A stretch of 56,579 nt of DNA from Mediterraneibacter gnavus (GTDB taxonomy: Bacteria; Pseudomonadota; Alphaproteobacteria; RF32; CAG-239): contig CAVEOB010000004.1 of assembly GCA_963617265.1 (NCBI GenBank), positions 1 to 56,579 of the forward strand. The letters are read 5' to 3'. Both the position numbers and the translations under genes were made by a program. The notes under the pieces are model-generated. The model searched no databases and was not told where the DNA came from. It was given only the letters and a program-made list of their open reading frames with translations. Positions 1 through 56,579 of this stretch are shown in pieces. How positions within the stretch are numbered: the first letter of the stretch is position 1; each line of letters begins with the position of its first letter.

Positions 1-35
1 TTAATTTTGTTTTATTTTTAAAGAAAGAAATTTAA

Positions 36-452
36 ATGACAAAAGTATTTGTTTCCGGCTGCTTTGATGTTTTACACAGCAGACATATTCGATTTTTTGA
101 AGAGGCTTCGCAATACGGAGATTTGTATGTTTCTATTGGTTCCGATAAAACTGTGGAAGAACTAAAACATCGTAAAACGCTATATAATGAAGACGAACGA
201 CTATATATGATTTCGGCTATAAAATTTGTTCATAAAGCTTTTATCGCTCAAGGTTCCGGTAAACTAGACTTTGCAGAAGAATTAAAGCAAATTAAACCGG
301 ATATATTTTTCGTAAATTCAGACGGCGACAGCGAAGAAAAAAGAAAATTTGTTGAAAGCCTAGGTATCAGATATATTGTCAGCAACCGTATACCAAAAGA
401 TTTGTTGCCTGTTCGCTCAACAACTTCTATTAGAAATATCATTAACAAGTAA
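36..452 (+). CDS. Cytidylyltransferase-like nucleotidyltransferase
   Basis: 138-aa ORF. N-terminal VFVSGCFDVLHSRHIRFF resembles the GxFDxxHxGH signature of TagD/RfaE-type cytidylyl/adenylyltransferases (HSRH variant). Followed by a bidirectional terminator. Confidence 0.6.
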   Translation: MTKVFVSGCFDVLHSRHIRFFEEASQYGDLYVSIGSDKTVEELKHRKTLYNEDERLYMISAIKFVHKAFIAQGSGKLDFAEELKQIKPDIFFVNSDGDSEEKRKFVESLGIRYIVSNRIPKDLLPVRSTTSIRNIINK

Positions 453-494
453 TATTAGTATTCTTCTACAGAAGGCTAATTAACAATAACAACT

Positions 495-524
495 AAAAAA
501 CCTCATCTCTCGATGAGGTTTTTT
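495..524. terminator. Bidirectional intrinsic terminator
   Basis: A6-CCTCATC-TCTC-GATGAGG-T6 between convergent genes. Confidence 0.8.
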
Positions 525-537
525 ATGGCTCTATGAT

Positions 538-1626
538 TTACATATTGGAATCAATTATGCCGCCGCCAAGCAGGACTTCATCGGTATCGCTGTTTTTGTG
601 ATAAAAGACAACTGACTGCCCAGGGGCAATGGCTTTTTGTTTGGAGTAAAAACGAACCTCAATTTTACCGTCCGGCAGCGGCGTAACTTTAACCGGCGTT
701 GGCTGCTGCGAAGAGCGGATTTTGGCTTCACATTCCAAAGGCGCAGATAAATCAACCACATCTCCGCATAAATCCGAAGCAATCAATCCGGAGCGTTCGC
801 ACTCCTCTTCAAATCCGACAATAACTTCATTCTTATCCTTATTGAAGCCCAGCACATAAAGTGGACGCTCGGCAGCTATGCCCATACCGCGGCGCTGACC
901 AACCGTATAATGCCAAATTCCTTGATGCTGACCTAAAACTCGTCCGTCACGGGTTACAAAATTACCGACCTGCGGTTCATTTTGCAAAATATCATTGATA
1001 TCGCCGGTATAAAAATCCTGACTGTCAGGTTTGTCGGAAACCTCCAAACCAAACTCGCGCGCCAATTCCCTCACCCGTTTTTTAGTCAGTCCGCCCAGCG
1101 GCATTAAAACTTTTGACAGCTGCTCTTGGTTTAGGCGATACAAAAAATACGACTGGTCTTTGGTGTGGTCCAAACCGCGCTTAATCACATAGCGATTGCG
1201 GTTTTCATCAAAGCAAACCTGCGCATAGTGTCCGGTTGCAAACTTGTCAAACTCTATCCCCTGCGCTGCCGCTTCTTCCGGCAAAGCGTTAAATTTGATA
1301 TAGGAATTGCACATAACACACGGGTTCGGCGTGCGTCCTGCTTTATATTCATGCTTGAAATTTTCCAGCACCATTTGTTTATAGCGGGCGGAACAGTCTA
1401 AAACATAGTACGGAATCCCAATTTTTTGGCACAAAGCGCGCGCCGCCTCAATATCTTGTTCCTCGTGCGGAGAAAAGCAGGAATCGGCGTGGGCATCACC
1501 GCTGAAATGCGTGTTTTTATCCCAAATCGACATGGTGGCGCCAATCACCTCATAACCCTGTTGTTTGAGCAAACAAGCCGTAACCGAAGAATCTACACCG
1601 CCGCTTAAACCAACCAAAACTTTCAT
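538..1626 (-). CDS. mnmA: tRNA 2-thiouridine(34) synthase MnmA
   Basis: PP-loop MKVLVGLSGGVDSS at the N-terminus and full-length MnmA-like sequence. The ATG at 1626 is preceded by GAGG, so the GTG at 1641 in the ORF track is probably not the start. Confidence 0.93.
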   Translation of the reverse strand: MKVLVGLSGGVDSSVTACLLKQQGYEVIGATMSIWDKNTHFSGDAHADSCFSPHEEQDIEAARALCQKIGIPYYVLDCSARYKQMVLENFKHEYKAGRTPNPCVMCNSYIKFNALPEEAAAQGIEFDKFATGHYAQVCFDENRNRYVIKRGLDHTKDQSYFLYRLNQEQLSKVLMPLGGLTKKRVRELAREFGLEVSDKPDSQDFYTGDINDILQNEPQVGNFVTRDGRVLGQHQGIWHYTVGQRRGMGIAAERPLYVLGFNKDKNEVIVGFEEECERSGLIASDLCGDVVDLSAPLECEAKIRSSQQPTPVKVTPLPDGKIEVRFYSKQKAIAPGQSVVFYHKNSDTDEVLLGGGIIDSNM

Positions 1627-1702
1627 ACTTTTACCTCGCACTATTTAAAACAAAGAAACTCCGGACGATAGAATCCGAAGCCTCCTGGGAAAAATCCCCT
1701 CA

Positions 1703-2188
1703 TTAAAACGGAATATCGTCGTCCAAATCTGATGGAGCAGAAGCCGCACTGTTATCCCAGCCAGAAGATGTGCCTCCGGCAGACGGAGCAGCCGAGAAAA
1801 CATCATTGCCGCCGGCAGGAACGCCGTCGCCGCCGCTGTTTTTAGAATCGAGCATAACCAAAACACTGTTGAAATTCTGCAGCACAACTTCGGTGGTATA
1901 GCGGTCAACACCGTTGTTATCAGTCCATTTACGGGTTTGCAGCTGACCTTCCAAATATACCTTAGAACCTTTGCGCAAATATCTTTCAGCGGTATCTGCC
2001 AGCTGAGAATTAAAAATCACCACGCGGTGCCATTCGGTTCTGTCTTTACGCTCGCCGGTGTTGCGGTCTTTCCAGCTGTCTGTCGTCGCCACATTCAAAT
2101 TAACAACTTTTGTGCCGGACTGAGTGTTATTAACCACCGGATCAGCTCCTAAATTGCCAACCAGAATAACTTTATTTATTCCAACCAT
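1703..2188 (-). CDS. ssb: Single-stranded DNA-binding protein
   Basis: OB-fold N-terminus (INKVILVGNLGADP), Gly/Ser/Ala-rich linker and the canonical acidic C-terminal tip DDDIPF. Confidence 0.95.
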   Translation of the reverse strand: MVGINKVILVGNLGADPVVNNTQSGTKVVNLNVATTDSWKDRNTGERKDRTEWHRVVIFNSQLADTAERYLRKGSKVYLEGQLQTRKWTDNNGVDRYTTEVVLQNFNSVLVMLDSKNSGGDGVPAGGNDVFSAAPSAGGTSSGWDNSAASAPSDLDDDIPF

Positions 2189-2278
2189 TATTTTATCCTT
2201 ACAAAAAAATTAAACTTTTTACAGCATAACAGCTTTTTGCAAAATCGCAATCACAAAAAGCCGTTGCTGCACATTATT

Positions 2279-4501
2279 TTAGGCGGCGTTTTCCACCGGA
2301 CAAAGCTCTGCCAAAACTTCTTTTTTCAGCGTTACATTATCCGCCTTGCCGGTAGCAAATACCGGTAATTTTTCGTGATACAAAATCACACGCGGCAAAT
2401 AAAGCTCTGACATACCGTTGTTTTTTACATATTCATGCAGCATTGCCGAGGTAACTTTTTCATTATTGGTTACCAAAACAATCTGCTCGCCTTTACTTTC
2501 ATGCGGAATCGAAACCACGCCATAGCTGTATTCCGGTCCCATATCCTTAGTGGCGTCCATAACCATATCCTGCACGGCGTTCAGCGATACCATTTCGCCG
2601 CCGATTTTAGCAAAACGCTTGATACGGTCTTTAATGGTAAAGAAGCCGATTTCGTCCATTTCCACCACATCGCCGGTGTGATACCAGCCGTCTTCAGGCG
2701 GAACCAAGACACCAGGGTTGGACGGCATATAGTAACCCTGCATAACATTTGGACCTTTCACGCACAGCTCGCCGCCGTTGGCAATACCGTCAACTGGCAG
2801 AATCTTAAACTGCATGCCCGGCATAATTTTACCGATAGAGCCGAATTTATTGAAAATTCCATTGTTGGCGGTCATAACCGGAGAACATTCGGTTGCGCCG
2901 TAAGCTTCCATCATACGCACGCCGGAATGTTCCATCCACATACTGCGGGTGTCAGACTTGGCAGCCTCGCCGCCGGAATACATCAAGCGGATATTGTGGA
3001 AATCGTACGGGTGGGCAATTTTTGCATAACCACGCAAGAAAGTATCGGTACCAAGCATCAAAGTTGCGCCAAGCTCATAAACCAGCTCGGCAACCACACG
3101 ATAGTGCAGCGGAGACGGATACAAGAACAGCTTAGAACCTTCAAACAACGGGAACAGAGTGCCCACAGTCAAGCCAAAGCTATGGAACATCGGCAAGGCA
3201 TTAAACAGCAAATCCTTAAAGTTAATGGTTTGAATCGCCGTCATTTGCTTGATATTGGCAATGATGTTAGCATGGCTCAAAACCACGCCTTTCGGAGCGC
3301 CCTCTGAACCGGAAGTAAACAGAATAACCGCCTTTTTGTCGCCGCCTGTTTTGTGCGGAACATGCTTAATTTTATAGCTGATATAGGCACCGATTTTAGT
3401 CCACAGCGACATTTTTTTAGCAATATCTTCCAAATAAACAATATTGCAGCCGGCGTTTTTCATATCTTCTACCACGTTTTCCATTTTGGCTTTAATAATA
3501 AAAGTACGGGAAGTCAAAACGGTTTTAACCAGCGCAGTTTTGCACATGGAAATCATATTTTTAGAGCCGACAGAAAAGTTAATCATCACCGGAGTGCGGT
3601 TATAAGCCGAAAGTCCGAAAAATGTGCAAACTGTGGCAATAGCGTTCGGCAGCAAAATACCGACATTTTCATCAACCTTAGTAAACTTTTTAAAGCTGCG
3701 ACCCAAAGCAAAAGAAGCAACAATAATGTCTTTATAAGATTTTTGCTTGCGGTTGATATCTTCTATTATGCGCGGGCGTTTAGAAAAGAAACCAGTGCGG
3801 GAATATACCTTAGCGGTTTTCATCAGCTGGGCAAACAATGAAATATTTTTGTCATAGTTAATATCAAAGCACATCTCGCGCAAAATCATATATACTTCAT
3901 TGCTGATGTGGTCGCGTTGGCGGCGCAGTTCGTCTTTCAGCTTAAAGCTGCGCGGCTTGCCAACATAGATACGCATTTTCGGCAGCGGACGGTGCGGCAA
4001 TTTGCCTTTAGTCTTAGAAAAATAGCCGTATTGCGGACCGTCGATCCAAACCGGAATAATCGGAGATTTAGATTTATCGGCAACCAGCCCCGGAGCTTCA
4101 TAAATTTTCATTAAACCGCCGTTTTCAGTAATGCGTCCTTCGGCGAAAATCACCACCAAACGCCCCTCGTCCACTTTGGCAATCAGCTTTTTAATGTCTG
4201 AAGGCTCAATCGGATTAAACTTTATTACATCGGCACGCCCCATCAAAAAACTAATCCAATGACGGCGGTACAAATGACCGTTTAGGGCAAAAACCGGATT
4301 ACCAGGGAGAAATGCAAACAGCAAAATAGGGTCTAAATAAGAAACGTGGTTAACCACATAAACGCCTTTTTTAGGCAAGTTGTTCACATCAAATTCAAAA
4401 ATACATTTTGCTTTCATCAAACGCAAAACCGTTCGCAGGCAAAATCTGACAAACTCTTTCACAAGTCCAACCTTTCTGTTGTTAAATATTATCCTATCCA
4501 T
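2279..4501 (-). CDS. aas: Bifunctional acyltransferase / acyl-ACP (acyl-CoA) synthetase, Aas-like
   Basis: 740-aa fusion. N-terminal PlsC-type acyltransferase HxxxxD box (NHVSYLDP) plus a C-terminal AMP-binding domain (TSGSEGAPKGVVLSH, GWYHTGD). Confidence 0.75.
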   Translation of the reverse strand: MDRIIFNNRKVGLVKEFVRFCLRTVLRLMKAKCIFEFDVNNLPKKGVYVVNHVSYLDPILLFAFLPGNPVFALNGHLYRRHWISFLMGRADVIKFNPIEPSDIKKLIAKVDEGRLVVIFAEGRITENGGLMKIYEAPGLVADKSKSPIIPVWIDGPQYGYFSKTKGKLPHRPLPKMRIYVGKPRSFKLKDELRRQRDHISNEVYMILREMCFDINYDKNISLFAQLMKTAKVYSRTGFFSKRPRIIEDINRKQKSYKDIIVASFALGRSFKKFTKVDENVGILLPNAIATVCTFFGLSAYNRTPVMINFSVGSKNMISMCKTALVKTVLTSRTFIIKAKMENVVEDMKNAGCNIVYLEDIAKKMSLWTKIGAYISYKIKHVPHKTGGDKKAVILFTSGSEGAPKGVVLSHANIIANIKQMTAIQTINFKDLLFNALPMFHSFGLTVGTLFPLFEGSKLFLYPSPLHYRVVAELVYELGATLMLGTDTFLRGYAKIAHPYDFHNIRLMYSGGEAAKSDTRSMWMEHSGVRMMEAYGATECSPVMTANNGIFNKFGSIGKIMPGMQFKILPVDGIANGGELCVKGPNVMQGYYMPSNPGVLVPPEDGWYHTGDVVEMDEIGFFTIKDRIKRFAKIGGEMVSLNAVQDMVMDATKDMGPEYSYGVVSIPHESKGEQIVLVTNNEKVTSAMLHEYVKNNGMSELYLPRVILYHEKLPVFATGKADNVTLKKEVLAELCPVENAA

Positions 4502-4711
4502 ATAATATTATTAACGGTTTGTAAAGAGAAAATAGGCGAGTCATCAACAGGCAAATTTCCGTTTATAACATATTGTTTTTACTATGTTTTTCAAATTTTA
4601 TTCACAGTTTTGCGCCAAAAACTTGCCAAAATTGATATATTGCTGTATTGTGCGCCCTACGTAACGCAAACTTGTTTGGGTTAACATGTTCTAATAATAA
4701 AAAGGTTTAAA

Positions 4712-5989
4712 ATGAAAAAGGTTCTTACATTAACCGCCTTGAGCACCCTTCTGCTCTCTACCAGCGCTATGGCCGCCGGTTTCCATTTAAGAGAACAGTC
4801 CGCTGCAGCTCAAGGTAACGCTTATGCCGGCGCAACTGCCGGTGCAGAAAATGGTTCATACGCATATTACAACGCCGCCGGCATAACCCGTCAGAAAGGC
4901 TTGCAGGTAAACTTGGGTGCAACCTATATTGCACCGCGCGCCACAGCTAAAAATGTTAAAAGTCCAACCGGAGAACGCGGAGCCGATGTGGAAAACGTTG
5001 TGCATGCCGCTGTTTCGCCGAACGGCACAGTTTCTTATCAGCTTAACGACCGCGCTTTTGCCGCTATTGCCGCAAACTCACCGTTTGGCATGATTACAAA
5101 ATATGACAGAGAATGGATTGGTTCCGACCACGGTATTACTTCTGATTTGAAATCCGGCACTATTACTCCGATGTTTGCTTATAAAGCAACCGATAAATTA
5201 TCTTTGGGCGCTGGCGTGCAAATGCAATATATTTGGGCACACTTGACCAGCAGCCACAATAATTCTAGAACTGGCTTGGTTACCGAAAACGGCAATGACT
5301 TTGATATGGGCTACCAATTGGGCGCTATGTATGAATTTACCGATGCAACCCGCGTCGGCGTAGGCTACCGCAGCAAAATCAACCACAAAATAAAAGGCAA
5401 AATGAAATCCAGCGGCAGCGATCTCTCTGCTTCTGACAATCCACAGTATGCTGCAGCAGGTATGATGGCTGATGCTTTGATGAACCAAAAAATCAGCGCT
5501 AAGTTAACCACTCCGGCAATGCTTTCAATGGGTATTTATCACGACATTAACGAAAAATGGGCAGTTATGGCAGAATATCAGCGTGTATTTTGGAGTTCTT
5601 TCCAAAACCTGACTTTCAAGAGCCAAAACGGCGGCTATACTATTGCCAACGTAGAAGAAAACTGGCGCGACACCAACTTTTATTCTATCGGTACAAGCTA
5701 TATGTTGGATAATCAATGGAAGCTGCGTTTAGGCTTGGCTTATGACCAAAGCGCTGTCCGCTATGCTCACCGTACGCCGCGTATTCCAGATTCTGATCGT
5801 ATTTGGTACTCGTTCGGTTTAGGCTATCAATATAATGATAGACTGAGCTTTGACGCCGGTTACACATATATTAAAGCTCACAGCGCGAGAATGAACTCGG
5901 CTATTACAGGCAACGATGGCTCACACGTTTCCGCCGACTATTCAAACTCGGTAAAAGTGTTTGCTTTTTCGGTGAACTGCGCGTTCTAA
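4712..5989 (+). CDS. FadL/TodX-family outer-membrane long-chain fatty acid/hydrophobic compound channel
   Basis: Signal peptide ending AMA, followed by AGFHLREQSAAAQGNAYAG as is typical of FadL-family N-termini. Beta-barrel-like alternating pattern with a C-terminal aromatic residue (F). Divergent from the aas-like gene. Confidence 0.8.
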   Translation: MKKVLTLTALSTLLLSTSAMAAGFHLREQSAAAQGNAYAGATAGAENGSYAYYNAAGITRQKGLQVNLGATYIAPRATAKNVKSPTGERGADVENVVHAAVSPNGTVSYQLNDRAFAAIAANSPFGMITKYDREWIGSDHGITSDLKSGTITPMFAYKATDKLSLGAGVQMQYIWAHLTSSHNNSRTGLVTENGNDFDMGYQLGAMYEFTDATRVGVGYRSKINHKIKGKMKSSGSDLSASDNPQYAAAGMMADALMNQKISAKLTTPAMLSMGIYHDINEKWAVMAEYQRVFWSSFQNLTFKSQNGGYTIANVEENWRDTNFYSIGTSYMLDNQWKLRLGLAYDQSAVRYAHRTPRIPDSDRIWYSFGLGYQYNDRLSFDAGYTYIKAHSARMNSAITGNDGSHVSADYSNSVKVFAFSVNCAF

Positions 5990-6004
5990 GCTTTAACTTA
6001 GCAA

Positions 6005-6042
6005 CAAAAAAACTTCCGATATTTTCTATCGGAAGTTTTTTT
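6005..6042. terminator. Bidirectional intrinsic terminator (fadL-family / clpX)
   Basis: A-run, 9-bp stem ACTTCCGAT/ATCGGAAGT, T-run. Confidence 0.8.
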
Positions 6043-6054
6043 ATTTTAGGCTGC

Positions 6055-7323
6055 TTAAGCAGATTTTTTTTCTGCGGACTGATGAATCAGTTTTGGCTTT
6101 TCGCCGTCGGTAATAACTTTTTCATCTATCACGATTTCGGTAATGTCTTTTTTATCCGGAAGTTCATACATCCATTCCATCAAAATTTCTTCCATAATCG
6201 CCCGCAAACCGCGCGCACCAGTCTTGCGCTCTATCGCTTTTTTAGAAATGGTGCGCAAAGCTTCCGGAGTGATAGTCAGCTTGACATCGTCCATACCGAA
6301 CAAGGAGGCGTATTGGCTGACCAAGGCGTTTTTCGGCTCGGTCAAAACACGGATTAAAGCGTCTTCGTTCAAATCATCCAAAGTGGCGATAACCGGCACA
6401 CGTCCGGTAAATTCTGGAATAAGCCCGTATTTAATCAAATCTTCCGGACGCACGTCTTTCAGAATTTGCCCGACGGTTTTTTCATCTTTTTCCACTTTAG
6501 CGCCGAAACCGATGGAATTACCGCTTTCCGTACCGTGTCTTTCCACAATTTTTTCAAGACCGGCAAAGGCGCCGCCGCAAATAAACAGAATGTTTTTAGT
6601 ATCCACATGCAAAAATTCCTGCTGCGGGTGCTTGCGTCCGCCTTGCGGAGGAACATTGGCAACCGTGCCTTCAATAATTTTCAGCAAAGCCTGCTGAACG
6701 CCCTCGCCCGACACATCGCGAGTGATGGACGGTCCGTCGCCTTTGCGGGAAATTTTATCTATTTCATCAATATAAATGATACCGCGCTGGGCTTTTTCAA
6801 TGTCGTAATTTGCATTTTGCACCAGTTTCAGTACAATGTTTTCCACGTCTTCACCGACATATCCGGCTTCGGTTAAAGTAGTGGCATCGGCAATGGCAAA
6901 CGGAACATTCAAAATTTTAGCCAAAGTCTGTGCCAGCAAAGTTTTTCCGCAACCGGTCGAACCAATCAAAATCACATTGGATTTAGTAATATCAACTTCA
7001 TCTTTTTTAGGATTATTCAAGCGTTTATAGTGATTGTATACCGCAACGGATAAAACTTTTTTAGCATAATCCTGACCAATCACATATTCATCAAGAAACT
7101 CTTTAATTTTTGACGGGGTCGGCAAGCTGTCCATTAACGGTTCATCAGTAGCGGCGGTTTTATTTTCCGGCGCCAGCTCGGCATCTTCTTCCATAATGGA
7201 ATGGCAAACCTCGATGCACTCGTTGCAAATATAAACACCGCGTCCGGCAACCAGCTTTTTCACTTCTTTTTGGCTTTTGCCGCAAAACGAACAATGCAAA
7301 ATTTCTTCGTTATTTTCACTCAT
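6055..7323 (-). CDS. clpX: ATP-dependent Clp protease ATP-binding subunit ClpX
   Basis: N-terminal zinc finger CSFCGKS...ICNECI, Walker [13 protein letters not shown] and full-length ClpX similarity. Lies directly downstream of clpP. Confidence 0.97.
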
Positions 7324-7330
7324 TTTCCAC

Positions 7331-7945
7331 CTACTTTACTTCTTCACGGTTAGTGATAATGTGGTCAATCAAACCAAAATCAAGCGCTTCCTGCGGCGTC
7401 ATAAAATTATCTCTATCCATAGCGCGTTCAATAACCGAGATTTTTTGACCGGTGTTTTTAGCATAAATAGCATTCAGGCGTTTACGCAAATCCAAAATCA
7501 ATTTAGCCTGAATTTCAATATCCGCCGCCTGCCCTTTGGCGCCGCCTGACGGCTGGTGAATCATAATCTGCGAGTTTGGCAAAGAATAGCGTTTGCCTTT
7601 GGCGCCGCCTGCCAGCAAGAAAGACCCCATAGAGCAAGCCTGACCGATGCAGATTGTCGCCACATCGCAGGAAATATACTGCATGGTGTCATACATTGCC
7701 ATACCGGAAGTCACAACGCCGCCCGGGGAGTTAATGTATAAGAAAATATCTTTCTTTGGATTTTCCGCTTCCAAAAACAAAAGCTGCGCGCAAACCAAAG
7801 CTGAAGTTTCATCATTAACTTCGCCGGTTAAGAAAATAATTCTTTCTTTCAGCAAACGAGAAAAAATATCAAACGAGCGCTCGCCTTTCGGTGTTTGTTC
7901 TATCACCATAGGTACCAAAGCGTCGCTGGGCATTATACTATTCAT
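7331..7945 (-). CDS. clpP: ATP-dependent Clp protease proteolytic subunit ClpP
   Basis: 204 aa with catalytic Ser context [11 protein letters not shown] and His context IMIHQPSGG. Part of a clpP-clpX operon with a 7-nt gap. Confidence 0.97.
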
Positions 7946-8181
7946 ATCATATCCTTTTATAAAATTCTTTTTTGTTTATTAAAGCTTATGATTGCTTAAT
8001 TTTTTATAAATAATTAACATTCTTTCGGCGTTTTGCAAGTTTTTTTGCCCTGTTTTTACAAATACGCTTGTTTTCTAACAAAAAAATAAGTATAATATAT
8101 TCGCATTTAAATTATTATACATATCCCGCGGCAGCTTTGGCAACTGTAACATTATGGGATTTACGCCTAAATTATTATACT

Positions 8182-8532
8182 ATGGAGAGAGTTTTTTGGG
8201 ACACTTATCTGCTGTATGCAAGCAACATTATCAAAAACCATGATAATGTTTATTACATGAAAAATAAAACAACAGGTGAAGTGTCATCTTGCTTTTTATG
8301 GACTGGTCCAAGCTTTATTTTTGGCAACAAGCCTTTGGTTTCTAATGAGACCATTGTTTACGGTCCGATTGTCGACCCGCTTATTCTTACTCCGCAGGAA
8401 TTTCTCAGCAAGTATGAGTTCACGCGGGTAGGTCGCAACGGAATGATAGACATTTCTTTAGGCTCGGCTCAGTATAAAAATATGCTGAATGCTAAAGAGC
8501 TGATAGAAAAAGCAGCAAAAATCTCCGCTTAA
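8182..8532 (+). CDS. Hypothetical protein (start uncertain)
   Basis: ORF track gives 8068..8532, but a TTGTTT-N17-TATAAT promoter sits at 8068-8096, so the in-frame ATG at 8182 (MERVFWDTY) is the more likely start. No SD is visible and I recognise no family. Confidence 0.35.
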   Translation: MERVFWDTYLLYASNIIKNHDNVYYMKNKTTGEVSSCFLWTGPSFIFGNKPLVSNETIVYGPIVDPLILTPQEFLSKYEFTRVGRNGMIDISLGSAQYKNMLNAKELIEKAAKISA

Positions 8533-8537
8533 CCTTA

Positions 8538-8576
8538 CAAAAAACACCGCCTAATTTTTATAAGCGGTGTTTTTTG
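8538..8576. terminator. Intrinsic terminator between ORF 8182-8532 and the Lon-like gene
   Basis: AAAAACACCGC...GCGGTGTTTTTT hairpin flanked by A and T runs. Confidence 0.7.
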
Positions 8577-8584
8577 TTGTCTTC

Positions 8585-11020
8585 TTATAAGCAACCGTGC
8601 GTTTCTTTAGCATAGTGAGCATAGTCTTTATAGTATTGACGAAGGCTCTCTTCCACTAAATAATTCACTGTTCCTTTTGGATAATTTCCTTTGTTATCAG
8701 GTTTTCCAGCCTTAACTCCGGTCAAGATTTCAATACCATCGTCTACTGTATCAATAGCATAAATGGTGAAACGCCCGTCTTCCACCGCCTGTACCACATC
8801 GGAGCGCAGCATTAAATTGTCGACATTGGTACGCGGAATAATAACGCCTTGCTTGCCGGTTAAACCATTATGAACGCAAACGTCAAAGAAACCTTCAATT
8901 TTTTCGTTTACGCCGCCGATTGGCTGAATTTCGCCAAACTGGTTGATTGAGCCGGTTACGGCAATATTCTGTTTTATCGGCAGGTTAGCAATTGCCGACA
9001 GCAGGCAGTAATATTCGGTAGAAGAAGCGCTGTCGCCGTCAACTCCGCCGTATGACTGTTCAAACACAATTGATGCCGACAAAGAAAGCGGAGAATGTTT
9101 GGCAAAGCGGTTGGCTATCAGCGATTTCAAAATCAGCACGCCTTTAGTGTGGATTGGTCCGCTCATAGAAATCTCACGTTCAATATCAATGAAATCGCCT
9201 TTACCGATACGCACCTGCGTGGTAATGCGCGCCGGCTTACCGAACGAGTAACGAGAAAAATCATAAACCACCAAGCCATTGATTTGTCCGACGTGTTCGC
9301 CTTTGACGTCCATTAAAATCGTGCCCTTGTCAATTTCTTCGAGCATGGCTTTTTTAATGCGGTCAGAACGGTAAATCTGCGCCTCTATAGCCTGGTCAAT
9401 ATGGTTTTTGCCAATTTGCTTGGAATTGGAAACTCTCGCCCAATAATCTGCCTCGCGCAGCAAATCGCCGATAGAAGAAATATGCGCGGTCAATTTGCCA
9501 GCGTCATCAGCCAAGCGTGAAGCATATTCAATAACTCTTGCCACAGCTTGACGATTGAGCGAACGCAGCTGTTTCTTTTTAGAAAGTGAGCCGATAAGTT
9601 TGGCATATTCCACCTCGTTTTCGGCATTTCTATCCATAATCATACCAAAATCCGCCTCAACTTTGAAAAAGTCGCGAAAATCCGGATCTCTTTCGCTCAA
9701 AAGCTCATAGATTTCAAAATCACCGGTCAGCACAACTTTTATATCCAAAGGAATCGGCTCGGGGTCAAGAGATATGGTTGTAAAGCTGGTTTCTTCCGAC
9801 GGAGCCTCAATCTTTACGCGCTTTGAGGCAATTGCTCGTTTCAAAGAATCCCAAGCAAAAGGCTGTTCCAAAACTTTGCGGGCATCAAGCAGCAAAAAGC
9901 CACCGTTAGCTTGGTGCAAAGCACCTGCTTTTATCAATGTAAAGTCTGTAAGCAGTGCGCCGTATTGCTGAATACGCTCAACCTTGCCGACCAAATTGCC
10001 CTGCGTCGGATAGTCGACAGTAATAATCGGAGCGCCGGAATCCGGAACATTCTTGACAATTACATTAACCTTAAATTTGGCAAACTTATCTTCTTCCGGC
10101 TGTTTCATTTTGCTTAAAAGCAGCTGCAGCGGATCTTCCTCAGCACCAGCGACGGCAGCTTGCTTGTCACTGTCGGTCGGCACAAAATCATCAATATTAT
10201 CCAAGATATTGTCTTGAATTTGCTTCAAAAATCTAGACGGCTGCTGGCTTTTATATTTTTTGCGCAAGGCATCAATCGGATCTTTTACGGCTGAACGCAC
10301 AAATTTTTCACGCAAAATTGTAATCTCGCGCTTTTGCTTTTCTTCCCAGCGCGGCAAATCCTGCGTGGCGTTTTCAATTTCTTCCTGCATGGCGTTCAAG
10401 TCGTCCATTACAAGTTTCTTTTCTTCTTCCGGAAGCTGCTCAAACGCATCAGGGCTCAAAACTTCGCCGTCTTTCATTGGAGCTACGACCAGCCCCATTT
10501 GCATATGCAGCAGCGATACGCGCTTGCCTTTAGCTTTTTTCTGCAGAACATTTATATATTCTTCTTTTTTAGCCTTATATTTTTGACGGATAATACCAAG
10601 CGCCGCCTTATATTCTTCGGACTCGATAATTTCCGGCAGCGAATCTGCCAGCTCTTCTAAAAGCTCGTCAACGTCTTTGGCGAACTCTGTCGCCTGTCCC
10701 GCCGGAAAGCTCATAGCTATCGGCTTATACGGCTCTTCAAAATTATAAACATACGCCCAATCATCAGGAGTTTTGCGGTTTTTGGCTTCTTTTTCCAAAA
10801 TACGCTTTACCAAACTGGTTTTACCGGTTCCCTCTGGTCCCAAACAAAACAGATTATAACCGCGGGATTTGATATGAATACCCAGCTCCACCGCGTGAAT
10901 CGCCCTATCCTGCCCCAAAGCGGACAAACGCTCTTCTAAATCGGCAGTAGAATTAAAATCAAACTTTGAAGGGTCGCATTTACGGTAAAGTTTATCGGAA
11001 GTTAATTTTGTAATAGCCAT
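8585..11020 (-). CDS. Lon-like AAA+ ATP-dependent protease (LonB/COG1067-type)
   Basis: 811 aa with Walker A GPEGTGKTS near the N-terminus. C-terminal Lon proteolytic domain has the Ser context GGVDGDSASS and a downstream Lys. No LonA-type N-domain. Confidence 0.82.
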   Translation of the reverse strand: MAITKLTSDKLYRKCDPSKFDFNSTADLEERLSALGQDRAIHAVELGIHIKSRGYNLFCLGPEGTGKTSLVKRILEKEAKNRKTPDDWAYVYNFEEPYKPIAMSFPAGQATEFAKDVDELLEELADSLPEIIESEEYKAALGIIRQKYKAKKEEYINVLQKKAKGKRVSLLHMQMGLVVAPMKDGEVLSPDAFEQLPEEEKKLVMDDLNAMQEEIENATQDLPRWEEKQKREITILREKFVRSAVKDPIDALRKKYKSQQPSRFLKQIQDNILDNIDDFVPTDSDKQAAVAGAEEDPLQLLLSKMKQPEEDKFAKFKVNVIVKNVPDSGAPIITVDYPTQGNLVGKVERIQQYGALLTDFTLIKAGALHQANGGFLLLDARKVLEQPFAWDSLKRAIASKRVKIEAPSEETSFTTISLDPEPIPLDIKVVLTGDFEIYELLSERDPDFRDFFKVEADFGMIMDRNAENEVEYAKLIGSLSKKKQLRSLNRQAVARVIEYASRLADDAGKLTAHISSIGDLLREADYWARVSNSKQIGKNHIDQAIEAQIYRSDRIKKAMLEEIDKGTILMDVKGEHVGQINGLVVYDFSRYSFGKPARITTQVRIGKGDFIDIEREISMSGPIHTKGVLILKSLIANRFAKHSPLSLSASIVFEQSYGGVDGDSASSTEYYCLLSAIANLPIKQNIAVTGSINQFGEIQPIGGVNEKIEGFFDVCVHNGLTGKQGVIIPRTNVDNLMLRSDVVQAVEDGRFTIYAIDTVDDGIEILTGVKAGKPDNKGNYPKGTVNYLVEESLRQYYKDYAHYAKETHGCL

Positions 11021-11086
11021 TTTAAATTTTCCTTTATGATTTAATGTTATAGGGATATTAACCTTAAAATTGCTAATAGAGAGTAA

Positions 11087-12562
11087 ATGTTGGAAAAATA
11101 TTTTGTTTTAGGCATTTTTGCCGTATTGTTGTTATGCATAGCCCTATTGTTCGGCAGCATTGTCGTTTGCCTGCGTCTGCACCATTTAAAAAAACTGGCG
11201 CTGCTGAATATTTTACGGCGGCAGCAGCTGATGCTGGGGCAACGCTATTTTTCAACATATCTCATAAATTCGGCGGTTAACCGCTTGTTTTGGCGTTTTT
11301 CCAAAAAATCAAGCGCCGCTCTTGCCGATTTAGCCGGCGGACGCACCGCAAAAGCCGTCGCCTATTTTTCGAACAAAGACAAACCACTGGCTTTATTATT
11401 AAGTGCTCACAGCGATGAATTGTCTCCCGTTTATCAAAAACTATACCGCGTCCGCAAAAAGCTGAAAGCTCCCTATAAAATCGCCGCCGCAGGCATTGCG
11501 CATATTTTATTTGCCGACCAAAGCCTGACTTTTTGGCTGAAGCAATTAAAAAAACAGCATTTATCGCCGGCGCTGCAAGCCGAAAAATCATATATTTCCG
11601 CCATTACCTATTTACAAGAGGGCGACATGCTTTCCGCCTCGGAACACGCCTCGACAGCCTTAAAAATATTCAAAAAAAAGCGCTATATTTTTGAAGAAGC
11701 AAAAACTTATCTGCTGCTTGCCGAAATTTACCGCATAAGCTGCGTTAATGATATTGCTCAAACCATGCTGGAATCTGCCTTAAAGATTTTTCAAGAAGCC
11801 AAACTTCCGCTTTTTCAGGCTCAAACCACCGCGCTTTTGGGAATGCTCATGCTGTTTGAAAATCGTTTTAAAGAAGCTGAAGACAAATTTGCAAAAGCTT
11901 TGGCTATTCATCAAGACAAACTGCTGAAGGCTGATATTTTTAACCAAATTGCACTTTTAAAGCTTGCCAACAAAGATGAAAAAAACGCCTTAAAAACCGC
12001 TAAAACCGCATTAAAATTGCATAAACAAGCCCAAAATAACCGCGGTATTGCTTTTAGCCGGCAGCTCATCGGACATTTTTTGCTAAACTTGAAATTTCCG
12101 CAGAAAGCTGCCGCAGAAGCGCAGAAGGCCGCTCAAATTTACCAAAAGCAACAAAATTTTTCTGCCTATGCCGAATCACTTTATTTACAGGCTCGAGCTT
12201 TGTGCAAGCAAGAACAATATGACAAAGCGGAAAAAATTTTACGGCAGATTTTAGATGAAAGCGAGCTGCACAGTTTAAATTTTCATACAGCAAACGCCTA
12301 TAGCCTGCTGGGATTGATATATTTGCAAAAACACGATTTGTCACGCGCCAAAGCGCTGCTGCAGCAGTCTTTGCACTTGGAGCAGAATCATAACCGCTGC
12401 AGCGGACTTGCCGCCGATTATGCAAACCTCGCTTTGATAGAAAATTTATCCGGAGACTTCAACGCCGCCGCCGAAAGTCAAAAAATAGCGTTGGAATATG
12501 CACTTAAAACAGAAGACAACGATTTGATTGAACTTATTAAAAACGCGGAAAATCACAAATAA
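11087..12562 (+). CDS. Membrane-anchored tetratricopeptide (TPR) repeat protein
   Basis: N-terminal TM helix, then repeated ~34-aa Ala/Leu/Tyr-rich units (e.g. AKTYLLLAEIYRISC, ANAYSLLGLIYLQKHD). Confidence 0.6.
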   Translation: MLEKYFVLGIFAVLLLCIALLFGSIVVCLRLHHLKKLALLNILRRQQLMLGQRYFSTYLINSAVNRLFWRFSKKSSAALADLAGGRTAKAVAYFSNKDKPLALLLSAHSDELSPVYQKLYRVRKKLKAPYKIAAAGIAHILFADQSLTFWLKQLKKQHLSPALQAEKSYISAITYLQEGDMLSASEHASTALKIFKKKRYIFEEAKTYLLLAEIYRISCVNDIAQTMLESALKIFQEAKLPLFQAQTTALLGMLMLFENRFKEAEDKFAKALAIHQDKLLKADIFNQIALLKLANKDEKNALKTAKTALKLHKQAQNNRGIAFSRQLIGHFLLNLKFPQKAAAEAQKAAQIYQKQQNFSAYAESLYLQARALCKQEQYDKAEKILRQILDESELHSLNFHTANAYSLLGLIYLQKHDLSRAKALLQQSLHLEQNHNRCSGLAADYANLALIENLSGDFNAAAESQKIALEYALKTEDNDLIELIKNAENHK

Positions 12563-12660
12563 ATTCTTTACTTTACCTACCGCATTGTGTAGAGTGAAAG
12601 CGTTAGGTTGACAGTTTATTTATCTGTATACATTCAGCCGCTAAAAAAGGATATTAAACA

Positions 12661-14028
12661 ATGGTAGAGCAAAATCCCTTTTCTGATGATTCTTTAACCG
12701 GAAATTCCGATTTGGCTGATTTTATTGCCTTAGCGGCGGCTAAAATTGAAAAACTGCATAGCGCCGTAATTTATGAGTTTGGTCCCAACGGCGTTTATAT
12801 TATGGGGGCTTTTGTCTGCTTTCTAACAATAATTCTGCTGATTTACATTAAATCCGTTATTGATACTTTCTGCATTGCCGATGGGGAATCTGACGATGCC
12901 GGACTTTTTTATACGCAAGACAATCAACCAGCCGGAAACCTACATTCCGCCTTGGCTGACGAAGCGGAAGAACTTATGGAAAATGAAAAGCCGCGGCTGA
13001 CCATAGATGCTGATTTTCAGGCTTTGAGCGAAAAAGACAAGCTGGAAAAAGAAAAAGAAATTTCTAGGGTTTTGGTGCAATCTTCCGCTGTTACCGACGA
13101 TATATTGCAGCTGAAAGCCAAATTAAAAGAACAGGCTGAAAAAAATTCTTTCAAACCTTTAGATTGGCAGAAAAATGATTTGCCGCAGCATGAACAGCTG
13201 GCTGACGACACCGCCTTGAATTATGAACAGCAAAAAGAATCGATGAACGAGCTTATAAGCTTAATTATAAATATGCTGAGTCGCGAAGTTTCACCGGAAA
13301 AAATTGCCCAAGCCGTATATTACCGCAATCACGGTGAAACCGAAAAAGAAGAAATTTTGCAAACAATAAGCGCAGTCAGAGATTTTATCAGCCTCTGCAC
13401 TACCGGAAAATTTAATAATTTACCAGCGCGGAACGAGCTTCCGAGCGATGAAGAGGCAATTTTAGCCTGGGCGCACGGCGACAACACATATTGCCTTAAC
13501 CTTTTGGAAAATTTGATTAAACAGCAAATAGACAGCGCCGAATCTAAAGATAAATTAGTAAAAGACATCGCTTATGCGCAGGCGTCTTCCTATGCTTGTC
13601 TATTTGGCACAATTGCTGGCGCCGACAATTTGGATCTAGCGCAAAATTCTTTTGAGCTGGCGCTGGAATTGGCTCCGAAAAGCATAAACGCCTGGAGCCG
13701 CTGCGGCGATATTTACTGGCAGCAAAAAGATTATGACAAAGCCGTGTACGCTTATCAAACCGTGGTTGAAGGCGATGACATTCTGTATGCCCAGCAAATT
13801 GCCAATGCTCAGCACAAACTAGCGCTTTATTATGCTCAAAGCGGTAAAAACGACACGGCTGAAAATTTGGAGCAAGACAGCCTAAATTATTATCAAAACT
13901 ATGGAATTAACACTGCTTTAAGTGAGCAAGAAAACGAAAACTTAAACTATATTGCCGATTATCAACAGCAAAACCTGCGTCCGTCCGTTATTAAACTGCT
14001 GCAAAACAAACAGGCTCAATATGCATAG
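12661..14028 (+). CDS. Membrane protein with C-terminal TPR-like repeats
   Basis: One TM helix (YIMGAFVCFLTIILLIYI), an acidic coiled region and TPR-like units near the C-terminus (AWSRCGDIYWQQKDYDKAVYAYQ). Confidence 0.5.
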   Translation: MVEQNPFSDDSLTGNSDLADFIALAAAKIEKLHSAVIYEFGPNGVYIMGAFVCFLTIILLIYIKSVIDTFCIADGESDDAGLFYTQDNQPAGNLHSALADEAEELMENEKPRLTIDADFQALSEKDKLEKEKEISRVLVQSSAVTDDILQLKAKLKEQAEKNSFKPLDWQKNDLPQHEQLADDTALNYEQQKESMNELISLIINMLSREVSPEKIAQAVYYRNHGETEKEEILQTISAVRDFISLCTTGKFNNLPARNELPSDEEAILAWAHGDNTYCLNLLENLIKQQIDSAESKDKLVKDIAYAQASSYACLFGTIAGADNLDLAQNSFELALELAPKSINAWSRCGDIYWQQKDYDKAVYAYQTVVEGDDILYAQQIANAQHKLALYYAQSGKNDTAENLEQDSLNYYQNYGINTALSEQENENLNYIADYQQQNLRPSVIKLLQNKQAQYA

Positions 14029-14123
14029 TTTTTTGTTGATGAAAGTAATTAAACTTGAAGATAATAAATCTTAGTGTTATGAATGAATATAATTATTAAA
14101 AGATTTCAGCAAACGGAGGAAAT

Positions 14124-16283
14124 ATGAAAAATACCGGATTGATTGCATTGGTTGCCTTAGGCGTTATGCTGCTGGTTGCCGTAAAATTTAATTTGATGCC
14201 TAGCTTAAAAACATCATTATATGATGAAGACGGCTATGTTGATTCTTTAGAGACAAAACATGAAAATGGCGTGCAGAAAGATTATTATCAAAACGGCAAT
14301 ATTAAAACCGAAACTCCTTATAAAAACAACAAAATCGACGGCGTGCTGACCTCTTATTACGCCAATGGAAATGTTAAGTCGGAATCTAATTACGTTGCCG
14401 GAAATCAAGAAGGCGAAACTAAAACCTATTATAAAGACGGCGGATTAGAAAAAATTTACACTTACCGCAACGGACAGCTGAACGGACCGGTTAAAGCCTA
14501 TGATAAAAACGGCAAATTGGAATCTACCGCCGAATTTAAAAATAACGAGCAATTCGGCACCGAAACAGGCTATTACCCAAGCGGCAAAGTTAAATATGTG
14601 CTGAATATGAATGAAAACGGCAAAATCGACGGCAAACTCATTCAATATTTTGAAAACGGCAAAATTTCATCGGAAACTCCGTATACCAATGGTTCTGTAG
14701 AAGGAACCGAACAGGTTTATTATGAAAACGGCGAACTAAAAGAACTGAACAACTTTGTCAACAATCTGTATGACGGAGTGCAGAAAACCTATTTTGACAA
14801 CGGCGTTCTTTATGCCGAAGCAAACTATACTGCCGGCGTGCTGCAGGGCGTAACCAAAACTTATTATCCCAACAAGCAGCTGGAAGAATATTTGATCTTT
14901 GCCGACAATATGCGCAACGGCATTTATAAAAAATATTTTGATAACGGCAAATTGCAAAATGAAATCAACTTTAGCAATGACCAGCCAAATGGTTTGATGA
15001 AAACTTATTTCAGAAACGGCAATCTTTATTCGGAACTGCCGTATGTTGACGGTGTTATAGAAGGTCAGGCAAAAATGTATTATGAAAACGGCAAAAAGAA
15101 ATCCGTTGCCGATTTTGCCGATAACAAGCTGAACGGGCACGATGTCGGATTTTATCAGAATGGTAAAATGATGTATGACATCATGTATAAAGACGGCGTG
15201 ATGAACGGCAAGTCTGTTGAATATTTTGACAACGGAAATATAGCGCGCACCGCCAATTATTTAAACGGAGAATTGAACGGCGAAGTTATATCATATAACA
15301 AAAACGGCACAAAAGCCGCACAAACTTATATGACTAACGGCAAAATTTCGGGCAAAGTTATAACCTATAAAGCCGATGGCAAAACCGTTAATGAAGAGCT
15401 GAACTTTACCGACAACACCCTTAACGGAATTGTTAAAAAGAAAGATGCCTTCGGTAACACCGCGGTTGAAGCGTTGTTTAAAAATGGTCAGTTTGCCGGA
15501 ACAGAAACCGGCTATTATGAAAACGGCACGGTTAAATATGTGCTGAAAACAGAAAACGGCGAACTTTCGGGCAGCCAGCTGCAATATGATGCTAACGGCA
15601 AACCGAAAACCGACAATATGAACGGCACGCTTGAACTATTTTATGAAAGCGGCGCTAAAATGGCGGATATTCCTTATAAAAATGGTGTGCAAGACGGCGT
15701 GATTAAAACATATTTTGAAGATAACAAAGCTGTTAATGAAGTAACCGAAGTTAAAAACGGCAAACGCGACGGCAGCTATATTGAATATGACGCAAACGGC
15801 AAAAAAATTACCGATGCCACCTACAAAAACGGCGAACTTAACGGATATTTGCGGCTTTATTACGACAACGAACAGCTCATGGCTCAAGTTCCATATAAAA
15901 ACGGCGTTATAAGCGGCGAAGCTGCGGCGTTTGACCAACAAGGAAACAAAGTTTACAGCATGCGCTTTGCCGGCAACAAATTGGAAGGCGCCCGCACTGC
16001 CTACTATTCTGACGGCAAAGTAAAATATGTTAAAAACTACAAAGCCGGAATTTGGGACGGAAAATCATATAAAGAATATGATGAAAATGGTCAATTAACT
16101 TATGATGTAAGCGACGATGGTTTAAGCACTACTTATCGTAAAAACAATGGCTCCGGAACTATGGTTAAAATGTCGGACGCTGAGAAATCAGAATTACTGA
16201 AACGCATTGATAACCGCGAGGAAGAAAAACAAGATTTGAAAATGCTTTCTGACTTAAAACCTCAGGTGGAACCTCTGTTTTAG
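14124..16283 (+). CDS. MORN-repeat (YwqK-like) protein, membrane anchored
   Basis: 719 aa. N-terminal TM helix followed by more than 25 tandem ~23-aa units of the form YYxNGxxKxExxYxxGxxxG. Confidence 0.75.
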   Translation: MKNTGLIALVALGVMLLVAVKFNLMPSLKTSLYDEDGYVDSLETKHENGVQKDYYQNGNIKTETPYKNNKIDGVLTSYYANGNVKSESNYVAGNQEGETKTYYKDGGLEKIYTYRNGQLNGPVKAYDKNGKLESTAEFKNNEQFGTETGYYPSGKVKYVLNMNENGKIDGKLIQYFENGKISSETPYTNGSVEGTEQVYYENGELKELNNFVNNLYDGVQKTYFDNGVLYAEANYTAGVLQGVTKTYYPNKQLEEYLIFADNMRNGIYKKYFDNGKLQNEINFSNDQPNGLMKTYFRNGNLYSELPYVDGVIEGQAKMYYENGKKKSVADFADNKLNGHDVGFYQNGKMMYDIMYKDGVMNGKSVEYFDNGNIARTANYLNGELNGEVISYNKNGTKAAQTYMTNGKISGKVITYKADGKTVNEELNFTDNTLNGIVKKKDAFGNTAVEALFKNGQFAGTETGYYENGTVKYVLKTENGELSGSQLQYDANGKPKTDNMNGTLELFYESGAKMADIPYKNGVQDGVIKTYFEDNKAVNEVTEVKNGKRDGSYIEYDANGKKITDATYKNGELNGYLRLYYDNEQLMAQVPYKNGVISGEAAAFDQQGNKVYSMRFAGNKLEGARTAYYSDGKVKYVKNYKAGIWDGKSYKEYDENGQLTYDVSDDGLSTTYRKNNGSGTMVKMSDAEKSELLKRIDNREEEKQDLKMLSDLKPQVEPLF

Positions 16284-16292
16284 GAGCAAACT

Positions 16293-16502
16293 ATGATAGA
16301 TTTGGAAATAAATCAGCGTTTGATAGCTATTGAAATGACACTTGACAACCAACAAAAAGCTTTGGATGATTTAAGCGAAATGGTGGTTAAGCAAGGAAAA
16401 ATCATAGATACTTTGACAGCGCAGAATGCTTTGCTGAAAAGTATGCTGTCGCAGGATATTGTTAAACCGCAGAGCGAAGAAACACCTCCGCCGCACTATT
16501 AA
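16293..16502 (+). CDS. slyX: SlyX-family coiled-coil protein
   Basis: 69 aa. RLIAIEMTLDNQQKALDDLSEMVVKQGKIIDTL matches the SlyX pattern. Confidence 0.65.
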   Translation: MIDLEINQRLIAIEMTLDNQQKALDDLSEMVVKQGKIIDTLTAQNALLKSMLSQDIVKPQSEETPPPHY

Positions 16503-16514
16503 AGGAGAAATAAA

Positions 16515-17309
16515 ATGCGCGTTGTTATAAAACCTACATACGAAGATTTATCTTCTTGGGCGGCAGACTATGTCGTTTATAGAATCAACAAACACCGCCC
16601 TACCCCGAAAAAGCCGTTTGTTTTAGGCTTGCCGTCCGGCTCTACGCCGCTTGGTATGTTCAGCGTTTTAGCTAAATATTACAAAGAAGGCAAAATTTCA
16701 TTTGAAAACGTCATATTTTTCGGCACCTGCGAATATGTCGGCGTCGGCGCTGGCGATGAGCGCGGATTTCAGTATGCCTTGTGGGATAAATTTTTGAAAT
16801 TTGTAAATGTCAAAAAAGAACACGTGCATTTTTTAAATGGTCTAACCACAAACTTTTCTAAAGAATGTGCGACCTATGAAAAAGCCCTGAAAGACTGCGG
16901 CGGCGTAAACTTGTTCATCGGCGGCGTGGGCGAAGACGGTCATATAGCTTTAAATGAACCGTATTCTTCGCTAAACTCCCGCACTAGAGCCAAGCTTTTG
17001 GCTCCCAGCACTTTGCGCGCCAACTCCCGCTTTTTTGATAATGATGTGAGCAAAGTTCCGACCGTGGCGCTGACTATCGGTATTGAAACCATGATGGAAG
17101 CTGAAGAAGTTTTGATTTTAGCCAGCGGTGCTAAAAAGGCTCAAGCCGTGCAGCATGCGATTGAAGGCTATGTTTCTCATGTTTGGCCTATTACCGCTCT
17201 GCAGCACCACCAACACGGTATCATTGCCTGCGATAAAGCGGCAACCGAGCAGCTTTCGCAAGAAACAGTGCAATATTTTGCCGAATTGGAAAAAAATAAT
17301 TTTTCTTAA
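16515..17309 (+). CDS. nagB: Glucosamine-6-phosphate deaminase
   Basis: 264 aa with NagB/SugarP-isomerase features (VLGLPSGSTPLGMF, GVGEDGHIALNEP). Confidence 0.85.
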   Translation: MRVVIKPTYEDLSSWAADYVVYRINKHRPTPKKPFVLGLPSGSTPLGMFSVLAKYYKEGKISFENVIFFGTCEYVGVGAGDERGFQYALWDKFLKFVNVKKEHVHFLNGLTTNFSKECATYEKALKDCGGVNLFIGGVGEDGHIALNEPYSSLNSRTRAKLLAPSTLRANSRFFDNDVSKVPTVALTIGIETMMEAEEVLILASGAKKAQAVQHAIEGYVSHVWPITALQHHQHGIIACDKAATEQLSQETVQYFAELEKNNFS

Positions 17310-17331
17310 AGCTTTTAGTTCAGTATTTAAG

Positions 17332-17362
17332 CACCTCAGACATATTCAGTCTGAGGTGTTTT
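17332..17362 (+). terminator. Intrinsic terminator after nagB
   Basis: 10-bp stem CACCTCAGAC/GTCTGAGGTG followed by TTTT. Confidence 0.75.
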
Positions 17363-17364
17363 GC

Positions 17365-18402
17365 TTAACGTCCATTGGCCAACACCAGGATTAAATCGCA
17401 TCTTTGCTTGGAGCATACTCCGCATCTGGCAGCAATAACAGACAAATCAAACGGTTCACAGTGCATATCTTTGGCATAGTTGTCAGGAGCAGACTTTCCG
17501 CAAACAGTCAAAATACCGCCGCTTCGGCCGGTTATGCCCTCATTTAGCACAACAGCCCACGAATCGTCATATTCTGATTGTAAATAAAACATTTCTTTGC
17601 AAGTTTCTACCGCATTTGTATCCGGCAACGTCCAAAATCGTAAAAATAATCGTGACCCAATATTGCTGTTTGGTGGAGTAAAAGAATATATCTGCCAAGA
17701 ATTTCCAAACATATCTTTATTTTGCTCATCTAGCATATTTTGCGGAATAATTCCAATATCTTTATAAACATTCATCATCATTTGGTTATCGGTATTTGTA
17801 TAACTTTTTTCATTCATATACATAATCTTCAGATTTGATGTAAGAGTTACAATGTTTTCTTTCCAGCGATTTAATTTAAACTTCTGCATGGCTTTGGAGT
17901 AACCGGCAAGGCCACCGACACTCAGCACTGCGATTATTGCCAGCACGCCCAGCATTTCTATCATTGAACGGCCGTACTGCACTTGACTGTCAACATCATA
18001 CTTATCGCCACACTCCGCTGGCTGTGGCAGACGAGTATCCATGACTTTGTTGCTATAAGCAACGCTACTTTCTTCTCTCGCCACCAGAGAGAACATGCGT
18101 CCCCTGCACCAGTCATTCTCGGATTTATTCCGAGAATCTTCTCTCAACCAGTACTTATGCAACAATAAAGCTAATTTATTGACTAGGTTAGAGACTTGTT
18201 GCCAGAAGATTCTAGGCACGGGGCCTAGAATGACTGGTGCCAGAGGCGCGGGTTTTGTGCTTGTTGTAATGTTTTTGATACCCCTCACCCGACACTTTGT
18301 GTCGACCTCTCCCGCAAGGGGCGAGGTTACAGGATTACATCGCTTCGCTCGCACTAACGAGGGCGAGGTTTTAAATTTATCTGACTTTGAATTATTTTTC
18401 AT
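17365..18402 (-). CDS. Type IV pilin/pseudopilin-like protein with a 143-codon open 5' extension
   Basis: G-RSMIEMLGVLAIIAVLSVGG, with the Gly codon at 17973..17971, Glu at +5 and a hydrophobic helix, is a prepilin cleavage/methylation-type motif. C-terminal Cys pairs are present. The ATG at 18402 has AGGAAG 5 nt upstream. The mature part (17365..17970) is confident; translation of the extension is not. Confidence 0.6.
   Translation of the reverse strand: MKNNSKSDKFKTSPSLVRAKRCNPVTSPLAGEVDTKCRVRGIKNITTSTKPAPLAPVILGPVPRIFWQQVSNLVNKLALLLHKYWLREDSRNKSENDWCRGRMFSLVAREESSVAYSNKVMDTRLPQPAECGDKYDVDSQVQYGRSMIEMLGVLAIIAVLSVGGLAGYSKAMQKFKLNRWKENIVTLTSNLKIMYMNEKSYTNTDNQMMMNVYKDIGIIPQNMLDEQNKDMFGNSWQIYSFTPPNSNIGSRLFLRFWTLPDTNAVETCKEMFYLQSEYDDSWAVVLNEGITGRSGGILTVCGKSAPDNYAKDMHCEPFDLSVIAARCGVCSKQRCDLILVLANGR
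18107..18239. repeat. Inverted pair of REP-like hairpin modules inside the pilin-like 5' extension
   Basis: caccagtcattct-[cggatttattccg]-agaatcttc (18107-18141) and its inverse gaagattct-[aggcacggggcct]-agaatgactggtg (18205-18239). The arms are identical; the hairpin tops differ but both stay self-complementary. Confidence 0.8.
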
Positions 18403-18592
18403 TTCAACTTCCTTTCGTTTAGAATTACAACAAAAAAGCCGCTTGATGAGAGCGACCGGAAGTTGAGAACTATTGCTTATAAGTATAGTGTAGCATATTA
18501 GCGTATAGCCTATTTTGCTACCTTCCGATCAATAGACCAGAAGGTATTTAACGTCAAATGTTTGACGTATAAGCAAGAGGTTCTCACACCCC
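18403..18592 (-). promoter_or_regulatory. Structured 5' leader, copy A (paralogue of 50224-50440), with terminator
   Basis: Block-wise similarity to copy B, covarying helices, identical CUC/UA internal loop, identical CUCAUCA terminator loop and complementarity to the downstream SD. See findings. Confidence 0.6.
18432..18457 (-). terminator. Intrinsic terminator inside leader A
   Basis: Minus strand: GUCGCU-CUCAUCA-AGCGGC followed by U6, about 30 nt upstream of the ATG at 18402. Confidence 0.7.
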
Positions 18593-18649
18593 AGACAGAC
18601 TATCATCTATCCGTAGTAAGGTTACTAAAATATTCTGCAAAAGTAAAGT

Positions 18650-19147
18650 TTATTTTTGCCGGCACAGTGCTAAAATTTGCTGCAAAGCCTGCTCCGGATT
18701 TTCCAACGGAATTTTATGACCATTCAAAATACAGCTGTTGGATTGCTCGTCATAGTGGCAATACGGCGTGGCGAATTCTCTGCCGTAAATAGCGCTGTCA
18801 TCAATATGCACGCAAATATTCTGCTCTTTGCAATATTCAGCCTTGGCTTTGTTCCATAACTCATCGGCAACATGAAAAGATCCGTCGTCGTAAAATTCCA
18901 CCTGATGCCGCTGTTCGTAATAATCATAAATACACCAAAGTTTGGTATACGGAATTTGATATTGATTTAAATAGGCTAAAATCGTTTCACGCGGCCCGCC
19001 GCTGATAATATAAACTTCCAAGCCGATTTTTAAAGCTTCACGGCAAAATTCCCGAAAAAAATCCGGCCGGGTGTTTATCACCCCATGAAAATCCACGCCG
19101 ATTTTGGATTTAGTATCCGCTTGTGCCGTCGCCAAAGTTTTTTGCAT
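18650..19147 (-). CDS. HAD-superfamily hydrolase-like protein (NT5C-like)
   Basis: 165 aa. GVDFHGVI resembles HAD motif I (DxDGV with the second Asp replaced by His). Overlaps the preceding AsmA-like gene by 38 nt. Confidence 0.45.
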   Translation of the reverse strand: MQKTLATAQADTKSKIGVDFHGVINTRPDFFREFCREALKIGLEVYIISGGPRETILAYLNQYQIPYTKLWCIYDYYEQRHQVEFYDDGSFHVADELWNKAKAEYCKEQNICVHIDDSAIYGREFATPYCHYDEQSNSCILNGHKIPLENPEQALQQILALCRQK

Positions 19148-22100
19148 ACCATTCCTTTAATGAGTTAGGGCTGAGCATAGACAAAGAATTTATATCAACT
19201 TTTGCATCGTCGGCGTTACCGGTAATTTTGTAAGTAGCGGCAAAAATAGTGCCGTCTTTGCTGGCAAGCAGATTGCCGACAACCGGAATTTTGCCCAAAA
19301 AGCGGTTAATACTATACGCCGGAGCAATCACGCCGTTCATTTTAATATTATCAATAGCGCGGTTATAAGTGCCGTTAGTGGTGATACCGACCACATTGCC
19401 CTCTGCCTTAGCCTGTTTCAGGGTCAATATTTTATATTGATACTCAAACGGCGCGTTAAAGTGCGTAAAAGTCAATCCGTCACCTTTCAGCAAATCCAAC
19501 ATGCCGGTAAAGGACGCCACGCTCAAAAGTTTTGCCACCACTGGAGCATTTTGAATACTGAAATCACGCACCTGCATGTGTCCGATAAATTTTTTATCGG
19601 CTTGGCGGCGCGCTTCAATTTTCATAGTTCCGCCCACCATATTGTCATAGAGGCGCAAAACCTTAAATGTGCTGCCGGCGTTGTTACTGTCAATAGAAAG
19701 ATAATGCTCTTTGTTGCCTTTCGGAATATAGTCAAGCTTCAATTTAATAGACTTGTCAATTCCATAGTTGCCGACCATGTGCAGCTCTTCCATACCAATT
19801 CCTTTACGGATTTTAGCACTGCCCGCAAAGTTTTGAATCGGCGTGGTATTATTGGTCCACAAGCTGTTTACGGTCATAAATATATCGGTATTGTTAGCCT
19901 TTTCCAAGCCATCATCATCATTTTCCTGCACCGGCAGCTGTTTGCTGTTTTTCTGATGTTTGCTTTTAACCTGTTCAAAAAACGGTGATAAATCATAGCT
20001 TAGACCGGAAATTTCTACCTTCAGCCACGGATTTGCCGAATCACTCAGGCTGACTTTAGCACGCGCCGAGGTTTTCGGTCCTTTGATTTGGATGATGTCC
20101 ACCGACTTCACTCTGCCGTTTGCATACATAGTTAAATTGCCGGCAATATTAAAACCGGATTTTTGCAGTTTCAGATTTTTAACCGATTTCACTTTATCTT
20201 TCAGCAAAGTAACATCAGCGCTGGCGCTTGCCGTTTGATTCAGCGGCTTAACAAAGCCTAAATAAGCAAAGTCAATCGCCGTGTTTTTCAAATCTGCCTT
20301 GACCTTTACAGAGATTTCATCATTTTGCTGCACAGTTATATCCGCATCAACCAAAGCATAGCCGGAAATATTCGGCGCCTGCAACACCGCCCAATCCAAA
20401 CCCAAAGCTTTTTTAGCCGCGTCATCAAGCTTGAAAGAAATATTGCATTTGCTCTTATATTTTTTCTCGGCAAATTTTTCATTTATGGCAAGCTTTATCG
20501 GTAAAGCGTCATAGTCTGCCTCACCACTCAGGCTCCAGCCGGCAGAGTTAACCAACAGCTGCAAATTCTGTGCCGACAGAGTATGCCCAGGGACAAAGTC
20601 AGAATTAGAAACATCGTGCAAATCTGCCTTGACCTCAACCTTTATGTCATCGCTGTCTAAATCCTGTTTCAGCTCAAAGTCCAATTTCAGCTGCACATCA
20701 ACATTGCCGTGAATTGTTTTAGGGTCAACGCCCATTCCGGCGGCAATTTTCAAAGGCGGATTATTGATTAAATTCAGCGCGTCGGTAATGCTGGAGTTGC
20801 CGATAAGATTTATAGAAATAAAGTTGTCGTCTTTGTGCAAGTCATAAATGTTGACATTGCCGCCGGTTATGATAACGCTGTCGCTCACGCCTTTATCCAC
20901 ATCAATGGAAATATTCTGCATGCTGAATTTGGCGCGTCCGTAAACATTATGCACGTCAGGCATACCGTCCAAATAGTGCAAATCACCGTCTTCAAAATCG
21001 GCAACACCGTCTAAATTCAGCAAGCCGAAAGACTTTGCTTTATTATCATAGCCAAACTTAAACACAAACTTGCCGTTTTTAGCCTGTCCGCCGGTCAAGC
21101 CGTCCTTGCACCATTGCCAAGCCGGTTCGGCTAAATATCTAGGCCAAAAACGAGATAAATATTCTAAAGAAAATTCATCAATTTTTGCGGTAAATTCAGC
21201 GGTCACACCTTCTAGCGAATGTTCCAGATAATAGTTTTCCAAGCCCTTGGCGGCAAAGCTGATTTGCGCAGTCTGCCCGCCCATTTTGAAATCGGCGTTT
21301 TTAATATTCAGCTCGTCAAAACCGCCAGTAAGCTCTCCGGCTAGCACCATTTCATCTATTTCATAATTGTACTTTTCATCATTATCAAAAGCCACATAGC
21401 CGTGACCGCCGTCCAGCTCAAAATTGATTTTCTTTACAGCGTCGCTCAAATATGCAGCAGCATTTTCCGGATGCTGTAAAATATCCGAAACATCTATTTC
21501 CGTATCAATTTTGCCGTTAACCGGCACATTTATGCTAAACTGCAGCGGAGTTTCATTTTCTGCCGGCTGCGTATCCAAACTGCTCATAATATCCGATAAA
21601 ATCAAATCAGAAAAATAAACTTCCAAATCCAACTTATCGCTGGAAGCGTGATATTCGCTTTCAAAACCAACCGACGCAACTTTATCGTTTAAGTTAACCA
21701 AAGCATCGGCGTTAAGCTCCAAATTAACCAAATTGCGGCTGAACTCAAAGTTCAAATCCGAAAGCATCCATTTGCGCCCCAAGTCAACTTCATGAAATTC
21801 CACTTCGGCGCCTTTGATATTGATGTTATTGACATAGCTTTCCGGATAAATTTTTTCCGGTGAATTATAATTGTTCAGAAAATCCTTGAACTTATCGACA
21901 TAAAATGCCAATTTCTTTTTGTTTGCCTCGTCGATATGCTCTTTTTCCACCCCGTAATCGGCAAAAATATAGACTGTCGGATTATCCAAGCTGACATCGC
22001 TTGGGGCAATAATACCCTTCAGCAAAGCACGCAGACTGAATGATAAATAAAGCTTTGGCGCACTGATGGCAAAAGTTCCGTCTTTCTTTTTAAGGTTAAT

Positions 22101-22346
22101 ATCTTCAGCGGTAATGCGCAGCGGCTGCACCGAACGCACCAGCTCCAAATTAACTTTGCCCAAACCAACGCTGTAATCGCTTTCATCATAGTTCAAAGCC
22201 TGAATAATATACGGTTTTAAATATGGAACGGAAATCGGACCTTTATATAATGTCCAAAAAAATAAAAGCACGACCACTAACATTCCAACCATAAAAAAAT
22301 CTATGGCTTTGCGAAAAAAATATGATTGCGGCGACAGTTTTTTCAT
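19110..22346 (-). CDS. AsmA/YhdP-family (DUF3971-type) envelope protein
   Basis: 1078 aa with a single N-terminal TM helix and a long beta-rich body. C-terminal GTIFAATYKITGNADDAKVDINSLSMLSPNSLKEW resembles the AsmA-like C-terminal region of YhdP-type proteins. Confidence 0.7.
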   Translation of the reverse strand: MKKLSPQSYFFRKAIDFFMVGMLVVVLLFFWTLYKGPISVPYLKPYIIQALNYDESDYSVGLGKVNLELVRSVQPLRITAEDINLKKKDGTFAISAPKLYLSFSLRALLKGIIAPSDVSLDNPTVYIFADYGVEKEHIDEANKKKLAFYVDKFKDFLNNYNSPEKIYPESYVNNINIKGAEVEFHEVDLGRKWMLSDLNFEFSRNLVNLELNADALVNLNDKVASVGFESEYHASSDKLDLEVYFSDLILSDIMSSLDTQPAENETPLQFSINVPVNGKIDTEIDVSDILQHPENAAAYLSDAVKKINFELDGGHGYVAFDNDEKYNYEIDEMVLAGELTGGFDELNIKNADFKMGGQTAQISFAAKGLENYYLEHSLEGVTAEFTAKIDEFSLEYLSRFWPRYLAEPAWQWCKDGLTGGQAKNGKFVFKFGYDNKAKSFGLLNLDGVADFEDGDLHYLDGMPDVHNVYGRAKFSMQNISIDVDKGVSDSVIITGGNVNIYDLHKDDNFISINLIGNSSITDALNLINNPPLKIAAGMGVDPKTIHGNVDVQLKLDFELKQDLDSDDIKVEVKADLHDVSNSDFVPGHTLSAQNLQLLVNSAGWSLSGEADYDALPIKLAINEKFAEKKYKSKCNISFKLDDAAKKALGLDWAVLQAPNISGYALVDADITVQQNDEISVKVKADLKNTAIDFAYLGFVKPLNQTASASADVTLLKDKVKSVKNLKLQKSGFNIAGNLTMYANGRVKSVDIIQIKGPKTSARAKVSLSDSANPWLKVEISGLSYDLSPFFEQVKSKHQKNSKQLPVQENDDDGLEKANNTDIFMTVNSLWTNNTTPIQNFAGSAKIRKGIGMEELHMVGNYGIDKSIKLKLDYIPKGNKEHYLSIDSNNAGSTFKVLRLYDNMVGGTMKIEARRQADKKFIGHMQVRDFSIQNAPVVAKLLSVASFTGMLDLLKGDGLTFTHFNAPFEYQYKILTLKQAKAEGNVVGITTNGTYNRAIDNIKMNGVIAPAYSINRFLGKIPVVGNLLASKDGTIFAATYKITGNADDAKVDINSLSMLSPNSLKEWYAKNFGDGTSGY

Positions 22347-22358
22347 TATTTTTCCAAA

Positions 22359-23475
22359 CTAAGCAGCTGTAGTGTCATTTTGTATTTTTTGCGCCAGCGC
22401 TGCCGACAAGAACAAATCTATATCACCGTCCAGCACGCTTTTTACATCGGCGGTTTCGGCATCGGTACGCAAATCTTTTATCAAGCGGTACGGCTGCAAA
22501 ACATAAGAGCGAATTTGGAAACCCCAGCCATTATCGCCTTGATTGTCACGCACTTCCTGAGCTTTGTCGGCACGCTTCTGCATTTCTCTTTCATATAAGC
22601 GCGCCCGCAGCATTTTCCAACAGTTATCGCGGTTTTGAAATTGCGAACGCTGGGTTTGGCTGGAAACGACAATACCAGTCGGAATATGGGTAATACGCAC
22701 AGCCGAATCCGTTTTGTTAATGTGCTGACCGCCAGCGCCAGAAGCACGATAAGTATCAATACGGCAATCTGCTTCATTGATTTCTATTTGAATATTGTCA
22801 TCAACTACCGGATAGACGCCGATAGAGGCAAAGCTGGTATGGCGGCGGGCGGCGCTGTCAAACGGCGAAATACGCACCAAGCGATGCACTCCGCTTTCCG
22901 ACTTCAGCCAGCCGTAAGCGTTGTGCCCGCTGATTTTGATAGTTGCAGATTTCAATCCAGCGACTTCGCCTTCGGTTTCTTCTATATATTCAACCTTATA
23001 GTGATGAGTTTCAGCCCAACGCGTGTACATACGCAAAAGCATCTGCGCCCAATCCATAGCTTCGGTGCCGCCGCTGCCGGCATGAACTTCCAAATAGGTG
23101 TCATTAGCATCGGCTTCGCCGGAAAGCAAAGCTTCAAGCTCGGCGTGCTTAACCGTTGCCTGCAGTTCATCTAAATTATGCTGCAGCTCGCCAAGCATAG
23201 CTTCATCATTTTCGCTTTCGGCAAATTCAACCATTTCGGCATAGTCGTCCAATGATTTTACATAGCCGTCGTAAGCGTCTAATGAAGCTTCCAAAGTGTT
23301 TTTTTCACTCATCAGCTTTTGGGCTTTTTCCTGATTATCCCAAAGATTGGGGTCGGCGGACAAGGCTTCCAGCTCCTCGCGGCGCTGCACAGCATTGTCA
23401 TAGTCAAAGAGACCTCCTTAGCAATGCCAGCGATTGCTTGATTTCATTGATTAAATTATAAAATTCGGCTTTCAT
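22359..23475 (-). CDS. prfB: Peptide chain release factor 2 (programmed +1 frameshift)
   Basis: Frame 0 runs from ATG 23475 (MKAEFYNLINEIKQSLALLRRSL) to an in-frame TGA at 23406..23404. The +1 frame continues DYDNAVQRREE... and contains SPF (RISPFDS) and GGQ (SGAGGQHINKT). Confidence 0.93.
23404..23418 (-). promoter_or_regulatory. RF2 programmed +1 frameshift site
   Basis: Minus strand: AGGAGG-UCU-CUU-UGA-C, with the internal SD at 23418..23413, slippery CUU at 23409..23407 and UGA at 23406..23404. Confidence 0.9.
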
Positions 23476-23477
23476 TT

Positions 23478-25892
23478 TTAGTATTCGCCTCCCATTTGCA
23501 CAGCGCTGTCATCATCTTCCGGACCGGCAATATTGTCATCATCATCGCCGATAACGCGCTGCTTGTTATTAAATTCAAAATCAGGTTTCAAAGCCTCAAT
23601 AATCACAGTCGAATCGCTTGGCGACGACGGCTTGCCAGTTTGCGGATTTACACGCACCAGCTTAATTCCTTCCGGTATGCGAAAATTTGTATCCGGCATG
23701 TTTTTCAAAGCCTCTGCCATAAAGTCATAGAAAATAGGCAATGCGGCATGTGCGCCAGTTTCGGCGCGTCCCAAGCTAATTGGCTCATCATAGCCCACAT
23801 AAACACCAGCCACTAAATCTGGAGTAAAGCCCACAAACCATGCGTCTTTAGTTTCGTTGGTCGTACCGGTTTTGCCGGCAACGTGGCGGTGCAAGCCATT
23901 CAGTCTGGCGCCAGTGCCGCGGGTGGCAACGCCTTCAAGAATAGAGGTCATCTGATATGCAGACAATGGATCAACCACTTGTTCACGCACTACGTGAAAA
24001 TCCGGAACCGGCTGATTTTCCCATTTTGCGGCATTGCAATCCGGACAAGGAGTCTGTTCATGGCGGTAAATTGTGTGTCCCTTGCGATCTTGAATACGCT
24101 CAATCATATACGGTGGAACTTTTTTACCCCCATTGACAATCACCGAATAGGCAGCAACCATATTGATTACACGTGTATCAGCCGCGCCCAAAGATGACGA
24201 CAAATATGGCGCCAAATGATCGTTTACGCCGATGCGTTTCGACATATCAACGATTTTATCCATACCGATATCCTGCGCCAAACGCACGGTCATCAGGTTT
24301 TTAGAAAGCTCAACGCCGCGGCGCAGAGTCATCAGTCCGTAAAACTTTTTCGAGAAATTAACCGGTTTCCATTTCGGCATACCCTCGCCTTGGTCTAAAA
24401 CAAACGGAGCGTCCAAAATTAAATCTGTCGGAGAATAGCCGAGTTCCAGCGCTGTCAAATATACAAACGGCTTGAAAGTAGAACCAGTTTGACGATAAGC
24501 CTGAGTAGCGCGGTTAAACTGCGACTTGGCAAAAGAAAATCCGCCGACCAAAGCCAAAACCTTGCCGGTGTGAGGATCCATAACCGCCATACCGCCTTCA
24601 ACTTCCGGAATTTGCTGCAAGTTATAATTTTCCTTATCTTTTTCGGCAGTTTTTTCCACATAGACCACGTCGCCTTTGTGCAAAACCTGTTCAACTGAAG
24701 TCGGCACCGGTCCGATATTCTGTCCTTTTTCGGCATGCCGCGCCCAAGCCAGCAACGACAACGGAATTACACCGTTTGCGCCGTCAACAGTCTCGATTTC
24801 AGCTTTATCTTTAGTAACTTTCAGTACAACGGCTTTTTGCCATGTTTCTTCAGCACCGCCGGTAAGTTTGGTTTCAGCTAAGCTTTTTTTGTAATTTTCA
24901 TCTATTTTTATAGTGGCTGTGGCACCGCGCCAGCCGTGGCGGTGGTCATATTCCAGCAAGCCTTTGCGCAAGGCTTTAGTAGCGATTTCCTGCAAACGCG
25001 GGTCAATGGTGGTACGCACAATCAAACCACCTTGATACAGCGCCTCATCGCCAAAATTGCGGCTGATGGTGCGGCGCACCTCTTCGCTGTAATATTCGGT
25101 ATCTTTTAAGAATCCACTTTTATATTCCACTACTTGCAGCGGGCGTTTTTTTGCCTCTTCCGCCTCTTTTTCATCGGCATAACCATCTTCCACCATACGC
25201 GAAATCACCCAGTTGCGGCGGGCAACGGCGGCGTCATAGTGAGTTTTAGGATTATAGTTGTTCGGACCTTTCGGCAAAGCTGCCAAATAGGCAATTTCAT
25301 CTAAAGTCAAATCATCGAGCGACTTGCCAAAATAGTTCATAGCCGCCGCAGCAACACCGTAAGCACGGTTACCCAAATAAATTTCATTCAGGTACAGCTC
25401 TAAAATATGGTCTTTAGAAAAAGCCTTGTCTATACGCCGCGCCAAAATCGCTTCTTTAATTTTTCGGGTATACGAAAGCTCTGAACTCAGCAAAAAGTTT
25501 TTTGCCACCTGTTGAGTAATGGTGGAAGCACCTGCCGGACGGCGTCCGGTGCCGATTTTTTTCAGGTTGCCCAAAACCGCGCGGATAATTCCTAAATAAT
25601 CGATGCCGGAATGGGCGTAAAAATGCTTATCTTCCGCAGCAATAAACGCGTTTTTAACTTTATCCGGTATTTTTTCTATCGGTACAAACAAACGCTTTTC
25701 AGCAGCGTATTCCATCATTACCTGACCATCACCCGCAAACAAACGGGTTGTAACCGGCGGCTCATAGGTTTCAAGCTGACGGTAATCAGGAATCGTTATA
25801 TTGATTTTAGTAATGCCGTATGTAATGACAATAACCAAAACAATTAAAAAAAACAAAGCCATACTGGCTAAATATGATAAAATTCTCAGCAT
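23478..25892 (-). CDS. mrcA: Penicillin-binding protein 1A (bifunctional transglycosylase/transpeptidase)
   Basis: N-terminal TM helix, GT51 motifs (EDKHFYAHSGID, RKIKEA) and transpeptidase motifs STFKP and KTGTT. Confidence 0.92.
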   Translation of the reverse strand: MLRILSYLASMALFFLIVLVIVITYGITKINITIPDYRQLETYEPPVTTRLFAGDGQVMMEYAAEKRLFVPIEKIPDKVKNAFIAAEDKHFYAHSGIDYLGIIRAVLGNLKKIGTGRRPAGASTITQQVAKNFLLSSELSYTRKIKEAILARRIDKAFSKDHILELYLNEIYLGNRAYGVAAAAMNYFGKSLDDLTLDEIAYLAALPKGPNNYNPKTHYDAAVARRNWVISRMVEDGYADEKEAEEAKKRPLQVVEYKSGFLKDTEYYSEEVRRTISRNFGDEALYQGGLIVRTTIDPRLQEIATKALRKGLLEYDHRHGWRGATATIKIDENYKKSLAETKLTGGAEETWQKAVVLKVTKDKAEIETVDGANGVIPLSLLAWARHAEKGQNIGPVPTSVEQVLHKGDVVYVEKTAEKDKENYNLQQIPEVEGGMAVMDPHTGKVLALVGGFSFAKSQFNRATQAYRQTGSTFKPFVYLTALELGYSPTDLILDAPFVLDQGEGMPKWKPVNFSKKFYGLMTLRRGVELSKNLMTVRLAQDIGMDKIVDMSKRIGVNDHLAPYLSSSLGAADTRVINMVAAYSVIVNGGKKVPPYMIERIQDRKGHTIYRHEQTPCPDCNAAKWENQPVPDFHVVREQVVDPLSAYQMTSILEGVATRGTGARLNGLHRHVAGKTGTTNETKDAWFVGFTPDLVAGVYVGYDEPISLGRAETGAHAALPIFYDFMAEALKNMPDTNFRIPEGIKLVRVNPQTGKPSSPSDSTVIIEALKPDFEFNNKQRVIGDDDDNIAGPEDDDSAVQMGGEY

Positions 25893-25983
25893 TTATACTC
25901 ACTTAGCGAATTAAAATTTAGTGAAAATTTATTACAATCTTAAAAAAATGCAATAAAAATATCACAGTTTACAGCAGTTTATG

Positions 25984-27225
25984 TTAATTTGAGGCAATTT
26001 CAGGATCATTGAAATATTTATCAATTGCCGATGCTGCTGAATTTGCCAATTTTTTACGATAAGCAGGAGTTTTTAAATTAGCCTCTTCAGTTTTATTGGA
26101 TAAATATCCCATTTCCAGCAGAGCCGACGGCATATCAGGCGCTTTCAGCACGGCAAAACCCGCAAAACGATGGGTATTTTTCACCAATTTTACGCTTTTT
26201 GCCATTTCTTTCACTAGATATGTGGCATATTTTGAAGATTTATTGCGGCTGTCGGTCTGAGACAAAGAAATCAGGATATCATTAACTTCCTTAGTATTGC
26301 CGCCTAAATCAACACCGCCGATGATATCCGCCTTATTTTCACGCTCTGCCAAAGCAGCTGCCTCGGCGTCGGAAGCTTTATCCGAAAGGGTATAAACCGA
26401 CAAGCCAGTTGCCGAACGGTTTTGCGCACTATCGGCATGCAGCGACATAAACAAATCGGCTTTATATTTTTGCGCAATTTTAATACGCTGGCGCAGCGGA
26501 ATAAAAATATCGGTGCTACGGGTCAAATAAACCGTATAACCGCGGCGGCGCAGGATTTCCTGCAATTCTTTTCCCATTGCCAAAGTAATATTTTTTTCAA
26601 AAGTTTTGCCGTGCGCGCCTATTGCCCCTGGGTCTTTACCGCCGTGTCCAGGGTCTAAAACAATAATGCGCTTGCGTTTTGCGGCTTTGCCGGAGGTATT
26701 GTTATTTTGACTGCCGAAACCAAACCAGCTTTCTTCATTTTTATTTTCCTGCGGAACAAATTTGGTGTCGTTAGTGACAATATGCTTATTGCCGATATTA
26801 TTTTTAAATTCCTGCGCTGTGGCTAATTTTGCGTCAACCACAAACCGCCACGGCTTACTGCTTTGCGGCTGCAGCATAAAGGCTTTTTTGACCACAACTG
26901 GACGAGCCAATTCCAAAACCACGCGTTTATTGTTACCGTCAAGCTTGCCGACGCGGGTTTTAGAAATAATCTGATTTTTAGCGCCGGTAAAAACATTATT
27001 TATGGAAGTATTATCCAAATCAATCACCAAGCGCTGCGGAGAATCCAGCAAAAACACGCGGTAATTCACACTTTGACTCATATCAAAAACCACGCGCACG
27101 CCGTCCGACTGATTGCCGATACGAAAATCGCTAACCTGCACCGCAGCATTCGCCTTTGCAGTGCAAAACAGCGTCCAAACCAACATAAACAACGCGGCTG
27201 TGATTTTTTTTAGCAATTTACGCAT
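25984..27225 (-). CDS. amiC: N-acetylmuramoyl-L-alanine amidase with AMIN domain (AmiC-like)
   Basis: Signal peptide, AMIN-like N-domain (VRVVFDMSQ...LVIDLDNT) and Amidase_3 core (IVLDPGHGGKDPGA, SLHADS). Confidence 0.85.
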   Translation of the reverse strand: MRKLLKKITAALFMLVWTLFCTAKANAAVQVSDFRIGNQSDGVRVVFDMSQSVNYRVFLLDSPQRLVIDLDNTSINNVFTGAKNQIISKTRVGKLDGNNKRVVLELARPVVVKKAFMLQPQSSKPWRFVVDAKLATAQEFKNNIGNKHIVTNDTKFVPQENKNEESWFGFGSQNNNTSGKAAKRKRIIVLDPGHGGKDPGAIGAHGKTFEKNITLAMGKELQEILRRRGYTVYLTRSTDIFIPLRQRIKIAQKYKADLFMSLHADSAQNRSATGLSVYTLSDKASDAEAAALAERENKADIIGGVDLGGNTKEVNDILISLSQTDSRNKSSKYATYLVKEMAKSVKLVKNTHRFAGFAVLKAPDMPSALLEMGYLSNKTEEANLKTPAYRKKLANSAASAIDKYFNDPEIASN

Positions 27226-27652
27226 AGATATACCTCATTTTGCGAAAAATTATAGAATTTACTTATTACCAATATGTTAAAATTTATATTTTTATGGCAA
27301 AATTTTAAAAAATTTATTGTTTTTTTATTTTTCTTTATTATGCTAACGATGTTTTCCGGTTGGAAATGATTTTTAATTTGAGGGTTTTTATTAGACAGGA
27401 AAAAATCATTTTCAGCATTAACGGAAGCAAAAAGTTTGGGTTAGATAACAACCCTTTCGGCATTTTCTAATAAGCAAGAAGAATAAGGAAGAAATAACGG
27501 AAGGGCACAAAAAGCAAAACAACGCCGCCGCCTTTAAAAATATGAGCGGATTTGGTATTATTTTTTAGTTTACGCCGTTGGCGGATTTTGCAGACAATTA
27601 TCATGCCCGTGGGATTAACGGCTTATTTTAAGCCATGTTATGGGGTTATATA
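27226..27652 (+). promoter_or_regulatory. Long rne 5' untranslated leader
   Basis: About 430-bp non-coding gap ahead of rne, containing long-range complementary segments (GGAAATGATTTTT ... AAAAAATCATTTTC). Confidence 0.45.
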
Positions 27653-29938
27653 ATGACTAAGAGAATGTTGATTGACGACACTCAACCGGAAGAAACCCGC
27701 GTTGTGATTGTTGATGGCAACAAAGTTGAAGATGTGGAATTTGAATCATCTTCCCGTAAACAAATCAAAGGCAATATTTACACAGCTAAAGTAATTCGCA
27801 TTGAACCGTCTTTGCAAGCCGCTTTTATTGATTACGGCGGAAACAAGCACGGTTTTTTGGCTTTTAATGAAATTCATCCGGACTACTACAATGTTTCAGA
27901 AGAAGTTTTGAATGAAGTCAACGCCGAAGTTGATGAAATTATCAATAACAAAATTCAATATTTGAAAGAGCGCGAAGCAGAAAAAGCCCGTTATAGAGCA
28001 GAAAAAGAGGCTTTGGAAGCACAGCGCCGTTTGGAAGCTGAACAAGCTCAGGAAATTGAAGAATCTCAGTTGGAACCAGCGCAAAACGTTATTCCAGAAA
28101 ATGATGATTATTTGCAAGGCAATAGCGAATCTGCCGAAGAAGTTTCTGCTGAAACAGCCTCAACTGAAACAACCGCCGCAGCAGAAAGCAGCGAATCCGC
28201 TGCCGAAGAAAACGAGGAAGCCGCCGCTGAAGAGACAACAGCTGAAACAGCTCCGAAAAAACGCCGCCGCTACACCCGCCGTCCGCGTAAAAAAGCCGAA
28301 TCACCAAAGACTATGGCTGATGCCACCGGCACCGATGACGAATCAATAGAAGAAGACTGCGTTGATGACGATGAAGAAGATACTGATGAAGAATCGGCTG
28401 AATACAATTTTGATTTGCAGCGCAAGCTTTTACGCGCACGCAAACTGTTTCACCGCAGCACCATTCAAGAAGTGATTAAAGAAGGGCAAACTCTTTTGGT
28501 TCAGGTTGTTAAAGAAGAGCGCGGCAACAAAGGCGCTGCCTGCACCACTTATATTTCTTTAGCCGGACGCTATTGCGTTTTGATGCCTAACCGCATTAAA
28601 AGCGGCGGTGTTTCACGCAAAATCACCAACGCCAATGACCGCAAGCGCTTAAAAGGAATTATCAAAGAACTGCCGCTTAATCCGGAAATGTCGCTGATTG
28701 TGCGCACCGCCGGAGAAGACAAGACCAAAGCAGATATTGTGCGCGACTACAACTACCTTATCCGCACCTGGAACGCAATCCGCTACAGCGCTTTGCGCAA
28801 CCAGCCGCCGGCAATTATTTATGAAGAAGGCAACTTGATTAAGCGTGCTTTGCGCGACATGTACACTAAAGATATTTCCGAAGTGATTATTGACGGCGAC
28901 GCCGCTTATCAGACAGCGCGCAATTTTGTAAAAATTTTGTCGCCGCATAATTTGAAACACATCAAGTGCCGCCGTCCAGGTGAAGCTCCGGTGTTCCAGC
29001 GTTTTCAAATTGAGGCTCAGCTGGATAAGCTGCATAATCCGATTGTTCAGTTAGAATCCGGCGGCTATTTGGTAATTAACCCAACCGAAGCTTTAGTTTC
29101 TATTGATGTAAACTCCGGACGCGCTACCAAAGAAAAAGATATTGAAGAAACCGCACTCAAAACCAACTTGGAAGCTGCCGATGAAATTGCTAAGCAGCTG
29201 AAAATGCGCGACCTTGCTGGCTTGGTTGTGGTTGACTTTATTGATATGTACGAGCTGCAAAACAATGTGGCGGTAGAAAAGCGTATGAAAGAGGCGATGA
29301 AAGACGACCGAGCCCGTATTCAAATTGCTAAAATGAGCATTTTCGGACTGCTGGAAATTTCTCGCCAACGCATGCACTCTTCATTTATGGAAAGCAACTA
29401 CGAGACCTGTCCATACTGCCACGGTCACGGGGTTGTCCGTACTATCGAATCTGGAGCAACTTTGATTTTGCGCGCTATTGAAGGTGAAGCCGTACGCGGT
29501 CAAAATATGAAAATCACCGCTACTGTTCCGGCAGATATCGCCGCATATTTGCTGAACCAAAAGCGCAAACAGCTAGCAGCCTTGGAAGAACAATATCAAA
29601 TCTGCGTTATTATTGCTGGCGGCGCGTCTATGAAAGATGCTTCTGATTTCAAGATTGAGCGGGAAAAACTACCGAATACAATTACTTGCAAAGAAGCGGC
29701 AACAACCTGCTATGAAGCAGATAACATTGAAGCTAATGATGAAAATGAGGCTGAAGACAGCAGCGAATCCTTTGAAGAAGACAACAACACAGAAAGCCGC
29801 CGTTTCCGCAAAGGCGGACGCAGCCGCCGTTTCCGCCGCGATAGAAAATCTTTTGAACGGACGGAAAAAGCTGTTCCGCAGCCGGTTGAAGAACCTAAGC
29901 CGGAGAAAAAATCATGGTGGAAAAAACTTATCGGCTAA
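27653..29938 (+). CDS. rne: Ribonuclease E
   Basis: MTKRMLID start (GGGG 7 nt upstream), S1 domain, catalytic core (SIDVNSG), Zn-link CPYCHGHG and acidic/Arg-rich insert and tail. The ORF-track start at 27635 is probably too far upstream. Confidence 0.9.
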   Translation: MTKRMLIDDTQPEETRVVIVDGNKVEDVEFESSSRKQIKGNIYTAKVIRIEPSLQAAFIDYGGNKHGFLAFNEIHPDYYNVSEEVLNEVNAEVDEIINNKIQYLKEREAEKARYRAEKEALEAQRRLEAEQAQEIEESQLEPAQNVIPENDDYLQGNSESAEEVSAETASTETTAAAESSESAAEENEEAAAEETTAETAPKKRRRYTRRPRKKAESPKTMADATGTDDESIEEDCVDDDEEDTDEESAEYNFDLQRKLLRARKLFHRSTIQEVIKEGQTLLVQVVKEERGNKGAACTTYISLAGRYCVLMPNRIKSGGVSRKITNANDRKRLKGIIKELPLNPEMSLIVRTAGEDKTKADIVRDYNYLIRTWNAIRYSALRNQPPAIIYEEGNLIKRALRDMYTKDISEVIIDGDAAYQTARNFVKILSPHNLKHIKCRRPGEAPVFQRFQIEAQLDKLHNPIVQLESGGYLVINPTEALVSIDVNSGRATKEKDIEETALKTNLEAADEIAKQLKMRDLAGLVVVDFIDMYELQNNVAVEKRMKEAMKDDRARIQIAKMSIFGLLEISRQRMHSSFMESNYETCPYCHGHGVVRTIESGATLILRAIEGEAVRGQNMKITATVPADIAAYLLNQKRKQLAALEEQYQICVIIAGGASMKDASDFKIEREKLPNTITCKEAATTCYEADNIEANDENEAEDSSESFEEDNNTESRRFRKGGRSRRFRRDRKSFERTEKAVPQPVEEPKPEKKSWWKKLIG

Positions 29939-31278
29939 TCCGAAAAATTTATTTTCTATGTTCCTTGAGCTTATGCGCCGCCTTTCCTTTTAAGACGGCG
30001 CTAAGTCAAGGATTAACCCTAATCTCTGACGCCGAAACCGAAAGCTATGTAGCCAAGGTAGTGCAGCCTCTGTTCAAAGCCGCCGGCGTCAATTTTAATT
30101 CCAACAACATTTTTATTGTCAACGATAATTCTTTAAACGCTTTTGTCAGCGACGGCAATTATCTGTTTGTAAATACCGGAACTTTGCTGAATATTGACGA
30201 CACAAACGAACTATCCGGAATTTTGGCGCACGAAACCGGACATATTTTAGGCGGTCACATCGTACGGCAAAAATTAAAACTGGAAAAAATGCAATATGTT
30301 ATGCTGGGCTCGATGCTGGCAGCCGGAGCCGCCGCTGTTTCCACCGGACGTGGCGACGCCGCAATGGCGGTTATTTTAGGCTCGCAAAGCTCTGCCTTGA
30401 ACAGCATGCTGAATTATCAGGTGGAAGAAGAACGCAGCGCCGATGAAAGCGCCGTTAAATTATTGTCCCAAACCCAGCAATCAACCGCAGGACTAAAGCG
30501 TTTTATGCGCAAAATCAAGCAGCAAAACGCCTTGAGTGGCATTGATGAAAGCGACTATTTCCGCACTCACCCGATGACAAACGAGCGTATCAGCCACTTT
30601 AACGAAGCGGCAAAGGAAAATCATTTTAGCATAGCAAACAAACTAGACGCAGATTTGGCGATGATAAAAGCTAAACTTGCCGCTTTTATGATGGATACAG
30701 CCAAAGTAAAACGTTTGTATCCTGTGAGCAGAAACGACGCGCCGGCTCGTTATGCCCACGCGGTTTTAGATTTTAGAATTGGCAACATTGCAGCTGCATT
30801 GGCAGAAATGAACAATTTAATTGCGCAGCAGCCGAATAATCCATATTTTTATGAACTTAAAGGGCAGTTTTTATTTGAAAGCGGACGAGTTGCTGACAGT
30901 GCGGCAGCCTATGAAAAAGCATTGAAGCTTTTGCCGAACTCTCCGCTGCTTAAAATCAGTTTGGCGCAGGCAATTATAGAAAATTCGCCAAGCAAGCAGC
31001 AAGCGCAAAAAGTAGCAAATTTATTGCAGCAATCGCTTATCAGCGTGCCGACGGCAACCGGCTGGCAGCTTTTAGCCCGCGCCTATGACATCTGCGGGGA
31101 AAAAGCGGCTTCTTATTACGCCGCCGCTGAATTTAATTATGCCATCGGCAACTTAGATGGAGCGCAAAAGCAAGTGACGCGCGCTAAAAAAGCCAAACCG
31201 ATGAAATCTGTTTCGCTTAAACTAGAAGATTTGGACGAACGGATTAAAGCTGAGCTAAAAGAACGCCGCGCTTTCTAG
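29914..31278 (+). CDS. M48-family zinc metallopeptidase with C-terminal TPR domain (BepA-like)
   Basis: Signal-like N-terminus, HExxH (LAHETGHILGGH) and TPR-like C-terminal half. Overlaps the rne 3' end by 25 nt. Confidence 0.8.
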   Translation: MVEKTYRLIRKIYFLCSLSLCAAFPFKTALSQGLTLISDAETESYVAKVVQPLFKAAGVNFNSNNIFIVNDNSLNAFVSDGNYLFVNTGTLLNIDDTNELSGILAHETGHILGGHIVRQKLKLEKMQYVMLGSMLAAGAAAVSTGRGDAAMAVILGSQSSALNSMLNYQVEEERSADESAVKLLSQTQQSTAGLKRFMRKIKQQNALSGIDESDYFRTHPMTNERISHFNEAAKENHFSIANKLDADLAMIKAKLAAFMMDTAKVKRLYPVSRNDAPARYAHAVLDFRIGNIAAALAEMNNLIAQQPNNPYFYELKGQFLFESGRVADSAAAYEKALKLLPNSPLLKISLAQAIIENSPSKQQAQKVANLLQQSLISVPTATGWQLLARAYDICGEKAASYYAAAEFNYAIGNLDGAQKQVTRAKKAKPMKSVSLKLEDLDERIKAELKERRAF

Positions 31279-31346
31279 TTGAGGCGTCCATTTTTAAATG
31301 GTCGATTTTTGCACGCTTAGGGCATTCTTGTGCTTTGATTTTAGGG

Positions 31347-31374
31347 TTGACTTATGGCGTGAGGCTGCTATAGA
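31347..31374 (+). promoter_or_regulatory. Sigma-70-like promoter of the second pilin-like locus
   Basis: TTGACT (31347-31352), 16-nt spacer, TATAGA (31369-31374), about 40 nt upstream of the SD and ATG at 31413. Confidence 0.55.
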
Positions 31375-31412
31375 CTATGTCTAATAATCAACATTAAAAT
31401 GAGGAAAGAAAG

Positions 31413-32326
31413 ATGAAAAATAAGCAAACAAAAGGTCTCTCTCTCTCTCTGCGAATCCTATACGTCTGATTAGAGGCGCTTTTTCTGCCATTCAGCACGT
31501 TTTTGCAGGGTTTAGTAAAAAAATATACAGTTTTAAACACCCCTCTCTCTCAACGTCATGCTTGAGCGTGAGCGATAGCGAACTGTCTCGAGAATCCAGA
31601 AATAAAGAGTCCATATTCTTTAAGCGGATATACCATACTGGATCCTCGGCGAATGAGCTGACGCTCAAAGCCAATGATGACCATAAGAGTGTGCTGCAAA
31701 GTGGTCGTTCTATGATTGAAATGCTCGGAGTGTTGGCGATTATCGGTGTTTTATCTGTCGGCGGGATTGCAGGATTCACTAAAGCAATGCGCATGTATCG
31801 CTCGAATATTCAAAAAGAACTGCTGGTTCAGATTTTTGCCAATGCCATAAATTTGCGGTCAGAACTCGCCGCAATGAAAAATAATGTTTCAGGTAAAATA
31901 ACCTATATTTTTGATGTGTTAGGATTGGTTCCTGACGGTATAACCTATAAAAATGGCTGGCTCTATGATAAAGATGGCAATAATTTAGATGTTTATTATG
32001 GAATGGTTCGTTGGAATAATACTGATGGCAGCACTTCCAGCCGTTTAGAATATATGGTTCGGTTAGGATTACAGCATAATTCAGCAATGCTTTCTCCCAG
32101 CGCCGAAGATTTTTGTGAAAACGCTATATTTGTGGCTCAGCAAAATATCAAAGATATTGAAAAAGTTGTAATGTTTCAATACGATAAAGATGCTTTAAAT
32201 CACAATAAAGCCACAACCTTTACTCAAAATAGACTTAGATCAATAACCATAGCAGAAGCGCAAAGCCTTTGTCGGTGGTGCAACATAGATGAAGCTTGCA
32301 CTTTGCAGCTATACATTTATCCTTAA
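31413..32326 (+). CDS. Type IV pilin/pseudopilin-like paralogue; start codon currently out of frame (putative phase-OFF)
   Basis: G-RSMIEMLGVLAIIGVLSVGG with the Gly codon at 31703. The pilin frame is open from 31424 to 32326 but has no nearby ATG. A promoter, SD (GAGGAAAG) and ATG at 31413 sit in another frame that stops at TGA 31467. The two frames are separated by a (CT)7 tract. Confidence 0.6.
31436..31450 (+). repeat. Dinucleotide simple-sequence repeat T(CT)7 inside the 5' coding region
   Basis: tctctctctctctct lies directly after codon 8 (GGT) of the ATG-initiated frame. Confidence 0.95.
31619..31673 (+). repeat. 55-bp repeat, copy 1 (inside the pilin-like leader)
   Basis: tttaagcggatataccatactggatcctcggcgaatgagctgacgctcaaagcca; 48/55 identical to 44827-44881, with the last 33 nt at 32/33. 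Confidence 0.85.
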
Positions 32327-32359
32327 TAAATATCTGTCTGATATTTTGGTTTTAGGCAG

Positions 32360-32842
32360 CTATTTATAGGAAACAGATGTGCGGTAATGACTGCGGGTGA
32401 TCGCCATTGCCAAAGCGTCGGAAGCATCGTTATTTTTCGGCTTGCACCCTGGGAGTAAAATTTTCACCATGGTTTCAACCTGATTTTTATCGGCATGCCC
32501 AACACCGACCAGCGCTTTTTTAACCTTAGTCGGGTCAAATTCAAACAGCGGCAAATGATAGTGACCAGCAGCCAAAATAACCACGCCGCGAGCCATACTC
32601 AATTTAAGAGACGTTTCCGGATTGGAATTAAGAAAAGTTTTTTCAATTGCCGCTTCCACCGGCTGATAGGTTTCAATAACTTCGCTCAACGTGTTAAAAA
32701 TTATATCCAGCCGCTCTTCTATCGGCAATTTGGGAGAAGTAGGAATAAAACCGTCCGCAACATATTGCAGACGGTTTGCATTCACTTCAATAACCCCCCA
32801 CCCCGTGGAGGATAGACTTGGATCAAGCCCCAAGATACGCAT
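32360..32842 (-). CDS. ruvC: Crossover junction endodeoxyribonuclease RuvC
   Basis: MRILGLDPSLSSTGWGVIE and full-length RuvC-like sequence. Its ATG overlaps the yebC stop (TAATG). Confidence 0.93.
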   Translation of the reverse strand: MRILGLDPSLSSTGWGVIEVNANRLQYVADGFIPTSPKLPIEERLDIIFNTLSEVIETYQPVEAAIEKTFLNSNPETSLKLSMARGVVILAAGHYHLPLFEFDPTKVKKALVGVGHADKNQVETMVKILLPGCKPKNNDASDALAMAITRSHYRTSVSYK

Positions 32843-33600
32843 TATTCCTCACCGGATAATTGAGCCATAACGTCTTCGGCGATTTCTGCGTTGTGGTAAA
32901 CATGCTGAACGTCCTCGTCATCTTCCAAAGCGTCAACAAATTCCAAAAACTTACGAGCGCTGGCAACATCATTAATGTCAACTTTAACTGTCGGTTTCCA
33001 ATCCAAACGAGAAGCAGACGGAGTACCGTATTTAGCTTCCAAAGCGCTGGTAACTGCAGACAAGTCGTCCGGCAAAGTTTCAATTTCATGAAAGTTCTCA
33101 TCTGAAACAACTTCATTAGCGCCGGCTTCCAAAGCTGCTTCAAACATTTCATCAGCGCTGGCAACAGATGCCGGATATTGAATATAGCCGATGCGTTCAA
33201 AGTTGAAAGCAACCGAACCGTTTTCTCCCATAGAACCGCCGCGTTTACCAAAAATGGTGCGCACATTGCCGGCAGTACGGTTTTTGTTATCGGTCAAAGC
33301 CTCTACAATTACGGCAACTTTGCCTGAAGAAAAACCTTCATAGCGCATAGACACAAAGTCTGCGCCGCCAGCCACGGTGGTAGCTTTGGCAATAGCGCGT
33401 TCAATATTGTCTTTCGGCATACTTTCGGCACGAGCAGCCTGAATAGCCAAACGCAAACGCGGGTTCTTATCCGGTTCAGGCAAACCGCTTTTTGCGGCTA
33501 CGGTAATTTCACGGGCTAATTTAGCGAAAACGCGTGCTTTTTTTGCATCTTGAGCGCCTTTTCTGTACATAATATTCTTAAATTGGGAATGTCCTGACAT
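32842..33600 (-). CDS. yebC: YebC/PmpR-family transcriptional regulator
   Basis: MSGHSQFKNIMYRKGAQDAKKA is a canonical YebC N-terminus. The ATG at 33600 is preceded by GAGGAG. Confidence 0.92.
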   Translation of the reverse strand: MSGHSQFKNIMYRKGAQDAKKARVFAKLAREITVAAKSGLPEPDKNPRLRLAIQAARAESMPKDNIERAIAKATTVAGGADFVSMRYEGFSSGKVAVIVEALTDNKNRTAGNVRTIFGKRGGSMGENGSVAFNFERIGYIQYPASVASADEMFEAALEAGANEVVSDENFHEIETLPDDLSAVTSALEAKYGTPSASRLDWKPTVKVDINDVASARKFLEFVDALEDDEDVQHVYHNAEIAEDVMAQLSGEE

Positions 33601-33690
33601 TCTTAATCTCCTCAAAAACTTGATTCTTTTATGGAATTTTTATAGCCTAACAGCGTAAATTTTCAAGTTTTTTTTGCAAAAAAACACAAA

Positions 33691-34587
33691 TTATTGATTA
33701 TCGTCCGCTAATTCGACCTTAGTCAGCAAAAAATCCGGTGTGCGGCGACCAAAAGTATGGAACTTGCGCATTAAGCTCATCGCCTCGCTGTCTTTAGGAT
33801 TTCCCTCGCGTTTATCGGCATTTCTGTGGCGCTCGCCACGTTGTTCGCGGCGGTCTTTACGTTCTGGACGAACCTTATTTTCTGCTGTCGGTTCGGCTTT
33901 TTCTGCAACCGGTTCAGCATTTGTCTTTGCAGATTCTGCCTCAACTGCAGCCGGAGCGCTTTCATTTTGCACAGCTTCCTGCTCTTTGGCGCGGTCGATT
34001 TTGATTTCTGCCGGAGTTTTTAAGATTTTATCTAAAATATCCTGCGTTTCTTTGGAACGGCGGTTGGTAAACACAATATTCTGCTTATCGGCAGGCAAAA
34101 CTTCCAAAACCTGTTCCAAATTTTGCAGCTGATGCAGTTTTTTGATAAGGTTAATGTCATCAACCACCAAAATATTGATATTTGACAAATCCAATTTATC
34201 TTCTTTCAGCAAATCCACCAACAAACTTGGAGATGCGATAATCACATTTGCCTCATCGTTAACATTTTCCTCATTATCGGTTAAAGCCGTTTCGCTGATT
34301 TCGTGATATTTGTTAAATACGGCAAAGCGGTCTGAAACAATCACCGACTGCTTGGAATTTGCGGTTATAACCAAAATATTCTGCGCCTCATGGCGGGCAA
34401 TAATATCTATCAGCGGAAAAACATAGGAACAAGTTTTGCCGCAGCCAGCAGGAGCAATGGCAAACACGTCTTTTCCTGCCAAAATAGATGGAATAACATC
34501 TGACTGCACGGTTGTCGGCACAGAAATTCCAGCTTCGTTGATTGCTTTTATGGTGGTTTCAGTTAAACCTAATTCTTTAAAATCCAT
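33691..34587 (-). CDS. Degenerate DEAD-box helicase domain-1-only protein with basic tail
   Basis: Q-motif-like TTVQSDVIP, motif I APAGCGKT, motif II VVDDIN in place of DEAD, and FTN in place of SAT. There is no helicase C-terminal domain; the tail is Arg/Lys/Glu-rich. Confidence 0.55.
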   Translation of the reverse strand: MDFKELGLTETTIKAINEAGISVPTTVQSDVIPSILAGKDVFAIAPAGCGKTCSYVFPLIDIIARHEAQNILVITANSKQSVIVSDRFAVFNKYHEISETALTDNEENVNDEANVIIASPSLLVDLLKEDKLDLSNINILVVDDINLIKKLHQLQNLEQVLEVLPADKQNIVFTNRRSKETQDILDKILKTPAEIKIDRAKEQEAVQNESAPAAVEAESAKTNAEPVAEKAEPTAENKVRPERKDRREQRGERHRNADKREGNPKDSEAMSLMRKFHTFGRRTPDFLLTKVELADDNQ

Positions 34588-34605
34588 TTTAACCTCTTTT
34601 ATTCA

Positions 34606-36471
34606 TTAAACTTCTGGTACAGAAACTTTTGTTTGCTTTTCCGGCGGAACCGGCGTCTGCTCGGTACGGTCTATTTTTTTGCCGGCAAGCACTTCTTTAA
34701 TTTCTTCTCCGGTCAAAGTTTCATATTCCATTAAAGCCTGCGCTAAAGTTTCCAGTTCATTGTCATTTTCTTTCAAAATTTTCGCAGCTTCATCATGAGC
34801 TTCCGTAACCAAACGCTTAATTTCCGAATCTACCAAACGCGCGGTTTCTTCGCTCATATTTTGATTTTGCGTAACGCTGCGACCTAAGAAAACTTCATTA
34901 GAATTTTCAGCATACATCACAGGTCCCAAAACATCGCTCATACCCCATTCGGTAACCATAGCCCGAGCCAAATTGGTAGCAGCGGCAATATCTGACGACG
35001 CGCCGGAAGTAACTTTGTCATAGCCGAACTTCAGCTCTTCGCTCACTCTTCCGCCCATGCAGATAATCAAACGAGACAGCATTTTAGCGCGGGTATACGA
35101 ATATTGGTCTTTTTCCGGCAGCTGCTGCACCATTCCCAAAGCTCTGCCTCTTGGAATAATTGTAGCCTTATGGATAGGGTCGGTTTCTTTAACATGCAGC
35201 GAGCAAATAGCGTGACCAGCTTCATGATAAGCAGTCAGTTTCTTTTCCTGCTCGTCCATAGCCATAGACTTGCGCTCGCTGCCCATCAAAACTTTATCTT
35301 TGGCATTGTCAAAATCTTCGGCAGTAACTTTGCGCTTGTTGCGGCGGGCAGCCAGCAAAGCCGCCTCGTTCACCAAATTAGCCAAATCGGCACCGGAAAA
35401 ACCAGGGGTTCCGCGGGCAACAACCGACAAATCCACATCACGTGCCAACGGCACTTTGCGGACATGCACATTCAAAATTGCCTCACGTCCTTTAACATCA
35501 GGATTGCTGACCGTAACCTGTCTATCAAAACGCCCTGGACGCAGCAAAGCCGGATCCAAAACATCTGGACGGTTGGTAGCGGCTATCAAAATAACATTCT
35601 CGTTTGGCTCAAAGCCGTCCATTTCCACCAAAAGCTGGTTAAGTGTCTGTTCGCGCTCGTCGTTGCCGCCGCCCAAACCAGCGCCGCGGTGACGTCCTAC
35701 AGCATCTATTTCATCAATAAACAGCAAGCAAGGCGAGTTCTTTTTGGCTTGGGCAAACATATCGCGTACGCGAGAGGCGCCGACACCAACAAACATTTCA
35801 ACAAAATCTGAGCCGGAAATAGAGAAAAACGGCACATTTGCCTCTCCGGCAACAGCTTTTGCCAGCAATGTTTTACCGGTTCCCGGAGGTCCGACCAGCA
35901 AAACTCCCTTTGGAATTTTACCGCCTAAACGCTGGAACTTTTGCGGATCTTTCAAAAAGTCAACAATTTCTTCAAGCTCTTGCTTGGATTCATCAGCTCC
36001 GGCAACATCGTTAAACGTAACACGCTTGGTGTTTTCAACTAAACGAGCACGCGACTTGCCGAAACTCATAGCCTTGTTGTTTCCGGCACTGGCTTGGCGC
36101 ATAAAGAAAACCCAAACGCCAATAAGCAAAATCATCGGGAACCAGGAAATTACAATGCTCCAAAATGTGTCGCCAGCAGTATCCTGAGGCTTAGCATCAA
36201 CCCGCACATTGTTCGCCAGCAACGTATCAACCGTTGTCGGGCTGTACGGAGCATAAGTCATATACTTTTTGCCGTCGGTCGATACGCTGTAAATTTGCGC
36301 ACCAGTCATGGTTACACCGGAAATGCGTTTGCCTTTAACTTCATTCATAAAATCGGAAAATGCTAAATTTTCATAGCCGGAGGAAAAATTCTTATTCTCC
36401 ATAAAACTCATTGCAAAAGAGAGTGCCACAAAGGCTAACAACCAAATAATCGCATTTTTTCCAAATCTCAT
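34606..36471 (-). CDS. ftsH: ATP-dependent zinc metalloprotease FtsH
   Basis: Two TM helices, Walker [12 protein letters not shown], an SRH region and HEAGHA. Confidence 0.97.
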
Positions 36472-36530
36472 CAGATTTTCCTTAAAAAAAATAAATTCTC
36501 CGCACTATATATCTGCACTATATATAAGTT

Positions 36531-36561
36531 GAAAAATGAGAAAACTCAAGACTTTTCTCAT
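36531..36561 (-). terminator. Intrinsic terminator after the methyltransferase gene
   Basis: Minus strand: AUGAGAAAA-GUCUUGAG-UUUUCUCAU followed by UUUUU, immediately after the stop at 36562. Confidence 0.75.
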
Positions 36562-37494
36562 TTATTCAGCACCGGAATTGCGGTTCTTAAAAATTCCCTG
36601 CTCATACCCTTGTATTTCTTTGTTTTTTGCAGCCATTTCCAAGCGTTTAAGCGCCAATGCCACATATTTGCGCTCGCGTTCTATGCCCAAATACCGGCGT
36701 TCTAATTTTTTAGCAACCACCGCCGTAGTTCCAGAACCCAAAAATGGATCAAACACCACATCGCCGGCATTGCTGGAGGCTAATATCAGCTTTGCAATCA
36801 ATTTTTCGGGTTTTTGAGTAGGATGCTCGGTATTTTCCGCCATTGACCAAAAAGGAATCGTGATATCGGTCCAAATATTGGACGGTGCCGTCAAACGGGT
36901 TTTTTCGCCATTTTTTTCCTGCCAGTCTTTAGGTTTTCCCTTACCGTCGCGATATGGTGCCAGCACTTTTTTTTGCATTTTCACCGCGTCCAAATTAAAA
37001 GTATATTCGTCAGACATGGTAAAAAACCATATATCTTCCAAACAATTTTTCCAATTATTAGCGGCGGCACGCCCCTTGTCGCGCTCCCAAGAAATTCGGT
37101 TGCGCAATTTGAAATATTTGCCGGCAACCAGCGGAACTACTATAGAACTCTGCCAATCCGAACAAATATACAAGCTGGCGTTAGGTTTGAGAATCCGCAC
37201 GGTTTTAGACAGCCACTTGTCCAGCCATTTTTTATATTCCGTCAAATCCATTTGATAAAACGTGTTTTTACCAAAATTCTTGGTCAAATTATACGGCGGG
37301 TCGACAATCATCAAATCGGCAAAATTATCCGGCACATGGCGCAGCGCATTAAAAGTATCCTGCCACACAATTTTATCAAGCAAAGCCGACGGCTCTGCCG
37401 CAGCAGAAAGCTTTATAGCTTTTTTAGCGTAGCTGCATTCTTCACGCGGCGACAAAACAATGGTTTTATTACGCGGTGCCGGACTGCCAATCAC
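36562..37494 (-). CDS. Beta-class N6-adenine DNA methyltransferase (CcrM-like, orphan)
   Basis: DPPY (MIVDPPYNL) precedes the AdoMet motif FDPFLGSGTT, which is the beta-class order. No restriction endonuclease gene is adjacent. Its ATG overlaps the HPr stop. Confidence 0.85.
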   Translation of the reverse strand: MIGSPAPRNKTIVLSPREECSYAKKAIKLSAAAEPSALLDKIVWQDTFNALRHVPDNFADLMIVDPPYNLTKNFGKNTFYQMDLTEYKKWLDKWLSKTVRILKPNASLYICSDWQSSIVVPLVAGKYFKLRNRISWERDKGRAAANNWKNCLEDIWFFTMSDEYTFNLDAVKMQKKVLAPYRDGKGKPKDWQEKNGEKTRLTAPSNIWTDITIPFWSMAENTEHPTQKPEKLIAKLILASSNAGDVVFDPFLGSGTTAVVAKKLERRYLGIERERKYVALALKRLEMAAKNKEIQGYEQGIFKNRNSGAE

Positions 37495-37766
37495 TGTTCT
37501 TCACCAAACAAAGAATTAACTAAATCCGAAATATTTTGCACAGCCTGCTCAGCATCAGCTCCGTCAGCTGTAACTTTAATACGGCTGCCTTTGGACGCGG
37601 CAAGCATCATCAGTCCCAAAATTGACGAGCCGTCAACCTTTTGACCGTCTTTTTCAACCGTGACATCAACATCTAAATCAGCAGTGCATTTCACAAAAGC
37701 CGCGGCTGCACGAGCATGCAGACCTTTAAGATTTTTGATTTCTAATTCAACAACCGCTTCGCTCAT
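37491..37766 (-). CDS. ptsH: HPr-family phosphocarrier protein (NPr-like)
   Basis: 91 aa with the His-15 context KGLHARAAA and the Ser-46 region DGSSILGLMML. Confidence 0.85.
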   Translation of the reverse strand: MSEAVVELEIKNLKGLHARAAAAFVKCTADLDVDVTVEKDGQKVDGSSILGLMMLAASKGSRIKVTADGADAEQAVQNISDLVNSLFGEEQ

Positions 37767-38170
37767 TTATTTGCTCCGTTTAAAAGCTGAGAAGCGACAT
37801 TGATATATTTTTTACCGGCTTCCTGCGCGCAAACAACACATTCTTCCAAAGGCATACTTTGCCGCGCCGAGGCTAATTTTATCAGCATCGGAAGATTGGC
37901 ACCGGCTATCACATCAAAATTTCCGTGTCCGATAACCGACATCGCCAAATTAGACGGAGTTCCGCCAAACATATCGGTTAAAAGCAAAACACCCTGCCCG
38001 CAGTCAACACTTTTCGCTTTTTGCAAAATTTCCTGCCGGCGCACTTCCATATCATCTTCGGGACCGATGCAGACACATTCAATATTTTCCTGTTTGCCGA
38101 CAACATGTTCCATTGCCGCCACAAACTCGCTGGCTAAATTGCCATGCGTAACAAAGACCAAACCAATCAT
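37763..38170 (-). CDS. PTS EIIA component, mannose/fructose family
   Basis: MIGLVFVTHGNLA is a typical EIIA-Man N-terminus with the phospho-His. Its ATG at 38170 forms an ATGA overlap with the upstream ORF stop. Confidence 0.8.
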   Translation of the reverse strand: MIGLVFVTHGNLASEFVAAMEHVVGKQENIECVCIGPEDDMEVRRQEILQKAKSVDCGQGVLLLTDMFGGTPSNLAMSVIGHGNFDVIAGANLPMLIKLASARQSMPLEECVVCAQEAGKKYINVASQLLNGANK

Positions 38171-38586
38171 TTTGCTGCTCCGCCAGTCCAAACTTTGATT
38201 GCGCCGAAAGATTTAAGCACTTCATCTTTGCTTTTAGCTTTAAACAGCTCATCGGCACGAGTACGGCGACCGTTAAATTCAATATCTTCAACGTTTTCAA
38301 CCGGCACGCCGTAAACACGCTCAACCATATCCGCCTGCATTTCAACAATCATCACAAATTCGGCTCCGGCAAGCACTTCTTTGGTTTCAGCATCTATATT
38401 GTCCAAAATAATGGAACGGCGCTCATCTCTTTTCAGCAAAGCGGTCTTTTTACCGTCAAATTCCAAAACCGGCTCCTGCGGAGCTCCGTCGCGCGCATCA
38501 ATAAATATAGCCAATTCTCCATATTTATTTTCAATAATTTCAAAGAAATCTTGCTTTTCCATAAGCGTATAATATTGATTTTCCAT
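38167..38586 (-). CDS. Hypothetical protein, first gene of the EIIA-HPr-methyltransferase operon
   Basis: 139-aa ORF translationally coupled (ATGA) to the EIIA gene. It has no P-loop, so it is not the truncated HprK usually found here in Alphaproteobacteria. Confidence 0.5.
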   Translation of the reverse strand: MENQYYTLMEKQDFFEIIENKYGELAIFIDARDGAPQEPVLEFDGKKTALLKRDERRSIILDNIDAETKEVLAGAEFVMIVEMQADMVERVYGVPVENVEDIEFNGRRTRADELFKAKSKDEVLKSFGAIKVWTGGAAK

Positions 38587-38675
38587 AATATATCCTCAAA
38601 ACTTTTGTGAATTTTCTTTAGTTTAATACACTTTTTAAAAAAAGTAAATCGTAACTTTGCCCCTGTTAACGAAAG

Positions 38676-39557
38676 TCAGCGGACTTTGTCATTTTTCTGC
38701 AAAGACTCCCGCAAAAGCTTTTTCATTTCTGCCGAATATGAACGCTTTGGCGCTTTGGGGTTCGAATCCTTGTTTTTTATTTGCGATTTCATTTTAATTT
38801 CGCTCAAACGGGCGGTTTGTCCTGATTTTTGCAGAATCAACTCGGCTGTGGCGTTTTTAGACATATTCTTTTTGCCGATTTTAGCTGCGTCGTCAAAACT
38901 CATGCCTTTAACTTTTTTATTTTTAGTGGTTTCAACAATCCTTTTAACGCCTTTTACCACCTTACCGGTGTTATGTTTGGTAACATGCCCTTTCAGCCCG
39001 ACTTTTTTTGCAACATTTTCTTCAAAAGTCTGTTCACGCAAACGGCGCGGATTATATATTGCGTCCTGTATATGGTTCATATAATCATCGTTAGTCATTT
39101 TAGAAATGCCGGCTTTGCGCGACAAAGTGTCGGCTTGCTGCATGGCGTTGAATTTGCCAGCGTTATCTTCCATTCGGTTATTTTCTATGGTGCTGCGCTG
39201 ACCGATAAAATGTTTTTCTGCCGGAGACAAGGCGTTTAAGAGAGTTGTATCATTATTGGACGCGTCATTAGCGTTCATCTCCAATTCGCGCAGCAGTCTG
39301 AAAACTTCATCGTCAGGAGCGCTGTCATTGTCATCATCTTCATCATACGGATTACGGACTTTTTTGCGCAAGCTCTTCAAAGCCGGCGATAAATCGCCCA
39401 GTTTAGCCTTACCGTTCTTAGCCTGATAGCGGTTCGCCTCTTGGGCGTCTATGCGCAAAGACAAGCGCTCTGAAGGAACAAAGCCCTTTTTATTCCAATC
39501 AAAAGCAGCTTTAGCGGTTTCGCCTTGAGTTTCTGTTTGCGTATCTTCCATTTTCAT
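38676..39557 (-). CDS. Hypothetical highly charged protein
   Basis: 293-aa ORF rich in Lys, Asp, Glu and Asn. No signal peptide and no recognisable domain. Confidence 0.45.
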   Translation of the reverse strand: MKMEDTQTETQGETAKAAFDWNKKGFVPSERLSLRIDAQEANRYQAKNGKAKLGDLSPALKSLRKKVRNPYDEDDDNDSAPDDEVFRLLRELEMNANDASNNDTTLLNALSPAEKHFIGQRSTIENNRMEDNAGKFNAMQQADTLSRKAGISKMTNDDYMNHIQDAIYNPRRLREQTFEENVAKKVGLKGHVTKHNTGKVVKGVKRIVETTKNKKVKGMSFDDAAKIGKKNMSKNATAELILQKSGQTARLSEIKMKSQIKNKDSNPKAPKRSYSAEMKKLLRESLQKNDKVR

Positions 39558-39600
39558 ATCCTCTGCTTATATTTTATATATTCAAGCGCAGATTGCAACC

Positions 39601-41244
39601 CTATTTTACAGTATAGGTCACCATAACCGAACCGTCATAAAAAATCAGCGGCGACACGGTCAAAGTTTTGTCATCGTCACGCAGCAAATTAAAGCGCCGA
39701 CCCGACATAATGTTATCCAGCATACTCTTTTTGAATGCCGTCCAATCGTCTACATTAGAAAAGAACAGTTTTTGCAAACCGATAACTTCTTCTATTTTCG
39801 GCTCGTCCTGCAATTTATCAAAATCCAGCCCCCAAAGCCGCAAGTAGGCGCGGTTGAAAAATTTAAGCCGCTGGTTAGGCGCAAAAATAAGCACCGAATC
39901 GTTCAAATTATCCAAAATATTTTGCTGCATAGACATCAATTCATTTAAGCGCCGCATGGTTGCCAAACGGTCGGAAACATCTTCAAAAGCAAAAATAACT
40001 CCGTTTGGATGCGGCGTGCGCAAACGGCGGATAGTCCGTCCGTCCGGCAAATGCTGCAAATCTTCTTTCGTTTCCAGCAAACCGCCGAACACGCTCATTT
40101 CTTCTTGTTTATAATTTTTGATATCCGGCACCGGCGGCAACATTTTATTTTCTCTGATAGTTTCCAAAAATTGCAGATATGACGGAGTCTTTTCTAAAAA
40201 TTCATTATCCAAATTCCACAGGCTTTTAAACGAAGCATTATAGAAATAGAGCTTTGAGTGATTGTCAAAAATAGCAAATGCCGTGCCCAACGCTCCCAAA
40301 ATTTCCAAGTGGTTGTTTTGATTTACCTTAAAATTGCGCTTAGCTTTTTCCAAAGCCGTGTTATCCACCAAATAGCCGACCGTTCCGACTTTATCCAAGG
40401 TATCTCCGGCATAATACGGATTTTCGCGCAGTTCAAAATTAAATAATTCTCCCGAGCGCACTATTTTCAGATTTTTCTTTTGCATTTTTTTGCTTTTTTG
40501 CGCCGCCGCAGCCAAAGTCAGCGCCACTTTATCGCCTTTGGCGTTGCAAATTTCTACCTGATTATTCAGCACATCTTTTTTAGAGGAGCCGGAAAATTCC
40601 AAATATTTTTTATTAACCGCCAGCAAACGCAGATTATCATCGCGCAGCCACAAAGGATAATCGACTCCGTCAATCATTTGCTCCAAATCGCGGCAGACAT
40701 TTTCCACCTCCGACTTTTCTGCCGAAAGCTCGGATATTTTCAATGTTTCCGCCGACACGTCTCTAAACCAAACAATATCGCAGTATAAATTATTGTCGGC
40801 GCCGTTAATTCTGTTGCCGTAAACGCAAATATTCCGATTGTTTTTGAGACAGAGCATATCCTCAAAGAATCGACCTTCCTGCTGCAGCAAATCTACATAT
40901 TTTTTTAGGATTTTTCCGTCTTCTTTAGCAAAAGAATCTACAACTTCAACAAAAGAAGCCGCGGTTCCGCCGGCTAAATTCAGCATTACAGCCAAACGGC
41001 GCGAACATCTTTCTTTAATTTCTTTTTGCGGATCTTTAACTTTTTGGTCGGGATAGACAAAGCAGAAATAGCCGTCCTTAGCGGCAAACAAAACCTCGTT
41101 GCAGCGCTCTCTGTCGCGGCGGATAAAATAAATTTTGTGCTTATACTTATATATTTTTATCTGCAGGGCGGCAATAATTCCGAGCATTATAAAAACCAAC
41201 AGCAAACTGATAAAAATTATATCTCTAAGCATTTCCGAGTTCAT
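39601..41244 (-). CDS. Membrane-anchored multi-PAS-like sensor protein without recognisable output domain
   Basis: 547 aa. N-terminal TM helix followed by three PAS-like segments (the family call is weak). No HisKA, HATPase, GGDEF or EAL motifs were seen. Confidence 0.5.
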   Translation of the reverse strand: MNSEMLRDIIFISLLLVFIMLGIIAALQIKIYKYKHKIYFIRRDRERCNEVLFAAKDGYFCFVYPDQKVKDPQKEIKERCSRRLAVMLNLAGGTAASFVEVVDSFAKEDGKILKKYVDLLQQEGRFFEDMLCLKNNRNICVYGNRINGADNNLYCDIVWFRDVSAETLKISELSAEKSEVENVCRDLEQMIDGVDYPLWLRDDNLRLLAVNKKYLEFSGSSKKDVLNNQVEICNAKGDKVALTLAAAAQKSKKMQKKNLKIVRSGELFNFELRENPYYAGDTLDKVGTVGYLVDNTALEKAKRNFKVNQNNHLEILGALGTAFAIFDNHSKLYFYNASFKSLWNLDNEFLEKTPSYLQFLETIRENKMLPPVPDIKNYKQEEMSVFGGLLETKEDLQHLPDGRTIRRLRTPHPNGVIFAFEDVSDRLATMRRLNELMSMQQNILDNLNDSVLIFAPNQRLKFFNRAYLRLWGLDFDKLQDEPKIEEVIGLQKLFFSNVDDWTAFKKSMLDNIMSGRRFNLLRDDDKTLTVSPLIFYDGSVMVTYTVK

Positions 41245-41346
41245 TGCAAAATCTTCTTTACAAAAAAAATGTTTGTCTTATTACTTAATTTATAGTAAAT
41301 AAACACAAACAAATAGGCAATTTATTTTTTTTAAAGGTTGATAACT

Positions 41347-42006
41347 ATGTTAACATTGGCTTTTGACACCACGGCGGACAGCTGTTCGATAGCTCTTTTG
41401 CAAGACAATAAGGTTATTGCAAAATTTGTTAAGGATATGGAATTTGGACAAGCTGAAGCCTTGCTGCCGGAAATTCAAAATATTTTGCAAGAAAAAAATC
41501 TTAAATTTGCCGATATAGACCTTTTGGCGGTTTGTATTGGTCCGGGATCTTTTACCGGCGTTCGCTCGTCTTTGGCGGCGGCACGAGCTTTTGGCTTAGC
41601 CTGCCCTAACCTGAAAATTACCGGAGTGTCGGCTTTTGAAGCTTATGCACATTCTTTGGATATGTCGGAACTTTCGGATTATAACGCCGTGATTATTGAA
41701 ACAAAGCGCTCCGACTTTTATTTTCAGCTGTTTAACGGACGCTTAGAAAAACTCTGCGATGCCGAGGCTCTGCCGTATGAAGAAATCATCAGCCGTCTTA
41801 AAGGAAAAACCGTAACTTTAATTGGCAACGGCGTTGAGCGTTTTTTAGACCGCCCGAGCGGGCTGGTTCTGCACGCCATACGCATGGATAAAAATGCTTC
41901 AATCGCCGATTTGGCTGCCTGCGCTATTCAAAAATATAACGCAAAAAAGCTGAATTATCCTAAACCTTTATATTTACGCGCACCTGATGTTTGTGTAAAA
42001 TCTTAA
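41347..42006 (+). CDS. tsaB: tRNA threonylcarbamoyladenosine biosynthesis protein TsaB
   Basis: MLTLAFDTTADSCSIALL and GPGSFTGVRS match TsaB (YeaZ). ATG at 41347; the ORF track begins at an upstream TTG. Confidence 0.85.
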   Translation: MLTLAFDTTADSCSIALLQDNKVIAKFVKDMEFGQAEALLPEIQNILQEKNLKFADIDLLAVCIGPGSFTGVRSSLAAARAFGLACPNLKITGVSAFEAYAHSLDMSELSDYNAVIIETKRSDFYFQLFNGRLEKLCDAEALPYEEIISRLKGKTVTLIGNGVERFLDRPSGLVLHAIRMDKNASIADLAACAIQKYNAKKLNYPKPLYLRAPDVCVKS

Positions 42007-42084
42007 AAATTATATAGATATATTCAAAATAAAAGTGTATCTAAAAAGAAATTGTTTAATTTGTAATTGTAATGTGAGGATAAA

Positions 42085-42366
42085 GTGACTAGATCTGAAT
42101 TAGTTGAAAGAATTGCGGCTAAAATGCCAAACCTGACTTTGAAAGACATTGAAAACATTGTTAATGTCGTGTTCAAAAAGCTTACATCGGCTTTGGCTGA
42201 CGGCGACCGTGTTGAAATCAGAGGTTTCGGCGCATTTTCGGTAAGGACCAGAAATCCGCGCGTTGCTATTAACCCAAAGAATAAAACACGCGTTAACGTG
42301 CCGTCAAAAAATATTGTGCACTTCAAAACAGGCAAAGAACTTCACGACCGTTTGAATGCTGAATAA
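42085..42366 (+). CDS. ihfB: Integration host factor subunit beta
   Basis: 93 aa. MTRSELVERIA...RVEIRGFGAFSVRTRNPRVAINPKN is canonical IHF-beta/HU-family sequence. GTG start. Confidence 0.9.
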   Translation: MTRSELVERIAAKMPNLTLKDIENIVNVVFKKLTSALADGDRVEIRGFGAFSVRTRNPRVAINPKNKTRVNVPSKNIVHFKTGKELHDRLNAE

Positions 42367-42399
42367 TAAAAACTTTTTCTTTTTGCAGGAGGCTGCACC

Positions 42400-42840
42400 A
42401 TGAAACTTTTGCATTATTTAATTGAAATTCCTTTTGTGCTGGCTGCGCTTTGGGGCATTTATAACGCTCAGGTTTCGGAAGACAAGTTTGTGATGTCTCT
42501 TTGGCCGCTGGACAGTGAAATGCATATAAACACCAAGCTTGTTCTGTTTATATTTTTGGCTTACGGCTTTGTTTGGGGAAAAATCAACTCTTGGTTTGGC
42601 GCAGCTCCGGTGAGAAAAGAACTGAAATTACAGCGTAAAACAAACAAGGCGCTGAACAAAGAACAAGAAAAATTAAACGAAACCGTGAGCGGCTTAAAGC
42701 AAAATATTGCCGGTTTGGAACAACAGGCTAAAGCCTCTGCCGAAGCTCAAAAAGCCGAAATCAAAGAGCAAAAAGCTGAAAAAGCCAAAGCTCGCTGGCT
42801 TTTTTTGAAGAATATGTTTTCAAGAAAGGAAAATAAATGA
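42400..42840 (+). CDS. LapA-domain (DUF1049-like) inner-membrane protein
   Basis: Two N-terminal TM helices followed by a Lys/Glu/Gln-rich coiled coil. Lies directly after ihfB, as in many Proteobacteria. Confidence 0.55.
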   Translation: MKLLHYLIEIPFVLAALWGIYNAQVSEDKFVMSLWPLDSEMHINTKLVLFIFLAYGFVWGKINSWFGAAPVRKELKLQRKTNKALNKEQEKLNETVSGLKQNIAGLEQQAKASAEAQKAEIKEQKAEKAKARWLFLKNMFSRKENK

Positions 42841-43691
42841 ACTGGTTGACAGAAATAGTCCGTCCGAAAATCAAAAAGACAACTCCTAAGGAAATTGCCG
42901 ATAATTTATGGGTACGCTGCCCGAATTGCAACCAGATGCTGTTTTCTAAAGAACTGAAAGACTCGCACTATGTTTGCACTTCTTGCGGACATCACTTGCG
43001 TTTGTATGTGGAAAAGCGCTTTAGATTGCTGTTTGACGATGAAAAATATACGTTGGTTGATTTGCCGACAGTGCAAGACGACCCGCTGAAATTTAAAGAT
43101 ATTCAAAAATACAGCGACAGACTGAAAAACAACCGCAAAAAAACCGGATGTGAAGACGCTATTCAAGTTGCCCGCGGCAAAATCGGCAATATTGCCAGCG
43201 TGGTTGCCGCTATGGATTTTTCTTTTATGGGCGGCTCAATGGGTATTGCTGTTGGCGAAGGAATCGTTAAAGCCGCAAAATTAGCGCTTAAAGACAAAGA
43301 ACCGTTGATTACCGTGGCGGCTTCAGGCGGAGCGCGCATGCAGGAAGGTATGCTTTCGCTGATGCAAATGGCTCGCACTACCGCTGCCATTAACGAGCTG
43401 AAGGAAGCAGGAATTCCGTATATTTCTATTTTGACAGACCCGACAACCGGCGGCGTTTCTGCCTCATTTGCTATGCTCGGCGATGTGAATATTGCCGAAA
43501 AAGGCTGCTTAATCGGTTTTGCTGGTCAGCGAGTGATTGAGCAGACAATTCACGAAAAATTGCCGGAAGGTTTCCAACGGGCGGAATATCTGTTGGAACA
43601 TGGTATGGTAGATATGGTGGTTGAACGGGCTAAAATGAAAGAAGAACTGGTAAAAGTTTTGCAGATTTTAACCGCTAATATCAAAAAATAA
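42837..43691 (+). CDS. accD: Acetyl-CoA carboxylase carboxyltransferase subunit beta
   Basis: Zinc ribbon CPNCNQ...CTSCGHH, then the carboxyltransferase core (GGSMG, GGARMQEG). Confidence 0.95.
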   Translation: MNWLTEIVRPKIKKTTPKEIADNLWVRCPNCNQMLFSKELKDSHYVCTSCGHHLRLYVEKRFRLLFDDEKYTLVDLPTVQDDPLKFKDIQKYSDRLKNNRKKTGCEDAIQVARGKIGNIASVVAAMDFSFMGGSMGIAVGEGIVKAAKLALKDKEPLITVAASGGARMQEGMLSLMQMARTTAAINELKEAGIPYISILTDPTTGGVSASFAMLGDVNIAEKGCLIGFAGQRVIEQTIHEKLPEGFQRAEYLLEHGMVDMVVERAKMKEELVKVLQILTANIKK

Positions 43692-43743
43692 AATTTATGG
43701 CAAATTATAAAATTTTCAGGCAGCTTCGGCTGTCTTTTTTTAT

Positions 43744-43772
43744 TTGACAATTTTGTCCAACCATGCTATATA
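43744..43772 (+). promoter_or_regulatory. Sigma-70-like promoter
   Basis: TTGACA, 17-nt spacer, TATATA, upstream of ORF 43817. Confidence 0.55.
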
Positions 43773-43816
43773 TTAAAGTGTTTTAAGTATAATTTTGTTT
43801 AATTTATTATTTGGCT

Positions 43817-44674
43817 ATGAATTTTAAACTATTTGCGGACTCTCAGTTAGTTCTTGTTGAAAACAACGGTAAGTACAATCTCTGCCACATGGATTGCGAT
43901 GACGAAAGCCACATTGAAATCACGCCGCTGGAATTTGCTTCGACAGATTCAGCTCCGCGGGTGGAAGTTGAGTTGGGGTTGATTTTCAGCTCTAACGGCG
44001 TGTACGATTTTGAGGGAAAAAAAGTCTCCGACTTTTCGCACACCAAATTTGCAGTGCACAAAATGCACGGTGAAGACAACTTCTTGATTGTCGACGCGGC
44101 TTGCAGCGAAATTCTTTTGCTGAACGGCAGCAAAATTGTGCTGAATGCCGCCGCCAAAGCAGTCAAGCGCTCTAAGCGCTACATTGCCTTTATTGGCAAT
44201 GGTAAATGGCAACTTTATCGCTACAACGGTTTCAAGCTGTCGTTTGCCGTGCCAATACCGGAAGACAACAAATTGTTTTTAGGCGACAGCTTAGTTGTTT
44301 GCGGCACGCCGGGGAACTATCGCCTGTATTCTCTTTATGACAAAGAGGTGCTGTGCGAAAAGCAAAACCACATTCACTGCAGTCCGACCCAGCATTTTGC
44401 CATTTGCTCGGAGCTCACCGGTAAAAAAGCCAACATTTTCTACAACGGCTATTGGAAGTCGTTTGACAATGTTGAAGAATTCACCATCGTAAACGACACG
44501 CACCGGTTGTTTGCTTTGCGCTGTAACGGCAAGTATTTCGTCTACAACTATGACGGAACACCCGACTACGACCTGGCTAAATTGTATCCCAACGGGATGG
44601 ATTTTGTCTGTTTCAACGATGGCTTGCTGATGGTTATGGACAATGGCAGCACAAACTTCTATTCTCGCGGCTAA
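43817..44674 (+). CDS. Hypothetical protein with WG/KWG-like beta repeats
   Basis: Repeated GK(W/Y)xLYxYxG-like units (GKWQLYRYNG, GNYRLYSLYD, GKYFVYNYDG). A TTGACA-N17-TATATA promoter lies at 43744-43772. Confidence 0.5.
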   Translation: MNFKLFADSQLVLVENNGKYNLCHMDCDDESHIEITPLEFASTDSAPRVEVELGLIFSSNGVYDFEGKKVSDFSHTKFAVHKMHGEDNFLIVDAACSEILLLNGSKIVLNAAAKAVKRSKRYIAFIGNGKWQLYRYNGFKLSFAVPIPEDNKLFLGDSLVVCGTPGNYRLYSLYDKEVLCEKQNHIHCSPTQHFAICSELTGKKANIFYNGYWKSFDNVEEFTIVNDTHRLFALRCNGKYFVYNYDGTPDYDLAKLYPNGMDFVCFNDGLLMVMDNGSTNFYSRG

Positions 44675-44690
44675 ACGAGAATGAACAACA

Positions 44691-44726
44691 AAAAAGGAAT
44701 CGATATTTTTATATCGGTTCTTTTTT
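44691..44726 (+). terminator. Intrinsic terminator after ORF 43817-44674
   Basis: GAATCGATAT-TTTT-ATATCGGTTC followed by T6. Confidence 0.8.
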
Positions 44727-44739
44727 ATTTATACAGTAC

Positions 44740-44776
44740 AAAAAACTCCGATGGATTGGGAACCATCGGAGTTTTT
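44740..44776. terminator. Bidirectional intrinsic terminator
   Basis: A6-CTCCGATGG-ATTGGGAA-CCATCGGAG-T5, about 120 nt beyond the stop of the Cys-rich gene. Confidence 0.8.
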
Positions 44777-44826
44777 GATATAATTAGGATTAGTTGTTTT
44801 GATTTTTGTTTTGCCTTACCTCCTTT

Positions 44827-44881
44827 TTTAAGCGGCTATATTGTTCTAGATCCTCGGCGAATGAGCTAACGCTCAAAGCCA
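44827..44881 (+). repeat. 55-bp repeat, copy 2 (3' flank of the Cys-rich gene)
   Basis: tttaagcggctatattgttctagatcctcggcgaatgagctaacgctcaaagcca, in the same orientation as copy 1. Confidence 0.85.
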
Positions 44882-44897
44882 TGGGGGACAAATTATA

Positions 44898-46532
44898 TTA
44901 GTCATACCAATCGTAATAATAAGTATTTCCATCATCGTTAGGCTTTGCTTGACCGTTCCAACTTGGTTTTTGGATACTAAAATTATACATAGTACAATTA
45001 CAAGCTCCTGGTCCACCACATGCACCTGAATATTCTTTCCAGCATGAACCTACACCACTGCTACTTCCACTAGAAATAGTCGCAGAACCTTGGAATTGAT
45101 AACTTCCATTATCTTCATAACCCTCACCCAAGTGGTCATCAATCCTCCAACAATCTACATCTCCTTCGTAAAAAACAGTGATATCCTCTTTTACTGGTTG
45201 ATCAGATATTAACTTCAGACAATGACCAGTTGTGCCATCAACAATTCCATCGACATACTCCCAATCAATCGATATATGGACTTCTTTATTAGTTGAAGAC
45301 GGAGATTCACTGCCGCATTGCTCGCCGCCTTTTAACGGAATTTGCAAAGTAGCTTCACTGTTGACAACGGTATAGCCGGCTGCCTTAGCTTTTTCAATCA
45401 TGCAGCTTTTACGCTCAGCGTCGTCCGCCGCATCTTTTGCACATTCGGTATCAGCGACAAAATATTCCGCATTCGGCATAAAGAAGTCTTCACCTGTGCT
45501 TTCATCTTTCAGCAGGTGGATAGCAACATCTGCATCGCTTACAAAAACACTATCCTCCTTGTCAAAATCGAAATCATGATATTTTAATTCATAGGTTTCA
45601 ACCCCTGCTACATTGCAAGCGTCATTGTCATATTTTCCGGTGTCGGCATTCTTGCGTCCGCAGTCATCACCGGCTTTTGTGCAGGTATACGGATTAGTGC
45701 TATCAACTAAGTTTTCGGACAGACCCCACAAAAGTTCTTTTCCAATACTTTCAAAATTATTCCACAATGTTTTAGGAATAACTGTTCCACTGATATTGTT
45801 GTTAACGTTGCTGCCAGTACCGTTACCATAGAACATATATTTTATCTTACCTGTAACATCGCTTGGACAAGTCCCGCCGTTGCAGGTATATTTAAATTTA
45901 AAGGTTATAGTGGTAGGTTCGCTATTCGTTTCACAGATTCCGCACTTGTTGCTGTATCCGTCAACTTTATCGCCAAGCACAAACGTTTCACCGGTTTTAC
46001 AGTTTGCAGCTGTTTGCAAACCGCCCATTTGCGAGCAGGCTAATTTTTCACAAGTACCGCATACGCCATCACTACCGGTTTCGCCATTGTCTTTGAATCC
46101 TAAATATTCTTTGCCGCAGCCAGTTGTTTTTGATATATATCCCTTATCTTTGCAGGTTGGATCAGCCACCAACTTATAGCAATTGCCGCAAACCAAACAT
46201 TTAGAATTAACTTGAGCGTTTTTGGCTGCAGTTTTGCATTCACTTATACTGCCATAGATGCCGTTGCTATGGTTTAGATCTGTGTCGCATTTAATATACC
46301 AGCATAATTTGTTGTCGTTTTGATAGGCTTTTTCACAAGTTTTATCTTTTATTTTAGCTTCTGCTGCTTCTTGGGAGTTATATTGGCAACAGGTTGTGCA
46401 AACAGGAGGCTCAGAAGGTTTGCCCATTCCGCAATCTTTTGAGTCCGGTAAAAAACACACCCTTGCAAAAACCGGAGTCGCAGCCATGCATAAAACCCCG
46501 ATAAAACACAATTTATTCAATAATTTAAACAT
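44898..46532 (-). CDS. Large Cys-rich secreted protein of unknown function
   Basis: 544 aa with signal peptide MFKLLNKLCFIGVLCMAATPVFA. Many Cys residues occur in short spacings (CTTCCQ, CLVCGNC, CGTCEKLAC, CGICE, CGGPGACNC). Strong SD GGGAGGA. Confidence 0.7.
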   Translation of the reverse strand: MFKLLNKLCFIGVLCMAATPVFARVCFLPDSKDCGMGKPSEPPVCTTCCQYNSQEAAEAKIKDKTCEKAYQNDNKLCWYIKCDTDLNHSNGIYGSISECKTAAKNAQVNSKCLVCGNCYKLVADPTCKDKGYISKTTGCGKEYLGFKDNGETGSDGVCGTCEKLACSQMGGLQTAANCKTGETFVLGDKVDGYSNKCGICETNSEPTTITFKFKYTCNGGTCPSDVTGKIKYMFYGNGTGSNVNNNISGTVIPKTLWNNFESIGKELLWGLSENLVDSTNPYTCTKAGDDCGRKNADTGKYDNDACNVAGVETYELKYHDFDFDKEDSVFVSDADVAIHLLKDESTGEDFFMPNAEYFVADTECAKDAADDAERKSCMIEKAKAAGYTVVNSEATLQIPLKGGEQCGSESPSSTNKEVHISIDWEYVDGIVDGTTGHCLKLISDQPVKEDITVFYEGDVDCWRIDDHLGEGYEDNGSYQFQGSATISSGSSSGVGSCWKEYSGACGGPGACNCTMYNFSIQKPSWNGQAKPNDDGNTYYYDWYD

Positions 46533-46550
46533 AATACGATCCTCCCTGCT

Positions 46551-46735
46551 GTGTAAAAAAAACGACCGTTATTTTTACACACTAAAAAGGCTATTTTTGT
46601 AATATTACGAAATATTTCAGAATTATGAAGAAAATTGAGCAATCTTAAATAGTTATTGCAAAAAAATCGTAAAATATTGTATACTAAAAGTATTAGAGGT
46701 AAAGTGTGTAAAAATAACGGTCGTTTTTTTTACAC
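46551..46735. promoter_or_regulatory. Candidate invertible promoter element (inverton): 32-bp perfect inverted repeats flanking 121 bp
   Basis: IR-L at 46551-46582 (gtgtaaaaaaaacgaccgttatttttacacac) is the exact reverse complement of IR-R at 46704-46735. Confidence 0.5.
46656..46685 (+). promoter_or_regulatory. Sigma-70-like promoter inside the IR-flanked segment, pointing away from the Cys-rich gene
   Basis: TTGCAA (46656-46661), 18-nt spacer, TATACT (46680-46685). It currently faces the 3' end of a convergent gene. Confidence 0.45.
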
Positions 46736-46759
46736 ACTTTTTTCACAAAAATGAAGCTA

Positions 46760-48325
46760 TTATTTAGATAGCGAATACACCGCTTTTAAGCCGTCTGCCG
46801 CAGCCGAGGTTATACCGCCGGCATAGCCGGCGCCCTCGCCGCAAGGATACAGCCCTTTGACATTGCTTTGCATGGTTTCATCACGCACTATCCTCACTGG
46901 CGAAGAACTGCGGGTTTCAACTCCGGTCAAAACCGCGTCATAGCAATCAAATCCGTGCAATTTTTTAGCCATTTCCACAATACCCAGCCGCAAAGAATCC
47001 GCTATTTCTTCCGGCAGAACCTGTTTAAATCCGCCTAAAGCCACCCCCGGAAGATAGGACGGACGCACCTCGCCTAACTTTTGTGAAACTTTGCGCCGCA
47101 AGAAATCTCCGACCAAAACCGCCGGCGCGCGATATGATTTGTCACCGGCAATAAAAGCGTTTTCCTCTAATTTACGCTGAAAATACATACCAGCCAGCGG
47201 ATTGCTGCTACCAAAATCTTTTTCGGAAACACCAACCAGCAAAGCCGAATTAGCATTCTCAGCCGCGCGGGCAAACTCGCTCATACCGTTTGTCACGACA
47301 CGTCCTTTTTCGGAAGCAGCCGCCACAACCACACCGCCCGGACACATGCAAAACGTATATACCGAGCGTCCGTTGGGCAAATGCACCGCCATTTTATAGT
47401 CAGCCGCGCCCAAATACGGGCTTTCCGCCGCTTTGCCGTACTGCGCTTTATTTATCAGGGTTTGTTTGTGTTCAATTCTAGCGCCGACTGAAAACGATTT
47501 TTGCTCCATGTGCACGCCTGAATTATACAGCATCTCAAAAGTATCGCGCGCGCTGTGACCGATAGCCAAAAACAGCTTGTTTGCTGGCAATTCATAAGTT
47601 TCTTTTTCGTTCGTAATTTTAATTGCAGCAAGTTTATCGTTTTTGATAACAAGTCCGGTTAACTGACTGTTAAAACGATATTCTCCGCCCAAAGACAGTA
47701 TTTTTTGCCGAATATTTTTAACAACCAAACGCAGTTTATCCGTACCAATATGCGGCTTTGCCAAATAAAGAATTTCTTGAGGAGCTCCGGCGGCGGCAAA
47801 TTCTTGCAAAACTTTAGCGGTGAACTTGTCTTTTTTGATGCCTGTCATCAGCTTGCCGTCCGAAAAAGTACCAGCACCGCCCTCTCCGAACTGCACGTTG
47901 GAATTGGCTTTAAGCTCGCCGCCCTGCCAAAACGCCGCCACATCTTTTTGACGCTGCTCCACTGGCGCGCCGCGCTCCAAAATAATCGGGTTCAAACCGG
48001 CTTCAGCCAAAGCAAGACCAGCAAACATACCGGCTGGACCGCTGCCAACCACAATTGGACGCACGCCGTCAGCCTTGAGGTTAAACGTTAGTTTTTCCAC
48101 TTCCGGCAGCTGCTCAATATCTTTGTCACGCACTGTTGAAACCGCATTGCAATCCACGCTGTATACAAAATGCACATTGTTTTTGCTGCGCGCGTCAACC
48201 GATTTTTTGGATACGGCGAAATTTTGGAGTTCTGTTTCTTTAACCCCCAATTTTTGCGCGGCTTTTTGTTTGAGCTGCTGTTCGCTTGCGTTCAGCGGCA
48301 TAGAAATATTGTTAATGCGTAACAT
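46760..48325 (-). CDS. FAD-dependent oxidoreductase (COG2509-type NAD(FAD)-utilising dehydrogenase)
   Basis: 521 aa with dinucleotide-binding fingerprint VVGSGPAGMFAGLALAEAG and conserved C-terminal GEGAGYAGGI. Confidence 0.8.
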   Translation of the reverse strand: MLRINNISMPLNASEQQLKQKAAQKLGVKETELQNFAVSKKSVDARSKNNVHFVYSVDCNAVSTVRDKDIEQLPEVEKLTFNLKADGVRPIVVGSGPAGMFAGLALAEAGLNPIILERGAPVEQRQKDVAAFWQGGELKANSNVQFGEGGAGTFSDGKLMTGIKKDKFTAKVLQEFAAAGAPQEILYLAKPHIGTDKLRLVVKNIRQKILSLGGEYRFNSQLTGLVIKNDKLAAIKITNEKETYELPANKLFLAIGHSARDTFEMLYNSGVHMEQKSFSVGARIEHKQTLINKAQYGKAAESPYLGAADYKMAVHLPNGRSVYTFCMCPGGVVVAAASEKGRVVTNGMSEFARAAENANSALLVGVSEKDFGSSNPLAGMYFQRKLEENAFIAGDKSYRAPAVLVGDFLRRKVSQKLGEVRPSYLPGVALGGFKQVLPEEIADSLRLGIVEMAKKLHGFDCYDAVLTGVETRSSSPVRIVRDETMQSNVKGLYPCGEGAGYAGGITSAAADGLKAVYSLSK

Positions 48326-48377
48326 AATATACCCCTTTGTTATGGGGCTATATTACACAAAAAACGCAAATTTGCAA

Positions 48378-48689
48378 TTATTCTTTGTTGTCTTCGGCGC
48401 TGTCGTTACGCAAAATCTGCCACAGCGGACGGCGGTACATCCACAAGTTTATGACACCGAGTACCACCGACATAGAACCAAAAATATATAAGAGATAGTA
48501 CCAGTTCAGGTTATCCGCCGACATCATCACGTCTTGATTGGTTACCCGCAAAAAACCGATTGCCACAGCCGTTACCACAAATGCGGCAATAAATGCTAAA
48601 GTCCATATGCGGTGCACCACGTTTTTATTGACCATGGCGGCGGTGATGAAATAGATAAAAACAAGCGATATGAGCAAATATAATTCCAT
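48378..48689 (-). CDS. Small integral membrane protein
   Basis: 103 aa with three predicted hydrophobic helices. No family recognised. Confidence 0.45.
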   Translation of the reverse strand: MELYLLISLVFIYFITAAMVNKNVVHRIWTLAFIAAFVVTAVAIGFLRVTNQDVMMSADNLNWYYLLYIFGSMSVVLGVINLWMYRRPLWQILRNDSAEDNKE

Positions 48690-48772
48690 AGGTTTTCTCC
48701 TTGCTGTGGAGATAATCTAAATTAAAAAAATTTCAATAGTTGGGAATAATTTGCAAAAAATTAAAAAAGTTA

Positions 48773-48801
48773 TTGACTAGGTGCAAAACATACGTTAAAA
48801 A
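48773..48801 (+). promoter_or_regulatory. Sigma-70-like promoter for tRNA-Ser
   Basis: TTGACT (48773-48778), 17-nt spacer, TAAAAA (48796-48801), about 20 nt upstream of the tRNA 5' end. Confidence 0.5.
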
Positions 48802-48820
48802 TGTTTTCGTTATCACTGAT

Positions 48821-48909
48821 GGAGCGTTGGCAGAGTGGTAATGCAGCGGATTGCTAATCCGTCATCCCCTTAAAAGGATGCACAGGTTCGAGTCCTGTAC
48901 GCTCCGCCA
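48821..48909 (+). tRNA. tRNA-Ser (anticodon GCU), CCA encoded
   Basis: Hand-folded cloverleaf: acceptor GGAGCGU/ACGCUCC, 3-bp D stem, anticodon arm GCGGA-UUGCUAA-UCCGU, long variable arm CAUCC...GGAUG, T arm ACAGG-UUCGAGU-CCUGU, discriminator G and CCA. Confidence 0.93.
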
Positions 48910-48949
48910 ATAAAACCCCATAGGGTCTGTCCCTGTGGGGTTTTGTTGT
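48891..48949 (+). repeat. Direct repeat copy 1 (tRNA-Ser 3' end plus terminator)
   Basis: 59 bp, agtcctgtacgctccgccaataaaaccccatagggtctgtccctgtggggttttgttgt, repeated at 49118-49176 with one mismatch. Confidence 0.9.
48912..48944 (+). terminator. Intrinsic terminator after tRNA-Ser
   Basis: AAAACCCCAUAGGG-UCUGU-CCCUGUGGGGUUUU hairpin followed by a U run. Confidence 0.8.
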
Positions 48950-49117
48950 GTGGTAAAAGCGGTAGGACTCGAACCGTAAGGCGTGCTAAGGAAAAACTGT
49001 CCTAAATGACAGTTTTTCTCTGCAAACGCAGCGAAAACTTAATTGAGCAAGGGCTGCGGCAGCAACCGCGGCGAGATTTTGTTTGAGTTGCGATAGAGTT
49101 TTACATAAGTAAAACGC

Positions 49118-49176
49118 AGTCCTGTACGCTCTGCCAATAAAACCCCATAGGGTCTGTCCCTGTGGGGTTTTGTTGT
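49118..49176 (+). repeat. Direct repeat copy 2 (att-like duplicate of the tRNA-Ser 3' end plus terminator)
   Basis: 58/59 identical to 48891-48949 (C to T in the acceptor arm). The copies are separated by 168 bp. Confidence 0.9.
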
Positions 49177-49203
49177 ATAGAATTTTATTCATTATAAAGC
49201 GTG

Positions 49204-50223
49204 CTAAATTTTACCATATATTTTGCGGTATATTTTCAGCCAAAATGCTAAACGGGAAAAATCACCGCTCAAAAACATTTTACATAAGAATCGGTTAAAC
49301 AAGCTTAGTTCTGTCGGGAAAAACACCTTTTGCGCCGCTAAATCCAAGCAGATTTGCCGATATTTATGCCAATAGCTTTGATAATCAGCGTTTTTGAAAT
49401 ACGGATACGAACAGCATTGCCTAAAAATTATTCTCGAAAAATTTTTCTTCATCAGTTCATAACTTTTTATGTCTTCCATTGCCGCAAAATGCGTCATTAT
49501 TTTTTGAGCCAGCAAAATATGGTCGTTAATTTCTCGCTCCGAAAACTTTTGATGTGTCAAACTGCTTTCTGTCTGCCGGTAGAACATAAGCTTTTCTTTT
49601 ACGCATACTGATTTTTTTACTCGTTCAAACACTAAAAATGAGTAATAATAATCTTCAGCCATTTGTTTAAAATCCGCCGAAAAGTACAAGTCTTTTAAAA
49701 TTTCCCGCTTATACAATTTTCCCCAAACTGCTATTTGCAGCTTGGGCTTTTGTTTTTTAATATAGTGTAAAAATAAATTACTGCCGTCCTGCAGCGAACA
49801 GCTATTGCTTTTTATTATCAGGTTTTTACGCTTTTTCTCTTTTAAGCACCAAGCCATATCGCTATTTGTTTTTTCCAGCGCAGTTGTCATATATTCCATA
49901 AACTGGCAATGCAGCATATCGTCCGCATCTAAAAAAGCGATATAATCACCTTGGGCTTTTTGCAAAGCCGCGTTACGCACTGCCGAAACACCGGAATTTT
50001 TTTGATTTATAAGCACAAAACGACTGTCTTTTGCCGCATACTCCTGCAAAATTTGCCAAGAACTGTCTGCCGAGCCATCATTGACGCAGATAGCTTCCCA
50101 ATAAGGATATGTCTGCGCCTGCAAGCTGTCTAAACACAAGGCTAAATATTTTTCTGCATTATAAACGGGAACAATCACCGAAACCAGTTTGCCGGAGCTG
50201 TTTTCTTTGGATTTTATTTTCAT
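49204..50223 (-). CDS. Family 2 glycosyltransferase
   Basis: VSVIVPVYNAEKYLALCLDSLQAQTY and a DADD motif (DxD). The ATG at 50223 (MKIKSK) is preceded by GGAG, and the ATG at 50235 lies inside that SD. Confidence 0.85.
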   Translation of the reverse strand: MKIKSKENSSGKLVSVIVPVYNAEKYLALCLDSLQAQTYPYWEAICVNDGSADSSWQILQEYAAKDSRFVLINQKNSGVSAVRNAALQKAQGDYIAFLDADDMLHCQFMEYMTTALEKTNSDMAWCLKEKKRKNLIIKSNSCSLQDGSNLFLHYIKKQKPKLQIAVWGKLYKREILKDLYFSADFKQMAEDYYYSFLVFERVKKSVCVKEKLMFYRQTESSLTHQKFSEREINDHILLAQKIMTHFAAMEDIKSYELMKKNFSRIIFRQCCSYPYFKNADYQSYWHKYRQICLDLAAQKVFFPTELSLFNRFLCKMFLSGDFSRLAFWLKIYRKIYGKI

Positions 50224-50230
50224 CACTTTC

Positions 50231-50255
50231 TCCATTAGAGGGTTCTAAACCCCAC
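50231..50255. repeat. 25-bp direct repeat, RBS-proximal copy
   Basis: tccattagagggttctaaaccccac; 24/25 identical to 50411-50435. Overlaps the SD (GGAG) of the glycosyltransferase gene. Confidence 0.9.
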
Positions 50256-50283
50256 AAAAAAAGCCGCCTTGATGAGAGGCAGC
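50256..50283 (-). terminator. Intrinsic terminator inside leader B
   Basis: Minus strand: GCUGCCU-CUCAUCA-AGGCGGC followed by U7, about 30 nt upstream of the glycosyltransferase start. Confidence 0.7.
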
Positions 50284-50410
50284 AGGAAGTTAGAACCTAT
50301 AATGGAAATAGTGTAGTGTATTTGGCGTAAGAGCAAGCTCCTACGCCTTATTAACCACCTTCCTGCTCTGACGCAACAAGGTAGTTTTTCTCATCTGGAA
50401 AAACCAGCTA

Positions 50411-50435
50411 TCCATTAGAGGGTTCTAAACCTCAC
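50411..50435. repeat. 25-bp direct repeat, leader-5' copy
   Basis: tccattagagggttctaaacctcac. Forms the 5' strand of the outer helix of leader B. Confidence 0.9.
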
Positions 50436-50460
50436 ACCGGTAATCAGCCGATGCAATTTA

Positions 50461-50489
50461 AAGCTAGAAAATTTACTAAATAAAGTCAA
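50461..50489 (-). promoter_or_regulatory. Possible promoter of leader B
   Basis: Minus strand: TTGACT, 17-nt spacer, TAGCTT, about 15 nt upstream of the conserved GGUGUGAG block. Confidence 0.4.
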
Positions 50490-50548
50490 ATTATTTTTTT
50501 AGTTTTAAAATACAAAAAGCAGCAAAACCCCAAATATAAAATTAACTG

Positions 50549-51157
50549 CTAGCCGATAATCAATTCCATTTCGGTTTCGGAAGAGGTTAATTTCAAAGAA
50601 ACGTCCGCGCCTAATAGATTTTGCAAATAATAGAGCTGCGCATACTGCGAAGCGTTTTCATCAACCTTTTGACCGGCTAAAATCTTTTGGTATGCCGCAA
50701 TTTTTGAGGCTGAAAGCTTAAAGTCCGAAACCGCTTTGACAATCATATTGTCCGTACTGACGCTGATGGAAATTTCTCCGCCTTTAATATAAAGTTCGGC
50801 GGCAATCATCACACATACGCACACAATTTTAGAAAGCTCCTGTGAAACACGGTGCAATTTTAAGGTTATCGGGTTACCGCGGCTGCATACAGTTGCTAAA
50901 TAATCAGTACATAAACGCTCTAAGTCCGCAGGCTGCAGTTTTTGCGAATCCACACCAAACGCAACTCTGAAAAATTTTTGGCGGGCAATCAAAGTGTTTG
51001 AGCCGGTAGTCAGAATTTTTTTTGTACTGTCGTCCAACATTCCGTTGTCATCTTCTATCAATTCCAAGGCACTGGAAATTGCCCCGATATTGCCGATTAA
51101 ATCGTGGCTGATACGCGTGCAAATAAGTTCGGACAATTCCGTTTTGCTCAATTCCAT
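50549..51157 (-). CDS. chpT: ChpT-like histidine phosphotransferase
   Basis: 202 aa. LICTRISHDLIGNIGAISSALELIED matches the DHp-like His box of alphaproteobacterial ChpT, followed by a degenerate CA-like domain. Confidence 0.7.
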   Translation of the reverse strand: MELSKTELSELICTRISHDLIGNIGAISSALELIEDDNGMLDDSTKKILTTGSNTLIARQKFFRVAFGVDSQKLQPADLERLCTDYLATVCSRGNPITLKLHRVSQELSKIVCVCVMIAAELYIKGGEISISVSTDNMIVKAVSDFKLSASKIAAYQKILAGQKVDENASQYAQLYYLQNLLGADVSLKLTSSETEMELIIG

Positions 51158-51169
51158 TTTTATTGCTCC

Positions 51170-52066
51170 TTAAAATGTGTAAACATCTGTGTTCATAAAG
51201 CGCTGGTCTTCACGTGACATTCTAGTATAGTCAAGCTCCAGCAGCATTGGGTCATACAACATTAAACGCCCTGTCGCAGCCTGAAGAATCGGCTTATTGT
51301 CGCCAAGTCCCCATATTACCTGCTCTTTATTGTCCGGCTCGCCGTATTTTTGGTTAATTTTTTTCCAAAAATCATAAATTTTGATATTGCGCAAATAATC
51401 AGCCTTGGCGCCGCTGCCGCGAATGTTGGCGGCTTCGCTCATATAAACAATGCGGTAGGCTTTGTTGCCGGTAAAATTGCTGGTAAAAAACACCCGCACA
51501 TTTTCTTTGGTGCGAAAATTATTGAAAACCACTTGTTCAACATATTGATAATTATTTTTCTGCGCCAATTTTATAATGCAGGCTTCAGTTCGCTCATAGC
51601 CGACCACGCCTTGGTTGCGGCATTGCTCGTCATAGCGCCAGCGGATAAAGTTTGGAATTTCAAATTTTTCGGAGTTCTTTTGATACCCGCGCTTTTGCAT
51701 GGCTTCCATGGTTTGCTTGGTGTTCATTCGCAGCATTACGCCGGAAATGTCAAACACCGATGCGTTTGTTCGATATTGCGGCTCTTGATTATCCGTATTG
51801 GAAGAAATTACCTGCGCGCCTTTTTCGGCAACGGTCGTAACCAAATTGTTTATCCAAGTTTTGCTTTCTTCTGGATTGCCTTCTTTAGCTGTTTGTTCGG
51901 CATTTTCTTCTTTGACATATGAACGCAGCGAACTGTTTGCCGCATTTTTATCTCCGACTGATGCGGCATTCTCATCTGCCGCCAAAGTTTCGCCACCTAA
52001 AAAAGCAAAAGCCATAAAACACAGTGTAAAAAGTTTATCTTTGTTCAAAATCATTTTGCATTCCAA
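51170..52066 (-). CDS. Exported hypothetical protein
   Basis: Signal peptide (LFTLCFMAFAFLGGETLA). Lies 12 nt upstream of chpT on the same strand. No family recognised. Confidence 0.5.
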   Translation of the reverse strand: MECKMILNKDKLFTLCFMAFAFLGGETLAADENAASVGDKNAANSSLRSYVKEENAEQTAKEGNPEESKTWINNLVTTVAEKGAQVISSNTDNQEPQYRTNASVFDISGVMLRMNTKQTMEAMQKRGYQKNSEKFEIPNFIRWRYDEQCRNQGVVGYERTEACIIKLAQKNNYQYVEQVVFNNFRTKENVRVFFTSNFTGNKAYRIVYMSEAANIRGSGAKADYLRNIKIYDFWKKINQKYGEPDNKEQVIWGLGDNKPILQAATGRLMLYDPMLLELDYTRMSREDQRFMNTDVYTF

Positions 52067-52189
52067 CGGATATTACATTATTTGCAGTTTAACGCAGTTG
52101 TTTTTAAAAAAGGTTTAAAATGTAAATGTTTTATTGTTTACAAGCGGCAAATAAAAAGATACGTTAGCAAAAAAAACAAGGAGAAGAAA

Positions 52190-53536
52190 ATGGAACCTGT
52201 TGTGCAAATTATCGGCGCCGGACTTGCCGGCTGCGAAGCGGCTTGGCAGCTTATCAAACGCAGAGTTAAAGTGCGTATTTTTGAAATGAAACCGCAAAAA
52301 TTTTCACCGGCTCATAAAAATGCGGATTGGGCGGAGCTGGTTTGTTCTAACTCTTTGCGCTCTGACGACGCTGAACACAACGCTGTGGGGCTTATGCATG
52401 AGGAAATGCGCCGTTTCGGCTCGCTGATTATGGAAGCTGCCGACAAAACTCAAGTTCCTGCTGGCGGTGCGTTAGCGGTTGACCGCGGCGGATTTGCCAA
52501 ATTTATAACTGAAAAAATAAAATCTTCGCCATTGGTAGAAGTCATAAATCAGGAAGTTACCGAATTTCCAACAGCCAACGCGCCGTTAACCATTATTGCC
52601 AGCGGTCCGCTGACCAGCACCGCTTTTATCGAAGCCATAAAAAATAAAGTCGACCAAAAATCACTCTCTTTTTATGACGCCATAGCTCCGGTGGTTTATA
52701 AAGAATCCATAGACTTTTCCAAAGCCTGGTATCAGTCCCGCTATGACAAAGGCGATAAATACGACTACATCAACTGCCCGATGAACAAAGAAGAATATTA
52801 CCGCTTTGTCGACGAATTGCTGAAAGCAGAAAAAATGCCGTTTCATGATTTTGAAGAACCGCATTATTTTGACGGCTGTCTGCCGATTGAAGTTATGGCG
52901 GAACGCGGCGTCGACACGCTTTTATTCGGTCCGCTGAAGCCAGTAGGCTTAACGAATCCGCATTCCAGCGAAAAACCGTATGCCGTGGTGCAGCTGCGGC
53001 AAGACAATAAAGAAGATACGCTGCGCAACATTGTCGGCTTTCAAACCAAAATGAAATACGGCGAGCAAACTAGAATTTTCAAGATGATTCCGGGGCTCGA
53101 AAATGCTGAATTTGCCCGACTTGGCGGAATCCACCGCAACACTTTTATTCAAAGTCCGCTGTTGCTTGATGAATTTTTGCGCCTGAAAGCGCAGCCTAAT
53201 GTGATGTTTGCCGGTCAAATCAGCGGCTGCGAAGGCTATGTGGAAAGCGCCGATACCGGTATGCTTGCCGGATATTTTGCCGCTTGCCTGATTAAAGGAA
53301 AAACACCTATTCTGCCGCCGCGCACTACAGCCAGCGGCGCTATGCTGGGTCACCTTGCAGATGCCACAGCCGACTATCAGCCGATGAATATAAATTTCGG
53401 CATATTCCCGACTATTCAAGGAGAAATCACCTCTAACGGCAAATTCCGCAAAATAAAAGGAGCAGACCGCAAAGAAGCCTATTGCAAACGCGCGCTGACC
53501 GATTTTGCCCAATGGATTGAACAAACTAATGCTTAA
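52190..53536 (+). CDS. trmFO: Methylenetetrahydrofolate-tRNA-(uracil-5-)-methyltransferase TrmFO
   Basis: MEPVVQIIGAGLAGCEAAWQL and full-length TrmFO (Gid) similarity. The ATG at 52190 is preceded by AAGGAGAAG. Confidence 0.93.
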   Translation: MEPVVQIIGAGLAGCEAAWQLIKRRVKVRIFEMKPQKFSPAHKNADWAELVCSNSLRSDDAEHNAVGLMHEEMRRFGSLIMEAADKTQVPAGGALAVDRGGFAKFITEKIKSSPLVEVINQEVTEFPTANAPLTIIASGPLTSTAFIEAIKNKVDQKSLSFYDAIAPVVYKESIDFSKAWYQSRYDKGDKYDYINCPMNKEEYYRFVDELLKAEKMPFHDFEEPHYFDGCLPIEVMAERGVDTLLFGPLKPVGLTNPHSSEKPYAVVQLRQDNKEDTLRNIVGFQTKMKYGEQTRIFKMIPGLENAEFARLGGIHRNTFIQSPLLLDEFLRLKAQPNVMFAGQISGCEGYVESADTGMLAGYFAACLIKGKTPILPPRTTASGAMLGHLADATADYQPMNINFGIFPTIQGEITSNGKFRKIKGADRKEAYCKRALTDFAQWIEQTNA

Positions 53537-54254
53537 CGGAAATAATCCTGCCGAACTTGCAGCCAAAGAATACCGGCAGTTAACAGCTGGGTATTTGGCT
53601 TATTTGCAGCTGGGAAAGCGTCATTTTTCCAACCCTAAAATTTCAACTGCCCAGCGTTTGGAAAAACTGCGGCTGCTGGAAAAAGCTCTGCGCAAAACGT
53701 GTCCGCTGCAGCAAAGCTTAATCTTTAAGCTGCAACAGAATTTTTTAAAAGAAAATATTTCAATTTCCCTGCTTTTAGAACCGTTATCAGTTTGGCGCTA
53801 TACGGCAGCAGGCAAAACTCCAACTTCCGGCACGCAGGTTTCAGAAATTCTTAATCGGCTGATGTCGCCGCTTGCCCGTCTTATTTTGGTGTCGTACGAT
53901 GAGAATCCAAGCACCTATCTGCCCTTGACTTCGCTTTTTATTATATTGTTTCTGCAAGAAAATTTTGAAAAAAATTCTGATTTTATTAAAAAAGCCAAAA
54001 TGAGCAAACGGCAAAAAGAAAGCCGCTTGAAAGGACTTTATAAAAGCGCGAAAGTAATTTTATCTTTAGTAAAAAGCAAACGGCTGAAATTTAAGCTGGC
54101 TATATGGCTGAACAAAGCCAACCTACAAACAAAACAATTTATAAATAATAAACAGCATAAACCGACTTTTCTTGACTGCACTTGGATTTTTTTATATAGT
54201 TTATGGCAGTTCGCGGTAATTAAGCGAAAGTCTGTTAGTAATAGAGGAATCTAA
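53529..54254 (+). CDS. Hypothetical protein, possibly a very divergent squalene/phytoene synthase-family partner
   Basis: The ORF overlaps the trmFO stop and abuts the next gene (stop at 54254, next ATG at 54255). It has only faint helical-repeat resemblance to HpnC-like proteins and no Asp-rich motifs. Confidence 0.3.
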   Translation: MLNGNNPAELAAKEYRQLTAGYLAYLQLGKRHFSNPKISTAQRLEKLRLLEKALRKTCPLQQSLIFKLQQNFLKENISISLLLEPLSVWRYTAAGKTPTSGTQVSEILNRLMSPLARLILVSYDENPSTYLPLTSLFIILFLQENFEKNSDFIKKAKMSKRQKESRLKGLYKSAKVILSLVKSKRLKFKLAIWLNKANLQTKQFINNKQHKPTFLDCTWIFLYSLWQFAVIKRKSVSNRGI

Positions 54255-55085
54255 ATGTTATCTGTCGGCGATATTGTGAAAAAAAGCCAGCCTTCTTTAT
54301 TTTGGTGCATGCGCGGTCTATCCAAGCCTAAGCGCGAGGCAATTTATACGCTGTTTGCCTTTTGCCGCCACATCAGTAATATTCTGCGCTCTAAAATGCC
54401 GGCAGAAGAAAAAGCCGAGCTGCTTAACGCTTGGCGCGAGGAGCTGGACAATATTTATGACAAGCAAGTCCCGACAACCAATATCGGACGTAAAATTTAT
54501 AAAAACTGCATGCGTTTTAATTTGCCTAAGGAACAAATGTCGCAGATTTTGGACAGCGCATTTTTAGATGTTCCGCAGCCGCTGCAAGCGCCGTCGCTGG
54601 AAGTTTTTGAAAAATATTTACACGGCTTAGCCGTAGTGCCGCTTAACCTGACCCTGACCATTATCGGGGAAAGCAAGCCGGCAACACGTGAAAAATTGGC
54701 AGATAACTTAGGTCGAGCCCTGATGATTACATACATTCTGCGCGATATAAAAGACGATGCAAAAGCTGGTCACCTTTTTATTCCGCAGGAACTGCTGCAA
54801 AAAGCCAATGTCAATAAAGACACACCTATTGCGGTATTGGAAGATAAAAACCTTTCTACCGCCCGACAATATTTATCGGCAGATGCAAAAAAATATTTCA
54901 GCACCGCCAACCGTTTTTTAAGCAAAATGAACAAAAAATCGGTTATGCCGCTTTATTATTTGGCAAATTTAAGCCAATGCTATTTTGAGCAAATGAACAA
55001 CCGCGGCTGGGAAATTATTTCGCCAAAACCAAACATCAATAACATCGGCAAGTTAAAACTGATTATCAAAACCTTATTTGCTTAA
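54255..55085 (+). CDS. Squalene/phytoene synthase-family protein (first Asp-rich motif missing)
   Basis: YTLFAFCRHISNILRS aligns to YAFCRxxDDIxD, but the Asp residues are lost. The second motif is retained (ITYILRDIKDDAKAGHLFIPQE). Confidence 0.7.
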   Translation: MLSVGDIVKKSQPSLFWCMRGLSKPKREAIYTLFAFCRHISNILRSKMPAEEKAELLNAWREELDNIYDKQVPTTNIGRKIYKNCMRFNLPKEQMSQILDSAFLDVPQPLQAPSLEVFEKYLHGLAVVPLNLTLTIIGESKPATREKLADNLGRALMITYILRDIKDDAKAGHLFIPQELLQKANVNKDTPIAVLEDKNLSTARQYLSADAKKYFSTANRFLSKMNKKSVMPLYYLANLSQCYFEQMNNRGWEIISPKPNINNIGKLKLIIKTLFA

Positions 55086-56560
55086 TTAGCATCTGTCAGC
55101 TTAAAGCTTGGATATGAGCTGCCTTCGGGATATTTTGTTTCCGCCTCTTTAATAGCGCGGTTAAATAAGTCTTTTATTTTGACTAAGTGATTATTTTTCA
55201 ACGATGTTTCTTTAGGCAGCGGACGCAGCACATCAAAACCCTGTTCACCGGCGCCAATAAACGGATCTACCGCGCAGGTAATAACTTTGTCATCATATAA
55301 AGGCTTGCCGTTTTCTTTGAACAAAGGCTCTCCGCTAATATAAATCTGCGTTACTTCGCCTTCATTGTTATCATAGCGCTGATGGCAGCAAACCTCAATA
55401 TTTTGCGAACCTTGCAGAAAACGCACATTACCCCCAGGGATTAAATAACGATATTTCAAAGCGTTGTTCCACACCTCTTTCAATTCTTGCGGAGTCACAG
55501 ACACCGTCTGCAAAGGAACATCGGCGGAAAAGGCTCTTTCCAAATTGTAGTGCGTCAGTATTTTGTCTTTTTCATAGCGCAGAGCGTGGCTGGTATAACC
55601 GGTGGAAATCAGCGCTATATCCGTTTTGGCGGCAGCACGCATACAGTCGGCAATAAAAGTACCTAAAGAGCAAGGATTAGAATAAAGCTTTTCTAAATTA
55701 AGCGTGCTTTTGGCAACCGGAATATTCAAACCGGACTTTTCTTCAAACTCTACCAGCGGAGGCTCAAATACCGGATTTATTTCGGCTTGTTTTACATTTA
55801 TTTCTTCGATAAACTGCAGATCCGTATGGTGTTTCAAAAAGCCCAAATTAAAGTGCAGCATGGTTTTGCTAAACGCCTGCGGATAATACATACGCTCTTT
55901 TTCATCGGGAGCAACCGGCGCGTGTTCGTGACCGCCCAAAAGCAAATCCAACCGAATACCTTTAGCGGCGGCAGTGGCATATATATCATGGCTGCAAGGC
56001 TCCAGCGCGTGATTAAGCACAATCAAAGCGTCCGGTTCAATGTGGCGAATCACCTCGGACATAGCGGCAAAAGTTTCGGGAATATCCGTTAGCACAACCC
56101 CATATTTGTTTAAGCGGATTTGATTGATGCAAAATGCCGTAACCATTACTTTTTTATGGTTTATTTCCAACAAAATATAAGGGTCTACCCAGCTTGGACA
56201 GCGTCCGGTGTTTAAATCCAGCAGATTTGCGCACAGCACATGGATATTGGATTGGTTAAAACGCTTGCAGGCACTTTGCAAAAATTTAAAACTTTCCAAA
56301 TTGAACCCGAAATCGTTATTGCCCAGCGCCAAAACAATTTTTGCCTCAGGCAATTGGCGGCGCAGAATTTCATAGCTTAAAATACTCAGCTCGCGGTCGT
56401 ATATTCCTTTAAACAAATCGCCGCAATCACAAATCAGGGTATTTTTACCGCCTTCCGGCGCTTTTTCTATAATTTTACTAAACAGACGGCAAAGTTTACG
56501 GGTTTCTTGATGTGAATCCGTTAAAGCAAAAATATCTATCTTATTCTCTGCCGTTTCCAT
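55082..56560 (-). CDS. Metallophosphoesterase / 5'-nucleotidase-like protein
   Basis: Calcineurin-like motifs ALTDSHQ, DCGDLF, GNNDF and GGHEH, then a 5'-nucleotidase C-terminal-like half. Confidence 0.7.
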   Translation of the reverse strand: METAENKIDIFALTDSHQETRKLCRLFSKIIEKAPEGGKNTLICDCGDLFKGIYDRELSILSYEILRRQLPEAKIVLALGNNDFGFNLESFKFLQSACKRFNQSNIHVLCANLLDLNTGRCPSWVDPYILLEINHKKVMVTAFCINQIRLNKYGVVLTDIPETFAAMSEVIRHIEPDALIVLNHALEPCSHDIYATAAAKGIRLDLLLGGHEHAPVAPDEKERMYYPQAFSKTMLHFNLGFLKHHTDLQFIEEINVKQAEINPVFEPPLVEFEEKSGLNIPVAKSTLNLEKLYSNPCSLGTFIADCMRAAAKTDIALISTGYTSHALRYEKDKILTHYNLERAFSADVPLQTVSVTPQELKEVWNNALKYRYLIPGGNVRFLQGSQNIEVCCHQRYDNNEGEVTQIYISGEPLFKENGKPLYDDKVITCAVDPFIGAGEQGFDVLRPLPKETSLKNNHLVKIKDLFNRAIKEAETKYPEGSSYPSFKLTDAN

Positions 56561-56579
56561 TTTTATATCTTCTTAATGC

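Follow-up and report, generated by a model that had tools for sequence, protein, structure and literature searches.

A type IVb-like pilin gene with a 143-codon open extension of palindromic modules ahead of the prepilin motif in a gut alphaproteobacterium

Mosaics of the REP/BIME type, such as the BIMEs of E. coli, the RIMEs of rhizobia and the NIMEs of neisseriae, are extragenic by definition. In Neisseria pilC, a poly-G tract in the signal-peptide coding region gives rise to phase variation. Rickettsia palindromic elements (RPEs), about 100-170 nt in length, have an open frame and lie in frame within protein genes of Rickettsia, to which they add a peptide (PMC10969869). Described prepilin leaders comprise 6-26 aa, or about 15-30 aa in type IVb pilins, and remain cytoplasmic, being cleaved off at the cytoplasmic face (PMC4471445); a long extension therefore meets no topological obstacle. 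Our literature search found no precedent for long prepilin leaders or for in-frame palindromes in pilins.

In the window (the whole stretch of DNA analysed, 56,579 nt), a minus-strand ORF at 18402-17365 codes for a 345-aa product. Its frame is open through 143 codons (18402-17974), followed by a Gly codon (17973-17971) and the prepilin motif RSMIEML. With class III prepilin signal peptides it shares a leader-terminal Gly at -1, Glu at +5, about 20 hydrophobic residues, a presumably cytoplasmic leader and a PilS-like predicted fold, but the leader is 143 aa long here and up to ~200 aa in relatives.

Palindromic modules within this extension are comparable to RPEs in architecture: the 163-nt module M3, with 61-nt arms and a conserved peptide, lies in frame, and the whole block of extra modules keeps its frame in an intergenic copy. 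The initial annotation had drawn this parallel. It holds for frame-keeping palindromic modules, open even in the intergenic locus L209, and fails for scattering through unrelated genes, since in 1.3 Mb of related genomes the modules are found almost exclusively in pilin genes, in the interval from the start codon to the signal-peptide cleavage site. RPEs are dispersed over many unrelated genes of Rickettsia, whereas the modules described here are nearly confined to pilins and one secreted family, form mosaic arrays of up to ~200 codons expected to be removed from the mature protein, and reside in uncultured gut and rumen Alphaproteobacteria; the RPE-like dispersal over unrelated genes and intergenic sites was not found. 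Short imperfect palindromes in variable order and orientation are common to REP/BIME mosaics and to these arrays, although the mosaic here is located inside an ORF, where it keeps the frame, and not in intergenic DNA. As in pilC-type phase variation, a simple repeat a few codons past the ATG, here (CT)n, appears to set the frame of a pilus protein; it occurs in relatives and in another pilin gene of the window, and differs in being a dinucleotide tract followed by 90-200 leader codons before the cleavage site. The RNA upstream of the start resembles riboswitch and attenuator leaders in its mutually exclusive covarying helices, terminator hairpin with U-run and anti-SD segment, but corresponds to no Rfam family.

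Pilin gene, start signals and 5' leader RNA

Coordinates of the features are presented in Table 1. The class III signature reads G144/RSMIE(+5)MLGVLAIIAVLSVGGLAGY, with positions invariant in 22 aligned homologues. Among 4806 homologues the N-terminus G-x-S-M-x-E-M is invariant and the cysteines (268, 327, 330 and 335 here) are conserved. An AlphaFold model (pLDDT 82.6) predicts a helix at residues 3-52 followed by a mixed helix/strand domain. Its best PDB match, the Salmonella typhi PilS type IVb pilin (3fhu_A; E 4.7e-3, probability 1.00, TM 0.49/0.62), is moderate rather than strong and consistent with a pilin fold. Pfam profiles remained below threshold (PilS_N, E 1.2e-3, 19.3 bits with a cut-off of 22; N_methyl, 13.7 bits with a cut-off of 21.2), as did PRK10574 of NCBIfam, far under its cut-off (E 2.7e-4). 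Neither a prepilin peptidase gene nor assembly genes turned up in the window ORFs that were scanned.

Table 1. Features of the pilin gene and its upstream region (window coordinates)
Feature	Position	Strand	Remarks
Conserved structured 5' leader RNA, riboswitch-/attenuator-like	18403..18618	-	ends at SD; covariation
Shine-Dalgarno (SD) AGGAAG	18408..18413	-	read from sequence; 5-nt spacer to ATG 18402-18400
Leader-peptide coding region, 143 codons	17974..18402	-	ATG 18402 to codon preceding Gly144; stop-free
Leader part common to orthologue, MKNNSKSDKFKTSPSLVRAKRCNPV	18329..18402	-	includes small palindrome ~18360-18332
Extra module block, absent from orthologue, ~335 nt	17992..18328	-	M2 + M3 + linker + M5
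M2	18327-18305 and 18304-18290 (hairpins)	-	part of extra block
M3, composite imperfect palindrome, 163 nt	18092..18254	-	inverted repeat + ATTCT hairpins; in-frame peptide APVILGPVPRIFWQQVSNLVNKLALLLHKYWLREDSRNKSENDW
M5, MDTRLPQPAECGDKYD	18045-17992	-	part of extra block
Gly144 (-1) and mature type IVb-like pilin, RSMIEMLGVLAIIAVLSVGG..., with stop	17365..17973	-	Glu +5, four conserved C-terminal Cys

Instead of the short hydrophilic leader of type IV pilins, 143 codons separate the only ATG preceded by an SD from Gly144. This ATG is the sole in-frame start with an SD found across a 185-codon open region, and its SD aligns with those of paralogues and of the orthologue. In-frame ATG or GTG codons situated 41, 23 and 3 codons ahead of Gly144 are not preceded by SD-like sequences. 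The initial annotation had placed the start at this distant SD and ATG (AGGAAG-N5-ATG), with 143 open codons before G/RSMIEML, and had noted an internal ATG (18041-18039) devoid of an SD, as well as a plus-strand ORF at 18095-18466; these elements are present in the sequence, and the distant ATG is very probably the true precursor start, giving a leader of 143 residues compared to the usual 6-30. The leader peptide has a net charge of +10 and no membrane-spanning stretch. Charge and hydropathy were set aside as frame discriminators because all frames are basic. An exact-protein look-up of the 345-aa product returned no record of an identical allele.

The 5' leader RNA contains a terminator-like hairpin (18457-18437) followed by a U-run, detected in a terminator scan, as well as an anti-SD segment (18466-18453) that complements the SD region (18417-18404). 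A search with nhmmer revealed 30 copies in related loci, nearly all immediately ahead of pilin starts. In alignment A3 of this RNA, 98.6% of cells are paired and compensatory changes occur in 18 of 26 pairs, a result equalled by none of 500 shuffles and collapsing in slid controls. A second, mutually exclusive hairpin also covaries, and the fold of the RNA has a z-score of -6.6. Alternative structures are thus supported by covariation, and they could serve as a switch. No Rfam family matched this RNA, either across the whole window at gathering thresholds or at 17900-18800 with E up to 5; the output contained only a tRNA and chance-level matches.

In paralogues the RNA precedes canonical starts, for example MKNNQIG/HSMIEML. 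The first 12 nt of the ORF studied here, ATGAAAAATAAT, are identical to the start of that short-leader paralogue (L007:9765-9994). About 20 distinct pilin-linked copies of the RNA were inspected, and in all of them an uninterrupted frame connects the next start codon with the prepilin motif. The leaders that follow mostly have 6-11 codons; those bearing inserted palindromic modules have 23, 38, 38 and 143.

Palindromic modules and their reading frame

The repeats described in the initial annotation were recovered: AACCTCGCCC occurs twice (18370-18361 and 18328-18319), as a direct repeat flanking only the small first palindrome, and is accompanied by the hairpin CGACAC-AAA-GTGTCG of M2 and by two perfect 9-bp ATTCT hairpins (18231-18209 and 18137-18115). 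A stem described as GNRA-capped exists, with one mismatch on either strand; its GCAA loop, however, belongs to the plus (antisense) strand, and the mRNA reads UUGC. The two ATTCT hairpins represent the ends of M3, the arms of which are 72% complementary. The M3 peptide recurs among many homologues, and four variants of the M3 stem (ATTCTAGGC, ATTCTCGGA, ATTCTCGGG and ATTCTTGGG) are each perfectly complementary. As in MITEs, M3 has terminal inverted repeats, CCAGTCATTCTnGG... and ...CCnAGAATGACTGG. Edges of the block and of M3 were read and aligned, and no clear target-site duplication was seen. The extension folds at -154.8 kcal/mol, compared to -122.2 +/- 5.6 for 100 shuffles, none of which folded as well (z = -5.8). 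Besides the palindromic matches themselves, there is no evidence of DNA inversion between the inverted hairpins.

Frame 0 of the extension has no stops, while the remaining frames contain 8 and 15, and only 0.015% of mononucleotide shuffles leave frame 0 stop-free. In 30 long leaders, frame 0 is likewise uninterrupted, whereas stops in the two alternative frames amount to 5.6 and 8.1 per 100 codons. Owing to the palindromic symmetry of modules, stop density is 1.6 per 100 codons in one antisense frame, compared to 4.7-8.1 in the remaining out-of-frame readings. Open stretches were also measured before 121 complete motifs in GTDB genomes, chosen regardless of gene calls. They extend over at least 60 codons in 25 cases and at least 100 in 7, while stretches of at least 60 codons number 0 and 3 in the other two frames.

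Similar segments located at differing distances within 900 nt upstream of different motifs were compared without conditioning on open frames. Offsets between their distances are multiples of 3 in 155 of 225 cases (<150 nt) and in 44 of 66 (150-300 nt), reaching chance level beyond 500 nt from the motif (14 of 43). This comparison replaced the agreement of module frames inside in-frame-open regions (119 of 127), which was discarded as circular, since a restriction to open frames itself picks out the open phase. Among ATTCT hairpins, 12 of 13 lie within the open frame at many distances, all 8 forward copies in phase 0 and all 4 reverse copies in phase 2. Gap runs in leader alignments show no enrichment in multiples of 3 (25 of 139, versus 98 of 665 in the non-coding 5' RNA used as a control), and this test is uninformative probably because of paired 1-nt gaps in alignments of 70-80% identity.

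In L209, the block is positioned between two convergent genes with no pilin, and the same frame is still open. The open frame of the window gene is therefore partly inherited from the element. An in-frame fit then depends only on the two junctions, for which the chance is about 1 in 9; a left junction formed by homologous recombination would raise it to 1 in 3.

Orthologue, relatives and distribution of modules

The orthologous locus (L001-L004) is 91% identical to the window in the 240-nt 5' region that includes the SD and ATG. From the prepilin motif on, similarity is 82% over a 3-kb segment comprising the pilin and downstream genes, and 88% over the mature-coding part; nagB and slyX follow in synteny. 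The orthologue has a leader of 38 aa, and the same ATG is its only start with an SD. Alignment with L002 is collinear at 18329-18402 except for one 12-nt (4-codon) indel. The module region spans 417 nt in the window and 102 nt in the orthologue, 315 nt (105 codons) fewer. Similarity to the block was found in L210 (83% over 341 nt), L209 (81% over 372 nt), L085/L086 (86% over 257 nt) and L089 (80% over 235 nt), and all these alignments stop at one right edge, 17992. The two closest proteins (91% and 77% identity) are without the block; as the allele also has no record, the block may be recent in the window gene and not yet exposed to selection.

Comparison with homologues had been suggested at the outset as a way to see whether short leaders prevail. 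Leaders of 5-11 aa are the norm and the orthologue has 38 aa, but approximately one fifth of the family genes, from MAGs of gut and rumen Alphaproteobacteria, have leaders of 60-200 in-frame codons built of the same modules. These genes carry their SD-ATG at a great distance upstream of the motif and usually lack one in its vicinity, whereas canonical paralogues carry AGGAG or AAGGA 6-8 nt ahead of the ATG. In one orthologous locus represented by six assemblies (L084-L089), mature pilins are nearly identical and leader mosaics wholly different, comprising 126-216 codons, all open.

The initial annotation had made its proposal depend on copies of the modules elsewhere, and such copies are indeed found in related genomes. 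In the 1.3 Mb surveyed, 12 of 13 BLAST matches and all 13 hairpins lie upstream of a pilin motif, as do 96 of 110 leader-like regions; a few module copies precede a Cys-rich secreted protein. Across different genes, arrays resemble one another far more than the mature coding parts do, and they look like mosaics exchanged among genes by recombination, with no sign of transposition of single elements. A 23-26-nt hairpin, GTCATTCTCGG-N7-CCGAGAAT, has at least 131 matches in very diverse metagenome contigs (GC 31-72%). Their flanks, as read directly, suggest that copies are mostly intergenic and often arranged as hairpin-spacer-inverted hairpin composites. Pilin-specific targeting of the hairpin itself was rejected because the family is widespread and only 3 of the 131 matches adjoin a GRSMIEML pilin. 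At L215 a T2SSE ATPase adjoins an array, and P0123 is a stand-alone array ORF with a start cassette of its own.

Many arrays are headed by a conserved cassette, SD-ATG-MKNKxxKG-(CT)n, with n of 5, 6, 7, 8, 9 and 15 among 13 copies. Long ORFs follow only from n of 6, 9 and 15, one of them pilin-fused (n = 6, L087), and across the locus L085-L089 n is 5, 8, 6, 7 and 7. The tract thus lies within the ORF just past the ATG, varies between strains and appears to set the frame, as in contingency loci. It is present in some long-leader genes, including the second window pilin (31413-32326), in which it occupies 31437-31450, and is lacking in the pilin at 18402-17365. A phase-variable tract in this position is sensible only if translation crosses the array, and it therefore counts in favour of a translated leader.

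Origin and fate of the extension

We consider the extension to be a translated, disposable and very long prepilin leader, RPE-like in principle, the modules of which are exchanged among secreted-protein genes, and assign this reading a probability of roughly two in three. Transcription would start ~215 nt upstream of ATG 18402, and the transcript would cross the structured RNA, in which an antiterminator helix may compete with a terminator and an SD-sequestering pairing. Ribosomes would initiate at the SD and ATG 18402 and read through the frame-keeping palindromic array. By analogy with class III signal peptides, the hydrophobic helix past Gly144 is expected to enter the membrane, with the basic leader remaining cytoplasmic until a prepilin peptidase cleaves behind Gly144 and the whole extension is discarded. 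Because the leader is cut off, in-frame junk can be tolerated anywhere from the start codon to the cleavage site, and in this clade the interval seems to have been filled with modules of intrinsically open frame, much like RPEs. Arrays are mosaic, strain-variable and more alike than the mature parts, and so were most likely moved by recombination or gene conversion, which between 5' ends of secreted-protein genes would also swap starts and regulatory cassettes. Pilins of this gene and its relatives would thus probably be made with leaders about 5-20 times the usual length. Counting against a long leader is the length itself, since 143 aa greatly exceeds the 6-26 or about 30 aa of described leaders.

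This unprecedented length, together with very stable hairpins within the ORF that could hinder translation, would also fit a block of intrinsically open frame that landed in frame in a gene whose product is unmade or unprocessed, a recent casualty or a silent reservoir. The frame open even in intergenic L209, the closest orthologues without the block and the unrecorded allele point the same way. We regard such silencing as unlikely, because the architecture recurs in about one fifth of the family in many species, one locus is open in six assemblies despite different arrays, start cassettes with SD-ATG or (CT)n are kept upstream, and the regulatory 5' RNA, SD and mature coding part are all intact in the window. 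A very unlikely alternative sees in the extension an untranslated structured 5' leader, with translation from an internal start near the motif, for instance GTG 17982-17980 (Val, ..QVQYG) or ATG 18041. Although leaders of the family-norm length and the in-frame codons ahead of Gly144 are compatible with it, the candidates are devoid of the SD that canonical paralogues possess, the conserved RNA with its SD is located at 18402, no promoter-like site was found on the minus strand within the extension, and the stop-free frame and multiple-of-3 spacing would be left unexplained.

It is highly improbable that the arrays represent a functional cytoplasmic domain, acting in regulation, chaperoning or targeting, to which palindromy is secondary. 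Peptide motifs of the type APVILGLVPRI..NLVNKLALLLHKCW are conserved across many proteins, and some arrays form independent ORFs with their own start cassette (P0123, L215). However, stem variants alter both arms, and hence amino acids, with pairing kept; a module read in its two orientations gives unrelated peptides (VILGxxPRI and DSRxKxEND; also KILGT..PRMTGG); array make-up varies freely among strains sharing one mature pilin; and the leader has no match in Pfam or NCBIfam. An assembly artefact, in which a repeat from another locus was threaded into the gene, seems extremely improbable. Related contigs often break a few hundred nt upstream of such pilins (L084, L086-L088), as predicted for repeated modules, but both flanks are orthologous to a single locus, identity with the orthologue at the right junction amounts to only ~7 nt, which would not allow a k-mer path switch, BLAST found no second copy of the extension in the 56.6-kb window, and similar arrays are present in many independent assemblies made by different assemblers.

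Returning to the translated and discarded leader, its confirmation would widen the class III leader range (6-30 residues) by up to an order of magnitude, indicate that prepilin peptidase substrates can bear cytoplasmic extensions of 100-200 residues, and make these modules, next to RPEs, the second independent example of palindromic repeats that have adapted to a life within reading frames. Hosts would tolerate in-frame modules for the reason that the leader is cut off. The carriers are an abundant, uncultured group in the human and ruminant gut, and the "too long" pilin ORFs in their MAGs are probably not gene-caller artefacts. Mosaic variable arrays, (CT)n tracts and the new covarying RNA suggest that surface structures are varied and regulated at a level so far unexplored.

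More than tolerated junk, the arrays might serve as the substrate for recombination in a system that shuffles expression sites, a proposal we consider doubtful. Arrays lie in the discarded part of the precursor, so recombination could move entire 5' cassettes between members of a large set of pilin and secreted-protein genes and leave mature proteins unchanged. Such shuffling, if true, would be a new route by which gut Alphaproteobacteria change the choice of expressed surface proteins and their regulation. The cassette types seen comprise a riboswitch-like RNA, a 32-nt palindromic operator-like site and the phase-variable (CT)n start.

A pilin gene headed by a structured RNA and a probable long leader

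From Gly144 onward the pilin ORF reads G/RSMIEMLGVLAIIAVLSVGGLAGYSKAM, a class III (prepilin) signal with Gly as the -1 and Glu as the +5 residue, plus a hydrophobic helix. A database search returned 4806 homologues of this pilin, nearly all from uncultured gut or rumen Alphaproteobacteria, and their alignment shows little or no variation in the N-terminus after Gly or in four C-terminal Cys residues. In the AlphaFold model of the mature pilin (pLDDT 82.6), a mixed helix/strand domain comes after a long N-terminal helix. The PDB entry that matches it best is PilS, a type IVb pilin from Salmonella typhi, with which a sub-threshold Pfam PilS_N match agrees. Paralogues are numerous per genome, and a second one occurs in the window at 31703.

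As claimed in the initial annotation, AGGAAG-N5-ATG precedes 143 open codons, and each of the repeats and hairpins listed there was found in the window sequence. Two descriptions had to be amended. The GNRA-capped stem exists, but its GCAA loop belongs to the antisense strand, while the mRNA loop is UUGC and the stem contains one mismatch. Both 9-bp ATTCT hairpins are present, but together they are the tips of one composite palindrome, M3. The antisense strand of the extension is also open, because of the palindromic symmetry. Folding of the extension as RNA is 5.8 sd better than that of shuffles, stops number 0 in frame 0 and 8 and 15 in the other two frames, and just 0.015% of shuffles are stop-free in frame 0; in all these respects the extension is beyond chance.

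Features of the window discussed in the text
Feature	Position	Strand	Remarks
Pilin ORF	ATG 18402 to stop 17365	-	345 aa
Extension (leader)	18402-17974	-	143 codons before Gly144
Extra module block	18328-17992	-	
Composite palindrome M3	18254-18092	-	163 nt, ATTCT hairpins as ends
Structured leader RNA	18403-18618	-	~215 nt directly before ATG 18402
Terminator hairpin and U-run	18457-18437	-	within the structured leader RNA
Second pilin (paralogue)	31413-32326	+	ATG 31413, MKNKQTKG; (CT)7 at 31437-31450
Cys-rich secreted protein	44898-46532		544 aa, array-free
32-nt palindrome	46550-46581 and 46705-46736		TGTGTAAAAATAACGGTCGTTTTTTTTACACA
Second copy of the leader RNA	50236-50459	-	precedes a family-2 glycosyltransferase gene (49204-50235)

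The orthologue (P0002, in the related loci L001-L004) shares the downstream nagB-slyX neighbours. It is 91% identical to window 18628-18390, the 5' region with SD and ATG, and 82% identical to a 3-kb segment from 17973 onward that includes the pilin gene and downstream genes (88% in the mature-coding part). Between these conserved regions lie 102 nt in the orthologue versus 417 nt in the window, making the window longer by 315 nt (105 codons). Comparison of leader length in related pilin genes gave 38 aa for the orthologue, whose sole SD-supported start is the same ATG. The window is collinear with the orthologue leader over 18402-18329, and the block downstream is extra. Synteny is lost just upstream of the pilin 5' RNA (window 18650-22346 compared with the upstream regions of L001-L003). 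The upstream gene of the orthologue encodes an FAD-dependent protein, a relative of which lies 28 kb off in the window (46760-48325); instead, a HAD-like gene and a YhdP/AsmA-like gene are found upstream of the pilin. Upstream neighbours vary among the related loci L084-L089 too.

The 5' RNA was found by nhmmer in 30 copies in related loci. In an alignment of 25 sequences, 98.6% of pair cells are paired and compensatory changes occur at 18 of 26 pairs; this covariation was matched by none of 500 shuffles, and slid controls collapse. Two structures, a long-range helix (GCNGGAAGG with CCTTCCNGC) and a local hairpin, likewise covarying, exclude each other, and the same CTTCC segment, complementary to the SD, doubles as the 5' foot of the terminator hairpin. 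The 5' RNA is a probable riboswitch- or attenuator-like expression platform with SD and ATG 18402 as its output; the Rfam search gave no match, making it a candidate for a new riboswitch or attenuator. Where paralogues have short leaders, the ATG following this RNA opens canonical leaders such as MKNNQIG/HSMIEML, and the window ORF start is identical to the short-leader start (ATGAAAAATAAT). Among the pilin-linked copies inspected, the following ATG is in frame and open up to the prepilin motif, with leaders mostly of 6-11 codons, and of 23, 38, 38 and 143 where palindromic modules are inserted. The RNA immediately precedes the start in many pilin paralogues; besides the second copy in the window, 28 further copies were recorded in L001-L089.

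Similarity, distribution and reading frame of the modules

The block is similar to segments in related loci, with identity of 83% over 341 nt (L210), 81% over 372 nt (L209), 86% over 257 nt (leader of a different pilin locus, L085/L086) and 80% over 235 nt (L089), and the right edge at 17992 is common to these alignments. Mature coding DNA of the window and L085 is just 61% identical. Because of this disparity, modules are either swapped from gene to gene or much better conserved than the pilins behind them.

No second copy of the extension modules was detected by BLAST within the 56.6-kb window. The expectation of copies elsewhere was borne out in related genomes: in 1.3 Mb surrounding their pilin genes, 12 of 13 BLAST matches and all 13 hairpins lie at most 650 nt upstream of a pilin motif, a zone making up 6% of bases. 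Regions similar to any long leader are pilin-upstream in 96 of 110 cases. The bare hairpin GTCATTCTCGG-N7-CCGAGAAT represents a REP-like family widespread in very diverse metagenome contigs, with only 3 of 131 matches near such a pilin. A protein search with the extension alone disclosed 17 proteins: four pilin fusions, four in which the array is fused in frame to a secreted Cys-rich protein bearing an ordinary Sec signal peptide, and a remainder of stand-alone or truncated arrays. The sole SD in the Cys-rich fusions is again ahead of the far-upstream ATG; the window contains their array-free relative. In the small Cys-rich protein P0130 (L212:313-909, L213, L214; also P0125, P0131 and P0133), the same M3 array is in frame, situated after a strong SD/ATG and before the Sec signal peptide MSILAFLCLFATAAEA. 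As M3 arrays also head such proteins, arrays are not confined to pilins, yet here too a cleavable signal lies downstream.

GTDB genomes supplied 121 complete prepilin motifs, with gene calls disregarded. The in-frame open stretch before the motif reaches 60 codons or more in 25 of them and 100 or more in 7; the other two frames yield 0 and 3 stretches of 60 or more. The 30 long leaders have 0 in-frame stops, and their other two frames have 5.6 and 8.1 stops per 100 codons. A test made without preselection for open frames used similar segments located upstream of different motifs at unequal distances from them. The distance difference is a multiple of 3 in 69% within 150 nt and in 67% at 150-300 nt, and falls at the chance level (33%) beyond 500 nt. 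Of the ATTCT hairpins found in 1.3 Mb, 12 of 13 are inside the open frame, the forward ones in phase 0 (8/8, VILGxxPRI) and the reverse ones in phase 2 (4/4, DSRxKxEND), at many distances.

The main caveat to selection on the open frame is one of the remaining arrays, the L209 copy of the block (2487-2992, P0121), positioned where two genes converge and no pilin is nearby. The same frame is open there for 163 codons; counts of stops by frame are 1, 12 and 14. Because this intergenic copy keeps the frame open, openness is a property inherited with the element, as in Rickettsia palindromic elements (RPEs; PMC10969869). For the pilin gene at 18402, just the two junctions had to be in frame.

Translation of the leader and alternative explanations

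Given the demonstrated anatomy, conserved 5' RNA with SD and ATG, mosaicism, frame statistics and pilin fold, we favour a translated, disposable long prepilin leader, with a probability of about two in three. Translation would begin at 18402, the basic leader (net +10, without a membrane-spanning stretch) would stay cytoplasmic, and cleavage after Gly144 would take place at the cytoplasmic face, where class III signal peptides are cleaved (PMC4471445). Arrays may be exchanged by recombination between 5' ends of secreted-protein genes. In-frame insertion between start codon and cleavage site leaves the mature protein unaltered, which explains why they are tolerated before both class III and class I signals. 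Tolerance at cleavable signals does not account for the rarity of arrays in intergenic DNA of this clade.

Silencing of the pilin gene by a recently acquired block is improbable, although the leading alternative, and misassembly is the least credible. At one orthologous locus, six assemblies carry six distinct mosaics of 126-216 codons, all open in frame, together with the same downstream genes, nearly identical mature pilins and two differing start cassettes. An unrecognised internal start is less probable than silencing: none of the in-frame starts near the prepilin motif has an SD, and a sequence scan revealed no promoter-like site on the coding strand within the extension. Slightly less probable still is a functional leader domain; each of the four stem variants is perfectly complementary, so the palindrome itself, rather than the encoded amino acids, is maintained.

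The finding of the long open extension is real. Literature searches found no published precedent for long prepilin leaders or in-frame palindromes in pilins; the window case combines RPE-like in-frame palindromes with a prepilin leader.

Start cassettes and (CT)n tracts

A conserved SD-ATG-MKNKxxKG-(CT)n cassette stands at the start of many arrays, that of the second pilin included. There, promoter-like TTGACT..TATAGA, SD and ATG are followed by (CT)7, because of which this ATG is not in frame with the pilin and its 93-codon open leader. Among 13 distinct copies, n = 7 occurs six times, n = 8 three times, and n = 5, 6, 9 and 15 once each; long ORFs occur only with n = 6, 9 and 15, and the n = 6 copy runs on into the pilin. 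One locus has n = 5, 8, 6, 7 and 7 in five assemblies. The second pilin thus looks like a case of classical phase variation, apparently in the OFF state in the window. At that position a contingency tract serves a purpose only if translation initiated there continues through the array into the pilin.

The 32-nt palindrome, also present at L212:~270-300, looks operator-like and is located directly before SD and ATG of the 544-aa Cys-rich protein. It is also found at the head of the 'MLKSMNFLRGKSRG' start cassette that many long-leader pilins and P0130 carry, and being common to both, it suggests that the cassette may have been borrowed from the Cys-rich protein family. P0123 (L215:2501-3220, found in three assemblies) is a stand-alone ORF of 239 codons, comprised of a (CT)9 start cassette and two arrays, with a short tail containing Cys (..SSCKACAYYSKGGTCSLLLFF) at its end. 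It adjoins a T2SSE-type ATPase and a 198-aa gene, equal in length to P0130.

In ordinary intergenic DNA with convergent genes on either side, window 44824-44881 (+) holds a copy of a module that the second pilin has in its leader (FFKRIYHTGSSANELTLKA, 86% identical to the 31605-31662 region). L118, a metagenome contig with GC of 42% and without a pilin motif, contains at 34-458 three 200-nt units in tandem; in each, a GTCATTCTCGGACTTGTTCCGAGAAT hairpin comes after a terminator-like one.

Follow-up and report, generated by a model that had tools for sequence, protein, structure and literature searches.

Type IVb pilins, such as PilS of S. Typhi and R64, the EPEC bundlin BfpA and TcpA of V. cholerae, combine a class III signal peptide ending in Gly with a Glu at position +5 and a hydrophobic alpha1-N helix, have a mature size of about 200 aa and carry a +1 residue other than Phe. 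The prepilin leader remains cytoplasmic and is clipped at the Gly, with described lengths of 6-26 aa, reaching about 30 aa in type IVb pilins (Berry & Pelicic 2015, PMC4471445). The 56,579-nt stretch of DNA analysed here (the window) encodes two pilins, A and B, which share this architecture but whose leaders fall far outside this range, at 144 aa in pilin A, 97 aa in pilin B if its repeat is in phase and about 270 aa in the longest cases among relatives, an inflation of up to about 20-fold. They also differ from the described type IVb pilins by an Arg at +1, by being orphans distant from assembly genes and by belonging to a dispersed family whose retrieved loci include at least 6-7 paralogues per genome.

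The cis elements of the window can likewise be set beside described systems. In Neisseria, the opa genes, which encode multi-copy surface proteins, carry a coding repeat of CTCTT units where the signal peptide is encoded, and at any given moment the majority of copies are out of frame. Invertible promoters, such as E. coli fimS and the Bacteroides polysaccharide invertons, are surrounded by perfectly conserved inverted repeats and lie upstream of surface-protein genes. Terminator/antiterminator riboswitches and protein-dependent attenuators rely on a covarying multi-helix 5′ domain upstream of antiterminator and terminator helices that exclude each other, and c-di-GMP riboswitches precede pilus genes in Clostridioides. 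Within coding sequences, the Rickettsia palindromic elements (RPEs) are reportedly inserted in frame.

A preliminary description of the window had proposed that the two pilin-like genes, a gene for a Cys-rich secreted protein and a GT2 glycosyltransferase gene were each gated by a different cis switch. Every sequence feature that it listed is present, each above chance, and the four genes are indeed connected by common cis elements recurring across the gene family, with an RNA leader shared by pilin A and GT2 and a promoter cassette shared by the Cys-rich gene and pilin genes of other genomes. Of its interpretation, the shared cis elements and the simple sequence repeat (SSR) were retained, whereas the invertible promoter, the stochastic leaders and the non-conventional pilins were not. 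Further unannotated genes also lie in the window, for example at 43811-44674 and 38676-39557. We favor, with reasonable confidence, a different reading, in which two orphans from a very large and scattered type IVb pilin family and co-regulated surface genes would be run from interchangeable 5′ units, the leaders having grown by in-frame MITE/REP-like elements. Three types of 5′ unit would be involved: a riboswitch-like attenuator (pilin A and GT2), a (TC)n start module (pilin B) and the promoter cassette (Cys-rich gene).

Table 1. Position of the pilin genes, putatively co-regulated surface genes and cis elements in the window (the arrow marks the predicted cleavage site; CM, covariance model).
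Feature	Coordinates	Strand	Remarks
Pilin A ORF	17365-18402	-	345 aa; Gly(-1) is residue 144, then RSMIEMLGVLAII
Pilin A mature domain	17365..17970	-	RSMIEMLGVLAII... to stop, 201 aa; type IVb pilin-like
Pilin A leader-coding region	17971..18402	-	144 codons, RBS-preceded ATG (MKNNSKS...) to Gly(-1); open frame; ATG 28 nt past leader RNA
Leader RNA copy 1 (putative attenuator), upstream of pilin A	18431..18593	-	CM R1 140.5 bits
Putative sigma-70-like promoter of leader RNA and pilin A	18619..18647	-	TTTACT-N17-TAACCT; predicted by reading the sequence
Promoter-like site of pilin B	31347..31376	+	TTGACT-N18-TAGACT; consensus match only
Pilin B start module	31413..31469	+	RBS-preceded ATG (MKNKQTKG), then TC repeat; frame stops at TGA 31467-31469 after 18 codons in this assembly
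Pilin B pilin-frame open region	31424..31705	+	past ATG to Gly(-1); 97-aa leader if repeat in phase; 93/96 codons open
(TC)7 SSR (TRF: 7.5 units)	31436..31450	+	inside leader-coding region, 23 nt past ATG 31413
Pilin B mature domain	31706..32326	+	G↓RSM at 31703, stop at 32326
Solo REP-like module (repeat family D12)	44824..44881	+	intergenic, just 3′ of Cys-rich gene; 86% identity to pilin B module
Cys-rich secreted protein	44898..46532	-	544 aa, 36 Cys; Sec signal peptide ...ATPVFA↓RVCFLPDS
Promoter cassette	46550..46736	-	two 34-nt hairpin-forming inverted arms and 119 nt with TTGCAA -35 hexamer
GT2 glycosyltransferase	49204..50235	-	PF00535 at 1.5e-34; likely start ATG at 50223 (SD-ATG parse)
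Leader RNA copy 2 (putative attenuator), upstream of GT2	50256..50434	-	CM R1 105.1 bits

Both pilins possess the class III signal peptide core, with a leader-final Gly, about 20 hydrophobic residues and the Glu at +5 (G↓RSMIEMLGVLAIIAVLSVGGLAGY in pilin A and G↓RSMIEMLGVLAIIGVLSVGGIAGF in pilin B), and cleavage would be expected at this Gly. The two proteins are 26% identical overall and nearly identical over their N-terminal 30 aa. The full-length window pilin ORFs gave no Pfam match, pilin A reaching 20.6 bits on PilS (PF08805), just under the cutoff of 22, and the N_methyl motif was seen, below threshold, in 10 of 12 family members. The AF2 model of pilin A (pLDDT 82) found its top PDB match by Foldseek in the type IVb pilin of S. 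Typhi (3fhu_A; prob 0.99, TM 0.61, with an E-value of only 0.018). Relatives in locus L013 scored above threshold on both PilS (59-60 bits) and Bundlin (46-50 bits), and the gene order in L013 and L035 is T2SSE, T2SSF, a bundlin-like gene and then GRSMIEML pilins. The suggestion that these proteins may not be conventional type IV pilins is not supported, given the best fold match and the relatives that pass Pfam PilS and Bundlin directly behind T2SSE/T2SSF.

Homologues of pilin A numbered 4806, every one from metagenome-assembled genomes (MAGs) or metagenomes, and more than 593 genomic stretches matched the pilin family, with at least 6-7 paralogues among the loci listed in several MAGs; the assembly collection contained no entry for the exact pilin A protein. 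The two GRSMIEML genes are probably orphan members of a large PilS/bundlin-like type IVb pilin family of uncultured gut and rumen Alphaproteobacteria, in which the N-terminus G↓RSMIEMLGVLAII is invariant. Literature searches on pili of RF32-type gut Alphaproteobacteria gave nothing relevant. An Arg at +1 is uncommon among pilins and constitutes a point against our preferred explanation.

The absence of assembly genes nearby, already pointed out in the preliminary description, was borne out. A Pfam scan of the window ORFs, covering all but three at 53.5-56.6 kb, detected no domain of a T2SS/T4P ATPase, platform protein or peptidase, and no traffic-ATPase Walker A motif occurred in any frame of the window. 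A prepilin peptidase was identified nowhere, L013 and L035 included, which counts against our preferred explanation, and a GGGDxK regex scan of 1.35 Mb of loci gave no match, this being a weak scan that is not evidence of absence. The machinery assembling the window pilins would be encoded elsewhere.

The leader RNA, of about 170 nt, consists of helices P1, P1b, P2, P3 and P4, followed by an intrinsic terminator (18437-18457 and a U-run in copy 1). One covariance model scores both copies, confirming the paralogous terminator-bearing leaders of the preliminary description, but their owners are pilin A and GT2 and not two pilins. Over the 240 nt spanning copy 1, identity with L001 is 90.8%, compared with 79-84% for the flanking CDS. 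The model gave 52 strong matches, of which 48 are upstream of pilin genes. Most leader copies also keep a TCTTTACnTTT block at an unchanged offset. Run on the raw MAFFT alignment, RNAalifold found no more than the antiterminator, P4 and a small hairpin, and the remaining helices were obtained from a hand-drawn structure and realignment to the covariance model. Analysis of covariation revealed that 92.7% of cells were paired, versus 36-49% with slid partners, and that two-sided changes numbered 441, versus 70-108 in slid controls, a value reached by none of 500 shuffles; 41 of the 44 pairs in the six helices showed such changes. In the antiterminator helix, to which the alignment was not fitted, pairing reached 92.4% and 6 of 9 pairs showed two-sided changes. 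This helix shares nucleotides with the terminator helix and its U-run, and both helices covary.

The two leaders are, as far as alignment and covariation tell, copies of one conserved transcription attenuator absent from Rfam. Like known terminator/antiterminator riboswitches and protein-dependent attenuators, they combine a covarying multi-helix 5′ domain with mutually exclusive helices upstream of pilus or surface genes; unlike them, they resemble no Rfam 15 family (no match at the gathering threshold or at E<=1) and their antiterminator uses the 3′ strand of P3 and not P1. A literature search on pilin-associated RNA motifs returned nothing relevant. When P3 is folded, the terminator would form and the gene would be off, with transcription presumably terminating at the leader. 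When P3 is open, its 3′ strand would pair with the sequence leading into the terminator, forming the antiterminator and allowing read-through. The signal would be a ligand or a protein.

The dinucleotide repeat does behave as a frame-shifting SSR, of variable length and with an intact ORF downstream, but it does not precede a separate gene; it is part of the sequence that encodes the pilin B leader. The ATG at 31413 is out of frame with pilin B, with a frame offset of 2, and n = 6, 9 or 12 would restore the frame. The same start module was found at 27 further sites (28 in all), where the tract length ranges from n = 5 to 8, n = 6 being the sole in-frame length; n = 7 occurs at 14 of the 28 sites, whereas a broader scatter might be expected of a highly mutable tract. 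Past the repeat, the pilin frame stays open for 65-297 codons at every site where GRSM is reachable, and proteins with the tract in phase contain GLSLSANP (n = 6) or GLSLSLSLSANP (n = 12, deduced from the proteins). Two paralogues of one MAG, L011 (n = 8) and L053 (n = 7), are 97% identical over the downstream 250 nt. In a search for near-identical orthologous TC-repeat loci differing in n, no pair exceeded 95% identity on both flanks, and relaxed flank criteria gave paralogue-level comparisons only.

The tract therefore has the hallmarks of SSR contingency loci, being placed between the start codon and the ORF body and polymorphic in length between related copies, with the ORF intact. The (TC)n tract encodes (LS)n, and a slipped-strand change in n would set the ATG in or out of the pilin frame. 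The repeat is likely a translational phase switch, with pilin B OFF in this assembly at n = 7, the switching itself being predicted from sequence. As in Neisseria opa, a pyrimidine-rich SSR lies in the leader-coding part and its repeat number shifts the frame. The pilin B-type unit differs by being a TC dinucleotide in 5-12 copies, and its products are pilins for prepilin peptidase and not outer-membrane proteins. Programmed ribosomal frameshifting at (TC)n was also considered, but n = 7 and n = 8 would call for shifts in opposite directions, and the idea was rejected on this ground.

The two arms of the promoter cassette, at 46550-46583 and 46703-46736, are perfect over 34 nt, and the gene-proximal arm sits in the 5′ UTR, immediately ahead of the RBS. 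As the Cys-rich protein has only distant homologues, inversion was examined by searching metagenomes for the DNA pattern of the arm core. The core was present in 92 metagenome stretches with an arm spacing fixed at 153-155 nt, at least 25 cassette copies occurred in single assemblies, and the arm sequence common to L007 and L029 (24-35 nt) was 100% identical across species. The cassette also drives pilin genes in other genomes, and homologues of the Cys-rich protein with a CFLPD(S/G) start lie behind the same cassette in L085, L088, L092, L097, L100, L145, L147 and L160. None of about 30 resolvable copies among 41 paired-arm loci was flipped, the promoter facing the gene in these copies and in L007 and L029, and no recombinase domain was detected in the scanned window ORFs, although such an enzyme may be encoded outside the window.

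The inverted repeats thus do flank a promoter, as had been noted, but the single orientation of all resolvable copies speaks against an invertible element. The cassette shares with E. coli fimS and the Bacteroides invertons the perfectly conserved inverted repeats around a promoter upstream of surface-protein genes, and is distinguished from them by its one orientation, by dozens of copies per genome and by arms that are themselves hairpins, one of them in the 5′ UTR. This unit of about 190 nt would act as a fixed promoter or operator unit.

Most family members have leaders of 6-12 aa. The preliminary description had set its reading against ordinary T2SS pseudopilins with short leaders; these short leaders correspond to half of that alternative, but the proteins are probably type IVb pilins, and the long leaders appear to be true in-frame insertions. 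In pilin A, the leader-coding region (RNA fold z-score -6.2) contains a 61-nt inverted repeat at 18092-18254 and palindromic REP/MITE-like modules that recur in other pilin leaders, and the L001 orthologue has a 39-aa leader in the same place. The leader region of pilin B holds REP-like modules, including the repeat at 31616-31673 whose second copy is the solo module of Table 1; previously given as 55 bp, this shared repeat is real, with a true length of 58 nt. Overall, 70 of 79 recurrences of the modules of leaders A and B fall in pilin leaders. Of 40 cassette-defined genes, 39 preserve the frame, with 13 distinct leader lengths, all multiples of 3, and so do all 41 parsed RNA-leader genes, whose leaders are 6-193 aa long. 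Comparison of L061 (empty site) with L082 (filled site) identified a 108-nt element with 9-nt terminal inverted repeats, CTTCTTCCG and CGGAAGAAG, the 3′ repeat encoding GRS; 20 of its 22 copies lie within pilin leaders. We found nothing relevant in the literature on long type IVb leaders.

On this sequence evidence, the long leaders are real open frames made of palindromic MITE/REP-like modules inserted in frame, and they would be translated. Such small elements would accumulate in frame in the segment separating the start codon from the cleavage-site Gly, and at least one element type would target the G-R-S codons and restore them with its own terminal repeat. Given that the leader is cytoplasmic and removed at the Gly, insertions would cost the mature protein nothing as long as the frame is kept. 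Like RPEs and other MITEs, these elements are small palindromic repeats found in frame and tolerated at permissive positions. In contrast to RPEs, they stack in tandem in the cytoplasmic n-region of a cleavable signal peptide, and at least one type seems to target and regenerate cleavage-site codons. Some modules bring internal ATGs, as in MTGGRGANSFG↓RSM, and the Cys-rich homologues carry a Met just ahead of the signal peptide, so that internal initiation is possible.

Several other readings of these data were weighed. Long leaders would be left untranslated if the REP elements lay in a long 5′ UTR and a cryptic start a few residues before the Gly were used, the long ORFs then being gene-calling artefacts. 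The module peptides do resemble translated palindromes, rich in W, C and R, the pilin A leader region is strongly structured, and in some modules in-frame ATGs occur 11-24 codons ahead of the Gly, internal starts that gene callers at times picked (P0049, P0075). We nevertheless consider this reading unlikely, given the frame conservation in two independently selected gene sets with at least 13 length classes, the conserved SD-ATG-MKN start at the 5′ end of the leaders and, in pilin A, the lack of both SD and ATG close to the Gly; in addition, even copies with the ATG out of phase have an open pilin frame of up to 297 codons. This last property also bears on whether pilin B is a frameshifted pseudogene of a decaying family, with (TC)7 as a fixed ancestral state. 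Such decay would fit with n = 7 being the commonest state and with most copies being out of frame. However, all copies keep the downstream frame open, including the mature domain, which over 65-297 codons is very improbable without selection, n varies between 7 and 8 in near-identical paralogues, and in-frame alleles with n = 6 and n = 12 exist, making decay a very unlikely account.

Independent stochastic control of each surface gene, with two terminator leaders, one SSR and one invertible promoter producing bimodal phase-variable expression, was the original proposal for the window. The SSR evidence agrees with it, the arms are perfectly conserved across species around a promoter, as in known invertons, and many contigs end at cassette arms. 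These contig breaks are, however, accounted for by the copy number of at least 25 per genome; no flipped cassette was seen among the resolvable copies and no recombinase gene was found in the window. Covarying terminator/antiterminator alternatives typify conditional attenuation and not heritable switching, which argues against leaders acting as stochastic toggles. We judge this proposal quite unlikely and retain a set of orphan type IVb pilin and surface genes run from interchangeable 5′ units.

A broader and more tentative proposal, to which we give slightly less than even credence, is that a gut alphaproteobacterial clade keeps a contingency repertoire of type IVb pilin genes, dozens in each genome. 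The leaders would serve as a safe harbour for MITEs that home to the cleavage-site codons, regenerate G↓RS and stack in frame, yielding cleavable leaders 10-20 times longer than any described. An undescribed riboswitch class would govern most of this repertoire, together with glycosyltransferase and lipoprotein genes.

If our reading is correct, the leader RNA is a well-supported, unclassified cis-regulatory RNA, represented by more than 50 copies and showing strong covariation and a well-defined expression platform, which would make it a direct target for ligand hunting, and it would govern pilus subunits in poorly known uncultured gut bacteria. The family pilins also expose a systematic annotation problem, as the starts and lengths assigned to them by gene callers vary widely. 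The class III signal peptide would tolerate, and perhaps attract, very large in-frame insertions, and the long leaders bear both on substrate recognition by prepilin peptidase and on the hiding places of selfish DNA in coding sequence. Finally, the (TC)n repeat suggests that these commensals may vary their pilus repertoire by SSR phase variation, which would be relevant to colonisation and immune evasion.

The 56.6-kb window (GC 42.7%) carries housekeeping genes of the alphaproteobacterial type (RF2, PBP1A, AmiC, RNase E/G, RuvC, YebC, FtsH, a CcrM-like methylase, HPr/EIIA-Man, AccD, TrmFO, ClpXP, SSB and MnmA) and one tRNA-Ser. Every feature listed in the preliminary description was recovered. 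This includes the two structured, terminator-containing leaders, which are clearly paralogous and lie 5′ of pilin A and of the GT2 gene. No pilus or T2SS assembly gene was found among the window ORFs scanned. Most of the window's direct-repeat families (D1-D5, D9) originate from a 719-aa MORN-repeat protein (14124-16283), whose gene also adjoins pgl and pilin A in L001, a retrieved related locus. A 409-nt untranslated gap lacking an Rfam match (27226-27634) precedes the RNase E/G gene.

Positions of the pilin-like and associated features in the window
Feature	Position	Strand	Remark
Pilin A	17365-18402	-	
Pilin B	G↓RSM at 31703, stop 32326	+	
Cys-rich secreted protein	44898-46532	-	36 Cys, signal peptide
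GT2 gene	49204-50235	-	
(TC)7.5 tract	31436-31450		
Perfect 34-nt inverted repeat	46550-46583 and 46703-46736		around 119 nt
58-nt repeat	31616-31673, linked to 44824-44881		
Leader RNA 5′ of pilin A	18431-18593		terminator-bearing
Leader RNA 5′ of GT2	50256-50434		terminator-bearing

A homology search retrieved 4806 pilin homologues, and more than 593 stretches with relatives emerged when each species was scanned through one genome. All relatives trace to gut or rumen metagenomes or to MAGs carrying the label Alphaproteobacteria. Within the 80 listed loci, several MAGs have at least 6-7 paralogues each. The canonical member measures about 200-210 aa and has a short leader peptide, M(K/R)xNxxG↓RSMIEMLGVLAII, the arrow marking the predicted prepilin cleavage site; the +1 residue, Arg, is unusual. 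Modelled with AlphaFold (pLDDT 82), mature pilin A had only one convincing PDB match, the type IVb pilin PilS of S. Typhi (3fhu; probability 0.99, TM 0.61). Pilin A by itself scores 20.6 bits against the Pfam PilS family (cutoff 22); family members in the related loci L013 and L035 reach about 60 bits for PilS and 46-50 bits for Bundlin, and are encoded directly 3′ of a T2SSE ATPase, a T2SSF platform protein and a bundlin-like gene. The fold of pilin A, together with the Pfam matches and neighbouring assembly genes of these relatives, thus speaks against the earlier doubt that the proteins are type IV pilins, and argues for a family of type IVb pilins whose window copies would be orphans. Public bins with the labels Eubacteriales, Bacteroidaceae or Lactobacillus also contain contigs with these alphaproteobacterial pilin loci and leader RNAs (L006, L041, L047, L056, L063 and L037), probably through mis-binning.

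The 240 nt 5′ of pilin A are 90.8% identical to those of a related species, versus 79-84% for the flanking genes. Searching 1.35 Mb of related loci with nhmmer and then with R1, a covariance model of 169 positions, gave 42 and 22 leader RNA matches. Forty-eight of the 52 strong copies precede a GRSMIEML pilin gene, at 24-40 nt from its SD-ATG; of the remaining four, three precede the window GT2 gene, a lipoprotein gene and a 43-aa stub, and one has no recognisable start downstream. The structure comprises a long closing helix (P1/P1b), the hairpins P2, P3 and P4, and an intrinsic terminator with its U-run, which a pattern scan also flagged in the pilin A leader (18437-18457); its counterpart in the GT2 leader lies at 50256-50275. 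Covariation was pronounced, with 92.7% of cells paired versus 36-49% when partners were slid, and two-sided changes in 441 cells versus 70-108 for slid partners; the observed value was not attained in any of 500 shuffles. As an alternative to P3, its 3′ strand (GYYGGAAG) can form pairs with CUUCCRRY, the segment running into the terminator stem. In an alignment not fitted to this antiterminator, the pairing was kept at 92.4%, with two-sided changes at six of nine pairs. P3 is therefore a predicted anti-antiterminator, and the leader RNA a predicted classic three-state attenuator. It matched no Rfam 15 family, whether at the gathering threshold or with a cutoff of E≤1, and we propose the leader RNA as a new RNA motif, predicted to act as a conditional attenuator. 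In the GT2 copy, the first ~25 nt (GGTTTAGAACCCTCTAATGGA, the P1 5′ strand; 50409-50437) are repeated directly after the terminator (50230-50255), overlapping the GT2 RBS and start. This repeat, not seen in the pilin A copy, either is left over from recombination or offers the P1 3′ strand a further pairing option.

Pilin B has no leader RNA of the attenuator kind but a promoter-like site instead. Its RBS-preceded ATG (31413) opens with MKNKQTKG followed by (TC)7; the frame of this ATG ends after 18 codons, while the pilin frame stays open from just past the ATG to its stop. Another 27 sites have the same start module, with n=5, 6, 7 or 8 and in frame at n=6 only; wherever the pilin could be reached, no stop interrupted its frame over the 65-297 codons between the repeat and G↓RSM. 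In-frame versions exist in the protein database (GLSLSANP, n=6; GLSLSLSLSANP, n=12), and two paralogues of one MAG differ by n=8 versus n=7, with 97% identity over the downstream 250 nt. Programmed frameshifting is unlikely, as it would have to shift in opposite directions at n=7 and n=8. The (TC)n repeat has the appearance of a translational phase-variation tract, resembling the CTCTT repeat that mediates translational phase variation of the Neisseria opa genes. We infer from these sequences a probable SSR phase switch, which would be OFF in this assembly. Directly 3′ of the repeat lies a terminator-like hairpin with a U-run (31463-31478), whose loop contains the out-of-phase stop TGA (31467-31469). 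By eye, from back-translated peptides, it seems kept in other start-module copies with compensatory changes (CGUC/GGCG versus ACAUC/GGUGU), and it might couple translational phase to transcription termination.

The inverted repeat 5′ of the Cys-rich gene had been taken for a toggling promoter switch. Two other species (L007 and L029) share its arms at 100% identity, and there the cassette stands directly 5′ of pilin genes starting MLKS or MFKS. In metagenomes, 92 stretches contain the arm core; the arms keep a constant distance of 153-155 nt, and counts in individual assemblies reach at least 25. The gene-proximal arm lies within the 5′ UTR, immediately before GGAGGA-ATG, and a conserved promoter, TTGCAA-N17-GATATT, with a weaker match in the window, points toward the gene in all resolvable cases. 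Since no flipped copy was seen among the resolvable ones, the inverton reading is unsupported, and the element appears to be a repeated, fixed promoter/operator cassette. Its presence 5′ of pilin genes as well as of genes for homologues of the window Cys-rich protein would tie the latter to the pilin regulon.

Many family members carry "leaders" of 26-270 aa, assembled from a limited set of recurring peptide modules that are translated palindromic DNA; the leader region of pilin A contains a 61-nt inverted repeat (RNA fold z = -6.2). Seventy of 79 module hits fell within pilin leaders, in either orientation. Frame preservation was evident in two unbiased gene sets. Among genes picked by the cassette alone, 39 of 40 showed no break between the cassette ATG and G↓RSM, their leaders falling into 13 different lengths, all multiples of three; of the genes picked by the leader RNA alone, all 41 that were parsed were in frame (leaders of 6-193 aa). 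Turnover appears fast, since the pilin A leader has 144 aa in the window and 39 aa in its L001 orthologue. One MAG offers an empty/filled pair: L061 reads SQSG↓RSMIEM, and L082 contains 108 additional nt between the G-R and S codons, bounded by 9-nt terminal inverted repeats (CTTCTTCCG and CGGAAGAAG), the 3′ one encoding G-R-S and so restoring the cleavage motif. This element has 20 of its 22 copies within pilin leaders, most of them abutting the GRS codons. The long leaders thus appear real, explained by in-frame MITE/REP insertions, for which the closest precedent is the in-frame insertion of Rickettsia palindromic elements. Described prepilin leaders are 6-26 aa long, cytoplasmic, and removed at the cytoplasmic face (PMC4471445). 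Because the leader stays cytoplasmic and is clipped off, such insertions would be nearly neutral. In Cys-rich homologues (L085, 41-1621; L097, minus strand; L147, 11653-end), about 110-130 aa of the same modules separate, in frame, the cassette ATG from a Sec signal peptide that is otherwise normal (AAEA↓KICFLPDG). Insertion into the n-region of cleavable signal peptides thus extends beyond prepilins; this segment is topologically equivalent to a prepilin leader.

The tRNA-Ser(GCT) 3′ end and its downstream terminator hairpin are duplicated at 98% identity (48891-48949 and 49118-49176; region 48821-49176), and the intervening 168 nt open with an apparent 3′ half of another tRNA (~48951-48975, minus strand, ending CCA), which looks like an integration scar. 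Just beyond lies the leader-RNA-driven GT2 gene, where L001 has a leader-driven pilin gene instead. In the related species (L001-L004), the pilin A leader RNA and gene come immediately after the FAD-dependent protein gene (window 46760-48325; junction at L001 3605-3774). The 28 kb that separate them in the window, with housekeeping genes, pilin B and the Cys-rich gene, are missing there, so that the rearrangement breakpoints (18628 and 46773) coincide with the two 5′ control units. Elsewhere, leader-RNA-driven and cassette-driven pilin genes often stand head to head, 100-300 nt apart (L138, 1020-1452; L162; L155; L149); both kinds of 5′ unit thus coexist in one genome, even in one locus.

The preliminary description's dispersed surface genes with their own switches are indeed linked by shared cis elements, but not as four unrelated switches. 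Three 5′ units would operate: a conditional attenuator built on a new RNA motif, a probable SSR phase switch, OFF here, and a fixed promoter cassette. Judged from their recurrence across related loci, these shared elements appear to be family-wide, modular 5′ units.

Follow-up and report, generated by a model that had tools for sequence, protein, structure and literature searches.

Multi-copy mRNA leaders of gut Alphaproteobacteria represent a variant of the C4-type antisense and attenuator design

So far, C4-type RNAs have been encountered chiefly in two roles, as antisense RNAs of phage immunity and as orphan sRNAs of genomic islands. The C4 RNA of phages P1 and P7 (Rfam RF01695, the c4-a1b1 motif), ~77 nt long, is processed from a leader by RNase P and acts in trans. 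Its second hairpin loop (b') and its linker (a') are complementary to two sites, one over the ribosome-binding site (RBS) of the following ORF (a2b2) and an upstream copy of it (a1b1), and Weinberg et al. (2010) suggested that a1b1 may compete with a2b2 (PMC2864571). For some C4 RNAs, a terminator overlaps the outer stem in its 3' half (PMC2864571), and cis action through such an overlap was mentioned only in passing in 2010 (PMC2864571, Additional file 1). The C4 relative sRNA-Xcc1 (RF02221) is integron- or island-borne in Xanthomonas and Xylella. Riboswitch, T-box and attenuator platforms are built from four segments that pair 1:2, 2:3 and 3:4, followed by a U tract. In the gut bacterium Clostridioides difficile, the type IV pilin gene pilA1 is controlled by a c-di-GMP-II riboswitch. 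Here we compare these systems with two structured leaders, and with their many homologues.

A leader family upstream of surface-protein genes

Both leaders are encoded on the minus strand of the window, the whole 56,579-nucleotide stretch of DNA that we analysed, and all features described below are on that strand. Copy A (18403..18614) extends from the predicted 5' end to the last base before the ATG of a pilin-like ORF (17365-18402); copy B (50236..50455) precedes a GT2 glycosyltransferase gene. A covariance model of the family (R1) scored copy A at 145.2 bits (18434-18614) and copy B at 154.4 bits (50260-50455), and their minimum-energy folds had z-scores of -7.16 and -6.29, respectively, against shuffles. 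Mean column identity in a pairwise alignment was 75%, and a two-block pattern (GGAAGGTRG followed by CTACACTAT) occurred twice in the whole window, where 0 occurrences were expected. The original prediction described a structured leader family on the basis of blocks common to both copies. We found all of these on the minus strand (GGUGUGAG, ACCUU, GGAAGGU(A/G)G and CUACACUAU in both, with the last block reading GUUCUCAACUUCC in A and GUUCUAACUUCC in B), and the many homologues beyond the window, with their strong covariation, establish that the family is real. The RNA had been drawn too short, however: it starts ~22 nt further upstream, with a hairpin (P0), and the promoter had also been missed.

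A predicted sigma-70-type promoter lies directly upstream of P0, its -35 and -10 elements being conserved ~7 nt upstream of it in 174 family members (TTGAC(T/A) or CTTTAC, and TA..NT, each conserved by position). The promoter of copy A spans 18619..18647 (-35 TTTACT, 18642-18647; -10 TAACCT, 18619-18624) and that of copy B 50461..50489 (-35 TTGACT, 50484-50489; -10 TAGCTT, 50461-50466). A scan with a strict sigma-70 consensus did not detect either promoter; they were recognised instead by family-wide conservation.

Pattern scans of gut and rumen metagenomes, and of metagenome-assembled genomes (MAGs) of uncultured Alphaproteobacteria, identified >200 further copies. Covariance model matches numbered at least 97 in metagenome loci and at least 105 in MAG loci, with at least 5-9 copies in single MAGs. 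Because the search pattern itself fixes GGAAGGT, CTACACTAT and ACTTCC, their conservation is not independent evidence. Leader and downstream gene are co-oriented, and the gene encodes a type IV pilin in 103 of 163 cases (~63%) among the matches listed; other downstream genes encode outer-membrane protein (OMP) beta-barrels, lipoproteins, SHOCT proteins and GT2 glycosyltransferases. Between the point where the model match ends, in the terminator U tract, and the start codon there is a median of 32 nt, which leaves no room for a second promoter, so that the genes depend on read-through. The ORF behind copy A has a pilin domain that starts only at ~residue 140 (profile match) and a predicted prepilin cleavage motif, G/RSMIEML, at ~residue 155. 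Genes neighbouring the leaders in the window have housekeeping functions; a ChpT protein is also encoded in the window, for which a look-up of identical sequences returned nothing. More distant homologues of the pilin (L004-L006, 50-54% identity) lack the leader upstream, and their loci have an inverted-repeat-flanked segment in its place. Literature searches found no earlier description of the leader family. We conclude that the ~190-nt leader RNAs of copies A and B belong to a large, previously uncatalogued cis-regulatory family, whose hosts are a widespread, so far uncultured lineage of Alphaproteobacteria from the human and animal gut.

Closed fold, open fold and the ribosome-binding site

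In the closed fold, a helix of ~20 bp (P1) closes a four-way junction with P2, P3 and P4, and a terminator follows. Across the family, 84.7% of cells were paired in this fold, compared with 72.0% in shuffles and 39-57% in slid controls, and 703 cells carried double changes, compared with 222 in shuffles (0 of 500 shuffles reached the observed value). The 5'-terminal hairpin P0 of copy A (18593..18612) pairs GGAUAG with CUGUCU around the loop AUGAUAGU, and relatives have the compensatory variants GGACAG/CUGUCC, AGAUAG/CUAUUU and GGAUAA/UUAUCU. P0 of copy B (50435..50453) is CAUCGG, loop CUGAUUA and CCGGUG, with a stem that covaries in type B. The P1 5' strand of copy A (18569..18592) comprises a GGGG mimic of the Shine-Dalgarno (SD) sequence, P1a (GAGAAC), the internal loop CUC and P1b (UUGCUUAU); that of copy B (50411..50433) comprises GAGG, UUAGAACC, CUC and UAAUGGA. 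One part of the shared block GGUGUGAG is the P0 3' strand, and the remainder (GAGG/GGGG) pairs with CUUC of AACUUCC. The antisense segment of copy A (18458..18480) consists of the P1 3' strand (AUAAGCAA-UA-GUUCUC) and this anti-SD, AACUUCC. P1a and P1b covary strongly, and the outer helix with compensatory changes around CUC/UA that had been proposed is present in the minimum-energy folds of both copies. P2 (18551..18568 in copy A) is supported by folding and covariation, as is P3 of copy B (CUACCUUGUUGC ... GCAGGAAGGUGG, 50355..50384). P3 of copy A (UACCUUCUGGUC ... GAUCGGAAGGUA) lies at 18519..18546; family-wide, P3 was 98.1% paired, with double changes in 6 pairs. Conserved nucleotides that are unpaired in the junction are GUWAAA and, in each strand of the P4 arm, an AAUA that types A, B and C all retain. 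The P2 loop may form an optional pseudoknot with J2/3, for which the complementarity was 4.63, compared with 4.11 +/- 0.07 for permuted partners. A type A pseudoknot joining the P0 loop (AUAGU) to ACUAU of CUACACUAU was rejected, as type C keeps AUAGU and changes ACUAU to GCCGU.

Both leaders end, as foreseen, in an intrinsic terminator, at 18432..18457 in copy A (GGUCGCU, loop CUCAUCA, AGCGGCU and a U run) and at 50256..50283 in copy B. A terminator scan placed hairpins of 7 pairs at 18437-18457, followed by a T run at 18432-18437, and at 50263-50283, followed by T7. The stem covaries across the family, with double changes in 7 of 7 pairs. The identity of the loop, CTCATCA, to which the original prediction had drawn attention, is true of A and B but is a subtype feature only, conserved in type B and variable in most of type A. 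Type B P0 loops (UGAUNA) match terminator loops (UN'AUCA) as G-C in 14/14, A-U in 11/11 and U-A in 2/2 cases, but the commonest combination (30/66) has a U-C mismatch; these loop sequences are no more than suggestive of a kissing interaction between P0 and the terminator in type B.

The 3' strand of P3 doubles as the 5' strand of an antiterminator helix (AT) in the open fold, a three-way junction in which AT, P4x and H2 were 99.0%, 97.7% and 99.7% paired, respectively. The C4-like core of copy A (18453..18531) forms this junction from AT (GAUCGGAAG:CUUCCGGUC), P4x/P4 (GUAGCA...UGCUAC) and H2 (CUAU...AUAG), followed by the linker GUUCUCA; that of copy B (50280..50368) has AT (AGCAGGAAG:CUUCCUGCU), P4x/P4, H2 and the linker GGUUCUAA. 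It had been predicted that CGGAAG could pair either with UACCUUC or with CUUCCG, giving attenuator-like alternatives. Both pairings hold, and the second is the best-supported helix of all: the antiterminator was 98.9% paired, compared with 24-54% for slid controls, and had 84 double-change cells, compared with 24 in shuffles. In divergent type C leaders, GGAAG and CUUCC change together, to GGAUG and CAUCC respectively; in the same type, GUAGCA/UGCUAC becomes UCGGCU/GGCCGA, CUAU/AUAG becomes CCGU/ACGG, and GAGG/CCUC becomes AGGG/CCCU. In constrained folds the antiterminator and the closed fold were mutually exclusive, and the closed fold was favoured over the open by ~10-17 kcal/mol in silico. 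At the decision point the open fold was ~10 kcal/mol less stable, so that some driver is required. The leader thus combines a GC-rich hairpin and U tract with a mutually exclusive antiterminator over the 5' arm of that hairpin, as expected of an intrinsic-terminator attenuator.

Complementarity extends to the RBS. In copy A, the RBS AAAGGAAGUUGA and the ATG of the pilin-like ORF lie at 18400..18415; GGAAGUUGA (18404-18412) is complementary to UCAACUUCC, as had been noted from the sequence, and the fold pairs the two. When the RBS was included in folding, the minimum-energy fold shifted the P1 3' strand onto it. GGAAGUU is a leader-specific RBS sequence: it was present in the RBS of 69 of 133 leader members, and GGAAG was found in only 3 of 49 RBSs in the window, one of them that of the pilin-like gene behind copy A. 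The pairing of anti-SD with SD is family-wide, without member specificity (own 7.50, permuted 7.36). In GGAG-type members, by contrast, the RBS is complementary to the member's own P1 3' strand (8.19, compared with 7.42 +/- 0.20 for permuted partners; 0/500). The RBS region of the GT2 gene at copy B (50230..50251) may be an a2b2-like target; its 21 nt at 50231-50251 repeat the P1 5' strand at 50411-50431 (GGUUUAGAACCCUCUAAUGGA), and the next base, G, completes the SD GGAG. We rejected an origin of this direct repeat as a target-site duplication of a mobile element: its downstream copy decays in close relatives (L008, L025 and L027), where it stays complementary to the P1 3' strand around the SD.

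Correspondence with C4 and sRNA-Xcc1

As the original prediction implied, no Rfam 15 family was detected at its gathering score in either copy, nor in 26 other loci scanned, and copies A and B gave no C4 or sRNA-Xcc1 match even at E <= 10. Five other leaders had sub-threshold matches to sRNA-Xcc1, at 39.7 (L153), 31.0 (L057), 30.1, 29.0 and 27.1 bits, and the best C4 match scored 23.2 bits (gathering scores are 53 bits for sRNA-Xcc1 and 45 bits for C4). These sub-threshold matches always fell on the core sub-region and on the correct strand. The further statement that the leaders could be matched to no known class is not borne out in that form: the antiterminated fold has the architecture of C4 antisense RNA and sRNA-Xcc1. 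Its outer stem encloses two hairpins and, ahead of the strand that closes it, a single-stranded linker; this is the three-stem fold of C4, and the Rfam alignments of sRNA-Xcc1 and C4 map onto it stem for stem. Upstream, the P1 5' strand pairs with the same antisense segments, as an a1b1-type competitor does. By analogy, this strand would be a decoy, equivalent to a1b1 of C4 systems in copy A and a1b1-like in copy B. The order of promoter, decoy, core, target and gene is also that of C4 (in phage P1 the annotated order is promoter-a1-b1-c4-a2-b2(RBS)-icd), and copy B has the 21-nt decoy/target duplicate. Searching 4 kb of P1 with a model of the open fold gave as top match the annotated c4 gene, with the same topology, at a non-significant score (6.3 bits, E 1.4). 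The best match in both sequence and structure is sRNA-Xcc1, which shares with the leaders AAUA in hairpin 1, GCCGU..ACGGU in hairpin 2 and the UUUGCNAAC linker, and which, like the leader family, is multi-copy in genomes (PMC12189769).

The differences are equally clear. Unlike in C4, the duplex between decoy and antisense segment is a long (~20 bp), strongly covarying helix; an additional strand, P3 5', pairs with the outer-stem 5' half and thereby creates a competing four-way junction; hairpins P0 and P2 are present; and the terminator is universal. The loop of hairpin 2 and the linker are complementary to an RBS-overlapping site in copy B (21 nt) and in GGAG-type members, but copy A and most members of type A instead pair their SD with AACUUCC, and the main SD partner in the family is this outer-stem strand and not a' and b'. 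C4 belongs to prophage icd/ant loci, whereas the leaders are chromosomal, multi-copy and positioned before surface-protein genes of gut Alphaproteobacteria. Whereas sRNA-Xcc1 is an 87-nt stand-alone sRNA, the leaders are ~190 nt long, lie directly before a gene, and have a competing closed fold and a separate terminator. We conclude that the leader family is a so far undescribed variant of the C4-type antisense/attenuator design. It would be a clear case of a C4-like core inside a full attenuator, with covarying decoy helix, antiterminator and terminator, recruited many times per genome for pilins, outer-membrane proteins and surface-sugar enzymes.

The leader also has the four-segment platform of riboswitches, T-boxes and attenuators, the segments being the P3 5' strand, the P3 3' strand, CUUCC with the terminator 5' arm, and the terminator 3' arm, with SD sequestration in addition. 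Unlike those systems, it contains no known aptamer, specifier or T-box element, or conserved leader peptide. The leader of pilA1 is likewise structured, with a terminator before a type IV pilin gene, but it is unrelated in sequence and fold, and Rfam scans gave no GEMM match for either copy. A leader-peptide attenuator was rejected, as the alignment shows no start codon or frame that types A and B both conserve. An AUG in the J4/1 strand of type A is ACA in type B.

A proposed cis-acting switch and its alternatives

We consider it reasonably probable (roughly 60%) that each copy is an mRNA 5' leader with its own promoter that acts in cis as a switch around a C4-type antisense core. We infer that the closed fold is OFF and is the default, and that the open fold is ON. 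The antisense segment (P1 3' strand plus AACUUCC) would have alternative partners: the upstream decoy (P1 5' strand plus GAGG or GGGG), the P3 3' strand and the downstream RBS. In the closed fold the terminator would form and transcription would end after ~190 nt; in molecules that escape termination, the antisense segment could move onto the RBS. In the open fold the P3 3' strand would pair with CUUCC and the terminator 5' arm as the antiterminator, and transcription would read through. For the major class, with SD GGAAGUU, the anti-SD would then be locked in the antiterminator and hence the RBS would be free. Where the RBS of a member matches the H2 loop and the linker, both of which the open fold exposes, regulation could have either sign. 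By analogy with P1 c4, the flip may be driven by RNA-RNA competition in which decoy and target vie for the antisense loops; leader RNAs that have been processed or terminated could act in trans, and no small-molecule ligand would be needed. A doubtful extension of this scheme is a gene-specific "lock and key" network, in which C4-like RNAs of the same code, after processing or termination, act in trans on nascent leaders. The variable P1a/P1b sequences (decoy and antisense) would be the code of each pilin or OMP paralogue, and a trans RNA would cause antitermination when bound to the decoy and repress translation when bound to the RBS. If such a network exists, surface-protein paralogues could be expressed bistably or mutually exclusively, amounting to RNA-based phase or antigenic variation. 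The family is a defined, testable RNA element for surface regulation in uncultured gut Alphaproteobacteria and offers a seed alignment for a new Rfam family; its competition of decoy and target would be a natural example open to reuse in RNA engineering.

Alternatively, the four-way junction (P1b, P2, P3 and P4), including its conserved A-rich joining strands and the AAUA/AAUA loop, might be the aptamer of a classical riboswitch for a small molecule or ion tied to envelope or surface state, such as a second messenger, whose binding would shift the balance of terminator and antiterminator. This would be a new riboswitch class, and would fit the complex, well-conserved junction with its unpaired GUWAAA and AAUA, the optional P2 loop/J2/3 pseudoknot, the terminator/antiterminator platform, the multiple copies per genome before functionally related genes and the precedent of C. 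difficile pilA1. Nevertheless, we consider it unlikely: P1 is much longer, at ~20 bp, than the P1 of usual aptamers, the closed fold wins by 10-17 kcal/mol without ligand, and the controlled genes have no common metabolite. Moreover, the conserved "unpaired" blocks GAGG, CCUC, CUAC, CUAU and AUAG are explained by compensated alternative pairings, the AAUA hairpin is also in the sRNA-Xcc1 consensus, and no known riboswitch model matched either copy or the 26 other loci in Rfam 15.

The fold might instead be selected by an RNA-binding protein, through the AAUA/AAUA loop or the repeated SD-like and anti-SD-like motifs; an antiterminator, an Hfq/ProQ-like chaperone, a CsrA-like GGA binder or a specialised NusG paralogue would be candidates. 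AAUA...AAUA is kept in all three subtypes although its strands are swapped between types A and B, which fits a stand-alone recognition module, and GGA-containing elements (GAGG, GGAAGG and AGGAAG) are repeated. A regulon of pili, OMPs and polysaccharide genes resembles RfaH/UpxY-type regulons. The relatives sRNA-Xcc1 (PMC12189769) and IsrK (PMC12197685) have been described as Hfq-associated. We nonetheless regard a protein-dependent attenuator as quite improbable, as gene tables show no protein consistently encoded beside the leaders and the explicit, covarying antiterminator needs none. It is very improbable that the units are independent sRNA genes or a mobile promoter-leader cassette, in which the ~190-nt terminated transcript is the product and acts only in trans, with AACUUCC targeting GGAAGUU RBSs and the position before genes reflecting cassette spread. 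Each unit does have a promoter and a terminator to itself, genomes carry many copies, anti-SD/SD pairing is common to the whole family, one locus (L186) has a complete unit followed by a second with no ORF between them, and C4 and sRNA-Xcc1 have been described as trans-acting (PMC12197685, PMC12189769). Nearly all units, however, lie a median of ~32 nt upstream of a start codon on the same strand, a constitutive sRNA terminator would have no use for a conserved antiterminator, member-specific RBS complementarity exists, and the decay of the 21-nt repeat of copy B in its relatives leaves no conserved target-site duplication.

Several short elements of the leaders may have counterparts elsewhere. 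GGAAGGTAGC may resemble the RfaH ops element, and other elements the 11-nt tetraloop receptor and the 3' end of 16S rRNA (AAGGUAGC, ACCUCUU).

Two related leaders in the window and their family

The original prediction was that two minus-strand regions, one preceding the ATG at 18402 and the other preceding the glycosyltransferase gene (49204-50235), are related structured leaders. The blocks it named are indeed common to both regions, and a pattern of two blocks (GGAAGGTRG, 15-45 nt, CTACACTAT) has exactly two matches in the window, whereas 100 shuffles contain none. Relative to dinucleotide shuffles, fold stability gives z = -7.16 for leader A and -6.29 for leader B (-6.98 and -6.58 with the RBS added). 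Both copies end in a terminator, a 7-bp hairpin with the loop CUCAUCA followed by U6-7, in agreement with a terminator scan. The shared blocks, two-block pattern, fold stability and terminators together confirm the two leaders. The stretches are thus real, but their boundaries were misplaced: the predicted start lies ~22 nt further upstream, at a hairpin, P0 (minus strand; 18593-18612 in copy A, 50435-50453 in copy B), which is preceded by a promoter in both copies.

On the contig of a close relative (pilin 77% identical, 241 aa), the leader of copy A lies 29 nt 5' of the pilin start. A three-block pattern found at least 120 stretches in metagenome contigs, which nhmmer sorted, among the matches listed, into ~106 true members and 12 chance matches. 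The identical pattern found at least 116 stretches in GTDB species genomes; the records listed are nearly all MAGs labelled uncultured Alphaproteobacteria or simply Proteobacteria, with a few bearing other labels, from human (Hadza, Nepal and others), horse, rabbit, buffalo and rumen samples. Several MAGs have at least 5-9 pattern matches each. A covariance model, R1, built from 73 non-redundant members over 189 positions, detected at least 97 copies in metagenome loci and at least 105 in GTDB-genome loci, its matches including divergent copies outside the search pattern.

Upstream of 174 distinct members we found a conserved -35 element (TTGAC(T/A) or CTTTAC), an A-rich stretch, and a -10 element (TA..NT) that ends ~6 nt 5' of P0. 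Given these elements, transcription most likely begins at P0. One MAG (CAKQLP01, locus L186, 3474-3912, minus strand) has tandem promoter-plus-leader units (3728-3912 and 3474-3663) before a single lipoprotein gene, such that the first complete unit is followed by the second unit and not by an ORF.

Closed and open folds

The closed fold, which contains the terminator, runs 5' to 3' through P0, an SD-like GAGG/GGGG, helix P1a, the CUC/UA loop, helices P1b, P2 and P3, the P4 arm, the 3' strands of P1b and P1a, AACUUCC and the terminator. The GAGG/GGGG pairs with CUUC of AACUUCC, the CUC/UA internal loop between P1a and P1b is invariant, P3 is formed by UACCUUC...GGAAGGUA, and the P4 arm has GUAG(Y):(R)CUAC (P4x) as its closing stem and an internal loop with AAUA on both strands. 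Across 95 distinct sequences aligned with the model, 84.7% of closed-fold cells are paired, compared with 72.0% in shuffles, and 703 cells are changed on both sides, compared with 222; neither value was reached in 500 shuffles, and control structures slid by 1-3 columns are 39-57% paired. Compensatory pairs occur in each of P1a, P1b, P2, P3 and the terminator; alignment to the model is imperfect in P4 and, among type A leaders, in P0. In some type A members the P2 loop also forms a pseudoknot with the strand immediately 5' of P3 (own 4.63, permuted 4.11 ± 0.07). In type B, kissing of the P0 loop UGAUNA with the terminator loop UN'AUCA is only suggestive.

The downstream pairing proposed for CGGAAG is borne out, and no other helix has stronger support. 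In this antiterminator, the P3 3' strand NNNNGGAAG pairs with CUUCCNNNN, which comprises the anti-SD and the terminator 5' arm. Its cells are 98.9% paired (24-54% in slid controls), with 84 double changes as against 24 in shuffles, and pair variants include CUGGAAG/CUUCCAG, GCAGGAAG/CUUCCUGC, AUCGGAAG/CUUCCGGU and GUAGGAAG/CUUCCUAC. Forcing the antiterminator in folding yields an open fold with a three-way junction of the antiterminator, P4x/P4 and a small hairpin, H2 (CUAU...AUAG), whose loop is the P1b 3' strand; at the 5' end, hairpin H1 (GAGG...CCUC) has the P1a 5' strand as its loop.

Since the search pattern itself dictates that its blocks do not vary, we looked at copies found by the model alone. 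These include the type C leaders, all before pilins (L057, 2104-2294; L001, 6312-6520; L154, 4839-5038), in which GGAAG has become GGAUG together with CUUCC to CAUCC, GUAGCA/UGCUAC has become UCGGCU/GGCCGA, CUAU/AUAG has become CCGU/ACGG, and GAGG/CCUC has become AGGG/CCCU; the upstream strand able to extend P3 is likewise altered, to GCCGA. The second L186 unit (3474-3663) has CUAC/GUAG and GUGGUA/UACCAC. In a core-only alignment of 78 sequences, the antiterminator is 99.0% paired, P4x 97.7% and H2 99.7%. The GUAG segment has two partners, upstream (C)UAC, giving a longer P3, or downstream CUAC, giving P4x stacked on the antiterminator, and both options show compatible variation.

A proposed switch and its likeness to C4 RNA

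In silico, with pseudoknots and co-transcriptional kinetics ignored, the closed fold is favoured over the antiterminated fold by ~10 kcal/mol with polymerase at the terminator, and by 14-17 kcal/mol in the finished leader. In the minimum-energy fold that includes the RBS, an antisense segment (the P1 3' strand plus AACUUCC) shifts from its decoy, the P1 5' strand, to the RBS, and the terminator hairpin caps the helix so formed. The SD AAAGGAAGUU is associated with the leader: GGAAGUU occurs in 69 of 133 members, whereas only 3 of 49 RBS regions of the window, that of gene A among them, have GGAAG. Different SDs, mostly GGAG, are found in 47 members, whose RBS shows complementarity to the P1 3' strand of their own leader (own 8.19, permuted 7.42 ± 0.20, 0/500). 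Copy B is the extreme case, with 21 nt of the P1 5' strand (50411-50431) repeated at the RBS (50231-50251).

We infer that the closed fold would be the OFF state, through termination and, in any read-through transcripts, RBS masking, and that the C4-like open fold would be the ON state for the GGAAGUU class, with read-through and the anti-SD locked away. Where the RBS of a member matches the exposed loop and linker, the sign of regulation is uncertain. Candidate drivers of the less stable fold are competition from RNAs acting in trans, as has been suggested for C4, as well as processing, a protein recognising the conserved AAUA/AAUA loop, and a ligand.

Rfam 15 at gathering thresholds gave no match in the window except a tRNA, and nothing relevant for copies A and B at E ≤ 10. 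Among other members, sRNA-Xcc1 (RF02221, gathering score 53) gave sub-threshold matches of 39.7 bits (L153; E 0.0016 in a 56-kb search), 31.0 bits (L057), 30.1, 29.0 and 27.1 bits, always to the core and on the right strand, and C4 antisense RNA (RF01695, gathering score 45) gave one, of 23.2 bits. In these alignments, the Rfam outer stem corresponds to the antiterminator, hairpin 1 (with AAUA) to P4x/P4, hairpin 2 (GCCGU..ACGGU) to H2, and the linker UUUGCNAAC to the P1a 3' strand. The phage P1 record has the order promoters, a1, b1, c4, a2, b2 (over the icd RBS) and icd, with b' of c4 in the loop of hairpin 2 and a' in the linker. The best match of an open-fold model in 4 kb of P1 was c4, with identical topology, albeit below significance (6.3 bits, E 1.4).

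Translation is prevented when c4 RNA pairs around the RBS (PMC12197685), and a1b1 have been proposed as competitors of a2b2; in several C4 RNAs a terminator overlaps the 3' half of the outer stem, so that C4 might sometimes act in cis (Weinberg et al. 2010, PMC2864571). Annotations of sRNA-Xcc1, C4 and isrK are adjacent and multi-copy in Xylella genomes (PMC12189769). The leaders probably act as a C4 system that has been turned into an attenuator: the P1 5' strand serves as decoy, followed by the antisense core and, at the RBS, its target. Unlike C4, they add the P3 5' strand, a rival for the outer stem of the core, and a terminator that forms whenever the core is outside the C4-like fold. Because their scores and genomic context fall outside the criteria of RF01695 and RF02221, and their main SD partner is different, we do not file them as members of either family.

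Genes behind the leaders and neighbouring features

A complete ORF lies downstream of 163 leaders, and in 103 of these cases it encodes a type IV pilin-like protein carrying the prepilin motif G↓RSMIEMLGVLAII. Other products (50 non-redundant proteins) are outer-membrane beta-barrels (Opacity, OmpA-like, porin, OmpW), SHOCT-domain and zinc-ribbon membrane proteins, lipoproteins, glycosyltransferases (GT2, GT1, RgpF), and DUF805, a BspA-type LRR protein, a sulfatase-family enzyme and others. Judged by these predicted products, the leader-bearing genes are a cell-surface regulon. Between the end of the model match, in the terminator U tract, and the start codon there are 32 nt (median), too few for another promoter; hence, the genes must be transcribed by read-through.

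The pilin-like ORF of the window (17365-18402) has ~155 residues before its G↓RSMIEML cleavage motif, compared with ~38 (protein P0002) or 6-12 in relatives. This extension is due to in-frame palindromic repeat elements (inverted repeat 18092-18152/18194-18254; a further element at ~18290-18370), through which the N-terminal ~140 codons (17980-18402) are open. It is reminiscent of RPE-type insertions, and similar in-frame repeat-derived extensions occur in other family members (L039, L189 and L057).

A perfect 34-nt inverted repeat (46550-46583/46703-46736) flanks a 119-nt segment directly 5' of a minus-strand gene (44898-46532; 544 aa, Cys-rich, secreted-looking). The identical repeat, with a similar spacer, precedes pilin-like genes in L004 (~9536-9720) and L006 (~445-625). 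The segment looks like an invertible promoter; no inversion was seen, L004 and L006 having the same orientation relative to the gene. Adjoining the GT2 gene with leader B is a 59-nt direct repeat (48891-48949/49118-49176; 98% identical, offset by 227 nt), consisting of the 3' end of a tRNA (48821-48906) and a downstream hairpin, which may be a remnant of integration at the tRNA. MORN-type repeats (repeat families D1-D5) account for nearly the whole of a 719-aa protein (14124-16283), which is conserved beside nagB and slyX in the relative L001. In the close relative (L001-L003), the leader-A pilin gene adjoins a gene for an FAD-dependent protein, which in the window lies at 46760-48325, ~28 kb from the pilin gene; thus, the surroundings of the leader-bearing gene have been rearranged between the two genomes.

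Follow-up and report, generated by a model that had tools for sequence, protein, structure and literature searches.

In Helicobacter pylori, the oipA gene has a CT dinucleotide repeat in its 5′ region and is turned ON and OFF through slipped-strand mispairing (PMC10564699). The locus described here lies in a 56.6-kb stretch of DNA (hereafter termed the window, meaning the whole of the stretch that was analysed) and resembles H. pylori oipA (hopH) and the other Hop genes in the CT unit of its repeat, in the position of the repeat just past the start codon and in the N-terminal signal region, cleaved in the Hop proteins and probably also here, that the repeat falls in. The likeness to the Hop genes extends to ON/OFF control by frameshift, and to the presence of several paralogous surface-protein genes with tracts of their own. 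The CT repeat of oipA is the closest match to the proposed switch in the window. The proteins are nevertheless unrelated: oipA and the Hop genes encode β-barrel outer membrane proteins with a Sec signal peptide, whereas the product here is pilin-like with a class III-type motif. The host also differs, in this case being an uncultured gut alphaproteobacterium, and here the tract is followed by 61–209 neutral leader codons before the functional domain is reached.

A repeat within the 5′ coding sequence subjects both pilC and opa of Neisseria to translational phase variation (PMC5320596), and opa is found at 11 loci (PMC11868660). The opa genes, with their (CTTCT)n repeat, form a scattered multigene family in which each copy has its own leader-coding repeat and switches independently, and they are like the genes considered here in this respect as well as in the pyrimidine-rich repeat, the translational mode of phase variation and the signs of recombination between paralogues. 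However, the opa repeat is a pentamer and the one here a dimer, the proteins are not homologous, and opa tracts range from 2 to 30 units with measured switching rates, whereas only 6 to 8 units have been seen here. In the case of pilC1/pilC2 the parallel is that a component of the type IV pilus is switched by a 5′ coding repeat (PMC5320596), but the pilC poly-G is a homopolymer instead of a dinucleotide repeat, and PilC acts as a tip adhesin or assembly factor rather than as a pilin carrying a class III signal peptide. Type IV pilins resemble the protein encoded here in having a hydrophilic leader running to Gly, with Glu at +5 and a stretch of some 20 hydrophobic residues, and, as far as the predicted fold goes, in a long N-terminal helix and a β-sheet head with a Cys pair; short-leader paralogues also occur in the same genomes. 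In comparison with them, and especially with the type IVb pilins, the differences here are leaders of 73–221 aa, Arg at +1 and hidden Markov model (HMM) scores below cut-off. On these comparisons the mechanism would be a textbook one, working like those of oipA, opa and pilC without homology to any of them. In the literature searched, the host clade, the pilin-like family and leaders of 73–221 aa were not found described. As set out below, it is very probable that the T(CT)n tract is a slipped-strand ON/OFF switch of a pilin-like gene, and that the allele found in the window is OFF.

Start region, CT tract and reading frame

The features of the locus, together with a paralogue elsewhere in the window, are as follows.

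31347..31376, +: promoter-like site from a consensus scan, −35 TTGACT at 31347–31352
31401..31408, +: Shine-Dalgarno sequence GAGGAAAG, with a gap of 8 nt from GAGG to ATG
31413..31469, +: ATG and predicted OFF-state product MKNKQTKGLSLSLRILYV, 18 codons, TGA at 31467–31469
31436..31450, +: T(CT)7 tract, candidate slipped-strand switch, codons 8–13 counted from ATG 31413
31451..31702, +: 84 leader codons read in the pilin frame, ANPIRLIRG... to ...SVLQS, net basic, predicted to be translated in the ON state alone
31543..31550, +: short (CT)4 run, lengthened by a 14-nt insertion at 31534–31547
31562..31668, +: repeat-element-like leader module with 12-nt inverted repeats TTGAGCGTGAGC / GCTGACGCTCAA
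31703..32326, +: pilin-like domain, 207 codons and stop, Gly(−1)/RSMIEMLGVLAIIGVLSVGG, Glu at +5
17365..18402, −: pilin-like paralogue without a CT tract, in-frame 144-aa leader, starting MKNNSKSDKF

A preliminary description of this DNA had proposed that a Shine-Dalgarno sequence and an ATG (31413–31415) are separated from a pilin-like reading frame by a T(CT)7 tract, and its account of the locus was borne out: the Shine-Dalgarno sequence and ATG are both present, the tract reads TCTCTCTCTCTCTCT, and the ATG frame yields MKNKQTKGLSLSLRILYV before it is halted by the TGA. The +2 frame, as was also claimed, runs without a stop from 31424 to the stop codon at 32324–32326; it is preceded by a TAA at 31421–31423, it includes GRSMIEMLGVLAIIGVLSVGG, and within it the Gly codon of GRSMIEML lies at 31703. 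It had further been said to have no ATG of its own near the motif, and indeed its first possible start is the TTG at 31562, with no ATG, GTG or TTG earlier. The simple-sequence repeat lies early in the coding sequence, past the start codon and ahead of the functional domain. When the simple repeats of the window were ranked T(CT)7 was the longest, the runners-up having 4 units, and a tract of this kind appeared in none of 100 dinucleotide-preserving shuffles.

The start region recurs at related loci. The sequence GAGGAAAGAAAG 5′ of the ATG is identical in 13 of 14 tract loci, though it was not demanded by the search pattern; L001 differs here, with GGGGAAAGAAAG in its place. The Shine-Dalgarno sequence, the ATG, the residues MKNK and the first codons are kept across paralogous loci that have differing promoters and differing heads, and the arrangement of GAGGAAAG, ATG and tract gives the same 18-codon truncated product at all loci with seven units. 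Upstream, a predicted promoter for ATG 31413 is plausible. The pairing put forward in the preliminary description, TTGACT-N16-TATAGA with its −10 at 31369–31374 (+), is possible, but has to be qualified by an alternative −10, TAGACT at 31371–31376, at a spacing of N18; the latter lines up with TAGATT in another type of promoter found in related loci (L002). Promoter-like sites in the consensus scan numbered 6, compared with 3.1 ± 1.7 in shuffles, and so were not enriched. A terminator-like hairpin at 31463–31478, with CTTTTTCT after it, extends over the stop codon of the OFF state; it was considered as part of the mechanism and set aside, as the stem is not kept in relatives and is probably fortuitous.

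In the model proposed, the conserved strong Shine-Dalgarno–ATG and the promoter would drive production of a pilin-like precursor, in which T(CT)n comes after the first 8 codons, and slipped-strand mispairing at replication would insert or delete units of CT. An n of 6 or 9 would place the ATG in frame with the long leader and the G/RSMIEML domain, and the precursor would be made (ON); with n = 7, as in the window, or n = 8, translation would stop after 18 to 20 codons and the pilin domain, without a usable start of its own, would be OFF. Since the tract lies within a leader that is probably cleaved, changes in its length would always leave the mature protein as it is. A genome has several paralogous loci with the same cassette and different pilin heads, which would allow variants to be switched independently. 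From the sequences we infer slippage as the mutational process, its reversibility and a switching rate, alongside a protein output that would follow tract length and a presumed surface or pilus function for the pilin-like protein. A consideration against the model is that seven CT units make a short tract for high-rate slippage.

The relationship between tract length and frame was followed in a comparative DNA set of 24 related loci from gut Alphaproteobacteria metagenome-assembled genomes (MAGs). A genome pattern scan returned 10 true loci among 54 stretches, and of 87 stretches from a flank-anchored DNA pattern scan of JGI metagenomes one (L111) was in the family. The loci fall into three classes.

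T(CT)6, pilin in frame with the ATG: L001, L002, L147, L151
T(CT)7, pilin in frame +2: window, L003 (= L026), L014, L015, L020, L051, L111, L145, L146, L148, L149, L153, L154, L156
T(CT)8, pilin in frame +1: L031, L150, L152, L155

There were no exceptions to this rule among the loci examined, and the seven-unit class comprises the window and 13 more distinct loci. The products of six-unit alleles are 280–321 aa long; alleles of seven and eight units stop after 18–20 codons. The expectation that loss of one CT would join ATG 31413 to the pilin frame is borne out in nature by close relatives, whose T(CT)6 alleles encode full-length proteins that begin MKNKQSKGLSLSANP... (P0124, P0148, P0021 and P0133), and single 90%-identity clusters contain both full-length MKNKQSKGLSLSANPIHLIKG... 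proteins (P0124, P0125, P0133, P0148 and P0021) and shorter internal-start calls. Length polymorphism, which had been predicted for related strains, was therefore found as 6, 7 and 8 units, and the tract is not invariant. At three different chromosomal loci it was possible to align contigs from different samples with 0 mismatches over 1.5–6.8 kb and a single 2-nt gap, which falls in the tract.

LpxI-Adk locus: L147 (6 units) vs L148 (7), 6804 nt aligned, 0 mismatches, one 2-nt gap
RbfA-IF2 locus: L002 (6) vs L145 and L146 (7), 3951 and 1757 nt aligned, 0 mismatches, one 2-nt gap
ValRS-OmpA locus: L152 and L155 (8) vs L153, L154 and L156 (7), 1.5–4.4 kb aligned, 0 mismatches, one 2-nt gap

Among the GTDB species representatives, which are the sole unbiased sample, none of the nine loci carried an ON allele and seven units was the commonest length. 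Slow switching might account for this, as might strong selection for the OFF state; it would fit a state of ‘most copies OFF’ as in opa, and is also compatible, though this is less likely, with recoding on the (CU)7 run. A homology search with the ON-state leader peptide recovered only two fragments, because the ON alleles are cluster members and not representatives. Two loci of unusual structure were also encountered. At L023 (CAVIDY010000014.1, 6355 onward) the tract is broken by a C-to-T change (TCTCTCTTTCTCTCT) at a seven-unit length, with an intact pilin ORF downstream, and this allele may be locked OFF or slower to switch. At L034 (CAVIDY010000011.1, 5626–5940) there is an orphan cassette in which Shine-Dalgarno, ATG and T(CT)8 are followed by ~100 leader codons and then a stop; the pilin domain is missing within 1.8 kb past the cassette.

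The pilin-like domain and its leader

The context of the predicted cleavage motif is ...SVLQSG/RSMIEMLGVLAIIGVLSVGGIAGF, that is, a hydrophilic leader ending in Gly and then a hydrophobic stretch. Class III signal peptides are described (PMC10191384) as a hydrophilic leader that runs to Gly or Ala and then 20–25 residues, most of them hydrophobic, with Glu in many cases at position 5, and the window protein has a sequence of this form. Residues G1 and E6 are invariant in 68 homologues, as are C138 and C190. Comparison of the mature domain between the window and L003, both of which are OFF, gave a dN/dS of 0.16 at a dS of 0.225, without stops, which indicates that the gene is expressed often enough for selection to act. 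The scores against the HMMs PF07963 (13.5 bits, cut-off 21.2) and TIGR02532 (15.9, cut-off 16.3) are both below cut-off, and these near misses are probably due to the Arg at +1. In an AF2 model (mean pLDDT 86), residues 15–58 form a helix, and there is a β-sheet head and a Cys pair. Foldseek found no match in the PDB at E ≤ 0.001, the top matches being the minor pilins TcpB and CofB at E 0.02–0.3, and a profile search of PDB sequences gave no significant match for the head domain. Membership of the type IV pilin family is therefore putative, based on the motif and the predicted fold.

A family search gave more than 6,600 matches, nearly all of them unnamed proteins from MAGs of uncultured Alphaproteobacteria in gut metagenomes. 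Adjoining related loci are paralogues with short leaders (MYKNFEQG/RSMLEML and MQKAKSCELG/RSMIEML), and their form supports the reading of the motif as a class III signal peptide. Two short-leader members, at 4289–4954 (−) in L147 and 2115–2735 (+) in L150, have leaders of 8–10 aa and no CT tract and lie <1 kb from tract-bearing genes, so that switchable and non-switchable pilin-like genes adjoin. Characterised prepilin leaders are typically ~5–30 residues long, and 73–221 aa is far longer. Leader length in prepilins is variable and greater in the T4b pilins (PMC10191384). Both the Arg at +1 and the 96-aa leader of the window protein are atypical for prepilins.

From ATG to Gly the leader spans 73–221 codons across the loci, the window having 96 aa. 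Stop codons were counted over the stretch that separates the tract from the Gly codon at 10 loci, each contributing 61–209 post-tract leader codons and together 993: there were 0 in the pilin frame and 60 and 86 in the other frames. For the window the figures are 0 in the pilin frame vs 4 and 11. The dN/dS of the leader is about 1.2–1.33, and its sequence drifts neutrally, held only to staying free of stops and frameshifts. Indeed the window leader has insertions of +14 and +1 nt compared with that of L003, a net change of +15 that restores the frame. The 14-nt insertion (31534–31547) is seen relative to L003, L002 and L145, and because of it the L003-type internal ATG chosen by gene callers is out of frame in the window. 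The sole demand on the leader would seem to be that it joins the ATG to the pilin domain, as would be expected of a leader that is cleaved, probably at the Gly by a prepilin peptidase.

Part of the leader forms a repeat-element-like module, with inverted repeats at 31562–31573 and 31657–31668. A 33-nt copy (97% identical) of the part of this module at 31641–31673 occurs at 44849–44881, in a convergent intergenic region directly past a terminator hairpin, so the module exists as a non-coding repeat too. In L002 the leader module is repeated just 3′ of the pilin gene (3974–4108 vs 3117–3252, 90% identity).

Other explanations for the tract

The window allele is out of frame, as are most of the sampled loci, and the interrupted tract of L023 and the cassette without a pilin domain at L034 also have the look of loss. 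These observations are what would be seen if the seven-unit tract were a fixed inactivating mutation in a pseudogene, with no adaptive switching. Set against this, OFF alleles as far apart as dS 0.225 keep a dN/dS of 0.16 and no stops in the mature domain, the 993 leader codons are without a stop compared with 60 and 86 in the other frames, and at three loci identical strains stand one CT unit apart, some of the alleles being in frame. Purifying selection together with the stop counts indicates a gene that is not in decay; the pseudogene reading was rejected on both these grounds, and decay is considered highly improbable. It is more improbable still that the differences in tract length are sequencing or assembly errors at a dinucleotide repeat, a possibility that the preliminary description had itself raised. 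Although every sequence comes from a short-read metagenome assembly, the same lengths recur across independent samples and assemblers (L145 with L146; L153 with L154 and L156; L152 with L155), tracts of 13 to 17 nt are far below read length, no further difference is present over up to 6.8 kb, and in-frame proteins are recorded by several sources; the repetition of the same lengths by independent assemblies argues against assembly error.

The two remaining explanations accept the tract and question its effect on the pilin. An internal start (TTG 31562, GTG 31568 or GTG 31691) could make the pilin at any tract length, which would leave the ATG and tract as a separate small upstream ORF that is at most regulatory. 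Gene callers do choose internal starts (P0001, P0121), a cleaved leader would accept any in-frame start, and some relatives have an ATG ~10 codons 5′ of the Gly (P0122, MTGGRGANSSG/RSM). In the window, however, the candidates have no Shine-Dalgarno sequence at a workable distance (AAGAG is 1 nt from GTG 31691), the L003-type internal ATG is out of frame, and an idle upstream region would not keep 73 to 221 stop-free codons and indels in multiples of 3. There is no Shine-Dalgarno sequence at TTG 31562, which had earlier been named as a start that might be used, and all three codons were discarded as starts, having no Shine-Dalgarno sequence and not being conserved; both an internal start and a separate upstream ORF are thus judged unlikely. 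Recoding, in which a ribosomal +2 or −1 shift or transcriptional slippage on (CU)7 would make ‘OFF’ in truth ‘low’, is regarded as very unlikely. It would suit the finding that seven units is the commonest state, and a 2-nt slip on a dinucleotide repeat should restore perfect codon–anticodon pairing, but a canonical slippery heptamer is absent, there is no conserved stimulatory structure (the hairpin at 31463–31478 is not conserved), and the genomic alleles of 6, 7 and 8 units account for expression without recoding. A slipped-strand switch is accordingly the reading preferred here.

Paralogous loci and the wider system

The genes around the locus in the window are housekeeping genes (RNase E/G, M48 peptidase, RuvC, YebC, DEAD-box helicase and FtsH). 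Pfam scans of 30 window ORFs identified housekeeping functions only, with prepilin peptidase and pilus machinery absent from the window; in L002, a PilT-like ATPase (below cut-off) is encoded upstream of the tract-bearing paralogue. The preliminary description had pointed to a long in-frame extension in the other pilin-like gene of the window (17365–18402, −), and it does have 144 aa before GRSMIEML; this gene has no CT tract and so cannot be switched in the way proposed here. Its leader contains an imperfect palindrome (18092–18152 / 18194–18254, with 61-nt arms that are 72% complementary and 41 nt apart) and a ‘SPLAGEV..RVRG’-type hairpin element at ~18340–18290, both of which look like MITE-like repeats inserted in frame. 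At ~1 kb from this paralogue, a gene at 14124–16283 (+) encodes a 719-aa protein made up nearly entirely of MORN-variant repeats (PF07661, E 9e-76). Elsewhere in the window, the release factor 2 gene (ORF 22359–23390, −, encoding the domains PCRF and RF-1) contains a +1 programmed frameshift site of canonical form, AGGAGG-TCT-CTT-TGA-C, at 23418–23403 (−) and an ATG upstream at 23474, and the GTG start listed for it is therefore an artefact caused by the frameshift.

Single MAGs carry several tract loci, namely L015, L016, L026 and L031 in CAKQPS01, and L020, L023 and L034 in CAVIDY01. Homology between the window and L001 starts exactly at the Gly codon (31703), and in promoter and cassette L001 shares 98% identity with L002 despite a different chromosomal locus. 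Positions 1–132 of L001 match 3850–3981 of L002, which is the 3′ end of the L002 gene, so that an L002-type pilin 3′ end is found directly 5′ of the promoter of the RuvC-locus pilin. The arrangement of L001 and L002 suggests tandem copies or the transfer of cassettes between loci.

It is conceivable, and is put forward tentatively with rather less than even confidence, that the CT switch belongs to a larger system, as yet undescribed, of uncultured Alphaproteobacteria in the gut. Such a system may include a big family of pilin-like genes dispersed among housekeeping genes; prepilin-type leaders of 73–221 aa, which would be much the longest known; neutral leaders that may have been assembled from MITE-like repeat modules and are only kept open; and a portable Shine-Dalgarno–ATG–(CT)n cassette that, with the junction coding for GRSMIEML, may provide points for recombination. 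Recombination may in turn shuffle promoters, switches and heads, and a commensal would then vary its pilus combinatorially in the manner of Opa.

Most of what is known of phase variation by simple repeats comes from cultured pathogens. In the present case the states of a probable switch can be read in public metagenome assemblies of an uncultured alphaproteobacterium from the human gut, the same strain being found in different states from one person or sample to another. As a mechanism this is ordinary, and its comparative proof is clean, whilst the long leader, unconstrained in sequence, is unusual: it offers a clean natural case of a translated leader held only to an open frame, and if it is true that prepilin peptidase cleaves leaders of 73–221 aa, the definition of the class III signal peptide would be stretched. 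The CT switch also accounts for the inconsistent N-termini assigned by gene callers within the family. For the bacteria themselves, it would point to the pilin-like family as a surface structure that varies, with selection probably coming from immunity, phages or the niche.
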